Part shown: positions 1 to 32,000 of the stretch, piece by piece
How the letters are laid out: the number at the start of each line of letters is the position of its first letter
How positions within the stretch are numbered: position 1 is the stretch's first letter
Assembly: GCF_018336915.1 (NCBI RefSeq)
Contig: NZ_CP064923.1
Location: 2,490,001 to 2,522,000, forward strand
DNA from: Acaryochloris marina S15
GTDB lineage: Bacteria; Cyanobacteriota; Cyanobacteriia; Thermosynechococcales; Thermosynechococcaceae
Reading direction: 5' to 3'
Length of the DNA: 32,000 nt
Translations under genes and position numbers: made by a program
Notes under the pieces: generated by a model
The model's database searches: none
Told to the model about the DNA's origin: nothing
Seen by the model: only the letters and a program-made list of their open reading frames with translations

Positions 1-268
1 AACGTCAGGTCGAGAAATTACTAAGACAGTTAAAAGTACAACAATGTAGTGTGTTTTACATAACCAGATTTCCTCTCACTAATTAGATTTATTTGTATGT
101 TATTACACAGTTTTGCTTGAACTATTGAATTAGCTTACTTGTGTCAATGCAGATGCCTCTTAGTCATTAAAGAAAGACTACATCTTTCGATAATTATTCG
201 AAATTCTTAAGACAGAATCATTACTTGTCTCAGATAATCTTGTTTCTATCTAAGCGTGTGCTAAGTGG

Positions 269-1513
269 TTGGCAATCTCCTTTATGTTGAATCCCTCTTT
301 GACTATTCTTTATCAGATTGATCCCCTCGATATCAGCATCGGTGGTATCCAGACAACCATTCTGAATTTTATTAAGTATGCGCCTCAAGATTTCGATATT
401 CGATTGGTAGGGATCTCATCTAGAAAAGAGTGCGAAATTGGTCGCTGGCAGAGTGTTTTAGTGTTTGACAGGCAGATACAGTATCTTCCTCTACTTTATG
501 TTAAAGATGATAATGTGAGAGGTCTTATACCCACTACGCTGAAATTTCTTCTAGCGTTGTTTGGAAAAGAGTTAGACTCTGACTTTCTGCATTTTCATAG
601 AATTGAACCTTCCTTAGTATCTATGAATTGGCATGGAGAAAAGACATTGTTTATTCATGCAGACATAAAAAAGCAAGTTAATGGTCAGGGAGATAATAAA
701 GCTTTTTTATGGAGATATTTTCCTTCGGCATACTTCTTTTTTGAAAATTTTCTAATTAAGCAATTCTCTTATGTGCTGTCATGTAACTCAGAATCACTTC
801 AGTATTTTCGGGAAACTTACTGCTCTACCGAAGATCGGTATCAGTTGATCCGAAATACTGTAGATGATGAAATCTTTTTCCCACTATCTACTCCACTGAA
901 AGACCAGAAGCGTCTGCAGCTAATAGCGGAAATGGGGTTGTCACTGGGAACACGTTTCATGGCCTATGTGGGGCGATTGCATCCTCAAAAGGATCCATTG
1001 TTATTAGTTAGATCAATCGCAGAACTCGATGATGCCAATATTCATCTACTTATGATTGGAGAAGGTGAATTAAAAGAAGATATTGAGTCAGAAATCAAAT
1101 ATTTAGGGCTAGATAGTCAAATAACTTTGTTGGGAGCTATGAATTCGCGAGAAATCGCAGATATTCTTAGAGTCAGTGAACTTTTAGCCCTAACCAGTAT
1201 CTATGAAGGTCTACCTATGGTCGTATTGGAGGCCCTCTCCTGTGGAATTCCAGTCGTTTCCACAGATTCAGGTGAAACCTCTAAACTTTTGACGGAGAAC
1301 ACAGGAGTTGTAATTCCAACTAGAACACCTGAATCTACCGCTGATTCTCTCAGGACTGTGTTGAGAAACTCTCAAAGTTTTCCTAGCAAAGCTTGTGCCC
1401 AATCATCTAGTCCCTACTGGGCTAGGTGGGTTGTTTCTGAAGTCTATAACGAAATGCGAGAACGATGGAAAAACAAACAGCAATTATTAGAGAAAACTTT
1501 CTCGACAGTGTAA
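269..1513 (+). CDS. Glycosyltransferase, GT-B fold, GT4-like (glycosyl transferase group 1)
   Basis: 414-aa ORF. The C-terminal half has the group-1 GT signature: YVGRLHPQKD and SIYEGLPMVVLEALSCGIPVVSTD (E-x7-E region). The ORF-track start is a TTG at 269 and the first ATG is at 284, so the start is uncertain by 5 codons. Confidence 0.8.
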   Translation: MAISFMLNPSLTILYQIDPLDISIGGIQTTILNFIKYAPQDFDIRLVGISSRKECEIGRWQSVLVFDRQIQYLPLLYVKDDNVRGLIPTTLKFLLALFGKELDSDFLHFHRIEPSLVSMNWHGEKTLFIHADIKKQVNGQGDNKAFLWRYFPSAYFFFENFLIKQFSYVLSCNSESLQYFRETYCSTEDRYQLIRNTVDDEIFFPLSTPLKDQKRLQLIAEMGLSLGTRFMAYVGRLHPQKDPLLLVRSIAELDDANIHLLMIGEGELKEDIESEIKYLGLDSQITLLGAMNSREIADILRVSELLALTSIYEGLPMVVLEALSCGIPVVSTDSGETSKLLTENTGVVIPTRTPESTADSLRTVLRNSQSFPSKACAQSSSPYWARWVVSEVYNEMRERWKNKQQLLEKTFSTV

Positions 1514-1574
1514 TTTTCGATAGCTTTGTCTCGGATGAATCTGGGCGTCATTACTTCGAAGCTGCGAGAACAGC

Positions 1575-1618
1575 CCCCGACGCCAATCTGAGACTGCTCT
1601 CTTAACTCCCAAGTACTT
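1575..1618. repeat. Intergenic direct repeat, copy A (CCCCGACGCCAATCTGAG...GCTC...CCCAAGTACTT)
   Basis: An 18-nt block at 1575-1592 is identical to 1816-1833. A second 11-nt block at 1608-1618 is identical to 1843-1853. Between the blocks there are 2 substitutions and a 6-nt length difference. Confidence 0.85.
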
Positions 1619-1815
1619 ATATAGGAGCCTGATCCCATGCTAGCAGCAATTTTCAGTGATATTAGTCAATTCAGATCTAACCCATTAGATAGCTTGAGCT
1701 AAAAAGCAATGTTGAATTCAAGTTGAATGCCATGAAAAACTATATTTCCAAGTTTGTAATGTTGCTTTAATTTGAATATCTCTTAACACTCAAACGATTT
1801 AGTTTTATCTGCGGT

Positions 1816-1853
1816 CCCCGACGCCAATCTGAGTCCGCTCAACCCAAGTACTT
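1816..1853. repeat. Intergenic direct repeat, copy B
   Basis: Same blocks as copy A, about 241 bp downstream. It ends 24 nt upstream of the ATG at 1877. Both copies end in the palindrome AAGTACTT. Confidence 0.85.
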
Positions 1854-1876
1854 GATGTCATGAATAAGGTTGCCAA

Positions 1877-3058
1877 ATGAAAGTTGCCGTTATTGGACCA
1901 AAGGGTCTACCTGCAAAGCAAGGTGGAATAGAACATCACTGTTCAGAGGTTTATCCTCGGATGGTTGCCCAAGGAAATTCTGTTGTTCTGTTTGCCAGAT
2001 CTTCTTATACAAATCTGTCGTGGTTCAAAAGAACCTCCTATGAGGGGGTAGAGGTTGTAAACCTTCCCAGCATTTGGCTGCGGGGGATTGACGCTTTTCT
2101 ATCTTCTTTTATTGCTACAATATCGGCTTCTCTTGGACAATATAATATTGTTCACTTTCATGCATTAGGTCCTTCTTTATTCTGTTGGTTACCCAAATTA
2201 AATCCTTTTCAGAAACCTCCCAAAATTGTCGTAACGTGTCAAGGCTTAGACTGGCAAAGGGCGAAATGGGGAACATTCTCTAGCACCGTTATTAGACTGG
2301 GTGAAAGAGCAGCTGCTATGTTCGCAGATGAAATAACAGTTGTTTCAAGAGAACTTGAAGCTTATTTTTGGCATACTTATCAACGAAAGACAGTCTATAT
2401 TCCCAATGCACCAGCTACCTATAAAAATTCAGATCCTGACTTTAGGTTCGGGAAATCTCTAGGCTTAGAATCTGGAAAATATTTTATTTTTTTAGGCAGG
2501 CTTGTTCCTGAAAAACGACCTGAACTCCTCATTGAAGCATTTAAGAGAATAGAAAATTGTGGTTGGAAGTTAGTACTGGTTGGCGGAGTTAGCGATACAA
2601 CGGTCTATCACAAAGAACTCTTGACGAGGGCTGAGAATAGAGAGGATGTTGTGTTTGCAGGCGAGCTAAAAGGTGAACGGTTAGCAGAGCTTGTTAGAGG
2701 CGCTGGGTTATTTACCTTGCCTTCAGATTTAGAGGGGTTGCCATTAGCAATGTTGGAAGCAATGCGGGAAGGTATTCCTATCCTCGCAAGTGATATCTTG
2801 GCACATCGTCAGTTGCTTGGTAACGATAGAGGTATGTTGTTTCAAGCAGGAAATCTTCAATCTTGCATTGATAGCATTGATTTTGCATTAAAAGATTTAG
2901 AAAAACTCTCCCAAATGGCTAATAGAGCTAAACAGCATGTTGCTGAAAACTATACTTGGCAAAAAATTACTGCTGACAACTTAGATCTCTATTCGGCTCT
3001 TTTAAGATCAGATTATTCTCTTCATCCTGAAGAAAGTGAAACTGTAGATGTGAAGTAA
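1877..3058 (+). CDS. Glycosyltransferase, GT-B fold, GT4-like
   Basis: 393-aa ORF with ATG start. It begins MKVAVIGPKGLPAKQGGIEHH. It carries FLGRLVPEKRPELL and PSDLEGLPLAMLEAMREGIPILASD (E-x7-E region). Confidence 0.85.
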   Translation: MKVAVIGPKGLPAKQGGIEHHCSEVYPRMVAQGNSVVLFARSSYTNLSWFKRTSYEGVEVVNLPSIWLRGIDAFLSSFIATISASLGQYNIVHFHALGPSLFCWLPKLNPFQKPPKIVVTCQGLDWQRAKWGTFSSTVIRLGERAAAMFADEITVVSRELEAYFWHTYQRKTVYIPNAPATYKNSDPDFRFGKSLGLESGKYFIFLGRLVPEKRPELLIEAFKRIENCGWKLVLVGGVSDTTVYHKELLTRAENREDVVFAGELKGERLAELVRGAGLFTLPSDLEGLPLAMLEAMREGIPILASDILAHRQLLGNDRGMLFQAGNLQSCIDSIDFALKDLEKLSQMANRAKQHVAENYTWQKITADNLDLYSALLRSDYSLHPEESETVDVK

Positions 3059-3234
3059 TGGGTGGGCTTTTGTCTTCATGATCACTAAGGTTTATTGACT
3101 TCTCCTCTTCTATTGTTGAATGGATTTAGTTGGACGTTATGGGTATTGGGTTCGGCTTGGTTAGGGCAAAAATTATTTGCTTGAGCTAAGCGTACTAAGT
3201 CAGACAAGTAAGTCATCAGCTTTTTAATCCTGTT

Positions 3235-5358
3235 ATGAACGAATCTGTTTCAAAAGTATTCAAAATAATTCATAGGAATCGTTGGACTACAGCAGGGACC
3301 TTTCTATCTGTTTTTACTGGGATAGTAGTGTATCTGCTGATTACTCCTCGTCTTTATTCAGCAAAGGTTCGGTTAATTCTGGATCAAAGGCCAGCCACTA
3401 GTATTTCCCCTCTAGGCCGTGATATTGCTCAGACGCCAGGGGATAACAACAAAGGGTTAGCAACACAAGAAGAGCTTGTCCGCTCAAAAAGTGTTCTCAC
3501 AAAAGCTATTGTCCTGTTTAATCAAAGCAATGAAGATAGTGCAGTTGAGAAAGTTACTTTAGGCGAAGCTAAGCAAGAAGTTTCCACTGAGGTTATTCCT
3601 GGCACTCAGATCATTGAGATTTCATTTCGGCATACTGATCCACAAGTCACTTCTTCATTATTGAATCTGATCGCCTCGAGTGTTATTCAAGAAAATGCAG
3701 AGACTATTCGATCTGAAGCAAGGGCTACACGACAATTTTTAGAGAATCAAATTCCTCGCAGGCAACAGGAACTCGTTAAAATTGAATCTTCTATCAGTCA
3801 GTTTAAGCAACAATACAACATTGTTTCACTAGAGGAAACAGATAATAAGCGCTTGACGCAGAGTATTGCTGAAGCAGAAAAAGTTGCTGAGGAGATATCG
3901 GCTGAATTAAAGCAAGTACAAGCCCGGGGATTGGCACTCAGCAAAATCATAGACCAAAGTTCTGACAAAGAATCCTACTTATCGACAAAGGCAGGACAGA
4001 ACCCTGAGCTAATTAGTTTGAGAGATCAACTGTCTAACCTGGAGTCGCAGTTAAAGATCAAGCGAGAGAGTTTAACGGATGATCATCCCGATATACAAAA
4101 GCTAATAACTGAAAAGGAAGCTGCACAAGCACTGTACCAACAAAAGTTATCAACCATACTGCCTGGGAGTAGCTTGAATTCGAATGGTACGGTTCAGGTT
4201 GCGAATGAGAAAGTTGCCCAAGAATTGTCAGAAAAATTAGTCCTTAGTGTTGTAGAAAGAAATGAGCTTAGGGACAAACTGGCCAATACAAGATCCTATA
4301 TTTCTACGTTAGATGCTAGGCGAAAGCAGTATCCAGTCTTGGAAAAGACTTTAGCCTCATTGCAAAGAAAAAAAGAAGGGTCAACAGAATCAGTTAATCT
4401 CCTGCGTCAGAAGCTTGATGAGGCACGTATTGCAGAAGCGCAACTAGTTAGTAATCTGAGAATTATTGAGGAAGCGAATAAGCCAACGTTACCTTCATAT
4501 CCTAATATTCCTAGTTTTCTCGTGCTAGGCATTATGGCTGCTGTTGCACTGTCAGCGGGGGTCACTTTAAGTGCTGAAGGTATGGATGGACGGCTAAGAG
4601 ACTTAGAGAATGTAGAGGAGCTAGCAAAAGTACCTTTGTTAGGTGTAATACCCCTGCAAAAGAGTAGTCGTTTGTTCCCAGCATTACCCTTTGCTGAACT
4701 CTATAATAACTTGCCATTATTGGAATCAGTAAGAGGTTTGTCTAAGAATATTGAGTATAAAAATTCAACTGAAAGCAAGGTTTTAGTTATAACGAGTGCG
4801 ATTTCAGGTGAGGGTAAATCATTTGTGGCAGCAAACCTAGCTGTTCTATCGGCAATGCTATCGAAAAAAACCTTATTAATTGATGCTGATATGCGGCGCC
4901 CTACCATCCATAAGCTTTTTCAAGTCTCTCAGGATCCTGGATTGCAAGATTATCTAAGAGGCGCAGTAAATGAAGGTTTGCCCTCAGCGATCCATAGCAC
5001 ATCAATTAAGAATTTATCAGTGATGACTTCTGGGAAATTTTCATATGATAATGTCTTCTCTTTTGAAACCCAAAGAGCTAAGGAACTATTGGCTGAGGTG
5101 GAACAACATTACGATGTGATTGTTATTGATACTCCGCCAGTCATGGCTTGTTCTGATGCTTTAGTATTGAGTCAAGGAGATCGTCAAACAATTATGGTTG
5201 CTAGGCTTGACGTCACTCCTAAGCAAGTTCTGAATCGATCTATAGACATCTTAAATTCTAATAATGTCAATGTTGTAGGACTGGCAATAAATGGTGTATC
5301 TTCCTCAACTGACAAATATTATCGGTACTTAAAAGAAGATTATGCATTGGCAGCATGA
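3235..5358 (+). CDS. wzc: Polysaccharide co-polymerase / tyrosine autokinase (PCP-2a, Wzc/GumC-type)
   Basis: 707 aa. It has an N-terminal TM segment plus a Wzz-like region, then a long coiled-coil-like Q/E/K/L-rich segment, then a second TM (FLVLGIMAAVALSAGV). The C-terminal BY-kinase domain has Walker A ITSAISGEGKSF, Walker A' LLIDADMRRP and Walker B YDVIVIDTPP. The tail is Tyr-rich (DKYYRYLKEDY). Confidence 0.9.
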   Translation: MNESVSKVFKIIHRNRWTTAGTFLSVFTGIVVYLLITPRLYSAKVRLILDQRPATSISPLGRDIAQTPGDNNKGLATQEELVRSKSVLTKAIVLFNQSNEDSAVEKVTLGEAKQEVSTEVIPGTQIIEISFRHTDPQVTSSLLNLIASSVIQENAETIRSEARATRQFLENQIPRRQQELVKIESSISQFKQQYNIVSLEETDNKRLTQSIAEAEKVAEEISAELKQVQARGLALSKIIDQSSDKESYLSTKAGQNPELISLRDQLSNLESQLKIKRESLTDDHPDIQKLITEKEAAQALYQQKLSTILPGSSLNSNGTVQVANEKVAQELSEKLVLSVVERNELRDKLANTRSYISTLDARRKQYPVLEKTLASLQRKKEGSTESVNLLRQKLDEARIAEAQLVSNLRIIEEANKPTLPSYPNIPSFLVLGIMAAVALSAGVTLSAEGMDGRLRDLENVEELAKVPLLGVIPLQKSSRLFPALPFAELYNNLPLLESVRGLSKNIEYKNSTESKVLVITSAISGEGKSFVAANLAVLSAMLSKKTLLIDADMRRPTIHKLFQVSQDPGLQDYLRGAVNEGLPSAIHSTSIKNLSVMTSGKFSYDNVFSFETQRAKELLAEVEQHYDVIVIDTPPVMACSDALVLSQGDRQTIMVARLDVTPKQVLNRSIDILNSNNVNVVGLAINGVSSSTDKYYRYLKEDYALAA

Positions 5359-5399
5359 CCTCTAATGTATGAATCTTTTTCTGAAATTGATATGAATAT

Positions 5400-6764
5400 A
5401 TGACTATATTCGAACTAAATAAAAAAAATATTAGCTTTTTTTTACTTTCGTTGTTGGTTGCTTTGGCAACAGCAGCGTGGGGAGAAGTGACTTTACAGCT
5501 ATTAATTTTATTGATAGTTGCTGCAGCTATTTTAGCTTTTTTTCTGAAAGAAATTGAAATCAGCATACTTTTTTTGCTTGTACTTAGAAGCTCACTTGAT
5601 TTCTTTACTCAACTTAAGATACCTGCTGCTTATGGAGTTGGGATCGAGTTATTAGCAATATGCTATATGGTTTTTTGTTTTATAAGAAATAAATCAATAC
5701 AAACAGACTCTTTTGGGTGGTTATTGTTGGGCTGGACCCTTTTCCAAGGGTTATGGCTATTTTTAATGCCAGTAGATGCATTGGGATTTGATGCAACCTA
5801 CTTAGCTGAAAGTGTTAGAGAGTGGCTAAGAATATTGATATGGCCAACCGCATACTTTCTCGTAATGCAGTTAAAAGGGAAGGTCTCACCTCAAAAGATT
5901 CTCTCTGTCTTATTGCTGGCCTTACCTTTACCAATTTTACTGGCATTATTTCAGTTAAAAAATGGAATAGTAAGAATTAATTCAACTTTTGCCCATGCGA
6001 ATGCGTTCGCTTCATTTCTCTTGTTGTTTATGGGGATAGTATGGTGGAAATATAAAAATTCTACTAGATTTAAGTGGTTATGGATTACTCTATTAGGGAT
6101 AATCTCATTTTTATTGATTAGCACTAAAGCATTGTTCGTTTTAATGATGTTGCTAGTGTCTTTATTGGTGATCATTATTCCTAAATTGAGCTTAAAAAGT
6201 TTGATTTTTGGAGTTTTAAGTTTTTCTCTTGTAATCAGTTTATTTTCTAGTACAGACTATGGAAAGTCAAGACTGGAATCTATTGCAAGTACGCCTTTGC
6301 TAAATCCAGAGATTAGTATTAATAGAGGGATTCTTCTTTCCGAATCTGACCACAATAGTTTTAACTGGCGCTTATCTCATTGGCATACAGTTTTAAAGGC
6401 ATGGGAAAAACGCCCATTCCTTGGCTATGGCCTAGGACTAAGCAAGCAATCTATCGACAGTAAGTATTTACCACATAATGACTATATAAGAGCATTGATT
6501 GAGGGTGGAATATTAGGGATTTTTTCTTATTTAGTATTGTGGAGTTTATATCTTGCGCAATCAATTAAAGTAGTCCGATCTTCTACTTTAGACTCACACA
6601 AAGATTTGAGTCTAGTTGTTGCTGCTCTAGTTGTTGCAGTTTTAGTAGGAATGGTAACAGAAAACATATGGAGTCATACGGTGTTTTTCTTCTATTTTTC
6701 TGTCTTGTTTGCAATATCAAGCTGGGATTGGAGTTCGCCGGATATATTATGCCTTAATAATTAG
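5400..6764 (+). CDS. Polytopic membrane protein of the O-antigen ligase / Wzy polymerase family (Wzy_C-like)
   Basis: 454 aa and very hydrophobic, with about 10 or more predicted TM stretches. A loop NSFNWRLSHWHTVLKAWEKRPFLGYGLG is followed by HNDYIRALIEGGILGIFSYL, which is typical of O-antigen ligase/polymerase-like proteins. Confidence 0.75.
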   Translation: MTIFELNKKNISFFLLSLLVALATAAWGEVTLQLLILLIVAAAILAFFLKEIEISILFLLVLRSSLDFFTQLKIPAAYGVGIELLAICYMVFCFIRNKSIQTDSFGWLLLGWTLFQGLWLFLMPVDALGFDATYLAESVREWLRILIWPTAYFLVMQLKGKVSPQKILSVLLLALPLPILLALFQLKNGIVRINSTFAHANAFASFLLLFMGIVWWKYKNSTRFKWLWITLLGIISFLLISTKALFVLMMLLVSLLVIIIPKLSLKSLIFGVLSFSLVISLFSSTDYGKSRLESIASTPLLNPEISINRGILLSESDHNSFNWRLSHWHTVLKAWEKRPFLGYGLGLSKQSIDSKYLPHNDYIRALIEGGILGIFSYLVLWSLYLAQSIKVVRSSTLDSHKDLSLVVAALVVAVLVGMVTENIWSHTVFFFYFSVLFAISSWDWSSPDILCLNN

Positions 6765-6794
6765 ATTGCTAATTACTAGTTCTCTCTTAAAAAG

Positions 6795-7694
6795 ATGCTT
6801 ATGTATGAAATTAAAAAGAGTTTAAATATTGAGCATGTCACCTTGGATTTATATCTTATCTATGTGTTGAAATTTTTATATCAAAAGATTTTTTATCTTA
6901 CCTGTCCTGAACAACAAATTCTTATGATTATTGGCTGCCAACGTTCAGGCACAAGCTTAATTAATCGGATTTTTGCAAGAGATTTTCATGTCAGTGTATA
7001 TAGAGAATCTAGCTGTCTTTCATCTAATGATTCAACTCATTCTGGGCATTTGAAGCTAAGACTGAATTCATTCCAGTCTTTGGAAGCAGAGTTGTTGAAA
7101 GATAAATCTCCTACCATTGTTTTAAAGCCGTTAGTAGAAACACAAAATATTTTGTGTTTATTAAATCACTTTCCTCAATCAAAAGCTTTATGGATGTATA
7201 GGGATTATAGAGATGTCGTAAACTCATTTTTGAATAAATTTAATCTTAATGTAGGTATAAGAAATATCAAAGCTATTGTTGATGGGAATACGGGGTTTTG
7301 GTACTCGGAATCGATCCCTTCTTCTGTTCGCTCTACCTTGATTAAATTCTATAAGGATGATATTCAACCTACTGATGCGATTGCTCTATTTTGGTATGTC
7401 AGAAATGCATTCTTTTTTGAGTTAGAGCTTAATCAGAATTCAAGAGTGATGATGTGTAAGTACGAGCATATGGTTTGTTATTCAAATCAATTCTTAAACC
7501 ATATCTATTCCTTTTTAGGGAAAAAGTTTCGAGATGAAAATACTTGGGAGATTAATGCATGTTCTGTGGGCAAAGGTAAGTCTATAGATTTATCAGAAGA
7601 TATCCAGGAATTATGTGATGGCTTACTTAATAGGCTTGATCAGTCATTCACTTTGCAAATGACTAACGGTCAACCTTCCCCTATATTGTCCTAG
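6795..7694 (+). CDS. Sulfotransferase (P-loop type, PAPS-dependent), type 1 of 3 in this locus
   Basis: 299 aa. It has a 5'-phosphosulfate-binding loop MIIGCQRSGTSL and a downstream WMYRDYRDVVNS (3'-PB-like) segment. The N-terminal ~40 codons are AT-rich and contain a MITE-TIR-like 14-mer, so the start is uncertain. Confidence 0.7.
   Translation: MLMYEIKKSLNIEHVTLDLYLIYVLKFLYQKIFYLTCPEQQILMIIGCQRSGTSLINRIFARDFHVSVYRESSCLSSNDSTHSGHLKLRLNSFQSLEAELLKDKSPTIVLKPLVETQNILCLLNHFPQSKALWMYRDYRDVVNSFLNKFNLNVGIRNIKAIVDGNTGFWYSESIPSSVRSTLIKFYKDDIQPTDAIALFWYVRNAFFFELELNQNSRVMMCKYEHMVCYSNQFLNHIYSFLGKKFRDENTWEINACSVGKGKSIDLSEDIQELCDGLLNRLDQSFTLQMTNGQPSPILS
6831..6844. repeat. Solo copy of the left terminal-inverted-repeat core of the 9313-9434 element
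   Basis: GAGCATGTCACCTT is identical (14/14) to 9315-9328. I found no partner inverted repeat nearby. Confidence 0.6.
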
Positions 7695-7743
7695 TTTTTT
7701 AACATCCAATTTGATGTTTGGTATTCAGTTGGGATAGAACATA

Positions 7744-8277
7744 ATGAACCAACTTTTGACATATATTTTTCAAGACTGGGAGGTTAATAAGCAGACTAGT
7801 TTAAAGTCACGGCTTGTGCTTTCTTCCTTTAGAGCTTCTCAATTATTATCAAAGCTGCCCTATCCGTTTAGATTGGTAACTTATCTATATCAGATTTTTG
7901 CTGAAATTCTATTTGCAATAGAACTACCTTTTGATACCAAAATTGGCAGTAATTTACAGCTTCAGCATGGATTTAGTCTTGTCGTTAATCACGCTACAAC
8001 TATTGGTAGTAATTGCATAATTCGGCACTCTACTACGATTGGAAATAAGATTTTATGTGATGGTTCTACCTCTTCTTCTCCGGTTATTGGTGACAATGTT
8101 GAAATTGGTTGTAATGTTGTTATTCTTGGACCCATAGAGATTGGTAATAATGCTGTAATTGGAGCAGGAGCCATTGTGGTATCAAATGTTCCAGAACATG
8201 CTGTAGTAGCTGGTAATCCGGCCAAAATTATTCGATTAAATAGCATTCATTCTGACTTGTCATACGTTAACAGATAG
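7744..8277 (+). CDS. Hexapeptide-repeat O-acetyltransferase (left-handed beta-helix, CysE/WcaB-like)
   Basis: 177 aa. The C-terminal two thirds are imperfect hexapeptide repeats: IGSNCIIRHSTTIGN, VIGDNVEIGCNVVILGPIEIGNNAVIGAGAIVVSNVPEHAVVAGNPAKII. Confidence 0.85.
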   Translation: MNQLLTYIFQDWEVNKQTSLKSRLVLSSFRASQLLSKLPYPFRLVTYLYQIFAEILFAIELPFDTKIGSNLQLQHGFSLVVNHATTIGSNCIIRHSTTIGNKILCDGSTSSSPVIGDNVEIGCNVVILGPIEIGNNAVIGAGAIVVSNVPEHAVVAGNPAKIIRLNSIHSDLSYVNR

Positions 8278-8351
8278 TTGAATTAACTAAATCGTTTATT
8301 CCTTTTTTTAGTAGTAATAAAATAATCGTAATTTAGTACTAGATATATCAG

Positions 8352-9338
8352 ATGACTAAAGTTTCCGTTATTATTACGACTTTTAATTCTATGCGTTTCT
8401 TTCCGGAAACGTTAGCTAGTGTTTTACGACAAACCTTTTCTGAGATCGAAGTCATCGTTGTTGATGATGGTAGTTCTGATGGTATTTCTGACTGGATTAC
8501 TTCTGTTGAAGATTCAAGGATAATCTTCCACTCCCAATCCAATCAAGGAGTATCCTCTGCTCGGAACACAGGCATCAGCCTTGCCCGAGGAGAATATATC
8601 GCTTTTCTGGATGGGGATGATGTTTGGGTTCCGACAAAGGTGGAACGGCAAGTTAAGGTATTAGACCTTCATGAGGAGGTGGGGTTGGTCCATACATGGC
8701 TGGCTTTAATGGATGAAGGAAGTCGGCTCACGGGCAGAGTTATGAAGCCCCATAGTGAGGGAGAGATATGGCAAGAAATTGTTGAATCTAATATGATTGC
8801 CTGTTCTTCTGTGATGGTAAGACGTGCCTGTTTAGACATCGCAGGTACTTTCGATTCAACGTTGATAGTTGCTGAAGACTGGGATTTATGGATTAGGGTA
8901 GCAGCATCTTATCGAATTTCTGTGGTTAGAGCCCTTTTAGTTCAATACAGAATTCATCCTTCGAGTAAATCGAAACGATATCCAGAAATGGTTGAAGATT
9001 TTCGAAAAATTATTGAGCGGGCATTTCAATCTGTGCCCTATGAGTATTTACCGATTAGAAGTCGGAGTTATGGTCGAGTAAATTTGTGTATTGCGTGGAA
9101 ATGTATTCAAGCTAAAGAACCAGATTTTGAGAAAGCTAAATTTTTCTGCCAACAAGCATTAAGTCATTATCCAAGTTTGCGATTGTCTAGGGAGTTTCTC
9201 TCATTCTCTATCGCCAGCAGCATGATGCAAATTATGGGAATGGATAGCTATGTTTGGTGCCTTAGTTTGTTTAATACTATGCGGAAAATATTCTCTCGAA
9301 CCAGTGTGCTATGGGAGCATGTCACCTTTGTAAGCTAG
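8352..9338 (+). CDS. Glycosyltransferase family 2 (GT-A fold), with 3' end rewritten by a MITE insertion
   Basis: 328 aa. Motifs are VSVIITTFNS, VVDDGSSDG, FLDGDDVW (DxD) and EDWDLWIR. The last 8 codons (WEHVTFVS) and the stop lie inside the inserted element at 9313-9434. Confidence 0.9.
   Translation: MTKVSVIITTFNSMRFFPETLASVLRQTFSEIEVIVVDDGSSDGISDWITSVEDSRIIFHSQSNQGVSSARNTGISLARGEYIAFLDGDDVWVPTKVERQVKVLDLHEEVGLVHTWLALMDEGSRLTGRVMKPHSEGEIWQEIVESNMIACSSVMVRRACLDIAGTFDSTLIVAEDWDLWIRVAASYRISVVRALLVQYRIHPSSKSKRYPEMVEDFRKIIERAFQSVPYEYLPIRSRSYGRVNLCIAWKCIQAKEPDFEKAKFFCQQALSHYPSLRLSREFLSFSIASSMMQIMGMDSYVWCLSLFNTMRKIFSRTSVLWEHVTFVS
9304..9312. repeat. Target-site duplication, left copy (GTGTGCTAT)
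   Basis: This 9-mer directly abuts the left TIR and is identical to 9435-9443, which abuts the right TIR. Confidence 0.8.
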
Positions 9339-9434
9339 TATTTATACTCATCTCAAAAATCCTTGCTAGCCTTGCTTTCAGGCATCAAATTTTTAATTCC
9401 AAACTTTGTGCATTTGCAAAGGTGACATGCTCCC
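9313..9434. mobile_element. 122-bp MITE-like non-autonomous element with 18-bp perfect terminal inverted repeats
   Basis: The left end GGGAGCATGTCACCTTTG (9313-9330) is the exact reverse complement of CAAAGGTGACATGCTCCC (9417-9434). The element is flanked by a 9-bp direct duplication, has no ORF and has an AT-rich interior. Confidence 0.8.
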
Positions 9435-9443
9435 GTGTGCTAT
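9435..9443. repeat. Target-site duplication, right copy (GTGTGCTAT)
   Basis: Identical to 9304-9312. Confidence 0.8.
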
Positions 9444-9474
9444 CTAATCCCTTAGGTACTTCTAGTTAATTGAT

Positions 9475-11325
9475 ATGTTTTCTAATATACGTATTGCTAT
9501 TCGGAATCTCTTAAAAGCAACTGCACTATGGCAGGAAAATCGGTTGATCCTGAAGGAATTTAAATATTTTCCTGGGATTACTGTGGCTGCGATCGCATTC
9601 TCTTTAGTCGCTGCATTTATGTCAGGCTCTACGATTGCTCTAATAGGAGTTTTTCTGCAGGGACTTACAAATCCTCATGAATCACCTATTTACACTGGCA
9701 TTTATTGGCTGGACTCTTGGGTACTCGGAACATATTCTCCCTCTTCTGAACGAATTGTGCGTTTATCTGCACTCATCTTAATAGTCATTTGGCTACAGGC
9801 AATTTTTATTTATCTGGGTCAACTATATTCTAGATTAGTCGCTATTAATTTGACTGAGCGTCTACGTAGAAGCCTATTCGAACAGCTGCAAAGGTTGAGC
9901 TTAAAGTTTTATTCAACAACTAAAGCAGGCGAGTTAATTAATAGTATTCGAGGTGAGACAAATCAACTTCAACAAGCTTTTGGAGTTATATCAGTATTTA
10001 TAACTCAAGGGGCAACTCTTCTAATTTATGTAGGGTTAATGTTTGTACTCTCTTGGAAGCTTTTAGCAGCAGCCTTCATAGTTTTTTGTTTGCTTTCTAT
10101 TGTAGTTTCTAATATTTCTGCAAGAGTTCGAGAGGCTAGCTTTGATGTCCCAAAAGCAAATGGCCAGTTTTCAACGAATACACTTGAGTTTATTCATGGA
10201 ATTCGGACAGTGCATGCTTCAGCTACTCATGAATTTGAACGAAAACGTTTTTACAAGTCGACACGACAGGTTGCAAAATCAATGGTTAAAGTTGCCAAGC
10301 TCTCCGCAATAGTTGGACCATTGACTCAAGCCATATCTGGAACGTTGCTAATTCTTATGGTTGCATTTTCATATAATTCATTGGTGGAAAGTGGTCAGAT
10401 GAGAACAGTCACATTACTGACTTTTCTGCTTACCTTATCTCGAACAATGCCTGTAGTTACTAAATTAAATGGAGCCTGGACTAAATTAAATTCTTTTCAA
10501 GGTGCCTTTCATAATATCAAAGAACTTTTAAGATGTGATAATAAACCATATTTAGAAAATGGTAAAACTCAATTTTTAGGCTTAAAGTATTCTATTGACT
10601 TTGTGTCTGTAAATTTTGGTTACGCCATTGATGAACCCATTCTTCAGGACATCACACTTTCCATGGTTAAAGGGCAAACAACTGCATTAGTAGGAGCATC
10701 GGGAGCAGGTAAATCAACATTAGCAGATCTTATTCCTAGGTTTTATGATCCTTTACAGGGAAAAGTTCTGATTGATGGAATTGAACTATGCGATTATGAT
10801 ATTCATTCTTTACGTCATAAACTTGCCATAGTTAGCCAGGATACGTTTATTTTTAATGCCTCTGTTCTATACAACATTACATATGGCTTAGATGAGGTAT
10901 CTGAAGAGGCTATTTGGGAATCTACGCGCCAAGCTAATGCGATTGATTTTATTCAAGAACTACCTGAAGGATTAAATACTCAATTAGGCGATCGTGGTAT
11001 TCGCTTATCCGGTGGACAGCGACAACGAATTGCGATTGCACGAGCATTGCTTAGAAATCCAGAGATCCTTATTTTGGATGAAGCCACTAGTGCCCTAGAT
11101 TCTGTGACTGAACGGCTGATCCAAGAGTCATTGGAGAAACTATCTCAAGGTCGAACAGTGATTTCGATTGCTCATCGATTATCTACAGTTGTTCGTGCTG
11201 ACAAAGTAGTAGTTCTAGAGCAAGGCCAGGTCGTTGAGCAAGGAGGTTATCAGGAGTTGTTAAAGCGACGAGGGAAGTTATGGAAGTATCATCAGATACA
11301 ACATGAACTCGGACATGTAAGCTAA
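9475..11325 (+). CDS. ABC exporter half-transporter (fused TMD-NBD, MsbA/PglK-like type I exporter)
   Basis: 616 aa. The N-terminal ~320 aa contain about 6 hydrophobic helices. The NBD has Walker A GASGAGKST, signature LSGGQRQR, Walker B ILILDEATSALD and H-loop SIAHRLST. There is no N-terminal C39 peptidase-like domain. Confidence 0.9.
   Translation: MFSNIRIAIRNLLKATALWQENRLILKEFKYFPGITVAAIAFSLVAAFMSGSTIALIGVFLQGLTNPHESPIYTGIYWLDSWVLGTYSPSSERIVRLSALILIVIWLQAIFIYLGQLYSRLVAINLTERLRRSLFEQLQRLSLKFYSTTKAGELINSIRGETNQLQQAFGVISVFITQGATLLIYVGLMFVLSWKLLAAAFIVFCLLSIVVSNISARVREASFDVPKANGQFSTNTLEFIHGIRTVHASATHEFERKRFYKSTRQVAKSMVKVAKLSAIVGPLTQAISGTLLILMVAFSYNSLVESGQMRTVTLLTFLLTLSRTMPVVTKLNGAWTKLNSFQGAFHNIKELLRCDNKPYLENGKTQFLGLKYSIDFVSVNFGYAIDEPILQDITLSMVKGQTTALVGASGAGKSTLADLIPRFYDPLQGKVLIDGIELCDYDIHSLRHKLAIVSQDTFIFNASVLYNITYGLDEVSEEAIWESTRQANAIDFIQELPEGLNTQLGDRGIRLSGGQRQRIAIARALLRNPEILILDEATSALDSVTERLIQESLEKLSQGRTVISIAHRLSTVVRADKVVVLEQGQVVEQGGYQELLKRRGKLWKYHQIQHELGHVS
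9589..9596. repeat. HIP1 octamer GCGATCGC
   Basis: Exact match read from the sequence. Confidence 0.95.
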
Positions 11326-11416
11326 AGCTTATTTTATATTTTCATGATTGCTTTGAACCTACTGAGATCAAAGAATATAAGGGTATTAAACGTTGAAAAT
11401 ATTCTAGTTTTTTGAT

Positions 11417-12610
11417 ATGAAATTAAATGATTCTAAAGAGTTAGATAGTCTAGACTTCATAAGTCATAAGGTTTCTCAATATTTCTGTAGTCTTTGGGAT
11501 AGTACAATAGGTGGTTTTCGATTTACACCTGCGCAGCCAGTAACTTTAATGGCAACGTCTTATACCATTCTTGGGCTAGAGCTTACAAATAGTTTGGATA
11601 GGTTGAACTTGTTCCAAAAAGAGGCAGTCATCGACTATTTGCAAGCAAATGTTAAACATGATGGTTCTTTTGTTGATCCTCTTTTCAATCTCAAAGACTC
11701 TTTAAGTGAATATCATGATTTAGGTTATTTCCAAGAAGAAACTACAACCCTTTGTCAACAAGCTCTTGATGCCTTATCAGCCGCTCCTCCTCCTCCTCGC
11801 GATTGGGAGTCTGATCACCGTATCAAGAGAGGTATAAGCCTCTATTTTGAAGCACTCGATTGGCAAGATGCTTGGATGGATTCAAACCCCGTTATGTTCG
11901 TTCTAAGTCAACTCTGTCATGATGCTGAACGTCATCAAAAACAAGAGTTGTTGAACTATGTTGATAGTGCTTTGGATTGGCTTGATAATCACCAAAGTCC
12001 GGATACGGGTTTATGGAGAGGGCCACATGAGGTCTCTTTAGTCAATGCAATGGCTGCTACATTTCATTTCACATTTTTCTACCGCTATCGTGGTCGACCC
12101 ATCAAATATCTAGAGAAAATCATTGATTCATGCCTTAGTTTACAGCGACCCCATGGATTGTTTAGTGAAGGAGGTGTAGTTGGTCAAACGTGTTTAGATT
12201 TCGACGCTATTGATCTATTAGCTAAAGCATCGGCTATGAGTGATTATCGTGAAAAAGATGTTAAGCATTCAATGACCCTTGCGTACAAGGCTCTCTTACG
12301 ACTACAAAACAATGTAGATGGCGGTTTTGCAGATAGTAAAGAGAAACTACAGCGCCGACAAAGCTATAAATATAGGTTGATAAAAAAATTAGGCGCATCA
12401 CGGTGGATATCTCCCACTATAAGAGTACCTGTGAAAGGAACTTACCATGTCTGTTGGAAATTGCTTTCTTGTAATAAGTCAGATAGCAATGCTTTTTCGA
12501 CATGGCTGCGTTTTATGAGCCTAAGTTTGATTAATCATAAGAAGACAACAGAGTATCCCAAGAAAAATTTTACTTTCAGACGACTACCATTTCTCGGATT
12601 TCATATATAG
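11417..12610 (+). CDS. Unassigned protein with prenyltransferase/squalene-cyclase-like alpha/alpha-toroid repeats
   Basis: 397 aa with no signal peptide or TM segment seen. Glycine-aromatic turns recur at about 50-aa spacing: TIGGFRF, HDGSFVD, DTGLWRG, PHGLFSE, VDGGFAD. Each is followed by helix-like segments. The family assignment is tentative. Confidence 0.4.
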   Translation: MKLNDSKELDSLDFISHKVSQYFCSLWDSTIGGFRFTPAQPVTLMATSYTILGLELTNSLDRLNLFQKEAVIDYLQANVKHDGSFVDPLFNLKDSLSEYHDLGYFQEETTTLCQQALDALSAAPPPPRDWESDHRIKRGISLYFEALDWQDAWMDSNPVMFVLSQLCHDAERHQKQELLNYVDSALDWLDNHQSPDTGLWRGPHEVSLVNAMAATFHFTFFYRYRGRPIKYLEKIIDSCLSLQRPHGLFSEGGVVGQTCLDFDAIDLLAKASAMSDYREKDVKHSMTLAYKALLRLQNNVDGGFADSKEKLQRRQSYKYRLIKKLGASRWISPTIRVPVKGTYHVCWKLLSCNKSDSNAFSTWLRFMSLSLINHKKTTEYPKKNFTFRRLPFLGFHI

Positions 12611-12644
12611 CGCCAATATTTTGTGAAAGTCAATCTCGAGCGAG

Positions 12645-13379
12645 ATGAAAGCAATGAACTCTCTGATTAGAAATCTCTCACTTCTAAATCAATCGAAGAG
12701 AAATTCTACAAAAAAAATTGTTGGAGAAAAAATTATTGAGATAGCTCCCTTAAAAGCACTCTATATACCAATACCTAAAGTTGCTTGCTCTAGCATCAAG
12801 CGAGCGATCGCTGAATTCCTCAAAATTGAAATCCCTAATAATGGTATCAACATTCATAATGCGCATTATCCAATAGTTGATAGAGATATACTGCATCAAT
12901 ATGATGATTATTGGAAATTTTGCTTTGTGAGAAACCCTTGGGATAGATTAGTTTCTTGCTATACAGAAAAAATTAAAGCTGATAATAACTTCTCTGGTAT
13001 AACAGGAAGTTTTGTCAACGGTATCCATAAGGGATTTGTAAAATATGGCATATTTAAAGCAAACATGCCTTTTAATGAATTCCTAAAGGCAGTTGCAAGT
13101 ATCCCGGATCATGAAGCAGAACAACACTTTCGATCTCAATATACATTTATAGTTGATGCTCATGGTAATTCTCTGGTTGATTTTGCGGGAAGATTTGAGA
13201 ATATTAATGAAGACTTTGACAGCATACTCAAAACTCTGAATGCGTCTTCAGAACTGAGTTTATCTCGGTCAAATAAGACTCGCCATAAAAACTATAGAGA
13301 ATACTATTCAGATGAATCGCTTAGTATATTTTCAGAAAGATATTCACAAGACATAATTCGATTTAACTACAAATTTTAG
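12645..13379 (+). CDS. Sulfotransferase (Sulfotransfer_2-like), type 2 of 3
   Basis: 244 aa. It has a 5'-PSB-like YIPIPKVACSSIKRAI and a 3'-PB-like FCFVRNPWDRLVSCY. This resembles the carbohydrate sulfotransferase family pattern HIPKtGGTS ... RNPxxRxxS. Confidence 0.7.
   Translation: MKAMNSLIRNLSLLNQSKRNSTKKIVGEKIIEIAPLKALYIPIPKVACSSIKRAIAEFLKIEIPNNGINIHNAHYPIVDRDILHQYDDYWKFCFVRNPWDRLVSCYTEKIKADNNFSGITGSFVNGIHKGFVKYGIFKANMPFNEFLKAVASIPDHEAEQHFRSQYTFIVDAHGNSLVDFAGRFENINEDFDSILKTLNASSELSLSRSNKTRHKNYREYYSDESLSIFSERYSQDIIRFNYKF
12804..12811. repeat. HIP1 octamer GCGATCGC
   Basis: Exact match. Confidence 0.95.
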
Positions 13380-13574
13380 TTGATTTCTTTGTTTGAAAAT
13401 TTCTTATGGAGATTTTAGTTTTACTTTAATAATTTTTTTGTATCTATCATCTATTCTTTTTAAGCTGTAAGTTTATTTAGATTAGAGTAAAACTTTAGGC
13501 TTATTAAGCGTGGAAACTCATTATTGTCAAGAGAATTTAAAGCCGATAATAATTTTTTAATGAAAACAAGATTT

Positions 13575-13596
13575 TATGATAAAATTTTTTATCATA
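13575..13596. promoter_or_regulatory. Perfect 10-bp inverted repeat TATGATAAAA-TT-TTTTATCATA (candidate operator)
   Basis: Read directly from the sequence. It lies in the 312-bp AT-rich gap (13380-13691), the largest intergenic gap inside the locus, about 95 bp upstream of the ATG at 13692. Confidence 0.3.
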
Positions 13597-13691
13597 CTTT
13601 ATGCTTAAGATATAGTTTACCTATTTAAATCTAAATATTAGTAATTCTTTGAATGCTTTTCCTACATTTTATTCGAGAACTTTTCTGAGAA

Positions 13692-14816
13692 ATGAGTAGA
13701 CATATACCTAAAGTAAGCGTTTTGATGTCTGTTTACAATGGAGATCGATATCTAGAAGAGTCTTTGAATAGCATTCTTGATCAGACTTTTACTGACTTTG
13801 AAGTAGTGATTATTGATGATAACTCTTCAGATGAAACCCAATCTATATTGAGTTATTTTGCAAGTAAAGATTGCAGAATAAGGTTGTCACATAACTCAGA
13901 AAATATTGGACTAACCAAATCTTTAAATAAAGGGTTACGTCTTGTTCAAGGAGAATATATTGCTCGGCAAGATGCAGATGATATATCTATGCCAACACGC
14001 TTTGAGAAACAGGTCACCTGGCTAAATAATCATCCTGAAACAACTTTGATTTCTGCTGAAATTCAAAGAATTAGACCCAATGGGAATTTTGGTAATGTCA
14101 GTGAAAGGAGCTGCCCTCCAAATTTGCTACCCTGGCACTTGCTTTTTCATAATCACCTAGGTGGTCATAGTCAAGTCATGTTTCGGTGCCAATCCGTCCT
14201 TCAACTGGGTGGCTATAACGAAGCATATCGATATAGCCAAGATTATGAACTGTGGTGTCGTCTAGCTCAAATTGGTGAACTATTCATATTACCAGAGGTT
14301 TTACTGCATCAGCGATTTCACAGCTCCAGCATTTCTAGCATTAAACGAGCTGAGCAGAATGAGTTGGTATTTAGCCAGATAGCACGAAATATCGAGCAGT
14401 TGACTGGGAAAGTGCCTTTAAAGAAAGAGGTTGAAAATCTACATTGTCTTTGGTCGACCAATCAAAAGACTCAGATCAAGCGATTCCCTCCAACTGAAAT
14501 GGCTAGGCTTCTCAATCGACAGCTCTGTTATGTCTATCTTGCCTATGCGACTCAACAGGCTGCTTCGCTTCGGCGACCACTGCGTGCTTTGATTGCACAA
14601 AAGTTTTTGGATTGGGCAAATAGACTAAGTTTACGCAAGCAGTTGTTAGCTAAACTTCAAATTTATTGGTTTTCTCTTTGTTGGTCTCCCCAATTGGTGG
14701 TTAGACAATCGATAGAAAAGCTCAGTAAGAAAGCAATATTCTTGGAAATACAGAGGCCAGCATATAGTGTTCGAAATAATATTGCGGAAATATTTAAGAG
14801 TGTCAAAGTTCTCTAA
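13692..14816 (+). CDS. Glycosyltransferase family 2 (GT-A)
   Basis: 374 aa. Motifs are VSVLMSVYNGDRYL, VVIIDDNSSDET, ARQDADDIS (DxD) and QDYELWCR. It is a paralog of the next ORF. Confidence 0.9.
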   Translation: MSRHIPKVSVLMSVYNGDRYLEESLNSILDQTFTDFEVVIIDDNSSDETQSILSYFASKDCRIRLSHNSENIGLTKSLNKGLRLVQGEYIARQDADDISMPTRFEKQVTWLNNHPETTLISAEIQRIRPNGNFGNVSERSCPPNLLPWHLLFHNHLGGHSQVMFRCQSVLQLGGYNEAYRYSQDYELWCRLAQIGELFILPEVLLHQRFHSSSISSIKRAEQNELVFSQIARNIEQLTGKVPLKKEVENLHCLWSTNQKTQIKRFPPTEMARLLNRQLCYVYLAYATQQAASLRRPLRALIAQKFLDWANRLSLRKQLLAKLQIYWFSLCWSPQLVVRQSIEKLSKKAIFLEIQRPAYSVRNNIAEIFKSVKVL

Positions 14817-14864
14817 TGTATGTATTTAGAAAGATTAAACTGTCAGTCATGGGAGAAATAGCTA

Positions 14865-15821
14865 ATGGATAGCTCTACCCCTGTTATTTCTGTAATTATG
14901 CCTGTATTTAACTCTCTGCGTTATCTGGACGAAGCAGTTAATAGTATCCTACAGCAGAGTTTTCGAGACTTTGAGTTTTTGATTTTTGATGATGGATCTA
15001 CTGATGGTTCTCTGAAGAAGTTACAGCAATATGTAAACAAAGATAAGAGAATTCAATTGTTTGCCCGAGAGCATAGGGGCTTAACAATATTGCTTAATGA
15101 AGGGCTGAAAAAAGCCAGAGGCAAATATATTGCCCGAATGGACTCAGACGATATTGCCTTGATAAATCGATTTGAGACCCAACTGACATTTTTAGCCCAG
15201 AATCCAGAGTGCGTGGCAGTAGGTTCAGAAATCTTGAGAATTGATCCAGAGGGTTTACCCATTGGTATTAAAGGACAGCCGACCAAACATGAAGAAATTC
15301 TCCAAGCTTTATTGAATGGTAAAGGAGGGATTATTAACCACCCTAGTGCGATGTTTCCTCGTGCAGCCCTTGAAAAAATTGGTGGATATCGTTGCTATTT
15401 GGAACCGGCAGAAGACTTTGATTTATTTGTTCGGCTTTCTGAGATTGGTACGCTGGCAAATCTTCCTCAAGTGTTGATTAAGTATCGCCTTCATTGTCAG
15501 AGAACAACCAATCGTAGAAGGGACATTCAGTTGGAAAAAGTTCGCGAGATTGTACACCAAGCTTGGTTCAAGCGGGGCATGGGTGCTCCACCCAAAGATT
15601 TACTTAATAGCCAGCCAATTTTATCTCCCATAGAAAGTAGAAATCATTGGGCTCAAACAGCCATATCCCAAGGATATTTAGTTACTGGCTTAAAGCATTT
15701 CTTTATTCTCTTAGTCAATAGGCCTTATTCGCTAACTACTTGGAAAATGGTGTTGAGGGCCTTAATGAAGTCCAGTAAACATAGGAACTTAGCCAATTTT
15801 GTAAATTCTGCAGCGAGGTAA
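14865..15821 (+). CDS. Glycosyltransferase family 2 (GT-A)
   Basis: 318 aa. Motifs are ISVIMPVFNSLRYL, LIFDDGSTDGS, ARMDSDDIA and EDFDLFVR. It is colinear with 13692-14816 over the first ~200 aa. Confidence 0.9.
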   Translation: MDSSTPVISVIMPVFNSLRYLDEAVNSILQQSFRDFEFLIFDDGSTDGSLKKLQQYVNKDKRIQLFAREHRGLTILLNEGLKKARGKYIARMDSDDIALINRFETQLTFLAQNPECVAVGSEILRIDPEGLPIGIKGQPTKHEEILQALLNGKGGIINHPSAMFPRAALEKIGGYRCYLEPAEDFDLFVRLSEIGTLANLPQVLIKYRLHCQRTTNRRRDIQLEKVREIVHQAWFKRGMGAPPKDLLNSQPILSPIESRNHWAQTAISQGYLVTGLKHFFILLVNRPYSLTTWKMVLRALMKSSKHRNLANFVNSAAR

Positions 15822-15828
15822 ACATGAG

Positions 15829-16920
15829 ATGGTCCTAGGCGTTAGTATTATTATTTGCTGTTATAACAGTGCTCAGGAGCTACCACAGACCCTTCAGAAT
15901 CTAGTATTACAACAAGTCTCGGCTGACGTGCCCTGGGAAGTGGTAATCATCGATAATGCTTCAACGGATGCGACAGCAAAAGTAGCCCAATCTCTTTGGC
16001 CAAACTCTGCACCTGCTCCGCTCAGGATTGTCCATGAATCTAATTTGGGGCTAATCAATGCACGGTATAGAGCATTATCAGAAGCTCAATATGAGATTCT
16101 CAGTTTTATCGATGATGATAACTGGATTTGTTCAAATTGGGTGCAGACAGTCTCAGAGTTGATGTCTCATAATTCTGAGATTGGGGCATGTGGCAGCCAT
16201 AATATTCCGGCATTTGATGGGGAAAAACCTTGGTGGTTTGACCTAAGTTCTAGAAGTTATGCGGTTGGTAAACAAGGGCCTGATGAAGGAGGAGATATTA
16301 CTGGGTCAAGAGGGAGGTTAATTGGTGCAGGACTAACGATTCGCAAGTGTGCATGGCAACAACTTGTTGATAAAGGATTCAACTCTTTACTCGTAGGTTG
16401 CCAGGGAAAAGCATTGAATCGAGGTGAGGATACAGAGCTAACCTTTGCTCTTGTACTAGCTGGTTGGCGAATATGGTATGAACCCCGGCTCACACTACAG
16501 CATCACTTACAAGCAGAACGGTTGCAGTGGTCTTATTTGCGCCGTTTACGTAGAAATGGAGGAAAAGCAACTATTGGCTTTGATCCTTACCGATTTGCGT
16601 TTGAAGAAAAGGGGAGCGAACATCATATTTCTTTCTGGTGGAATGTCACTAAGAAATCTGATCAAAAATTTGAGCGGCAAGTTTGGTATTTTCAGGTTGT
16701 TTCAGTCTTGAAAGAGTTGCTTTGGACACCTATGAAATTATTTACCTCCTTTTTCCGTCCGATGGAAGGAAGCTTAGATGTATTGAAAATTGAGACTAAA
16801 ATTGGCAGGTTACTAGAGCTACTAAATAATCGAAGAGCATACGATATAAATATTCAGTCTGTTAGAAATGCTGCGTGGAGAAACAAGAATTTAGAGCATA
16901 AAATTGTATTTATGAAATAA
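15829..16920 (+). CDS. Glycosyltransferase family 2 (GT-A)
   Basis: 363 aa. Motifs are VSIIICCYNS, VVIIDNASTDAT, FIDDDNW (DxD) and NRGEDTELTF. Confidence 0.85.
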   Translation: MVLGVSIIICCYNSAQELPQTLQNLVLQQVSADVPWEVVIIDNASTDATAKVAQSLWPNSAPAPLRIVHESNLGLINARYRALSEAQYEILSFIDDDNWICSNWVQTVSELMSHNSEIGACGSHNIPAFDGEKPWWFDLSSRSYAVGKQGPDEGGDITGSRGRLIGAGLTIRKCAWQQLVDKGFNSLLVGCQGKALNRGEDTELTFALVLAGWRIWYEPRLTLQHHLQAERLQWSYLRRLRRNGGKATIGFDPYRFAFEEKGSEHHISFWWNVTKKSDQKFERQVWYFQVVSVLKELLWTPMKLFTSFFRPMEGSLDVLKIETKIGRLLELLNNRRAYDINIQSVRNAAWRNKNLEHKIVFMK

Positions 16921-17021
16921 TTTTTATATTACAAAGAGAATCGTTTAAGAATGGATAAGCAATGGTGATCTTTTAAATTGATCGGCAAGAAAAATTTATA
17001 GAATAGTTAACAAAAAGTGTA

Positions 17022-17996
17022 ATGATTAGAAAAGATAAAGGAGCATTTGTTTTAGTAATTCCTGTTCGAAATCCTCAGGACCAAAAGGTTATTGATTATA
17101 GCTGTATTGAAGCGATATTACATGAAACGGTAAGGTCACTTACCCAGCAATCCTATAGTCACACCCATATTGTTATTGTTTGCCACAAAATCCCTTCATG
17201 GGGAGGGACAATAGGAAACAATGTGACTTTTTTAAATGTCTCAAATATCCCAGCATTCCCTGCCAATAAAAATCCTGTAAGAGTAGATAAGGGATTGAAA
17301 TATATTATTGGTATTTTATATGCAAAAAATAATCTCAATCCAGATCTAGTCATGCCGATGGATGCAGATGACTATGTGAATGTTAAGCTTGCCAGTAAAT
17401 TGGTAAAAAAAGATAAATTCAATAGATTCAATAGTAATAGAGATGGATATATCTTAAAGAAAGGGCTACATGTAAACCTCCAAATTGCTGCTGACTACTC
17501 AGTGAATTATGAAGTGGCGTATTTAGTTGAGGAATTTGATCGAACCTGTGGATCTTGTAGAGTTTTTAAGACAGATGCTCTAATGAAATCAATAGAAACA
17601 ATTGATGTTGATATAGCTAGTCGATTTAGTTACTGGCCATTGCGATCGCAAAATGCATCGGTGACTGTTCCTGCTGAGCCAGTAATGTGGCTCAGTGATA
17701 TTTCTCAGCCACATTACTTAAGTGAAAATAATATTGTCAATATTTTAGGTAGGCATATCAAGCAAAGTCCATACTTTAAGTTGGCACCCCTTAACTTCGT
17801 AGGTGCAGCAAAAGGATGTGGCCATGGCAACCATGATGGCCCTAAACAAGGTGAGGTTCATATGGATAAAATTATTGGCAATATTTCTGCTCAACAATTT
17901 TGCAATAACTTTGGGATACTCAATAAAAACTATCTTAAACCAACCCACAAAAAAATAAACCTGGGTTTTCTTACGAATAAATTTCCCTTGTTTTAG
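17022..17996 (+). CDS. Divergent GT-A-like putative glycosyltransferase
   Basis: 324 aa. It has an N-terminal beta-strand motif FVLVIPVRNP and a DxD-like LVMPMDADDYV at the spacing expected for a GT-A fold. The rest is unrecognised. Confidence 0.4.
   Translation: MIRKDKGAFVLVIPVRNPQDQKVIDYSCIEAILHETVRSLTQQSYSHTHIVIVCHKIPSWGGTIGNNVTFLNVSNIPAFPANKNPVRVDKGLKYIIGILYAKNNLNPDLVMPMDADDYVNVKLASKLVKKDKFNRFNSNRDGYILKKGLHVNLQIAADYSVNYEVAYLVEEFDRTCGSCRVFKTDALMKSIETIDVDIASRFSYWPLRSQNASVTVPAEPVMWLSDISQPHYLSENNIVNILGRHIKQSPYFKLAPLNFVGAAKGCGHGNHDGPKQGEVHMDKIIGNISAQQFCNNFGILNKNYLKPTHKKINLGFLTNKFPLF
17642..17649. repeat. HIP1 octamer GCGATCGC
   Basis: Exact match. Confidence 0.95.
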
Positions 17997-18134
17997 ATTT
18001 TTGTATGCAAACTAGCTTAATTTTTTAATCTCAAGACATGAGAGTATTTATAACTATTTACTATGCTATTTTTTGTGGATTGAAGTTGTTATTTTCAAAT
18101 ATTAAAAATTATAAAAAATTGACCTATATAAATC

Positions 18135-19112
18135 TTGGTGAATAGAGAAGTGGATATGCATGAAAATATCTTAAGTTCTCAAAGAGACACAACAATCAAA
18201 CCGATTCAATGGTCTAATGTCTTGAGTTGGGCTACTGAAACTGCAAAACAAGATCGGCACTCATATCAATCTCACCCGAGATCACACTCTATCCAACGAT
18301 TAAAGGCGATGTGGACGCCTAACTTACATCAACCGTTGTTTATCATTGGTTCTCCTCGTTCTGGCACAACGTTCTTAGGAGCTTGTATTGCTGAATTACC
18401 AGAGATCTCTTATCATTTCGAACCGGTAGCATCTAAAGCTGCAGCTCGTTATGTTCACGAGGGACAGTGGGAATTCAGTAAAGCTAAGAGCTTCTATCGA
18501 GCGGTGTATGCCTGGTTGATGCGACTTCATTTTGATGCAGATTTGCGTTTTTCGGAGAAAACCCCCCGAAACTGCTTTCTAATCAACTTTTTATACCAGA
18601 TATTCCCTGACGCCCAGTTTATCCATATTATTCGAGATGGTAGAGATGCTGCCCTCTCCCATAGTCAGAAACCATGGTTACAGGCCGCTTCTGCCCAGTC
18701 CGGCAAGCGAGAGTCGAGTGGCTATCGCTACGGCCCCTATGCTCGTTTTTGGGTGGAACCTGAAAGAAAAGATGAGTTCGAAACTACAAGTGATATACAC
18801 CGCTGTATCTGGGCCTGGAGACGCCATACTGAAAGCATTCTGGCACAATCCAAAAACTTACCAAGAGCTCAATATTATGAACTTCGTTATGAAGCTTTCG
18901 TCACTTGTCCCCATGAAGAGGCTGATCGCTTGCTGAACTATCTGAATATTGTTCAATTTAGCTCTCGAGAACGCCTACATGAAGCTTTTGCTCGTGCTAA
19001 TTCCCAGTCGGTGGGGAGATGGAAAGATGCATTGACCCCTGAACAGGTAAAACAGATAGAACAGGAGGCAGGTCCGATGCTTCAAGCATTGGGGTATCTG
19101 CAGGGATCATGA
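18135..19112 (+). CDS. Sulfotransferase (P-loop type), type 3 of 3, first of a tandem pair
   Basis: It has a 5'-PSB loop FIIGSPRSGTTFLG and a 3'-PB IHIIRDGRDAALS. The ORF-track start is a TTG at 18135. An ATG at 18156 (MHENIL...) is the more likely start. Confidence 0.85.
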   Translation: MVNREVDMHENILSSQRDTTIKPIQWSNVLSWATETAKQDRHSYQSHPRSHSIQRLKAMWTPNLHQPLFIIGSPRSGTTFLGACIAELPEISYHFEPVASKAAARYVHEGQWEFSKAKSFYRAVYAWLMRLHFDADLRFSEKTPRNCFLINFLYQIFPDAQFIHIIRDGRDAALSHSQKPWLQAASAQSGKRESSGYRYGPYARFWVEPERKDEFETTSDIHRCIWAWRRHTESILAQSKNLPRAQYYELRYEAFVTCPHEEADRLLNYLNIVQFSSRERLHEAFARANSQSVGRWKDALTPEQVKQIEQEAGPMLQALGYLQGS

Positions 19113-20065
19113 AAAACGCAATAAATGTATCTAAAACAATTCAAGATCCTATTTTCTTAGTGGGTTGTCCCCGCTCAGGTACAACTCTCCTTCAGCAAAT
19201 GTTGGATGCCCATCCTGATATTGCGATCGCACCCGAAACTTTTTTTATCCGAAACTTTTGGTTAAAGCAAGACAAATATGGAAACTTAGGAGAAGACCAT
19301 AATTACTACCAGCTCGTAGAAGATATTATTTCGTTGCCAGAATTTCAAGAAATGGAATTAGATCCAGAGGTCTACCGAGCAGCTGCTTGGAAATCTTCGC
19401 GAAGTTACCCTTTGCTTTTACGTCTTCTCTTGGAACAATTTGCCCACAAAAGGGACGTAGCTATCGTTGGGGAAAAGACACCAAATCATTTGCTGTACAT
19501 ATCAATACTCCAGCAATTTTTCCCTACTGCCCGATTCGTTCATATTGTCCGGGACCCCCGAGCTGTTGTTGCATCCTGGCAAACGGTCCCTTGGACAACG
19601 GGAACCCTAGCAGGTGATGCAGCAGTGTGGCGACGTTATATGTCAACAGCAAGAGGATGCCCAGTTGCTTTGAAGCCCTCACTATATACACTTCATTACG
19701 AAGCCCTCATTGAGACCCCAAAAATCACCTTAAAAGCCCTGTGCCAATTTCTCCAAATTCAGTTCGAACCAGCCATGCTGGCGTATCATCAACAACCATC
19801 TCATACTGTTAATGCTAAGCGCGAACCCTGGAAAATTAATGCAAAAAAGCAACTAAGCCAAACCTCCTTGAGCCGTTGGCAATCCACATTATCCAACTCG
19901 ATGATTGCTGAAATTGAGGTGGTTGTTTGGCCAGAAATGATGCATTTTGGCTATAGTCCCATCACGAACCGTGTAGCCCTCGCCACTACAAAAACTTTTA
20001 AGATCGTGCAAAGTAAGTTTCAGAGGGCGATATCGCGCTTGAAATCTCCAACCCTTGGGATATAG
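19109..20065 (+). CDS. Sulfotransferase (P-loop type), type 3 of 3, second of the tandem pair
   Basis: 318 aa. Motifs are FLVGCPRSGTTLL, GEKTPNHLLY and VHIVRDPRAVVAS. Its ATG overlaps the upstream stop (ATGA at 19109-19112). Confidence 0.9.
   Translation: MKNAINVSKTIQDPIFLVGCPRSGTTLLQQMLDAHPDIAIAPETFFIRNFWLKQDKYGNLGEDHNYYQLVEDIISLPEFQEMELDPEVYRAAAWKSSRSYPLLLRLLLEQFAHKRDVAIVGEKTPNHLLYISILQQFFPTARFVHIVRDPRAVVASWQTVPWTTGTLAGDAAVWRRYMSTARGCPVALKPSLYTLHYEALIETPKITLKALCQFLQIQFEPAMLAYHQQPSHTVNAKREPWKINAKKQLSQTSLSRWQSTLSNSMIAEIEVVVWPEMMHFGYSPITNRVALATTKTFKIVQSKFQRAISRLKSPTLGI
19223..19230. repeat. HIP1 octamer GCGATCGC
   Basis: Exact match. Confidence 0.95.
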
Positions 20066-20067
20066 AG

Positions 20068-21357
20068 ATGAAACTTGGATATTTGCATATTGGTTCTCCT
20101 GAACATGGCGTATGTCGCTATGGACGTTTACTGGCGACAGAGGCGCGCGGATTGTCTACTCTTTCTGTCATAGAAGCTGAGGTAGAGCTAACCCTAGATC
20201 ATCGGCAAAACCGAGCAGAAATCATTAAAGCTGCAAGACATCTCTCATCGGTGGATATTGTTCATCTTCAGTACAGCATAAAAAATAACAAAGGCTTGTG
20301 GGGACTAGGTTGGACCCAGCTGACTCATCTTCGGCTTTTTAGACAGTACTGTGCACAACCACTAGTCGTCACTCTTCATGATGTTTATGACTTACCCCCC
20401 AATCCGAGCAAAATTCCTGGTTATGTCTCTCGCATCCTGCACCGGTGCTCACCCAATCTTCTGGCCAAGGGCACTCCAAATAAATCTCTATCTCAGGCAG
20501 AGAAACTTTCCTTAGCGAATCTGCTTGACTCAATTCGACAATACCGTTGGCTTGTGCAGGGAGAAATACTCAGAATCCCTGGTGACATCTCATTGTATTG
20601 GTTATTGAGACAGGTCAAATTGGTCTTTGTCTCTTCTGAAGAAGAGAGAAGACGATTGAGCCAGGGTGATATAGGTTCTACAACAGTGATTCCGCACTTT
20701 GTTGAACAGCGATCGCCGACTCTTTCCAAGAAAGAAGCCCAGCAGGCATTAAACTTGCATGGATTTCAGGTCATTACACTTCTCGGATTTATTCATGAAC
20801 GTAAGGGGCACCAGTTACTACTGAAAGCGCTTTCCCAACTCCCAGAACAGGTCATAGTGGTTTTTGCTGGGGGAGCGAGTCCTGGCAATGAACATTTTCT
20901 CAAAGACCTACTAGCCCTGGCAAAGACAGATGGCGTTGAGCATCGCTTACGTATCACGGATTATTTGTCTGAAGTTAATTTAGAGCGCTATTTGATGGCC
21001 ACAGATTTGGCTATTTGCCCATTTCAATCCTTTGCTGCCTCAGGATCACTCTCAACTTGGATCTCTGTTGGTCGATCGCTATTAGCTTTTAACCTTCCAC
21101 AAATTGCTGAATATAATCGGATCGAGCCAGATTCAATTAAAACGTTTCAACCCTACACTCCAGAAGCACTAGCGAGCGAGATTAAGCACTTATTATCCGC
21201 AGGGATTAAGGCAGAAGATATAGCTGTCGATCGGCTTAAACAAAGACTGTTATTGCCAGTCACCTTTAATCAACATCTAGTTCGTTATCAGCAAGTGGTA
21301 ACTGCCCTTAACAAGACGATTGTTCGTCCTACCCACGGCATTAAGCCTAGCTATTGA
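20068..21357 (+). CDS. Divergent GT-B-fold glycosyltransferase-like protein
   Basis: 429 aa. It has the GT1/GT4-like layout ITLLGFIHERKGHQLLLKAL ... VVFAGG ... ICPFQSFAASGSLSTWISVGRSLLAFN. The E-x7-E region is degenerate (Ser/Gly in place of Glu). The ATG is 2 nt after the upstream stop. Confidence 0.55.
   Translation: MKLGYLHIGSPEHGVCRYGRLLATEARGLSTLSVIEAEVELTLDHRQNRAEIIKAARHLSSVDIVHLQYSIKNNKGLWGLGWTQLTHLRLFRQYCAQPLVVTLHDVYDLPPNPSKIPGYVSRILHRCSPNLLAKGTPNKSLSQAEKLSLANLLDSIRQYRWLVQGEILRIPGDISLYWLLRQVKLVFVSSEEERRRLSQGDIGSTTVIPHFVEQRSPTLSKKEAQQALNLHGFQVITLLGFIHERKGHQLLLKALSQLPEQVIVVFAGGASPGNEHFLKDLLALAKTDGVEHRLRITDYLSEVNLERYLMATDLAICPFQSFAASGSLSTWISVGRSLLAFNLPQIAEYNRIEPDSIKTFQPYTPEALASEIKHLLSAGIKAEDIAVDRLKQRLLLPVTFNQHLVRYQQVVTALNKTIVRPTHGIKPSY
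20709..20716. repeat. HIP1 octamer GCGATCGC
   Basis: Exact match. Confidence 0.95.
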
Positions 21358-21379
21358 GTTTGAAAGAGGCAAATCACTT

Positions 21380-22558
21380 ATGCATTTCTCTTCATCTATA
21401 AAGCATGCATCTAGGCAGAGCCAAGCGGCTAATGAATCAACTGGGAACAGATCTGATCTGAAAATGACTGTTTACTTTGCACCCCAGTATTTGTCCATTA
21501 ATCCCTATCAAAAGCAGTTGGCTAGCTCCCTAAAAGATCTGGGAGTTCGAGTTGAGGGAGTGAATGGGATGAAGGCATTTTTACCCACAGCAATCAAATC
21601 TAGGAATCTGAACGTTGTCCATCTGCACTGGTTACATCAATACTATCGAGCCCCGGAGTTCAGAAATTTCCCTATCCTCAAGGTTTTAAGATTCCCTTTT
21701 GCATTATTGACCCTTATAAAATTTCTGTTGGGCTTAATTTTTTTGAGAATTGCGGGTGTAAAGCTTGTCTGGACTGCCCATAATCTTGAGAGCCATGAGG
21801 CTTTATTCCCTCTGTTAGACTACATTTGCAGACTGGTTGTTGTACATATATCAGATTCTGTAATTGCTCACGGTCATGCTGCTAAGTCTGCAATTGCCAA
21901 AAGATATCGGCTCAAAAAGTTAGAGAAGATACTGGTAGTTCCCCATGGAAATTACATTCAGTCCTATGACAACTCAATGGCTCAGCCTGAAGCCCGTCAG
22001 GTTTTAGGTATCGAAAATACCAGTCTTGTCTTTCTCTTTTTAGGCTTAGTGAGACCCTATAAAGGAGTAGGAGAATTAATTGAAATTTTTAATCAGTTAG
22101 AGCACCCTGATAAAACACTCATCATTGCTGGAAAAACCTTAAACGATACATTCTCTCAAGAGATCAAAGCCAAAGCTGCAACCCAAACTAACATCAAGTT
22201 CATTCCTGGCTTCGTCCCTGATGAGCGAATTCAAATATACATGAATGCCAGTGATGCTGTCGTTTTCCCTTATCGTGATGTTTTAACATCAGGCGCGGCG
22301 ATCTTAGCGATGTCTTTTGGTAAACCTTGTGTTGCTCCAAGAATGGGTTGTCTCCAAGAGATTTTAGATACTGCTGGAGCTTTTTTGTACGAACCTGATC
22401 AAACTGATGGTTTGTTGAAGGCAATGGAGCAAACAGCTTACAAAAAAACCGATTTGCTATCTATGGGAGCGCATAATCGGTGTTTAGCAGAACAATGGGA
22501 CTGGACTACTATTGCGAAGCAAACCCTCGAAATATATTTACAGAAGTCCAATGCTTAA
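21380..22558 (+). CDS. GT-B-fold glycosyltransferase (group 1-like)
   Basis: The ORF track opens at a TTG at 21320, overlapping the upstream gene by 38 nt. I prefer the ATG at 21380, which is preceded by GAAAGAGG; an ATG at 21464 is also possible. Motifs are FLFLGLVRPYKGVGELI, IIAGK and VFPYRDVLTSGAAILAMSFGKPCVAP. Confidence 0.7.
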   Translation: MHFSSSIKHASRQSQAANESTGNRSDLKMTVYFAPQYLSINPYQKQLASSLKDLGVRVEGVNGMKAFLPTAIKSRNLNVVHLHWLHQYYRAPEFRNFPILKVLRFPFALLTLIKFLLGLIFLRIAGVKLVWTAHNLESHEALFPLLDYICRLVVVHISDSVIAHGHAAKSAIAKRYRLKKLEKILVVPHGNYIQSYDNSMAQPEARQVLGIENTSLVFLFLGLVRPYKGVGELIEIFNQLEHPDKTLIIAGKTLNDTFSQEIKAKAATQTNIKFIPGFVPDERIQIYMNASDAVVFPYRDVLTSGAAILAMSFGKPCVAPRMGCLQEILDTAGAFLYEPDQTDGLLKAMEQTAYKKTDLLSMGAHNRCLAEQWDWTTIAKQTLEIYLQKSNA

Positions 22559-22610
22559 TGGATAAAGAGGCTTCAGGCTGAATATTTAATGTTTATGAAT
22601 ATGCATTGCT

Positions 22611-23528
22611 ATGTCTAATACTGTTACTCATCCAGCCATCAAGATCGCAAAACCAGAAACCATTCCATTTGTTTCAGTCATCATACCTGTGTTCAATGAT
22701 TCAGAGCGGCTGTTTCAATGTTTGCAAGCATTAGAAAATCAGACTTATCCTGGTAAAACGTATGAAGTAATTGTGGTCGACAATGCTTCTGATGATGATG
22801 TCAGTGCTGTGGTAGACCAGTTTCCCTATGCTTCCACGACCTTGGAACTCCAGCAGGGGTCTTATGCGGCTCGCAATACTGGGATTGCGATCGCAAAAGG
22901 AAACATCCTAGCCTTCACAGATGCAGACTGTATACCAGCCCCCGACTGGATTGAAAAAGGAGTTCAGAGTTTACGCGACGTTCCGAACTGTGGTCTGGTA
23001 GCTGGCAGAATTGAATTCAGCTACCAAAACCCCCAGCAGCCGAACTCCATAGAACTCTGCGATAGTGTGCTGTACTTACAGCAAGATTTGTATTTAAAGC
23101 ATGCCAAGTTTGGCGCTACGGCAAATGTCTTTACCTACAAATCAGTCTTTGCCGAAGTCGGTTTATTTGATCAAATCCTGAAATCTGGGGGGGACTATGA
23201 ATGGGGGCAACGGGTTTTTGCCGCAGGGTATCAGCAGGTCTATTCACCAGAGGCTTATGTCTATCACCCAGCTCGATATTCCTTTGAACAGCTCTACAAG
23301 AAAATCCTCAGAACAACCCGAGGTCCTTACGATTTGAGTCAGTCTAGTACCTACTCCCTGAAGAAATTTATCAAAGATATCGCTAGAGATGTTTTCCCCC
23401 CTTTCAAAACCTTTGGTCGGGCGCGGGTAGATACCGTCCAACAAAAACTGCGATTGTGGTTTGTGTTGACCTTTATCAAGCATTTAACGGCTTTAGAGCG
23501 GGTAAAGGCACAACTCAAGTTTGGCTAG
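22611..23528 (+). CDS. Glycosyltransferase family 2 (GT-A)
   Basis: 305 aa. Motifs are VSVIIPVFNDSERL, VIVVDNASDDD and FTDADCIP. Its last 111 codons lie inside unit 1 of the tandem duplication. Confidence 0.9.
   Translation: MSNTVTHPAIKIAKPETIPFVSVIIPVFNDSERLFQCLQALENQTYPGKTYEVIVVDNASDDDVSAVVDQFPYASTTLELQQGSYAARNTGIAIAKGNILAFTDADCIPAPDWIEKGVQSLRDVPNCGLVAGRIEFSYQNPQQPNSIELCDSVLYLQQDLYLKHAKFGATANVFTYKSVFAEVGLFDQILKSGGDYEWGQRVFAAGYQQVYSPEAYVYHPARYSFEQLYKKILRTTRGPYDLSQSSTYSLKKFIKDIARDVFPPFKTFGRARVDTVQQKLRLWFVLTFIKHLTALERVKAQLKFG
22887..22894. repeat. HIP1 octamer GCGATCGC
   Basis: Exact match. Confidence 0.95.
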
Positions 23529-24011
23529 TCGTCTTTAAGTGTGATGCCAGTCCGGGGGAATGAAAACGTGACTATGTAATTAGCCCATGTTCAGAAGAAA
23601 TGGACTATGAATGGGGGCAACGGGTTTTTGCCGCAGGGTATCAGCAGGTCTATTCACCAGAGGCTTATGTCTATCACCCAGCTCGATATTCCTTTGAACA
23701 GCTCTATAAGAAAATCCTCAGAACAACCCGAGGTCCTTACGATTTGAGTCAGTCTAGTACCTACTCCCTGAAGAAATTTATCAAAGATATCGCTAGAGAT
23801 GTTTTCCCCCCTTTCAAAACCTTTGGTCGGGCGCGGGTAGATACCGTCCAACAAAAACTGCGATTGTGGTTTGTGTTGACCTTTATCAAGCATTTAACGG
23901 CTTTAGAGCGGGTAAAGGCACAACTCAAGTTTGGCTAGTCGTCTTTAAGTGTGATGCCAGTCCGGGGGAATGAAAACGTGACTATGTAATTAGCCCATGT
24001 TCAGAAGAAAT
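23192..24011. repeat. Tandem duplication, 2 x 410 bp (23192-23601 and 23602-24011)
   Basis: Block-by-block comparison gives 409/410 identity. The only difference is C23297 versus T23707 (TAC to TAT, synonymous Tyr). Each unit holds the GT2 3' end, the 58-bp intergenic region and the first 15 nt of the downstream lipoprotein gene. Confidence 0.95.
23600..23938 (+). pseudogene. Duplicated C-terminal fragment of the GT2 gene (112-codon ORF with a junction-created ATG)
   Basis: The protein is identical to the last 111 residues of 22611-23528. The ATG (23600-23602) spans the duplication junction: AT comes from codon 5 of the lipoprotein gene and G from the GT2 sequence. The fragment lacks the GT-A catalytic N-terminus. 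Confidence 0.8.
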
Positions 24012-25127
24012 CGCTATAAACGGTATTTCATCTCATTGTGCATTCTGCTAGGCATATTCGGACTATTAGCCTGTCAGCAGGTTAGCAGCAGCTCCTCATC
24101 GACGCCTCAGGCTCGCGTTGAGTCTCGTCCAGTGGACTATGGCCACAATGCGCCAACCTCTAGGGATAAATTTCTCTGGCCGTTTTCCTCAGACTCCATA
24201 TGGAATATGCCCATTGGCTCTGATGCTCAATATAAGCCAGCCCGCATTAAGTCAGCCCCCCGTTTGCGATCTGATGAAGAGTATTTCTTTGAGCTTAAAG
24301 GGGATGATCCTCGTCAACCAGTTTATGCACCAGGTTCGTGGAAAAAACGCTGCAAAGGGAAAAAGAAGTCCATGAAGATTTCCCTTCCGGTTCCAGACGA
24401 TCTGATCATTCCCGATGCGGAGAAGGGGAAGACACCGAATAATGCATCGGCATTTCTGATGCCTGATGGCAAGACATTGGTGCAGCTTGAACCGCTGGCA
24501 CGCTGTGAGCCAGGAGGTCCCATTTATGGCTGGCGGTATTTTCCCAACGTTGATATCTACACTGCAGGCATTGGTGGTGCTCACTTTGGATCAGGACTAT
24601 CTTCTATCGGTGGCTCAATCCGAGAAGGGGAATTGGTCGATGACGCCCCGATTCGACATGCGTTAAAGATTAATTTGTGGGGTAAAAAATATCTTTACTA
24701 TTCTAAGCGCATCCCTGGATATCGTTGGCCAGCAGATCGTGCTGATAAGTATGCAGCCAAACAGTATGGGGGCAAGAATCCTGAGTTGGTTCAAGGTGCC
24801 TTATTAGCGATTCCCCCTGATCTCTCAGTGTCCAGCCTGGGACTCAAAACGCAACCGGCCAAAAAGCTTTTTCATGCGTTCCAAGACTATGGGGCTTACG
24901 TGGTCGATGATACGGACTGGAACGCCCATGCTATCCCTTTGGAGCATAGTGTACTGAAAGAGTTTCGACGGACCTATGGCTATTCCTTCAACACTTCAGA
25001 AGGTCCTTTCTTCGATGATGTGATTAAGCTGTTTACCGAGCTTTCGGTCGTATCTAACAATACGCCTGAGTCAGTGGGCGGAGGTGGCACCCCTAGAGCG
25101 CCATTGGCACCGCCCATTCGCAATTGA
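23997..25127 (+). CDS. Putative lipoprotein carrying an unassigned ~320-aa conserved domain (paralog of the central domain of 25132-28389)
   Basis: 376 aa. A signal peptide with a lipobox-like LLAC (Cys26) is followed by a Ser-rich linker SSSSSSTP. Residues ~58-374 align colinearly with residues ~465-789 of the RTX protein. Confidence 0.75.
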   Translation: MFRRNRYKRYFISLCILLGIFGLLACQQVSSSSSSTPQARVESRPVDYGHNAPTSRDKFLWPFSSDSIWNMPIGSDAQYKPARIKSAPRLRSDEEYFFELKGDDPRQPVYAPGSWKKRCKGKKKSMKISLPVPDDLIIPDAEKGKTPNNASAFLMPDGKTLVQLEPLARCEPGGPIYGWRYFPNVDIYTAGIGGAHFGSGLSSIGGSIREGELVDDAPIRHALKINLWGKKYLYYSKRIPGYRWPADRADKYAAKQYGGKNPELVQGALLAIPPDLSVSSLGLKTQPAKKLFHAFQDYGAYVVDDTDWNAHAIPLEHSVLKEFRRTYGYSFNTSEGPFFDDVIKLFTELSVVSNNTPESVGGGGTPRAPLAPPIRN

Positions 25128-25131
25128 CAGC

Positions 25132-28100
25132 TCAATCAATATATTTAACAAACGAACCGTCTAGGTTAAAGGAATTTGCACCTTTAATAATCGCAACGAT
25201 TTCATCAGCTTGATTCGTAATGCCATCTCCATTGGTATCCAAGTATATTTCTGCCCCTTTATTACTGGTACCGACAACATACTGTTGGGCAGATCCTAGA
25301 AGGAGAAGGGTGTCTTTATCCTTACTGAAGTCATTAATTTGGGCAAATTCATCTTGCTTCAGAGGGGTACTACGATTACTTTGTAAAAACTCGACTCGAC
25401 CGACGACATCAAATGTGTCGGAACCTGCCCCTCCTGTCAGGCTGTCTTTACCCGAACTGCTAACTAGGACATCCCCCTGTTTCCCGCCGATTAGCTGATC
25501 ATGGCCTTTACCACCATGTAAATGGACGGTGCCTTGAAATTGGGATGCATCTAGTTTGTTATTGCTATCCCCACCACTGAGAATGACATGTTCAATACTA
25601 TCGAGGGTATCGGTCCAGGTGCCAATCAGCTTGTTCTCCGTCAGCTCAAGGTCAATATCATCTGACTCGATCACGGTGTCAAAGCCAGTACCACCCATTA
25701 AGCGATCTTTACCGGTTCCTCCCGTCAGATGATCGTCGCCCTTGCCCCCTTCCAGGATGTCACTATAGGCACCTCCATCTAAGTAGTCATTTCCATCTCC
25801 CCCTAGTAAATGATCGGAGCTGGTATCACCAATGAGGTGATCATTGCCTTTACCGCCATCGAGGGTATCTTTACCCGACCCACCGGTGATGAAATCATGT
25901 CCACCTCGTCCTTGGATCAGATCATTCCCTTTTTTGCCATCCATCCGGTTGGCTTGGTCATCCCCCTCAAGATTATTTGAGTCGGCGTTGCCGATAAATG
26001 CTGGCGGGGCAGCGACATCAAAGTCTGGAGCTAGGGGAGTACGGGGTGTTCCACCGCCACCGATGTTATCTAAGGCATTGTTGTCAATGACATGCAGGGC
26101 CGAAAATAACTGCATATAGTCATCATAAAAAGGACCACTGTTGTCGGTAAAACTAAAGCCATAGTGGCTGGAAAATTCTTGCGTGACCCCTTTCTCAACT
26201 GCAATAGCATGGGCATCCCATCCGGTATCGTCGGCCAGATAAGCCCCATAGTCCTGAAGGGCATAGAAAAGTTTTTTGCCAACCTCGGTTTGAATCCCTA
26301 ATTTATCTGGCGTCATGTCCGGTGGAATAGCTAGCAAGCTGCCGTTGAGTAGTTCTGGGGTAGCACCCGCATAGGTCTGTGGGCTGATATGGGTGTCTGC
26401 TTTCACAGCAGGCCAACGATATCCTAGTCCTCCACCTGGGCCTTTGGTATGAGAAAAATACTTTTTCGTCCAAAGATTCACTTTTAGGGCATGGCGGATG
26501 GGATCATCACCAATGAGTTCACCCTGTCGAATGGTGCCACCGATGGAGGATAACCCAGACCCAGCATGGGCCCCCTCGATACCCGTTCCATAAATATCCT
26601 CATATTTGGCAACATCCAGGGTATAGGGTAAGCGTTGGCCGTAGACGAAATCACGGTTGCGATCGCGAGTTAATGCATTCACCTGAACTAGGGTGCGGCC
26701 ATCGGGCATTAAAAAAGCCGCAGAATTGTTAGGGGTCTTGCTATTGGTCGAATCAGCAATCAATAAATCATTAGGTAAGGGCAGGGATATTCCTTGATAG
26801 GTGCTGCCAGTGGTGCGACCTGGTCCCCAAGTTCCCTGGTTATAGAGGGGTTGTAACGGGTCATCCCCCTTAAGGATGTAAAAGTGATCCACATCTACTG
26901 TGGCGTTTTTTGCCTTTTCAATCTTGGCATCCACATATTCAGCATTAGACCCAATGGGGGTATTCCATATCGAGTTGGCAGCAAAAGGCCGCAGGGTTAC
27001 ATCCCGTGTCGCCACAGTTCCTCCTGTATTGGTTGTAGAGCTAGTAGTTTTAGAACCTTGAAGCAACCCACTGCCTTGAATGGCTAAAAAACTAACAACT
27101 TCGCTCGTATGGGAAGTTTCCGCATCCGCAGTGGTGTCTTCTTCTACCTTGACTTCTACAGAAGTATTGTGAAGATTACGATAACGAACCCCTGCAGAAT
27201 CGCCTCCATCGTATGAGGCAAGGGACGCTAAAAAATTTGGAGTGGAGGTGAAACCGGAAAAATCAATGGATGCCCAATCATGGGTAATGGTATCTCCTGT
27301 TTGCCCAACTTGATACGCTAACCCTCCCCACGTTCCTGACCCTGACTCAATCGCTAACCATCCCACCGACTCTGACACATGACCAGAATATTTTTTCTTT
27401 TCTTCCTCTTCCATGCCCACCTGAAAGCCACTGACTGTCGTGGCTTGCTGCCGCGTGCGCACAAAATCTGAACCATCCGCAGTTTGCACTTGACTGAAAA
27501 CGATGGGGGAATCCGAAAATTTTTGATTAAAGTTAACGGTTTCAAATCTACTGGTGACCAAGCCACTGGTATCTAGGGTGCCAACTTCTAGCTTTGTGCC
27601 ATCTTCTAAAACCCATGACCCAGCTTCCAAGACGATATAACTAATATCCTCAGCTACATGTTGGCCATCATGATTACTGGGTTCTTGGATATAGAGTTCG
27701 AAACGATTACTTTGAATGTTGTCAATTCGAACTGTTGCAGGCTGTCCACCATTAAAACTCAGGGTTTGGGCGAAAATGACAGGGTTTATGTAGTCATGCT
27801 GAAGTTGGATGGTCTGTTTAAGATGGGTCAGACCAGAAATTTGCCCTACTTCACCTAGTGTGGCAATGGATGTTGCTGACCTAGGAACTGCAGACTGTAT
27901 GGGAGAAGTGGCTAAAGCTGTCCCCGAAACAATCGGTGCAGGTGTCTGATAAAATATCCTGACATTTCGAAACAAGCTATCCGCCTTGGGGTGTGGGACA
28001 TCTTGATCATTGCCAAAGGTTAAATAGGCGATATTGCCCGTGAAAAACTCGCCTACAGGAATGCGGTAAGTGAGCCAGTCACCGATAACAGTCTGATAAT

Positions 28101-28389
28101 GGTTGAACTGGCTGATTCCCCAAGGTTGACTACCAAATAATTGAAAACTTTGGGTCGGACTCAGAATATTATCAGTATCAAATCCAATACTGTGAATTTC
28201 TCCTTGAACATTGCTTTTAAAGTCAAACTCTAAAACAGTACTTTTCGTAATTTGGTAAGGCAGCTTGATTTTTTTCCAACCATTCCCAGATAACTGCAAT
28301 ATATTGCCATTGGATAGAGTGGAAAAGCTCAGTTTCTGATCTTGAGAGCCTCCATAGGATTCAATCTGGTAATTATTGAAATTCAGCAT
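25132..28389 (-). CDS. Large multidomain RTX-repeat (hemolysin-type Ca-binding) secreted protein
   Basis: 1085 aa with no N-terminal signal peptide. Residues ~1-150 look like a beta-sandwich/CBM. Residues ~192-445 are three internal ~85-aa repeats. Residues ~465-789 are the domain shared with the neighbouring lipoprotein. Residues ~806-1000 are GGxGxD nonapeptide repeats (GGSGKDTLDGGKGNDHLIG, GGDGNDYLDGG, GGKGDDHLTGGTGKDRLMGGTGFD). The C-terminus is acidic. Confidence 0.9.
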   Translation of the reverse strand: MLNFNNYQIESYGGSQDQKLSFSTLSNGNILQLSGNGWKKIKLPYQITKSTVLEFDFKSNVQGEIHSIGFDTDNILSPTQSFQLFGSQPWGISQFNHYQTVIGDWLTYRIPVGEFFTGNIAYLTFGNDQDVPHPKADSLFRNVRIFYQTPAPIVSGTALATSPIQSAVPRSATSIATLGEVGQISGLTHLKQTIQLQHDYINPVIFAQTLSFNGGQPATVRIDNIQSNRFELYIQEPSNHDGQHVAEDISYIVLEAGSWVLEDGTKLEVGTLDTSGLVTSRFETVNFNQKFSDSPIVFSQVQTADGSDFVRTRQQATTVSGFQVGMEEEEKKKYSGHVSESVGWLAIESGSGTWGGLAYQVGQTGDTITHDWASIDFSGFTSTPNFLASLASYDGGDSAGVRYRNLHNTSVEVKVEEDTTADAETSHTSEVVSFLAIQGSGLLQGSKTTSSTTNTGGTVATRDVTLRPFAANSIWNTPIGSNAEYVDAKIEKAKNATVDVDHFYILKGDDPLQPLYNQGTWGPGRTTGSTYQGISLPLPNDLLIADSTNSKTPNNSAAFLMPDGRTLVQVNALTRDRNRDFVYGQRLPYTLDVAKYEDIYGTGIEGAHAGSGLSSIGGTIRQGELIGDDPIRHALKVNLWTKKYFSHTKGPGGGLGYRWPAVKADTHISPQTYAGATPELLNGSLLAIPPDMTPDKLGIQTEVGKKLFYALQDYGAYLADDTGWDAHAIAVEKGVTQEFSSHYGFSFTDNSGPFYDDYMQLFSALHVIDNNALDNIGGGGTPRTPLAPDFDVAAPPAFIGNADSNNLEGDDQANRMDGKKGNDLIQGRGGHDFITGGSGKDTLDGGKGNDHLIGDTSSDHLLGGDGNDYLDGGAYSDILEGGKGDDHLTGGTGKDRLMGGTGFDTVIESDDIDLELTENKLIGTWTDTLDSIEHVILSGGDSNNKLDASQFQGTVHLHGGKGHDQLIGGKQGDVLVSSSGKDSLTGGAGSDTFDVVGRVEFLQSNRSTPLKQDEFAQINDFSKDKDTLLLLGSAQQYVVGTSNKGAEIYLDTNGDGITNQADEIVAIIKGANSFNLDGSFVKYID
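26659..26666. repeat. HIP1 octamer GCGATCGC
   Basis: Exact match. Confidence 0.95.
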
Positions 28390-29119
28390 GATCTCTTATT
28401 CGTATGATTCCAATAAATTATTCATTTTTTGACAAGTTGATATCGCATTCCTAATGCTAAAAAGGAATACTTTTCTGGGCGTATAAAAAATGACCACAGC
28501 AAGGAGACAATTTTGAGTAGGCTTAACAGTCCTAAAATTGCTTCAGCTATCGTTAAACCAATTTGGAGTAAAGTGTCTGCCTATGCTGCATAGTAATTTT
28601 TGGAATGCCATAAACTGATAGGCATTCTATTTTGCACCTAGCTATTCGCCAGAAAATCTATTCTATGGAGACAGAAGTACGCAAAGCCAACCTCTGTGGA
28701 GCTATTATCTTGTATTCGTTATTACTGTAAAAATTGTGTATGAGGTCAATAAGCTACGATGTAGTGATGCTTCTTGTCTCATTAAAAATCTCGACATTTA
28801 GATGTCCCCCAACTTCTGTCACTTGCACTCAGGAATACTATCTCTTCCTCAAAAATACTTTGCCATGAATTAACAAGAGAATTCTATAAGTCAATATGCA
28901 TGGCTGATATTTTTCATGCATTGAATTCGAATTCTAATCATGCAAGATTATCTGAGGTAAAGTGTGTTCTGAGTAAAAATATCAAAGCTTGATATTAAAG
29001 CTCTGAAGCAAAATATAGTGCTTGGTTATAGAATTCCCAGAGCATCTATTTTAATGACATGAAAAAGTTGGAATGTCATGATTTTATGATTTGATTAAAT
29101 CGTTGAAGAAGAGATAAGT

Positions 29120-30430
29120 CTATTGCCTTAATATCTCATCGAATGTGTTCTTCATTGATTTAGCCCAGATTCGGTAGCCTTGTGGAGATAAGTGTAGATA
29201 ATCAGGCATTACTGTTTTAGAAATTTTGCCATCAGGTTCTAGAAAACTTGGCCCCATATCCAGAAATCGAATGGTCGAACCATTGTCAAGCTGCTCAATT
29301 TGTCTATTAATAGCCTGAATTTTTTTTCTGTTGGGCGTATGGGGTTGCTTGCCCGATGGAAGAATTCCAAGGAGGAGGATTTTAGTCTGTGGGTTTTTGA
29401 TCCGAATTTTGGCAACGATTTTCTCAATTCCTGTCGCAATACGGGCTGAACTAAAAGAATCTTGCCAGAGATTATTAACGCCAATATTGAGAACGACTAA
29501 CTGAGGTTGTATGTCGTCAAATAGGCCATGGTCAATTCGCCAAAGAACTTGTTGTGTGCGATCGCCACCAATACCAAAATTTGCGGCGCCAAGGTTGCCA
29601 TAGTGTTGTTGCCAGAGCTTTTTATGCTTTCGCCACCCGCGGGTAATCGAGTCACCTAAAAAGACAATATTGATTTGGCGTTTCTGAGTTTGTTTGAGAT
29701 GTTGCTGATGGAGCTTCAACCATGCTTGGGGAAATTTTGGATAGTGACCGGGCATGGGAACAGTGGGATCTTGCTGTTTCGGAGTGACAGTGGGTTTTGG
29801 TTGTTTCGGAGCAGATGCTTTTTCAAGATGATCCGCTATGTTTTTGATGTTTGAGCCAGTCAGTTTGACTTCATCTAACCAGGCTTTCCCCTGACCTTCT
29901 ATCAGCAAAACGATTCCAAACTTATGAGTTTTGGGAGGTAAGATAACCTCCTGAGAGAAGGAACTCCAATCCTGAGTATTGTGGAGATACTTGACTTGCT
30001 GAAATTGGAGCGGGCGTGATTGTTTAGAAAAAGACTGAATGGCAATATTGACTTTGACCTTCCCTGTGGATTTAGCAAAACCGCTGACAGTGAAAGACTG
30101 ACGAGATGCCCCCTTGATCAGTTGAAATGCCTGTCCTTTAGCAGGGCCAGACGTACTAGCCACCTTTAGGGCAGCAGGGCCCTGTTTAAAAATTTGAGTA
30201 TCCCGTGTAATGGAGATCTTGCCTTTTCCCACCCACTGATGATGCCAATAGTCAGGGACCGTCGTTCCTAGAGTCATCGCACCATTACGTAGGGTGATGG
30301 GTTGTCTGCCCTTCTCTTTTGCCGAGGGGGGTGGCGATTTTTGCGCCTGAGAAGATTGAAGTGATATGCAGCCTGCTAGAGTTACTAACCCCATGATCAG
30401 CGAGGCTCCTATTGCTCTATGTCGATACAT
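29120..30430 (-). CDS. Lipoprotein with CBM-like N-terminal domain and SGNH/GDSL hydrolase domain (PAF-acetylhydrolase-Ib-like carbohydrate esterase)
   Basis: 436 aa. The signal peptide has a canonical lipobox LAGC. SGNH block I is IVFLGDSITRGW, block II is NFGIGGDRTQQVLWRI, block III is VVLNIGVNNL and block V is PDYLHLSPQGY. Confidence 0.85.
   Translation of the reverse strand: MYRHRAIGASLIMGLVTLAGCISLQSSQAQKSPPPSAKEKGRQPITLRNGAMTLGTTVPDYWHHQWVGKGKISITRDTQIFKQGPAALKVASTSGPAKGQAFQLIKGASRQSFTVSGFAKSTGKVKVNIAIQSFSKQSRPLQFQQVKYLHNTQDWSSFSQEVILPPKTHKFGIVLLIEGQGKAWLDEVKLTGSNIKNIADHLEKASAPKQPKPTVTPKQQDPTVPMPGHYPKFPQAWLKLHQQHLKQTQKRQINIVFLGDSITRGWRKHKKLWQQHYGNLGAANFGIGGDRTQQVLWRIDHGLFDDIQPQLVVLNIGVNNLWQDSFSSARIATGIEKIVAKIRIKNPQTKILLLGILPSGKQPHTPNRKKIQAINRQIEQLDNGSTIRFLDMGPSFLEPDGKISKTVMPDYLHLSPQGYRIWAKSMKNTFDEILRQ
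29558..29565. repeat. HIP1 octamer GCGATCGC
   Basis: Exact match. Confidence 0.95.
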
Positions 30431-30594
30431 GATGGGCTGCCCATTGTATTGCTGTTAGATTGTCACATCTCTAACGGTTGAATTGGCGTAACCCAGATTA
30501 CTCAATAAGCACTGTTCGTTAGGGTCGTGGCTTCCGTGGGGGGAGAGGTATGAGGATGAAAGCGTAATTTTTGTACATTATTCAAGTTTTTAGT

Positions 30595-30628
30595 GTTACT
30601 CTATCTCTTGCAGAGGTTCGAGAGTAAC
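30595..30628 (+). promoter_or_regulatory. Hairpin immediately upstream of the transposase start (GTTACTCT-N18-AGAGTAAC)
   Basis: An 8-bp perfect stem encloses an inner CTCT/AGAG stem. It ends 8 nt before the ATG at 30637, next to the purine-rich GGTGAGAG. Confidence 0.35.
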
Positions 30629-30636
30629 GGTGAGAG

Positions 30637-31989
30637 ATGGACTACGAATTTAGAGTGATTGTGGAGAAAGTTTCGGTTACCACTCAGGAAGTCGTTAAAC
30701 GAGACACTCTAAAAATCTATGACATCAAGCAACCAGAATCTATTCTAGATCTAGGATTGCGTCACGAAGAACAAATCTCTCTGCTTTCCAAAGTCCAAAG
30801 TGCTCTGTTATCCGAACAATCTACCCTCATCGATACTGGAGTTACGCAGTGCATCAAATGTGGTGGGAAAATAGGCAAGCTTGGTTTTCAACCATCTACA
30901 TTCCATGCCGTCTTCAGCGATCATAAACTCCGTATCCAAAAACATCGGTGCAAGAATCCTGAGTGTCGATGGCAAAGTATGCCATCGGTGTTGAGCGTCT
31001 TTGGCACAGATACTCATCCTGACTTAGTAAAACTGCAATGTGAGAATGGTGCCTTGCATAGCTATCGAGAAGCTCAGGATAATATGGAGCGGCTGAATGC
31101 TCAGCGCCGGAGTGTGAATAACCATGTCCAAATCAAAAACGTGACCAATCAAGTCGGTGAGCGTTTATCTCAAGCGAACACTACCCCTCCAGATCAAGAA
31201 GAGTTACCCACCCCGGCAGCAGAACTCATTGCTCAAGTCGATGGGGGTCATATTCCTACCAAAGATAAAGACAAGCGCAGTTTTGAAGCCTTATCTGGCA
31301 TCGTTTATCGTCCTAGTGCCATTGAAGTAGTTGATAAACATCATCGCCAAATTACGGAAAAGACTTGTGTTGTTTCCGCCTTAGAGGATGAGTTGCAAAC
31401 CATCAAGACCTATCTGCATCATGCGGCACTTAAACAAGGGATGACAGAAGAGACACAGGTCACTGCCTTGGCCGATGGTGCTAGCAACTGCTGGTCAGTC
31501 ATCTCAGTTCTTGAGCCTCATTGCAAAGCATTAGAGCTGATCTTGGACTGGTTTCATATCGGCAAGAAATTCCGAAATGTCAGCAATGCACTGGGTGAAA
31601 CCTTTGCAGAATCCCTCGATAGTGCGAAGGGGAGTTTATGGCATGGAAAAGTAGATGATGCTCTGCAGAAGATTGCCATGCTTCGAGACAACATTTCAGA
31701 TGAGAAGAAGCAAACAAAGCTCAAAGGCTTATACGATTACTTAAAGAATAACAGTGAATATCTTGTCAATTATGACGAGCGAGATAAAGCGGGGCTAGCT
31801 TATACCAGTCAAGTTGCAGAATCTCATATTGACACCCTCATTAATGCTCGCCATAAAAAGAAGCAGAAGATGCAATGGACTCGGGTAGGTGCCCATAATG
31901 TCTTGCAAATCAGGGCGAGTATGATCAGTAATGAATGGAGTGATAATTGGCTAGATTTAGTTCTTCCTGAAGAAGAAAAAGCTGCTTGA
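30637..31989 (+). CDS. DDE-type transposase, ISKra4-family-like
   Basis: 450 aa. It has an N-terminal Cys cluster (CIKCGGK ... CKNPEC) and candidate catalytic regions QVDGGHIP, LADGASNCW and LDWFHIGKKF. The N-terminus MDYEFRVIVEKVSV resembles cyanobacterial proteins annotated as ISKra4-family, from memory and not searched. The IS ends were not identified because the window stops 11 nt after the stop codon. Confidence 0.65.
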   Translation: MDYEFRVIVEKVSVTTQEVVKRDTLKIYDIKQPESILDLGLRHEEQISLLSKVQSALLSEQSTLIDTGVTQCIKCGGKIGKLGFQPSTFHAVFSDHKLRIQKHRCKNPECRWQSMPSVLSVFGTDTHPDLVKLQCENGALHSYREAQDNMERLNAQRRSVNNHVQIKNVTNQVGERLSQANTTPPDQEELPTPAAELIAQVDGGHIPTKDKDKRSFEALSGIVYRPSAIEVVDKHHRQITEKTCVVSALEDELQTIKTYLHHAALKQGMTEETQVTALADGASNCWSVISVLEPHCKALELILDWFHIGKKFRNVSNALGETFAESLDSAKGSLWHGKVDDALQKIAMLRDNISDEKKQTKLKGLYDYLKNNSEYLVNYDERDKAGLAYTSQVAESHIDTLINARHKKKQKMQWTRVGAHNVLQIRASMISNEWSDNWLDLVLPEEEKAA

Positions 31990-32000
31990 GAATTAGGCTT

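Follow-up and report, generated by a model that had tools for sequence, protein, structure and literature searches.

A mosaic, sulfotransferase-rich gene cluster of Acaryochloris marina S15 with a HepA-type exporter: a candidate sulfated heteropolysaccharide pathway

The window, a stretch of 32,000 nucleotides of Acaryochloris marina S15 analysed here as a whole, contains a cluster of 19 ORFs, all on the + strand, that includes nine or ten glycosyltransferase genes and four genes matching sulfotransferase profiles. The best reading of this cluster, and a credible one, drawn entirely from homology and context, is a pathway for a sulfated, acetylated heteropolysaccharide. Its main interest lies in two features: a HepA-type ABC exporter is found in place of the expected Wzx flippase, and comparison with near-identical strains indicates wholesale exchange of the right half.

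The ORFs extend from position 269 to position 23528 with spacings of -38 to 363 nt, and an ORF scan of this interval found no opposing minus-strand ORF of at least 100 aa: the co-directional locus of about 20 genes of the original prediction is borne out. Pfam and NCBIfam profile searches gave a family assignment for every gene (Table 1). The predicted Wzc-like, Wzy-like and hexapeptide ORFs all match profiles, and the “about 10” glycosyltransferases resolve into nine firm ones, four GT4 and five GT2, and a probable one, the divergent GT-A-like ORF at 17022, whose sub-threshold match is centred on PMDADDY (DADD motif) and whose counterparts in two related loci, L003 and L022, are 58% and 79% identical in amino acids. 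The exporter and the toroid ORF had been left out of that prediction. Thirteen public contigs, drawn from several samples, encode a protein identical to GT4b, and GT2e has 79-84% aa identity in the Acaryochloris MAGs L002 and L005. Hydrophobic-segment prediction leaves Wzc, Wzy and HepA as the only membrane proteins. The genes 5' of the locus in L012-L015 (gyrA, a HAD hydrolase, an aminotransferase and two minus-strand genes) are unrelated to it, so we place the left boundary at GT4a; the locus is chromosomal, with gyrA about 6 kb upstream. Secreted or anchored proteins (RTX, unk376 and an SLH-like neighbour) are found on the flanks.

Table 1. Features of the cluster, in window coordinates; alternative starts are those of gene calls on matching public contigs.
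Feature	Position	Strand	Evidence and remarks
GT4a, GT4 glycosyltransferase, first gene of the cluster	269..1513	+	PF00534 104.6 bits; alternative start 284
GT4b, GT4 glycosyltransferase	1877..3058	+	PF00534 100.7 bits
Wzc-type polysaccharide co-polymerase, C-terminal tyrosine autokinase	3235..5358	+	GNVR, ParA/AAA_31; TIGR01007 135.6 bits (cut-off 108)
Wzy_C-domain membrane protein, putative repeat-unit polymerase	5400..6764	+	PF04932 53.5 bits
ST1, sulfotransferase, PF13469/PF00685 type, conserved left module	6795..7694	+	PF13469 42.1, PF00685 30.9 bits; alternative start 6801
Hexapeptide-repeat acyltransferase, putative O-acetyltransferase	7744..8277	+	PF00132 50.4 bits
GT2a, GT2 glycosyltransferase	8352..9338	+	PF00535 109.2 bits
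MITE-like insertion, 122 nt	9313..9434		18-nt perfect terminal inverted repeats; 9-nt target duplication (9304-9312 and 9435-9443)
HepA-family ABC exporter, fused TMD-NBD half-transporter	9475..11325	+	NCBIfam HepA_fam_ABC; PF00664 + PF00005
Soluble (α/α)6-toroid protein, adjoins ST2	11417..12610	+	PF00432 26.8 bits
ST2, sulfotransferase, PF03567 type	12645..13379	+	PF03567 80 bits, full length
GT2b, GT2 glycosyltransferase	13692..14816	+	PF00535 108.8 bits
GT2c, GT2 glycosyltransferase	14865..15821	+	PF00535 108.4 bits
GT2d, GT2 glycosyltransferase	15829..16920	+	PF00535 82.3 bits
Divergent GT-A-like protein, probable tenth glycosyltransferase	17022..17996	+	PF00535 16.8 bits, sub-threshold
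ST3, sulfotransferase, PF13469 type	18135..19112	+	PF13469 90.4 bits; alternative start 18138
ST4, sulfotransferase, PF13469 type	19109..20065	+	PF13469 132 bits
GT4c, GT4 glycosyltransferase	20068..21357	+	PF13692 39 bits, PF00534 34.6 bits
GT4d, GT4 glycosyltransferase	21320..22558	+	PF00534 60.4 bits; alternative start 21380 (L001)
GT2e, GT2 glycosyltransferase, conserved right flank of the variable region	22611..23528	+	PF00535 90.1 bits

The cluster probably makes an anionic heteropolysaccharide, surface-bound or released, that would be sulfated, O-acetylated and flipped by HepA, from genes arranged in two modules. In the pathway that we draw, the 9-10 soluble glycosyltransferases would assemble an oligosaccharide repeat on a polyprenyl-phosphate carrier on the cytoplasmic side of the membrane; before it leaves the cytoplasm, the unit would receive O-acetyl groups from the hexapeptide transferase and sulfate groups, at as many as four positions, from the four soluble PAPS-dependent sulfotransferases; the exporter would carry the charged lipid-linked unit over the membrane, replacing Wzx; the Wzy_C protein would join the units into a polymer; and Wzc, co-polymerase and tyrosine kinase, would govern chain length as well as export through a Wza-type channel. 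Profile searches of the window find no priming phosphoglycosyl transferase, Wzx, Wza or cysC/cysDN, the last as predicted for PAPS supply, and the pathway therefore relies on unseen genes: priming transferase, Wza and PAPS supply would come from other parts of the genome. The window by itself does not encode a complete pathway, and translocation departs from the canonical Wzx step. Whether an EPS, a capsule or an O-antigen-like glycan, the product is putative, and so is its sulfation.

The exporter scores 941.7 bits against HepA_fam_ABC, whose equivalog cut-off is 725. An ABC_membrane/ABC_tran exporter accompanies sulfotransferases and glycosyltransferases in all the loci examined, both the Acaryochloris versions and the related Leptolyngbyaceae and Lyngbya-like ones; no Polysacc_synt-type Wzx is found among the Pfam-annotated genes of related loci, nor by tblastn, a low-sensitivity check, in those that lack Pfam annotation. 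PglK of C. jejuni and Wzk of H. pylori are ABC exporters that flip a completed glycan: like HepA here, they are fused ABC_membrane + ABC_tran half-transporters, belong to a glycan locus without Wzx, and have a Wzy_C-family protein as partner. Because of this analogy and of the absence of Wzx, we infer that HepA stands in as flippase. This role is putative: HepA is not a PglK orthologue, with 243 bits against a model cut-off of 1000, and PglK and Wzk supply oligosaccharyltransferase or ligase steps, not Wzc-controlled polymer export.

A second step calls for similar care. The ORF at 5400 has about 10 hydrophobic segments and no NCBIfam assignment, and since PF04932 takes in WaaL ligases and PglL-type O-oligosaccharyltransferases as well as Wzy, it is a putative polymerase, with a WaaL- or PglL-like ligase as the alternative. 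The sulfated glycan might then be made without Wzy polymerisation, as an oligosaccharide or O-antigen-like chain built in the cytoplasm, flipped by the ABC exporter, and transferred by the Wzy_C protein to lipid A-core or to a surface protein. The PglK-like fused architecture of the exporter, the missing Wzx, the secreted or anchored flanking proteins, and the ten glycosyltransferases, which could build a long one-shot glycan, are all consistent with such a route. However, Wzc is full-length, with two TM segments, GNVR and P-loop kinase domains, the Walker A motif GEGKS and a Tyr-rich tail (DKYYRYLKEDY), a BY-kinase typical of Wzy-dependent EPS or capsule export and not of ligase pathways; Wza adjoins Wzc in related loci; and HepA of Anabaena is required for an envelope polysaccharide layer, not LPS or glycoproteins (PMC4390870). 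We give this route a small but appreciable chance of being the right one.

Between the exporter and ST2 lies the toroid gene, whose place beside ST2 is conserved and which recurs in the polysaccharide loci L016, L020, L021 and L022. The predicted structure of its product (AF2 pLDDT 93) resembles GH76, GH88, GH105, a polysaccharide lyase, type II terpene cyclases and prenyltransferase β in Foldseek comparisons (TM 0.45-0.50); some of its 122 homologues are fused to GT2.

Searched against PF00685, PF03567 and PF13469, all four candidate sulfotransferases exceed the Pfam gathering cut-offs, with E-values of 1e-10 to 5e-38, far beyond chance. Both PAPS-binding motifs are present in each of the ORFs for which such motifs had been announced; in ST1 they are IGCQRSGTSL (nt 6930-6959) and the 3'-PB-like YRDYRDVVNS (nt 7197-7226), the latter missing from the earlier list. 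ST1 has 181 homologues: among the matches listed, nearly all have both PF13469 and PF00685, and one bears the name sulfotransferase and comes from Acaryochloris sp. CCMEE 5410; contigs carrying the protein so named have the same locus architecture. For ST2, the match covers profile positions 11-252 of 252, and IPIPKVACSSIK, FVRNPWDRLVSCY and HFRSQ are unchanged in an alignment of four homologues. The motifs of ST3 lie at nt 18348-18380 and 18627-18659, and it matches TPST weakly; ST4 aligns with TPST1/2 (tyrosylprotein sulfotransferases) at E 3e-17, including the 5'-PSB, the catalytic Glu and the 3'-PB. ST3 and ST4 are distant paralogues (23% identity, E 6e-12) to which ST1 and ST2 have no BLAST-level relationship, in agreement with the three sequence types first proposed. 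All four are predicted to be soluble, which fits the requirement of cytoplasmic PAPS use.

PF13469 enzymes also act on peptides, polyketides and lipo-oligosaccharides. Some or all of the sulfotransferases could be inactive, or act on glycolipids, peptides or small molecules, and the polysaccharide would be made but not multiply sulfated. The nearest PF13469 members in the PDB for ST3 and ST4 are protein-tyrosine and CurM/OLS polyketide sulfotransferases, and sequence search detects no solved relative of ST1 or ST2. Deletion of xssE in Synechocystis left EPS amount and bloom formation unchanged (Maeda et al. 2021, PMC8205485), and the one Acaryochloris isolate EPS measured contains 1.7% sulfate (PMC11034128), a low value that counts against multiple sulfation. 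On the other hand, ST1-ST4, with intact PAPS motifs, lie in an unbroken co-directional glycosyltransferase array with Wzc, the Wzy_C protein and the acyltransferase; the best named carbohydrate-enzyme match of ST4 is the Nod-factor sugar sulfotransferase NoeE (NCBIfam, 54.6 bits, short of the equivalog cut-off); and there is no peptide precursor or PKS gene nearby. Every version of the locus keeps sulfotransferases, exchanged together with the glycosyltransferases: four in L002, three in L005, which adds a pyruvyl transferase, and at least two in L012. Of the related loci, L016 (Leptolyngbyaceae) has 3-4 and L020 (Lyngbya-like) has two, the latter together with Wza, an APS kinase, a Na/sulfate-symporter-like transporter, an ABC exporter, the toroid gene and Wzy_C. 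The chance that the sulfotransferases serve other acceptors, or none, is small.

The HepA score and the relatives 49-54% identical in Calothrix and Fischerella MAGs might suggest that the locus is a heterocyst-envelope-polysaccharide (HEP) island or its direct counterpart. Taxonomy in effect refutes this reading, as the closest HepA relatives are all in non-heterocystous cyanobacteria (Acaryochloris 75-93%, Leptolyngbyaceae 64%, Pleurocapsa 57% identity). Two further points argue against it: Anabaena sp. PCC 7120 lacks sulfotransferase genes (PMC8205485, supplementary file 3), and the hepC-like priming transferase that immediately precedes hepA in Calothrix and Leptothermofonsia is absent from the window. 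The likeness to Anabaena HepA (alr2835) is that both exporters lie among glycosyltransferase genes in a locus for an envelope or extracellular polysaccharide (PMC4390870); the window comes from a non-heterocystous lineage, and its HepA is only about 50% identical to those of heterocystous lineages.

For the sulfated heteropolysaccharide pathway, one of the closest known parallels is the xss/synechan cluster of Synechocystis sp. PCC 6803 (pSYSM sll5042-5060), which demonstrably yields sulfated EPS (PMC8205485). Both have about 8-10 glycosyltransferases, PCP/Wzc-like and Wzy-like proteins and PAPS-type sulfotransferases, with the outer-membrane exporter encoded elsewhere, and one xss sulfotransferase is distantly homologous to ST4 (26% aa) and ST3 (24% aa). 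The xss cluster, however, is on a megaplasmid, has two sulfotransferases against four, and includes a Wzx flippase, a priming sugar transferase and the XssQ/R/S regulators, none of which is in the window; the window adds the HepA-type exporter, the hexapeptide acyltransferase, the toroid protein and the PF03567 sulfotransferase. With family-level matches of 20-28% aa only and no synteny, the claim of a distinct gene set holds, but the novelty it implied was overstated. Maeda et al. (2021) ran the same three-Pfam search, with the detection logic used here, and likewise concluded that such clusters are “more or less partial”; cyanobacterial sulfotransferase genes lie mostly within EPS clusters, and counts of 13 and 6 sulfotransferase genes are given for Acaryochloris strains (PMC8205485). 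Genome mining has already recorded loci of this kind; the searched text passages of that paper make no mention of the HepA-type exporter, of the toroid family or of cassette exchange at strain level.

The group 1 capsule and colanic acid loci of E. coli likewise combine a PCP-2a Wzc with tyrosine autokinase, a Wzy-family polymerase, many glycosyltransferases and a hexapeptide O-acetyltransferase, and there too export genes are kept while glycosyltransferase cassettes are exchanged between strains. Unlike those enterobacterial systems, which are without sulfation, the window has no Wza, Wzb, Wzx or WbaP/WcaJ, and it carries its Wzy in the conserved module and its ABC exporter in the variable one.

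The two modules emerge from comparison with sister strains. Positions 1-9312 are 99.5% identical in nucleotides to L012 and L014; at the 5' end of hepA the identity to L012 falls from about 99% to 69-78% (about 73% overall), and beyond hepA there is no homology to L012 or L014. The right part matches L015 at 99.1% identity. These alignments indicate that the locus is a mosaic, its right half swapped wholesale between near-identical strains: a conserved left module comprises GT4a, GT4b, Wzc, Wzy, ST1, the acyltransferase and GT2a, and a replaceable right cassette opens with hepA and continues with the remaining glycosyltransferases and sulfotransferases. The MITE-like insertion between GT2a and hepA is in none of the related loci; it changes the C-terminus of GT2a, as seen against L012, L015, L022 and L005, and could lower downstream expression in this strain. 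On this cassette model, the sulfated glycans of sister strains would be expected to differ in structure.

Between positions 269 and 23528 lie 19 ORFs of at least 100 amino acids, all on the + strand and separated by gaps of -38 to 363 nucleotides, in agreement with the original prediction of a co-directional locus. The ten or so glycosyltransferases that it announced correspond in Pfam to four GT4, five GT2 and one sub-threshold GT2 ORF, and its Wzc-like, Wzy-like and hexapeptide acetyltransferase ORFs match the corresponding Pfam families. Two further genes had been missed: a fused exporter, which we call hepA, and the gene of a soluble protein with a predicted toroid fold. Public contigs that match the window define the left boundary: on them, the first glycosyltransferase gene, GT4a, is preceded by gyrA, a HAD hydrolase, an aminotransferase and two minus-strand genes. 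Rfam and tRNA scans of the window returned no RNA genes, and predicted promoters and terminators, at or below the counts expected from shuffled sequence, were uninformative.

Features of the locus and its right flank (window positions; single numbers are ORF starts)
Feature	Position	Strand	Basis or remark
GT4 glycosyltransferases (GT4a-d)	269, 1877, 20068, 21320	+	Pfam
Direct repeat, ~25 nt	1575, 1816		CCCCGACGCCAATCTGAG...; gap 1513-1877
Wzc-type co-polymerase/tyrosine kinase	3235	+	TIGR01007 135.6 bits (cut-off 108), GNVR
Wzy_C membrane protein	5400	+	PF04932 53.5 bits, ~10 TM segments
ST1	6795	+	PF13469 42.1 bits (cut-off 27), PF00685 30.9 bits (cut-off 22)
Hexapeptide acyltransferase	7744	+	Pfam
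GT2 glycosyltransferases (GT2a-e)	8352, 13692, 14865, 15829, 22611	+	Pfam
MITE-like element	9313-9434		122 nt; perfect 18-nt terminal inverted repeats GGGAGCATGTCACCTTTG
HepA exporter	9475-11325	+	HepA_fam_ABC equivalog (NCBIfam) 941.7 bits (cut-off 725), full length, residues 1-610
Toroid protein	11417-12610	+	weak Prenyltrans match, predicted soluble
ST2	12645	+	PF03567 80 bits (cut-off 22)
GT-A-like ORF	17022	+	sub-threshold GT2 match only, around DADD motif
ST3	18135	+	PF13469 90.4 bits (cut-off 27)
ST4	19109	+	PF13469 132 bits (cut-off 27)
Tandem duplication, 410 nt	23192-24011		two copies, one mismatch
112-aa ORF	23600-23938		duplicated GT2e fragment
unk376	23997-25127	+	376 aa, membrane-anchored
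RTX-repeat protein	25132-28389	-	1085 aa, convergent with unk376
GDSL/SGNH hydrolase	29120-30430	-	N-terminal hydrophobic segment; ~250-aa N-terminal region without family
ISKra4-family transposase	30637-31989	+	adjoins GDSL/SGNH hydrolase

Topology prediction gives only three membrane proteins in the locus: Wzc, Wzy_C and HepA, the last a fused type I ABC_membrane + ABC_tran exporter. A flippase of the Wzx (PST/MOP) type is missing from the locus, although a copy may lie elsewhere in the genome: no window ORF matches Polysacc_synt or MatE, and there is none among the Pfam-annotated genes of the related loci L012-L017, L020 and L022. Nor does the window contain an ABC2_membrane match, as an ABC-2 permease with separate ATPase (KpsMT or Wzm/Wzt type) would give, a priming phosphoglycosyl transferase, or Wza (OPX). 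Among related loci, L020 and L007 encode Wza, and L007 and L008 encode a priming transferase.

The gene families, motifs, predicted topology and context are observed; from the established Wzy-dependent pathways and the cytoplasmic location of PAPS we infer the most likely route. Soluble glycosyltransferases would build the repeat unit on a polyprenyl carrier; still in the cytoplasm, it would be decorated by the acyltransferase and by four sulfotransferases, which are likewise soluble; the HepA-type exporter would translocate the decorated unit; the Wzy_C protein would polymerise the units; and Wzc, with a Wza encoded elsewhere, would export the polymer. The polymerisation step admits a rather unlikely alternative, in which the Wzy_C protein is a ligase or O-oligosaccharyltransferase supplied by a PglK/Wzk-like flippase: the PF04932 family also covers WaaL and PglL, and ORF 5400 has no NCBIfam match. 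The neighbouring Wzc ORF is for its part a PCP-2a co-polymerase with a BY-kinase, with two TM segments, Walker motifs (GEGKS as Walker A) and the tyrosine-rich tail DKYYRYLKEDY.

The Wzy-dependent route calls on four sulfotransferases, and all four ORFs pass the curated gathering thresholds when checked against the PF00685, PF03567 and PF13469 profiles. The PAPS-binding motifs quoted in the original prediction are present in the ORFs to which it had assigned them: 5'-PSB P-loop-like and 3'-PB motifs were located in 4/4, ST1 additionally carrying a 3'-PB-like YRDYRDVVNS. In ST2, IPIPKVACSSIK, RNPWDRLVS and HFRSQ are invariant among the homologues compared. ST4 matches the human tyrosylprotein sulfotransferases (E 3e-17) in an alignment that brings the 5'-PSB loop, catalytic Glu and 3'-PB motif into register, and the PAPS motifs of both ST3 and ST4 align with TPST1/2. 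These two are distant paralogues, ST1 and ST2 being separate types; given the threshold scores and the motifs, it is thus accurate to speak of four sulfotransferases of three types. A PDB sequence search with ST1 and ST2 gave no significant match. We found no public record of the exact ST2 protein, and the exact ST4 and unk376 proteins occur only on short Logan contigs of SRR12447961.

That the locus makes a sulfated glycan is plausible, and the support for sulfation comes from genomic context: sulfotransferases and an ABC_membrane/ABC_tran exporter occur together in every version of the Acaryochloris locus examined and in the related Leptolyngbyaceae and Lyngbya-like loci. It is unlikely that some of the sulfotransferases are inactive or act on non-polysaccharide acceptors. 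The TPST similarity also raised RaxST-like peptide sulfation coupled to an ABC exporter; we rejected it, as the exporter is without a peptidase domain, there is no evident precursor peptide and glycosyltransferase genes abound in the context. No PAPS-supply gene was found among the window ORFs, as had been predicted. The Lyngbya-like locus L020, which is related to that of the window through its toroid, GT2c and GT4c/d genes and also has two sulfotransferases, Wzc and Wzy_C, carries at 909-6112, immediately upstream of the ABC exporter gene, a Wza, a minus-strand APS kinase and a transporter of CitMHS/Na-sulfate-symporter-like type; its arrangement physically links a PAPS-supply module to sulfotransferase genes. 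The L020 exporter has the same architecture as HepA and is only 28% identical to it.

The NCBIfam model that HepA matches is labelled "heterocyst formation ABC transporter", and HepA is 75-77% identical to homologues in Acaryochloris MAGs. That the locus is a counterpart of the HEP island is nevertheless highly improbable and was rejected on taxonomy and gene content: the closest hepA loci belong to Acaryochloris, Leptolyngbyaceae and Pleurocapsa, lineages that are not heterocyst-forming hosts, and Anabaena 7120 has no sulfotransferase genes according to PMC8205485. Sulfotransferases are likewise missing from the HepA loci of Calothrix and Leptothermofonsia, in which a priming transferase gene immediately precedes hepA; sulfation would thus be a lineage-specific addition to a broader HepA/Wzc locus type.

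Comparison with sister strains divides the locus in two. Positions 1-9312, which hold the left module (GT4a, GT4b, Wzc, Wzy_C, ST1, acyltransferase and GT2a), are 99.5% identical to contigs of three other samples (L012-L014); beyond 9312, identity drops to 69-78% within hepA and homology then ceases, these contigs continuing with a different sulfotransferase and a GT4. For a fourth sample (L015), identity is 97.7% in the left part and 99.1% in the right part. By their right halves, SRR17348476, SRR17348478 and SRR12447962 are classed as variant A, and SRR17348486, SRR12447961 and CCMEE 5410 as variant B. In two less closely related Acaryochloris MAGs, the left module and the right flank (GT2e and unk376) are retained around other middles: two sulfotransferases, an FrhB-like/pyruvyl-transferase pair and different glycosyltransferases in L005, and three sulfotransferases, two GT4 and a methyltransferase-like gene in L002. 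A Leptolyngbyaceae MAG shows synteny with the middle block of the window (toroid, ST2, GT2b-d, GT-A-like), at 58-73% amino acid identity. On sequence comparison, the pattern is that of a surface-polysaccharide diversity locus whose right half is exchangeable. The layout is unusual in that Wzy and Wzc sit in the conserved module and the exporter in the variable one. GC content is 30-39% over much of the cluster (5000-14000) versus 46-49% in the downstream flank (24000-28000), a contrast that fits a horizontally exchanged polysaccharide locus. The locus is chromosomal. In a megablast of 25 kb against plasmids, the sole match was the ISKra4 transposase, 87-88% identical at the nucleotide level to copies on Acaryochloris 'Moss Beach' plasmids.

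Several smaller features were observed. The MITE-like element, with its 9-nt target-site duplication GTGTGCTAT (whole site 9304-9443), is inserted in the last codons of GT2a, rewriting the C-terminal ~11 amino acids and setting GT2a and hepA 136 instead of 6 nt apart; it was not found in any related locus compared. The 410-nt duplication takes in the 3' end of GT2e together with the intergenic sequence that precedes the start codon of the following gene. L005 does not have this duplication, and two Logan contigs, L001 and L018, are broken there. The direct repeat in the gap 1513-1877 flanks AT-rich sequence. A second gap, 13380-13691, has ~25-30% GC and exceeds its counterpart in the CCMEE 5410-like locus by ~260 nt; an Rfam search of both gaps gave no family match.

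The genetically dissected comparison is xss, the only such sulfated-polysaccharide cluster that we found in the literature; it has already been transferred for heterologous expression (PMC13125312). A tblastn search of all window proteins against pSYSM 35-80 kb gave partial matches of 20-28% amino acid identity with no conserved order, so that the gene set is indeed distinct, as predicted. Wzx, a priming transferase and the XssQRS regulators are part of xss but not of the locus, and no window ORF contains a NACHT/STAND, response-regulator or histidine-kinase domain. What sets the locus apart in turn is HepA, the acyltransferase, the toroid protein and the PF03567 enzyme.

The sulfated-polysaccharide pathway proposed in the original prediction is therefore plausible in function and distinct from xss; the pathway is incomplete in the window, and the novelty of this kind of locus was overstated. 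Maeda et al. 2021 (PMC8205485) had already applied these three Pfam families to the genomes of cyanobacteria, and a 2026 paper of the same group describes numerous predicted clusters as still uncharacterised. Moreover, ST1 is 82% identical to an NCBI-named protein of Acaryochloris sp. CCMEE 5410, and on the contig that encodes it the genes from GT4a to the GT-A-like ORF follow the order seen here (73-93% amino acid and 82-86% nucleotide identity): the locus is already in public genomes. Together with the HepA and transposase matches, this places the source of the window among Acaryochloris-like, non-heterocystous cyanobacteria. The EPS of one Acaryochloris isolate is reported to contain 1.7% sulfate (PMC11034128). 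With the kind of locus already known, what is worth following up is the substitution of HepA for Wzx, the exchangeable hepA-led cassette in near-identical strains, and the conserved toroid protein.

The model of the toroid protein (pLDDT 93) is an (α/α)6 toroid, with TM scores of 0.45-0.50 to GH76, GH88 and GH105 glycosidases, a polysaccharide lyase, type II terpene cyclases and prenyltransferase β. These matches are about equal and generic to the fold, so that in the model a glycosidase-like function is not separable from a terpene-cyclase- or prenyltransferase-like one. We detected 122 homologues, spread over cyanobacteria, Deltaproteobacteria, Bacteroidota and Chloroflexota; a small number carry a fused GT2 or methyltransferase domain. 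Invariant residues of the family include E55, H217, C259, D261 and D263. All the gene contexts inspected (L016, L020, L021, L022) are polysaccharide loci. One of them, a Tenuifilaceae (Bacteroidota) contig with methyltransferases, has Wzm/Wzt where the window has a fused type I ABC protein.

In the right flank, unk376 and the RTX-repeat protein (residues 461-788) share a ~320-aa domain at 53% identity. It has 1845 homologues, nearly all cyanobacterial "hypothetical proteins" without Pfam family, with ~80 invariant columns, and some are fused to GDSL or PF06439 domains. The unk376 domain model (pLDDT 84) has no match among PDB structures (best TM 0.12) and may thus be an undescribed fold. We considered unk376 as a member of the polysaccharide system and left it out, since its homologue in Nostoc sp. 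TCL26-01 sits outside polysaccharide loci.

Pereira et al. 2015 found EPS genes scattered in cyanobacterial genomes and several strains without obvious Wzx or KpsM, and do not mention HepA; a phylum-wide survey (PMC4594306) reports the plasma-membrane translocation step as missing in several cyanobacteria. We tentatively propose a joint reading, possible although we would not call it probable, that combines HepA in place of Wzx in many cyanobacterial EPS pathways, exporter and cassette travelling together, and the toroid protein as accessory enzyme. On this reading, HepA-family exporters would be the missing translocation step of many Wzy/Wzc-type EPS pathways: they would replace Wzx in flipping lipid-linked, strongly anionic (sulfated or pyruvylated) repeat units, and the heterocyst envelope would be one specialised use of them. 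The Acaryochloris exporter gene moves with the glycosyltransferase/sulfotransferase cassette while Wzy and Wzc stay fixed, so that exporter specificity would co-evolve with glycan decoration, and strain pairs differing only in the cassette would be available in nature. The cytoplasmic toroid protein would then act in these pathways as an accessory enzyme that has so far gone unrecognised.

Sulfated polysaccharides are valuable materials and, to our knowledge, cyanobacteria are among bacteria the producers with a genetically defined pathway. The locus offers a second, architecturally different template: its four sulfotransferases fall into three types, and it has an acyltransferase and, in place of Wzx, an ABC exporter. 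Natural pairs of strains whose left halves are 99.5% identical but whose right cassettes differ are ready comparisons for assigning sulfotransferases and glycosyltransferases to structures, and the HepA exporter is a testable candidate for the translocation step missing in the PMC4594306 survey. The locus thus extends current understanding and does not overturn it.

Follow-up and report, generated by a model that had tools for sequence, protein, structure and literature searches.

A strain-specific, apparently young 410-bp tandem duplication between glycosyltransferase and lipoprotein genes of Acaryochloris marina S15

Acaryochloris is a chlorophyll-d cyanobacterium. The window, by which we mean the whole stretch of 32,000 nt of the A. 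marina S15 chromosome that was analysed, carries two adjacent direct copies of a 410-bp segment between a GT2 glycosyltransferase gene and a predicted lipoprotein gene. We interpret this array, with a probability of about 70%, as a genuine, evolutionarily young, strain-specific and probably inconsequential tandem duplication, the new ORF at its junction being a by-product. Taken alone, the 410-bp duplication is a young structural variant of an ordinary kind. That two strains carry duplications of the same 264 bp with different bounds makes this a locus at which the gain, loss and retention of short homology-independent duplications could be gauged.

Structure of the array and its join

TRF reported a single array, spanning 23192-24011 with a period of 410, 2.0 copies and a score of 1633; it is the only sequence of at least 30 nt repeated in the 32-kb window. 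Direct comparison of the two units (Table 1) found 409 of 410 positions identical, in agreement with the near-perfect duplication described in the original prediction, and a 410-bp repeat at 99.8% identity cannot have originated by chance. Also as predicted, the sole mismatch, C23297/T23707, is synonymous, falling in the third position of a Tyr codon (TAC to TAT), and the boundaries are exact: G23191 faces T23601 and G23602 faces C24012, leaving 0 bases of junction homology. The join AGAAAT/GGACTA was present in none of the relatives' loci compared, the single-copy relatives having one unit with the same flanking sequence, and the array therefore has the composition of a tandem duplication, two adjacent direct copies with one novel join missing from single-copy relatives. 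The JGI metagenome collection gave 0 matches both to the join and to the native boundary; the strain is absent from that collection, so this search is uninformative.

Table 1. Features of the duplicated region, in window coordinates (a slash marks a breakpoint or join)
Feature	Position	Strand	Description
Intact GT2 (GT-A fold) glycosyltransferase gene	22611-23528	+	305 aa
G7 run	23187-23193	+	contains left breakpoint 23191/23192; read from sequence
Tandem unit 1	23192-23601	+	GT2 codons 195-305 and stop, 58-nt spacer, lipoprotein gene nt 1-15
Unit 1 variant position	23297		C, ancestral base; C also in L083, L084 and L038
Segment duplicated in 'Moss Beach'	equivalent to 23310-23573	+	wholly inside the window's 410-bp unit
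Spacer copy 1	23529-23586	+	58 nt
7-codon ORF	23587-23610	+	MFRRNGL and stop; from duplicated native lipoprotein ATG; overlaps ATG 23600 in another frame
Novel join	between 23601 and 23602, within 23587-23616	+	AGAAAT/GGACTA, 0 nt microhomology
Novel join, longer form	23601/23602	+	AGAAGAAAT/GGACTATG; also given as TTCAGAAGAAAT/GGACTATGAATGG
112-codon junction ORF	23600-23938	+	M and GT2 residues 195-305
Tandem unit 2	23602-24011	+	derived T at 23707; last 15 nt are the true lipoprotein gene 5' end
Spacer copy 2	23939-23996	+	58 nt, immediately 5' of intact lipoprotein gene
Intact predicted lipoprotein gene	23997-25127	+	376 aa

The two breakpoints share 0 nt in register, which is not the pattern of a microhomology- or repeat-mediated event (slippage, or RecA acting between repeats). 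Their only common 7-mer, GACTATG, lies 33 nt out of register, a coincidence of a sort expected in 25% of trials, and inverted repeats and unusual RNA or DNA folds around the breakpoints did not exceed chance. A single illegitimate, homology-free event probably joined the lipoprotein gene at nt 15 (23601) to a position within the G7 run of the GT2 gene (23192). Unit 1 completes the GT2 gene and unit 2 starts the lipoprotein gene and, as both parental genes are intact, the net effect is a 410-bp insertion between them that holds a 3' remnant of GT2 plus a further spacer copy. Short-homology-independent illegitimate recombination comprises topoisomerase/gyrase-mediated or end-joining classes. The blunt join of unrelated sequences resembles such events, and we infer the enzyme or pathway of joining to be of this kind by exclusion only.

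Spontaneous tandem duplications in bacteria were reportedly treated by Anderson and Roth in 1977 and by Andersson and Hughes in 2009, two papers to which PMC11086944 refers. The S15 array is like them in having head-to-tail copies, one novel join and a single-copy ancestor, and in being reversible by recombination, strain-specific and young. Classical bacterial tandem duplications range from kilobases to megabases and form between long repeats (IS, rrn, REP) via RecA, or at short junction homologies, whereas the present unit is only 410 bp long, takes in just part of a gene at either end, and was joined with 0 bases of homology. Acaryochloris genomes contain unusually many recent duplicates, mostly purged fast, together with several recA copies (Miller et al., 2011, PMC3156569; Garber et al., 2024, PMC11086944). 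Whole genes make up these duplicates, which usually sit on separate replicons and are in tandem in only ~3% of cases (PMC3156569; PMC11086944), unlike the S15 repeat, which consists of parts of two genes in tandem and adds no functional gene copy.

Flanking genes and ORFs born at the junction

At its 3' end, a sulfated-exopolysaccharide-type gene cluster carries the duplication. This cluster is chromosomal (5,881,945-bp contig), and a megablast search of the locus against PLSDB plasmids returned no match. The full-length GT2 product matches PF00535 (E = 2e-25, 90.1 bits against a curated cut-off of 23.3) and is covered by Pfam Glyco_tranf_2_3 over residues 21-237; its AlphaFold2 model (pLDDT 90.9) has Foldseek matches to AvpGT, K4CP and TarP at E ~1e-14. 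With a Pfam match above cut-off and a modelled GT-A fold, the gene is predicted to encode a functional GT2 (GT-A) enzyme. The downstream product has the N-terminus MFRRNRYKRYFISLCILLGIFGLLAC/QQ with a lipobox-like LLAC (...GIFGLLAC/QQ), and its AlphaFold2 model shows a helix (residues 5-28) followed by a disordered Ser-rich linker (29-56). It has a predicted signal peptide ending in the lipobox Cys and is thus a putative bacterial lipoprotein, of a family that is conserved and mainly cyanobacterial. No Pfam domain was identified in it, and a PDB fold search of the model gave no match at E ≤0.001.

The spacer between these genes contains blocks (TGCCAG, GAAAACGTGA and TAGCCC/TATG) that are kept across A. 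marina-type lineages and are not in the more distant L038. As originally predicted, a second copy of the 58 nt upstream of the lipoprotein gene stands before the GT2 fragment. As for a promoter within this duplicated spacer, scans found 0 sigma-70-like sites (cyanobacterial promoters with only a -10 element fall outside the scan) and no terminator on the + strand, while Rfam gave no match at E ≤1; the duplicated-promoter idea is therefore unsupported.

The join does create the anticipated ATG (23600-23602) in frame with the C-terminal GT2 codons, and the duplicated native ATG opens the expected 7-codon frame. The longer ORF is present as a protein in the NCBI record (P0258) and has no Pfam or NCBIfam match. 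Its GT2 part begins at the invariant D195, midway through the GT-A fold; of the AlphaFold2 model, the fragment retains helix 194-204, strand 208-220 and the four C-terminal helices. Strands 1-7 and the D104/D106 motif are missing, so that what had been envisaged as a free GT2 C-terminal domain is a piece cut from inside a fold, with no complete Rossmann-like core bearing a DxD-type metal/nucleotide-sugar motif. Because of the mid-fold start and the missing nucleotide-binding half, the 112-aa peptide, judged from the model, cannot be a glycosyltransferase, and it is unlikely to fold alone. Nor does the junction ATG carry special meaning: an in-frame start was gained in 48% of duplications simulated here, and within 5 codons in 18%.

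The 112-codon ORF, deposited as a 'protein' for the S15 genome, is most likely a gene-remnant by-product. Like other remnants and chimeric ORFs of partial duplication, it is a 3' fragment that gained a start from neighbouring sequence and was annotated as a CDS (P0258); unlike partial-duplication chimeric ORFs, it is truncated mid-fold and is known here from sequence alone. Ribosomes would mostly start at 23587 and yield a 7-residue peptide, because the ribosome-directing signal of the native start is also in the copy. In all likelihood the variant has a neutral or slightly deleterious effect and will not last; recombination between its 410-bp copies could remove it.

Relatives, a nested duplication in 'Moss Beach' and alternative histories

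The locus is single-copy in L083 (99.4% nt identity), L090 (95.5%), the IP29b MAG, 22 contigs with a CCMEE 5410-type GT2 protein and 14 with an MBIC11017-type protein, and the sole other duplication-bearing lineage among the sampled Acaryochloris is 'Moss Beach'. T23333, a derived state of the window lineage, is found in both units and T23707, also derived, in unit 2 only, leaving one substitution since the duplication. As all relatives but one lineage are single-copy and C is ancestral, the alignments indicate that the duplication is derived, strain-specific and young. The original prediction had called the rearrangement very recent and had suggested comparison with sister strains, and both the single-copy state of all sampled relatives bar 'Moss Beach' and the order of the substitutions agree with it. 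A homology search with the 112-aa ORF returned only a 64-aa 'Moss Beach' remnant and no further duplication-bearing strains. One fixed inter-copy substitution slightly exceeds what would be expected if the 410-bp duplication were unstable and free of selection; a consensus error might explain it, as might a mutation introduced during the repair or a duplication that is older or has been retained. A 373-aa lipoprotein on a 1.7-kb contig was considered as a third event and rejected, being merely a length variant.

Acaryochloris sp. 'Moss Beach' (L091) has, around 5,422,180-5,422,710 of CP071717.1, a tandem duplication with a period of 264 and copies that are 100% identical, nested within the window's unit (Table 1). 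This differently bounded event is new here and was invisible without other genomes. At its junction a GTG start comes to lie within 2 codons of a C-terminal piece of GT2 that is in frame with it, and GT2 residues 234-305 are common to the new ORFs of both strains. Nanopore homopolymer errors probably account for the 230-aa GT2 of 'Moss Beach'. No comparable duplication was found in about 400 kb of other Acaryochloris DNA, nor in ~1 Mb of loci compared or 250 kb of the 'Moss Beach' plasmid pMB01. The two events suggest that the segment is unusually duplication-prone or duplication-tolerant, retaining duplications once made. Two overlapping duplications among the sampled lineages would be unlikely at a uniform neutral rate (rough upper bound ~4%), which leaves room for selection or shared ancestry.

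Shared ancestry, which we regard as possible though doubtful, would place the 410-bp duplication in the common ancestor of the window and 'Moss Beach' lineages, with a later loss of 146 bp over the junction in 'Moss Beach' and homogenisation of the copies by gene conversion. The arithmetic (410 - 146 = 264) and the breakpoints fit this history exactly, the two lineages share nearby states against L083 (for example T23333), and it takes as many rearrangements as two independent duplications. However, 'Moss Beach'-specific substitutions (equivalent to 23347 and 23507) occur in both 'Moss Beach' copies and the window-specific T23277 in both window copies, so that the copies group by strain and not by position. 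Repeated gene conversion would be required, and an unstable repeat would have to persist through ~0.9% divergence. Only one unit is present in L083 and in the rest of the clade as sampled here.

It is unlikely that the duplication is adaptive, whether through a translated C-terminal helical module of GT2 (residues 234-305) or through a second spacer that changes lipoprotein expression. Selection would explain why the same segment was duplicated in two strains and why two overlapping duplications are seen here against none in the ~400 kb of other Acaryochloris DNA. Both junctions put a start codon (ATG in the window, GTG in 'Moss Beach') within 2 codons of the in-frame fragment, P263, P264 and E296 in the C-terminal part of GT2 are nearly invariant, the spacer has conserved blocks, and the only substitution since duplication is synonymous. 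Given the frequency of in-frame starts among random duplications, however, the start-codon coincidence is weak and was noticed post hoc, and one synonymous change has no statistical power. The fragment is cut mid-fold, the spacer scans gave no promoter or RNA signal, and a single unit is what most strains in the same 99% clade carry. The broader proposition, that the GT2 3' end and spacer form a site of repeated or selection-kept tandem duplications in Acaryochloris by virtue of the helical module or the doubled regulatory spacer, seems to us still more improbable; if true, the locus would be a natural snapshot of gene birth from partial duplication.

A donor fragment with a different exopolysaccharide cassette could in principle have entered by homology on one side and by an illegitimate join overlapping 410 bp of the recipient on the other, the route termed homology-facilitated illegitimate recombination, and the duplication would then be a by-product of import. 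A sharp recombination breakpoint at ~22857 lies only 334 bp left of the unit (identity to L083 is ~65% upstream and 99.4% downstream), the join is free of homology, and the copies differ by one base, as might be expected of donor and recipient. Import is nevertheless very unlikely: all five differences from L083 occur in both copies, which would demand a donor and a recipient almost identical here yet strongly different 334 bp away, and 'Moss Beach' is duplicated without such a breakpoint, resembling L083 on both sides.

Support from an independent assembly

Across 6575 and 8682 nt, two Logan contigs of SRR12447961 align to the window with 0 mismatches (15.3 kb, 100% identical). One of them ends at 23221 and the other begins at 23982, in both cases 30 nt inward from the array's outer boundary. 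Logan assembles at k = 31, keeping each 31-mer once and dropping singleton k-mers (PMC12424806), and these contig ends would consequently be graph branches at the unit boundaries; branching at both boundaries implies in turn that the junction k-mers were seen at least twice. In the single-copy strains L083 and L090, contigs of 37-54 kb run uninterrupted through the locus. The original view that the repeat is no pure assembly artefact is supported by this independent graph assembly, and the sequence data make the duplication very probably genuine. Chromosomes with one and with two copies, mixed in one population, would produce this branch pattern too. Exact-protein look-ups with the 112-aa ORF, the full GT2 and the 111-aa and 76-aa partial products found no recorded Logan contig with the junction or unit; short Logan contigs probably lack gene calls.

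That the genome has one unit, the second being made by an assembler or polisher, is highly improbable even though both duplication-bearing genomes are complete long-read-type assemblies ('Moss Beach' from Nanopore R9.4 reads, Flye and polishing with only 7x Illumina, with homopolymer indels nearby) and the read support is indirect, from graph topology, no junction-containing read having been seen. The k = 31 assembly of SRR12447961 has its branches precisely where both unit boundaries lie, control strains assemble uninterrupted, and the two copies differ by one base. No further duplication of this kind occurs in 250 kb of the 'Moss Beach' assembly, indicating that its assembler does not scatter them. 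Breaks in a public k = 31 graph assembly can serve as a check on a short tandem duplication without read access.

A 410-bp tandem duplication and its footprint in an assembly graph

The window contains a single long tandem array (period 410, 2.0 copies, TRF score 1633), and no further repeats of at least 30 nt were found in its 32 kb. Base-by-base comparison of the two units gives an identity of 409/410, the sole mismatch being C23297 versus T23707, which is synonymous (TAC to TAT) as 23297 is a third codon position in the 305-aa GT2 ORF. Bases bordering the units differ (G23191 versus T23601; G23602 versus C24012), and their comparison reveals no microhomology at the join. An ATG at 23600-23602 spans the join (AAT/G, slash at the join) and opens an ORF of 112 codons consisting of a methionine and GT2 residues 195-305, and the copied native lipoprotein start at 23587 now encodes MFRRNGL*. 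The factual statements of the original prediction were all correct when rechecked by TRF, base-by-base comparison and ORF calls.

Coordinates of the duplication and of neighbouring features in the window
Feature	Position	Strand	Remarks
Polysaccharide gene cluster	269-25127	+	
Gene within the cluster	11417-12610		Encodes protein with prenyltransferase-like alpha-alpha toroid domain; inside cluster stretch 269-22558
GT2 gene	22611-23528		
Tandem array	23192-24011		
Unit 1	23192-23601		
Unit 2	23602-24011		
112-codon ORF (protein P0258)	23600-23938		
Lipoprotein gene	23997-25127		
RTX-repeat protein gene	25132-28389	-	1085 aa; convergent to cluster
ISKra4-family transposase gene	30637-31989		269.6 bits versus cut-off of 205

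Two Logan contigs of run SRR12447961 match the window without mismatch: L002 covers 14540-23221 (100% identity, 0 mismatches in 8682 nt) and ends exactly 30 nt inside unit 1, and L001 covers 23982-30556 (100%, 0 in 6575 nt) and starts exactly 30 nt ahead of the end of unit 2. Logan contigs derive from k=31 de Bruijn graphs in which each 31-mer is stored once and singleton k-mers are dropped (PMC12424806), so that contigs ending 30 nt (k-1) within a repeat are what a graph branch at its boundary produces, and such a branch requires both continuations, junction included, to be present in the reads. In strains without the duplication, Logan contigs of 37-54 kb pass uninterrupted through the locus (L083, and L090 from sister run SRR12447973 processed by the same pipeline). 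Branches at the unit boundaries therefore favour a real duplication, and a second unit made by the assembler is unlikely, the read support being indirect, from graph topology; a mixed population of one-copy and two-copy chromosomes would look the same. The right end of L001 falls about 80 nt short of the ISKra4-family transposase gene, as expected for a multi-copy insertion element.

Genomic setting and effect on the adjoining genes

The cluster encodes a Wzc-type tyrosine kinase, a Wzy_C-domain protein, an ABC exporter, six sulfotransferase-family proteins and several GT2 and GT4 glycosyltransferases, and looks like a sulfated-exopolysaccharide locus, judging by Pfam and NCBIfam domain matches only. 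A full-text literature search found no paper joining Acaryochloris, sulfotransferase and polysaccharide. The window's proteins are encoded on an NCBI chromosome of 5,881,945 bp, and the closest GT2 and lipoprotein homologues all belong to Acaryochloris (CCMEE 5410, MBIC11017, NIES-2412, 'Moss Beach' and the IP29b MAG). The lipoprotein gene product (376 aa) has a lipobox-like LLAC, and its confident AlphaFold2 model (pLDDT 82.6, core above 90) comprises a signal helix and a disordered linker. It belongs to a large, highly conserved and mostly cyanobacterial family (1844 homologues at E ≤1e-5; 55-70% identity to those of Nostoc, Anabaena, Scytonema and related genera) annotated as hypothetical throughout; no Pfam, NCBIfam or PDB sequence match was obtained, nor any match of the model to PDB folds at E ≤0.001. 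Fusions to GDSL lipase or PF06439 domains, present in some relatives, hint that the protein may be an enzyme active on carbohydrates or esters. In all Acaryochloris relatives examined, the RTX gene is a conserved neighbour of the lipoprotein gene; it contains internal 31-nt repeat families. At a cluster of sites in 26279-26966, 'Moss Beach' and L083 share a base not found in the window or L090, suggesting that recombination acted locally over this tract.

Both genes at the duplication are intact, with the GT2 gene ending within unit 1 and the lipoprotein gene having its true 5' end in unit 2, so that the net change is an insertion of 410 bp. The confident GT2 AlphaFold2 model (pLDDT 90.9, pTM 0.87) has a GT-A fold, with Foldseek matches to AvpGT, K4CP and TarP at about E = 1e-14. 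On this model, the 112-aa ORF starts at invariant D195, at the beginning of helix 194-204, and keeps that helix, strand 208-220 and four C-terminal helices, without strands 1-7 and invariant D104/D106; it has no Pfam or NCBIfam match. It is a piece cut mid-fold, and the proposal of a free GT2 C-terminal domain is not sustained. An in-frame upstream start arose in 48% of 200,000 simulated duplications with breakpoints drawn from the same regions (within 5 codons in 18%), making the junction ATG unremarkable. A promoter role for the copied lipoprotein upstream region also found no backing, as the spacer contains no sigma-70-like promoter; it likewise has no plus-strand terminator or Rfam element, and carries short conserved blocks among A. 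marina-type lineages. ATG 23587 lies 13 nt upstream of ATG 23600, within one ribosome footprint, and because the copy has the native start's upstream sequence, ribosomes should favour it and produce the heptapeptide MFRRNGL. NCBI, UniRef and nr list the 112-aa ORF product as a protein, automatic annotation thus treating a probable gene remnant as a CDS.

Age and mechanism

All other sampled lineages except 'Moss Beach' have, in this order, the GT2 gene, a spacer of 58-62 nt, the lipoprotein gene and the convergent RTX gene, with one unit. These are L083 (99.4% nucleotide identity to the window from 22858 rightwards, 41 mismatches in 4647), L090 (95.5%), 22 contigs with a CCMEE 5410-type GT2 protein (about 86% nucleotide identity), 14 contigs with an MBIC11017-type GT2 protein (GT2 about 85% amino acid identity) and the IP29b MAG (GT2 79% amino acid identity). 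Polarisation of substitutions with these single-copy lineages as outgroups indicates that C is ancestral at 23297 and T23707 derived and confined to unit 2, that T23333 arose in the window lineage and is found in both units, and that 3 of the 5 positions differing from L083 changed on the branch to L083. It follows that the window lineage had already separated from an about 99%-identical relative, and had acquired one or more substitutions of its own, when the duplication occurred; with one change between the units the predicted recency is borne out. T23707 would be the one change since the duplication, or could alternatively be a consensus error or a mutation during the event itself.

No in-register homology was found at the join, the only 7-mer in common at the breakpoints (GACTATG) being offset from register by 33 nt and of a kind that chance alone produces in 25% of trials, and no inverted repeats or unusual folding that would bring the breakpoints together were detected. 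This points to the homology-independent class of illegitimate recombination, by which the duplication would have formed, the enzyme involved being a matter of inference. The left breakpoint lies in a G7 run (23187-23193). A sharp recombination breakpoint is present at ~22857 (about 22850-22860), inside the GT2 gene and 334 bp left of unit 1. Identity to L083 is about 65% upstream and 99.4% downstream of it; to its right identity to 'Moss Beach' is about 99%, and to its left the window resembles the CCMEE 5410-type cluster (about 86%), a switch indicating that the polysaccharide cluster is mosaic. A mechanistic link between this breakpoint and the duplication is unlikely, as all five differences from L083 are common to both units and 'Moss Beach' has a duplication without the breakpoint. 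The crossover stands 30 nt from a GCGATCGC (HIP1) site.

The duplication belongs with the small homology-independent tandem duplications of bacteria and is a fresh instance of a known event type rather than a new type of system. Acaryochloris is known for many short-lived duplicates and several recA genes; unlike the present one, its known duplicates comprise whole genes and mostly sit on separate replicons, with just about 3% in tandem (PMC3156569, PMC11086944).

A nested duplication in the 'Moss Beach' assembly

Comparison with sister strains, proposed in the original prediction, showed the sampled relatives to be single-copy except for the 'Moss Beach' assembly, which has a nested 264-bp duplication. 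This locus (L091), reached via the 230-aa 'Moss Beach' GT2 protein P0019 and then chromosome CP071717.1, shares about 99% identity with the window to the right of 22856 and contains a perfect tandem duplication of period 264 (5666-5929 and 5930-6193, with 1 nt of junction ambiguity). Its unit corresponds to window 23310-23573, wholly within the 410-bp unit, and begins with the first base of codon R234, includes the stop codon and takes in 45 of the 58 spacer nucleotides. At the junction (GTGACT/AGAACA) a GTG precedes an in-frame GT2 fragment (residues 234-305) by two codons, giving a 74-aa ORF. In 1.0 Mb of collected loci no near-perfect tandem repeat with a period of 100 or more turned up apart from these two duplications, and a 250-kb stretch of plasmid pMB01 from 'Moss Beach' contains none. 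From the absence of such events across about 400 kb of other Acaryochloris DNA, the chance that an independent duplication would overlap the first among the examined lineages is put, as a rough upper bound, at about 4%.

We favour independent events as the probable history, given that copies group by strain: substitutions specific to 'Moss Beach' (equivalent to 23347 and 23507) are present in both of its copies, and window-specific T23277 in both window copies. A shared origin also fits, in which the common ancestor carried the 410-bp duplication, 'Moss Beach' then lost 146 bp spanning the join, and gene conversion homogenised the copies; the two strains resemble sisters near the duplication, but the grouping by strain makes this history less favoured. 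Under both histories the segment would be prone to duplication or a place where duplications persist. The window duplication is best explained (probability about 0.7) as a near-neutral, short-lived structural variant with the ORF as a by-product. Its recurrence in a second strain is the sole feature raising it above the ordinary, and for that reason we retain a small probability of selection, which we consider improbable.

The 'Moss Beach' duplication is seen in a Flye assembly of Nanopore R9.4 reads for which polishing drew on only 7x Illumina coverage (PMC9029297). Relative to L083, a C, a G and a T homopolymer run of L091 (4323, 5557 and 5570) are each one base longer. These +1 insertions split two GT2 genes, the annotated P0019 being one outcome; given this assembly and polishing, they probably reflect sequencing error rather than genuine pseudogenes. 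The 'Moss Beach' plasmids carry ISKra4-family copies, about 90% identical.

Follow-up and report, generated by a model that had tools for sequence, protein, structure and literature searches.

The rhizobial glycanases ExoK and ExsH both belong to GH16; ExoK is exported by a signal peptide, and ExsH has RTX-type repeats. In Sinorhizobium meliloti they are the two succinoglycan glycanases, ExsH being secreted by PrsDE, and the acetyl and succinyl groups on succinoglycan alter the ease with which both enzymes cleave it (PMC1403797, PMC4916376); ExoK has been described as a beta-1,3-1,4-glucanase (PMC1403797). The locus considered here resembles this system, as well as the PrsDE-secreted PlyA/PlyB of Rhizobium leguminosarum, in having two related putative depolymerases for the cell's own exopolysaccharide (EPS), namely a lipoprotein copy and an RTX copy, accompanied by an SGNH protein of the acetyl-esterase type. 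It differs in that its domain, as opposed to GH16, matches neither a Pfam family nor a PDB fold, in that no PrsDE-like genes occur in the window (the whole analysed stretch of Acaryochloris marina S15 DNA, 32,000 nucleotides), and in that the enzyme activity is predicted. By comparison of the systems, ExoK/ExsH is the closest analogue in logic, the likeness being confined to deployment.

PslG (GH39), PelA (GH166), BcsZ (GH8) and AlgL (PL5) likewise represent one extracytoplasmic enzyme gene inside a biosynthetic operon, but their families have Pfam models and solved folds, none of which matches the window domain; to our knowledge, none of the four is paired with an RTX-secreted paralogue. The mannuronan C5-epimerases of Azotobacter comprise the periplasmic AlgG and the secreted, RTX-bearing AlgE1-7, with a right-handed beta-helix and, in AlgE7, a lyase side activity. 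Similarly to the predicted arrangement in the window, a polysaccharide-acting catalytic module is used there both in the periplasm and as a type I-exported RTX protein; in contrast, neither a beta-helix fold nor a Pfam match was found for the window domain, and epimerases modify their substrate and do not cleave it. We found no enzyme for cutting cyanobacterial sulfated and acetylated EPS described in the literature, and a glycanase is not listed in the synechan xss cluster as described (PMC8205485).

The window contains the following features.

269..23528, + strand: Wzy-dependent EPS biosynthesis array, judged by gene content (sulfated, probably acetylated polymer)
23997..25127, + strand: gene (ORF) of the 376-aa lipoprotein form, the last gene in the + strand EPS array
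23997..24074, + strand: signal peptide with lipobox L-L-A-C26 (residues 1-26), by direct reading of MFRRNRYKRYFISLCILLGIFGLLAC, followed by QQ
24159..25124, + strand: shared domain, copy 1 (residues 55-376), from BLASTP, the AlphaFold2 model and conservation; holds the Cys119-Cys170 pair
25132..28389, - strand: gene (ORF) of the 1085-aa RTX form, convergent with the lipoprotein gene, with a 4-bp gap
25135..25389, - strand: C-terminal ~85 residues past the repeats, presumed from their position to be an uncleaved type I secretion signal
25390..25998, - strand: RTX calcium-binding nonapeptide repeats (residues ~798-1000), from Pfam and NCBIfam matches
26017..27009, - strand: shared domain, copy 2 (residues 461-791); both cysteines replaced (T526, D576), near-invariant residues all kept
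27025..27879, - strand: three H-type-lectin-like beta-sandwich repeats (residues ~171-455), from AlphaFold2 and Foldseek
27880..28389, - strand: N-terminal 170 residues of the RTX protein, beta-rich, pLDDT below 50, no Pfam match
29120..30430, - strand: SGNH/GDSL esterase lipoprotein, 436 aa, with an N-terminal beta-rich extension (Lipase_GDSL_2, E 1.8e-29)

The EPS array encodes a Wzc-like tyrosine kinase, Wzy, GT2 and GT4 glycosyltransferases, five sulfotransferases, a hexapeptide acyltransferase and a HepA-family ABC exporter. The lipoprotein gene starts 59 bp past the end of a GT2-derived ORF in a duplicated segment. An identical protein with unchanged neighbours is present on a public contig, and orthologues occupy the same position in A. 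marina MBIC11017 (91% identity) and in two Acaryochloris MAGs.

BLASTP of the two products yielded one colinear alignment of lipoprotein residues 55-372 with RTX protein residues 461-788 (E 4e-116; 174/328 identities, 53%; 70% positives; 10 gap positions), and at the sequence level this likeness is much above the chance expectation. The earlier note on this DNA, made from the letters and a list of ORFs with translations, had described a domain of ~320 aa occurring once in each protein, and this description is borne out: its limits (~58-374 and ~465-789) were right to within a few residues, its by-eye estimate of about half of the positions being identical was accurate, and the blocks SIWN-PIGS, KTPNN..AFLMPDG.TLVQ, GSGLSSIGG.IR.GEL, PIRHALK, GYRWPA, LLAIPPD, QDYGAY and GGGGTPR.PLAP are all present in the BLASTP alignment. 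The lipoprotein/RTX gene pair is also found in other Acaryochloris genomes and in one further lineage. We rejected a recent in-locus duplication as the origin of the two copies, since the RTX-linked copies form their own lineage, being 59-71% identical among themselves and 51-56% identical to the single-domain forms.

The two proteins are likely exported by different routes, as had been proposed: a lipid-anchored Sec form is supported by the lipobox, and a probably type-I-secreted form by the RTX repeats. The lipoprotein has an N-terminal positive charge, a hydrophobic core and, at its predicted lipidation site, a match of L-L-A-C26 to the lipobox pattern [LVI][ASTVI][GAS]C. A lipobox-like motif is present in 32/114 single-domain homologues, and the others shown have an N-terminal hydrophobic segment. 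In the RTX protein, by direct reading, the N-terminus (MLNFNNYQIESYGG) has no hydrophobic segment. Its Pfam matches are just HemolysinCabind (E 1.2e-25, five stretches) and a weak H_lectin, both outside the shared domain, and a regular expression finds eight GGxGxDxUx nonapeptides at residues 836-994. There is no cysteine among its 1085 residues, consistent with a type I secretion substrate. Cys119 and Cys170 are both present in 224/281 non-RTX copies of the domain and both absent in 8/8 RTX-linked copies. Cognate ABC, MFP and TolC genes were not found in the window: the sole ABC exporter there is of the HepA family (941.7 bits vs a cut-off of 725; the HlyB model gives 323 vs 725), and Pfam scans of the window's proteins contain no HlyD-like family. 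The type I system for the RTX protein may be encoded elsewhere.

The lectin-like repeats (residues 171-455, pLDDT above 90) match Helix pomatia/aspersa agglutinin, the coral lectin SLL-2 and pyocin/phage fibre tips with a Foldseek probability of 0.87-0.99; for 2cgy, 4q56, 3wmp and 4mtm, TMt is 0.43-0.61 and E is 0.07-0.8 for the multi-domain query. H_lectin (PF09458) scores 18-21.9 bits on the RTX protein, below the cut-off of 24; in homologues PF09458 is present, joined to a wide variety of further secreted domains. We presume that the repeats are a carbohydrate-binding or targeting module.

The earlier note could assign the shared domain to no named family, and the searches agree. The domain has no match in Pfam (for the lipoprotein, no family at E up to 1) or NCBIfam, and none among PDB sequences in single-sequence or profile searches. 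The AlphaFold2 model of the lipoprotein copy, a check that the note had proposed together with Foldseek, is very confident (pLDDT 96.7, pTM 0.94) and matches no PDB fold at E 1e-3 or better, the best Foldseek E being 1.3; no lysozyme-like or DPBB-like fold is matched. GH16 of the ExoK/ExsH type was rejected, as no Pfam family falls on the domain and no PDB fold reaches E 1e-3. The family comprises ~2,200 clusters at 50% identity and covers cyanobacteria, where its spread is patchy and multi-copy in sheath- and EPS-rich members, Paenibacillus, proteins that end in a T9SS sorting tail, and virion proteins of Gordonia phages. Four copies are present in one transcript ascribed to Dinobryon, a bacterivorous alga.

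Over 289 domain copies (lipoprotein numbering), H221, Y301 and P245 are conserved in 100%, R56, S67, W69, N70, R209, E212, W244 and Y257 in at least 98%, and D250 in 96%. The sequence pattern is polar and enzyme-like. The two acidic/His clusters earlier named as catalytic candidates fared unequally in the same set: in DDP-IRH the histidine, His221, is fully conserved and the preceding "DD" only in 34-37%, and in DDT-W-AHA neither the "DD" nor the histidine is invariant (D304 89%, D305 87%, His 55%). Better catalytic candidates, judging by conservation, are R56, S67, N70, R209, E212, H221, D250, Y257 and Y301.

Phage homologues extend this comparison. PHROG 17388 (phrog_17388) matches the domain in profile searches (E 1.4e-11 and 5.8e-13), and the family profile matches residues 240-538 of Guillaume gp9 and 128-427 of Stormageddon gp18 (E 1.5e-35 and 4.5e-32). 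A phage homologue is also matched by fold in BFVD (Foldseek E 3.8e-19, TM 0.76), and another Foldseek match is an uncultured-phage protein annotated 'parallel beta-helix repeat'. In the Gordonia phage proteins the whole domain is homologous, and most of the conserved residues are kept (R, SIWN, IR..EL, H, WPA, D, Y and YG.Y), although the proteins are only ~26% identical, contain the domain inside 640-750 aa, and lack the cysteine pair and His196. These proteins are themselves uncharacterised and known by annotation alone, mostly as minor tail proteins, some as hypothetical and one as a glycosylhydrolase citing no evidence in the fields shown. Guillaume has its homologue among the structural genes, between those for the portal and the capsid protease. 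Enzymes of this type that are carried on virions typically depolymerise surface glycans.

Among 118 multidomain relatives, the Pfam fusion partners are discoidin/F5-8C (n = 12), CBM6 (n = 7), ricin-B (n = 5), CBM35 (n = 4), PA14 (n = 4), CBM9 (n = 3), CBM4_9, CBM2 and fn3 linkers, with secretion tags in the form of RTX repeats or, in eight relatives, the T9SS Por_Secre_tail. Several relatives, e.g. P0137 and P0146, consist of the shared domain with CBMs or fn3 alone. LysM, SH3, PG_binding and SPOR modules are absent from the top 25 families listed per scan of these relatives. In relative P0222 an M23 peptidase is joined to the domain, a hint that some members may act on the cell wall. The joining of several CBM and lectin classes to one domain is a hallmark of a catalytic module, and the architectures suggest that the shared domain is catalytic rather than accessory.

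An SGNH domain is fused to the shared domain in 13/118 relatives; these domains are distant from the window SGNH (25% identity over 130 aa). The gene for the latter adjoins the RTX gene, an arrangement conserved in Acaryochloris loci, and an SGNH neighbour is also found in Paenibacillus. Its Lipase_GDSL_2 match scores 103.9 bits against a cut-off of 32.9, the FLGDSIT block and a lipobox L-A-G-C are read directly, and among proteins of known structure it is nearest to PAF acetylhydrolase Ib (E 3e-36) and sialate O-acetylesterase (E 1e-14). By this similarity it is likely an accessory acetyl-esterase, which would strip O-acetyl groups blocking cleavage.

The domain gene closes the sulfated EPS operon in the window, as it does in three Acaryochloris genomes and in the L087/L088 lineage, where the convergent RTX partner has CBM6/CBM35 in place of the lectin repeats. 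In the best 80 cyanobacterial loci, polysaccharide-synthesis genes within 10 kb number at least one in 50, at least two in 45 and at least three in 41 loci, and none in 30, these being raw counts with many loci of shared ancestry and crude ORF calling. Such a gene is immediately adjacent in only 14/79 loci, the commonest neighbour being an ABC1 kinase. The association with polysaccharide loci is frequent, not universal. At least four cluster types are involved: Wzy/sulfated; Wzt with Glf and GlfT2; a Wzx flippase with GT2/GT4; and GT8/GT10/GT4 with Wzt. As for sulfotransferase-rich loci, the proposed co-occurrence is confined to Acaryochloris-like loci (3 of the best 80, plus one metagenomic lineage); elsewhere the domain gene has polysaccharide clusters of other kinds, or none, beside it. 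In Paenibacillus swuensis and P. roseopurpureus it lies in sugar-utilisation loci with a sensor kinase and AraC-type regulator, ABC sugar permeases, and melibiase-like GH or SGNH/SASA esterases. The earlier suggestion of a polysaccharide-acting domain gains support at the level of context, as the fusions, EPS operons, Paenibacillus loci and phage virions all point to probable carbohydrate substrates.

We give somewhat better than even chances to the reading that the shared module is the catalytic domain of an uncharacterised extracytoplasmic carbohydrate-active enzyme family, most likely an endo-acting glycanase (hydrolase or lyase) on the polysaccharide of the adjacent locus, in two export forms. 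We call it an enzyme because of its context and conservation, not because of likeness to an enzyme of known mechanism. The lipoprotein, exported by Sec/Lol and stabilised by a disulfide, would encounter the polymer at the membrane or within the periplasm, and could shorten chains, set them free or dispose of failed polymer. The cysteine-free RTX form would exit through a type I system encoded elsewhere and, once outside, take up its fold with Ca2+; its three H-type-lectin-like repeats would keep it on the glycan, and it could remodel or loosen the matrix.

It is unlikely, though worth weighing before the others, that the domain modifies the carbohydrate without cleaving the backbone, both in the periplasm and outside, as an esterase/de-acylase (with a Ser67-His221-Asp triad), a sulfatase-like or ketal-removing enzyme, or an epimerase. 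Invariant Ser, His and Asp/Glu are available, the polymer is heavily decorated (five sulfotransferases and an acyltransferase here, a pyruvyl transferase in L087), the epimerases set a precedent for periplasmic-plus-RTX deployment, and everything seen in CBMs and context is as compatible with this reading as with a glycanase. However, an SGNH esterase is already a recurrent partner, so a second esterase would be less economical; phage virions and Paenibacillus uptake loci need depolymerisation, the domain protein being the only large secreted candidate in those loci; and few lineages have sulfotransferases beside the domain, so that it is unlikely to be specific for sulfate.

A peptidoglycan hydrolase, serving as a periplasmic remodeller, an RTX bacteriolytic weapon, a phage lysin or a Paenibacillus lytic exoenzyme, with the SGNH protein acting like the esterase Ape, is improbable. 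It would suit the range over Gram-negatives, Gram-positives and phages, the position of the Guillaume gene, the M23 fusion of P0222 and the four Dinobryon copies, and for peptidoglycan it is known that SGNH esterases can be paired with enzymes cleaving the glycan strand. On the other hand, the fusions are to CBMs of classes 6, 35, 9, 4_9 and 2, discoidin, ricin-B and PA14, with no peptidoglycan-binding modules among the top 25 families listed per scan; the Paenibacillus copies belong to loci for sugar uptake, in which AraC-type regulators and a melibiase-like GH are encoded; cyanobacterial neighbours are glycosyltransferases, flippases and Wzt transporters, the cell-wall exception being a Mur-ligase-like gene in 6 loci; the distribution is patchy, with multiple copies in sheath- and EPS-rich cyanobacteria; and the model has no lysozyme-like or DPBB-like fold match.

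We assign a similarly low probability to a non-catalytic role, i.e. a glycan-binding, adhesive or structural module of sheath or matrix, and a receptor-binding domain in phages. No known catalytic signature is present, the general layout of the RTX form is like that of RTX adhesins, and the phage homologues are annotated as tail proteins; yet the domain is itself joined to several CBM and lectin classes, which argues against such a role, its invariant charged and aromatic residues persist at 26% identity, and it is the sole candidate depolymerase in two Paenibacillus utilisation loci. A protease or other hydrolase of surface proteins, linked to EPS by coincidence, is the least probable: Ser and His are invariant and in 6 loci the gene right next to it encodes an S8 subtilase, but CBM-rich architectures, sugar-uptake loci and EPS-operon membership would be unexpected, and no peptidase family is matched.

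We consider evenly balanced the broader proposal that the domain founds a carbohydrate-active enzyme family with a fold absent from the PDB and outside the existing GH, PL and CE clans, which in cyanobacteria would process the cell's own polysaccharides of envelope and matrix, in a periplasmic and an RTX-secreted form, and would have been taken up as a module by glycan attackers. These would include the Paenibacillus loci, proteins with T9SS tails, actinophage virions and possibly a bacterivorous chrysophyte. The catalytic machinery could be E212/D250, or H221/Y301 with R209/N70, and the mechanism would then be structurally undescribed.

Its ~2,200 clusters, near-perfect structure prediction and CBM-rich architectures, together with the lack of a solved relative, make the domain a strong candidate for a new CAZy family. 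Cyanobacterial sulfated, acetylated exopolysaccharides are of ecological and industrial interest, and such a family would offer a practical means of adjusting the chain length of EPS and of breaking up cyanobacterial biofilms or sheaths. With a Sec form that bears the disulfide next to an RTX form free of cysteine, the locus is a clean natural example of one module fitted to two routes of export. The homologues in phages and Paenibacillus suggest that attackers of these or similar surface glycans use the same module, and hence the family may help to annotate phage depolymerases.

The shared domain of about 320 residues is encoded by two genes at the end of the EPS locus, next to a gene for an SGNH lipoprotein:

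23997-25127, + strand: lipoprotein gene (ORF of 376 aa; residues 55-376 form the first copy of the domain)
25132-28389, - strand: RTX protein gene (ORF of 1085 aa; residues 461-791 form the second copy)
29120-30430, - strand: SGNH lipoprotein gene (436 aa)

The first two genes are convergent, with four bases separating their stop codons. Both ORFs are exactly as described in the earlier note, and its observation of a domain present in two copies was confirmed, as residues 55-372 of the lipoprotein align colinearly with residues 461-788 of the RTX protein (53% identity, 70% positives, E = 4e-116, BLASTP). The lipoprotein starts with a basic stretch followed by a hydrophobic signal with the lipobox L-L-A-C26 at its end. 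Such an N-terminal signal is absent from the RTX protein, which contains five RTX stretches (Pfam, E = 1.2e-25) and eight nonapeptides of the form GGxGxDxUx (residues 836-994).

A 410-bp unit is tandemly duplicated at 23192-23601 and 23602-24011, with a single mismatch at 23297. The repeat spans the 3' third of a GT2 gene (22611-23528), the spacer and the first five codons of the lipoprotein gene, creates a 112-aa ORF (23600-23938) identical to the GT2 C-terminus, and is missing from the orthologous locus of A. marina MBIC11017. The duplication may be genuine and specific to this strain, or it may be an artefact of assembly.

The earlier note could not assign the domain to any family, and this held for profiles and structures alike. 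No match was observed in Pfam-A or NCBIfam, and no PDB sequence was matched by the single sequence or by a 49-sequence profile. The AlphaFold2 model built on the 49-sequence alignment is very confident (pLDDT 96.7, pTM 0.94, 0 residues below 70), and the best match in the Foldseek search of 350,542 PDB chains had an E-value of only 1.3. PLSDB plasmids yielded no match (tblastn), and we did not find the family described in the literature on cyanobacterial sulfated EPS clusters, Acaryochloris and sulfotransferase, EPS-degrading novel GH families, new Paenibacillus GH families, Gordonia phage tail glycosidases, or ExoK/ExsH. This appears to be a new and structurally unrepresented family, putatively catalytic.

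The word-indexed search produced 1,845 homologous proteins (E up to 1e-3); all 120 homologues listed among them have uninformative names, and in three of these 120 Pfam matched a fused SGNH or 3-keto-disaccharide-hydrolase domain. The exhaustive search yielded 2,199 clusters (50% identity), of which 773 had E-values up to 1e-30, and the domain was found at no fewer than 567 places among GTDB species genomes. The named members belong to cyanobacteria (Acaryochloris, Nostocales, Chroococcidiopsis, Leptolyngbyaceae, Nodosilinea) and, outside this phylum, to Paenibacillus swuensis and P. roseopurpureus. The closest match to the window is A. marina MBIC11017 (91% identity), the window being Acaryochloris-like. 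Two to four single-domain paralogues in tandem are found in several Nostocales genomes (locus L025 of Iningainema tapete, also loci L013, L014, L020, L027, L030, L035, L036, L042, L052). Three or four (up to four) tandem copies occur in a transcript (relatives P0121 / P0270) attributed to the chrysophyte Dinobryon sp. (MMETSP / EukProt), a bacterivorous organism; the domain may have been truly acquired by the eukaryote, or the transcriptome may be contaminated with bacterial sequence.

Among structural libraries, only the viral one gave matches to the domain model in Foldseek. These include a 'minor tail protein' of Gordonia phage Guillaume (E = 3.8e-19, TM 0.76, 23% identity) and proteins of uncultured phages, one of them annotated as 'parallel beta-helix repeat'. 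Both window copies also match PHROG 17388 (E = 1.4e-11 and 5.8e-13), and 20 Gordonia phage records were matched by tblastn, one of them bearing the label 'glycosylhydrolase'. The whole-domain family profile covers residues 240-538 of Guillaume gp9 (E = 1.5e-35) and residues 128-427 of Stormageddon gp18 (E = 4.5e-32), and both proteins keep the motifs R..PF..SIWN.PIG, GG.IR..EL, I.HAL, G..WPA..D, Y.G, LQ.YG.Y..D and GG.G.R.P.

Conservation was computed over 289 domain copies in the lipoprotein numbering. H221, Y301, P245 and five glycines are conserved in 100% of copies; R56, P62, S67, W69, N70, P72, G74, A77, R209, E212, W244, A246 and Y257, in at least 98%; D250, in 96%; and D157, R169, H196 and K224, in 92-95%. 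The catalytic candidates proposed earlier were the DDP-IRH and DDT-W-AHA clusters, both considered invariant. The former reduces to H221, as D215 and D216 are conserved in only 37% and 34% of copies, respectively, and the latter is only moderately conserved (D304, 89%; D305, 87%; W308, 81%; H311, 55%). The pattern allows for two variants of a putative active site: if the domain is a hydrolase, the carboxylate pair would be E212/D250, and if it is a lyase, a His/Tyr base-acid pair would act with Arg/Asn neutralisers.

The lipoprotein gene closes the + strand array of the window, which comprises a Wzc-like tyrosine kinase, Wzy, many GT2 and GT4 enzymes, five sulfotransferases, a hexapeptide acyltransferase and a HepA-family ABC exporter. 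The trio of the lipoprotein, the RTX form and the SGNH lipoprotein is kept in A. marina MBIC11017 and in two Acaryochloris MAGs. Another metagenomic cyanobacterium (71% identity) also has the single-domain gene as the last one in a sulfated EPS operon (GT2/GT4 genes, three sulfotransferases and a pyruvyl transferase), and its convergent RTX form has CBM6 and CBM35 pairs instead of lectin repeats.

Several other genes of the locus were characterised. The ABC exporter (9475-11325) is a full-length member (941.7 bits, cut-off 725) of the family of the heterocyst envelope polysaccharide exporter, here within a Wzy/Wzc-type cluster of a unicellular, non-heterocystous, Acaryochloris-type genome. The 397-aa ORF at 11417-12610 was considered as the conventional alpha/alpha-toroid glycanase of the locus; this is unsupported, as it belongs to a prenyltransferase/terpene-cyclase-like alpha/alpha-toroid family, conserved in cyanobacteria and occasionally fused to GT2 or methyltransferase domains. 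The 324-aa ORF at 17022-17996, within the EPS array, has only a sub-threshold GT2 match (E = 0.0066), with no family match or PDB sequence match. The conserved locus ends just past the SGNH gene, at an ISKra4-family transposase (30637-31989; 269.6 bits, cut-off 205). In the promoter and terminator scan, promoter-like sites were as frequent as expected from shuffled sequence, and a function could not be attached to any site.

The 80 best cyanobacterial loci were analysed with crude ORF calls, BLAST-clustered neighbours and Pfam on cluster representatives; the numbers are raw counts. Within 10 kb of the domain gene we observed GT2 (29 loci), Wzt ABC ATPase (23), GT8-like (22), two clusters of GT4 (20 and 17), GT10 (19), Wzx-type flippase (10), GHL10 (10), UDP-galactopyranose mutase (9; median distance 248 bp) and GlfT2-like transferase (7). 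By these raw counts, at least one polysaccharide-synthesis gene is found within 10 kb in 50 loci, at least two in 45 and at least three in 41. At least four different types of cluster are represented among these loci. Not every locus shows the association: such genes are absent within 10 kb at 30 of the 80 loci and immediately adjacent to the domain gene in only 14 of 79. An ABC1 kinase is the most frequent neighbour (39 of 80); in these loci its divergent gene and a conserved 124-aa ORF adjoin the single-domain gene. The earlier note suggested checking co-occurrence with sulfotransferase-rich EPS loci, and sulfotransferase genes are present in only three of the 80; thus, specificity to sulfated EPS was rejected.

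Of the nine loci with UDP-galactopyranose mutase (L008, L012, L025, L054, L060, L063 and L065 among them), six have the mutase gene immediately adjacent to the domain gene, and GlfT2-like transferases lie close by in this group of loci. Domain fusions repeatedly include binding modules of the galactose type (discoidin, ricin-B, H-lectin, CBM35). Gordonia walls contain galactofuran. There is a weak hint that some family members act on galactan or galactofuranan.

Fusions were surveyed in two Pfam scans of 118 multidomain relatives, with the top 25 families listed per scan. The partners are fn3 (23 relatives), SGNH/GDSL esterase (13), F5/8C discoidin (12), T9SS tail (8), CBM6 (7), FG-GAP (7), RTX repeats (6), ricin-B (5), CBM35 (4), PA14 (4), CBM9 (3), CBM4_9 (2), 3-keto-disaccharide-hydrolase-like (2), CBM2 (1) and M23 peptidase (1). 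The eight T9SS sorting domains are C-terminal, hence their carriers are presumably Bacteroidota. The fused SGNH domains are not orthologues of the neighbouring SGNH lipoprotein (25% identity over 130 aa), and the link holds at the superfamily level only.

The rival readings, ranked lower, are a non-cleaving modifying enzyme, a protease, a non-catalytic binder and a peptidoglycan hydrolase. Several relatives, P0137 and P0146 among them, consist of the shared domain plus CBMs or fn3 and nothing else; thus, the domain is a functional, presumably catalytic, module. The peptidoglycan-hydrolase reading was down-ranked, since LysM, SH3, PG_binding and SPOR are not among the families listed in either scan; the other strong point against it is the sugar-uptake context, as both Paenibacillus genes reside in typical sugar-utilisation loci (a sensor kinase, an AraC-type regulator and two ABC permeases, with a melibiase-like GH in one locus and SGNH-fn3, SASA and MR_MLE genes in the other).

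The two forms differ in their cysteines. Cys119 and Cys170 of the lipoprotein (domain positions 65 and 116) behave as a pair: both are present in 224 of 289 copies, and copies missing one usually miss both. Both are absent from all eight RTX-linked copies and present in 224 of the 281 others; the RTX protein has zero cysteines in 1085 residues. This pattern fits a periplasmic disulfide in the Sec form and unfolded passage of the RTX form through a type I system. No T1SS genes were found in the window, and the ABC exporter of the locus was rejected for this role as a HepA-family protein. Identity among the RTX-linked copies is 59-71%, compared with 51-56% between them and the single-domain forms; thus, the pair represents two old paralogous lineages kept together, and a recent tandem duplication of one gene was rejected.

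Residues 171-455 of the RTX protein (27025-27879, - strand) form three confidently modelled beta-sandwich repeats resembling H-type lectins and fibre-tip domains (Foldseek probability 0.87-0.99); for residues 1-170 no confident model was obtained. The triple lectin-like module is a mobile cassette, copies of which (40-60% identity) occur in other organisms in fusions with CAP, GH28, GH11, Calx-beta, PA14, multicopper oxidase, S8 subtilase and M12 domains.

Depolymerases encoded in EPS loci and made in both Sec and RTX forms are a known type of system. The closest documented logic is that of S. meliloti ExoK and PrsDE-secreted ExsH, and also of R. leguminosarum PlyA/PlyB, and acyl groups affect how readily the ExoK/ExsH polymer is cleaved (PMC1403797, PMC4916376). 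The shared domain itself lies outside the family of these enzymes, as it had no match to any Pfam family. The SGNH lipoprotein, which among proteins of solved structure is closest to PAF acetylhydrolase Ib (E = 3e-36) and to sialate O-acetylesterase, is predicted to be of the acetyl-esterase type.

The interpretation in the earlier note is thus partly supported, in that the domain is unassigned and occurs in carbohydrate-linked contexts, catalysis being still putative. The best-supported reading is that the domain is a putative extracytoplasmic glycan-cleaving enzyme of an undescribed family, acting on the polymer of its own locus. One copy would be tethered in the periplasm, the other would be released through type I secretion and held on the matrix by its lectin repeats, and the SGNH lipoprotein may unblock the substrate.
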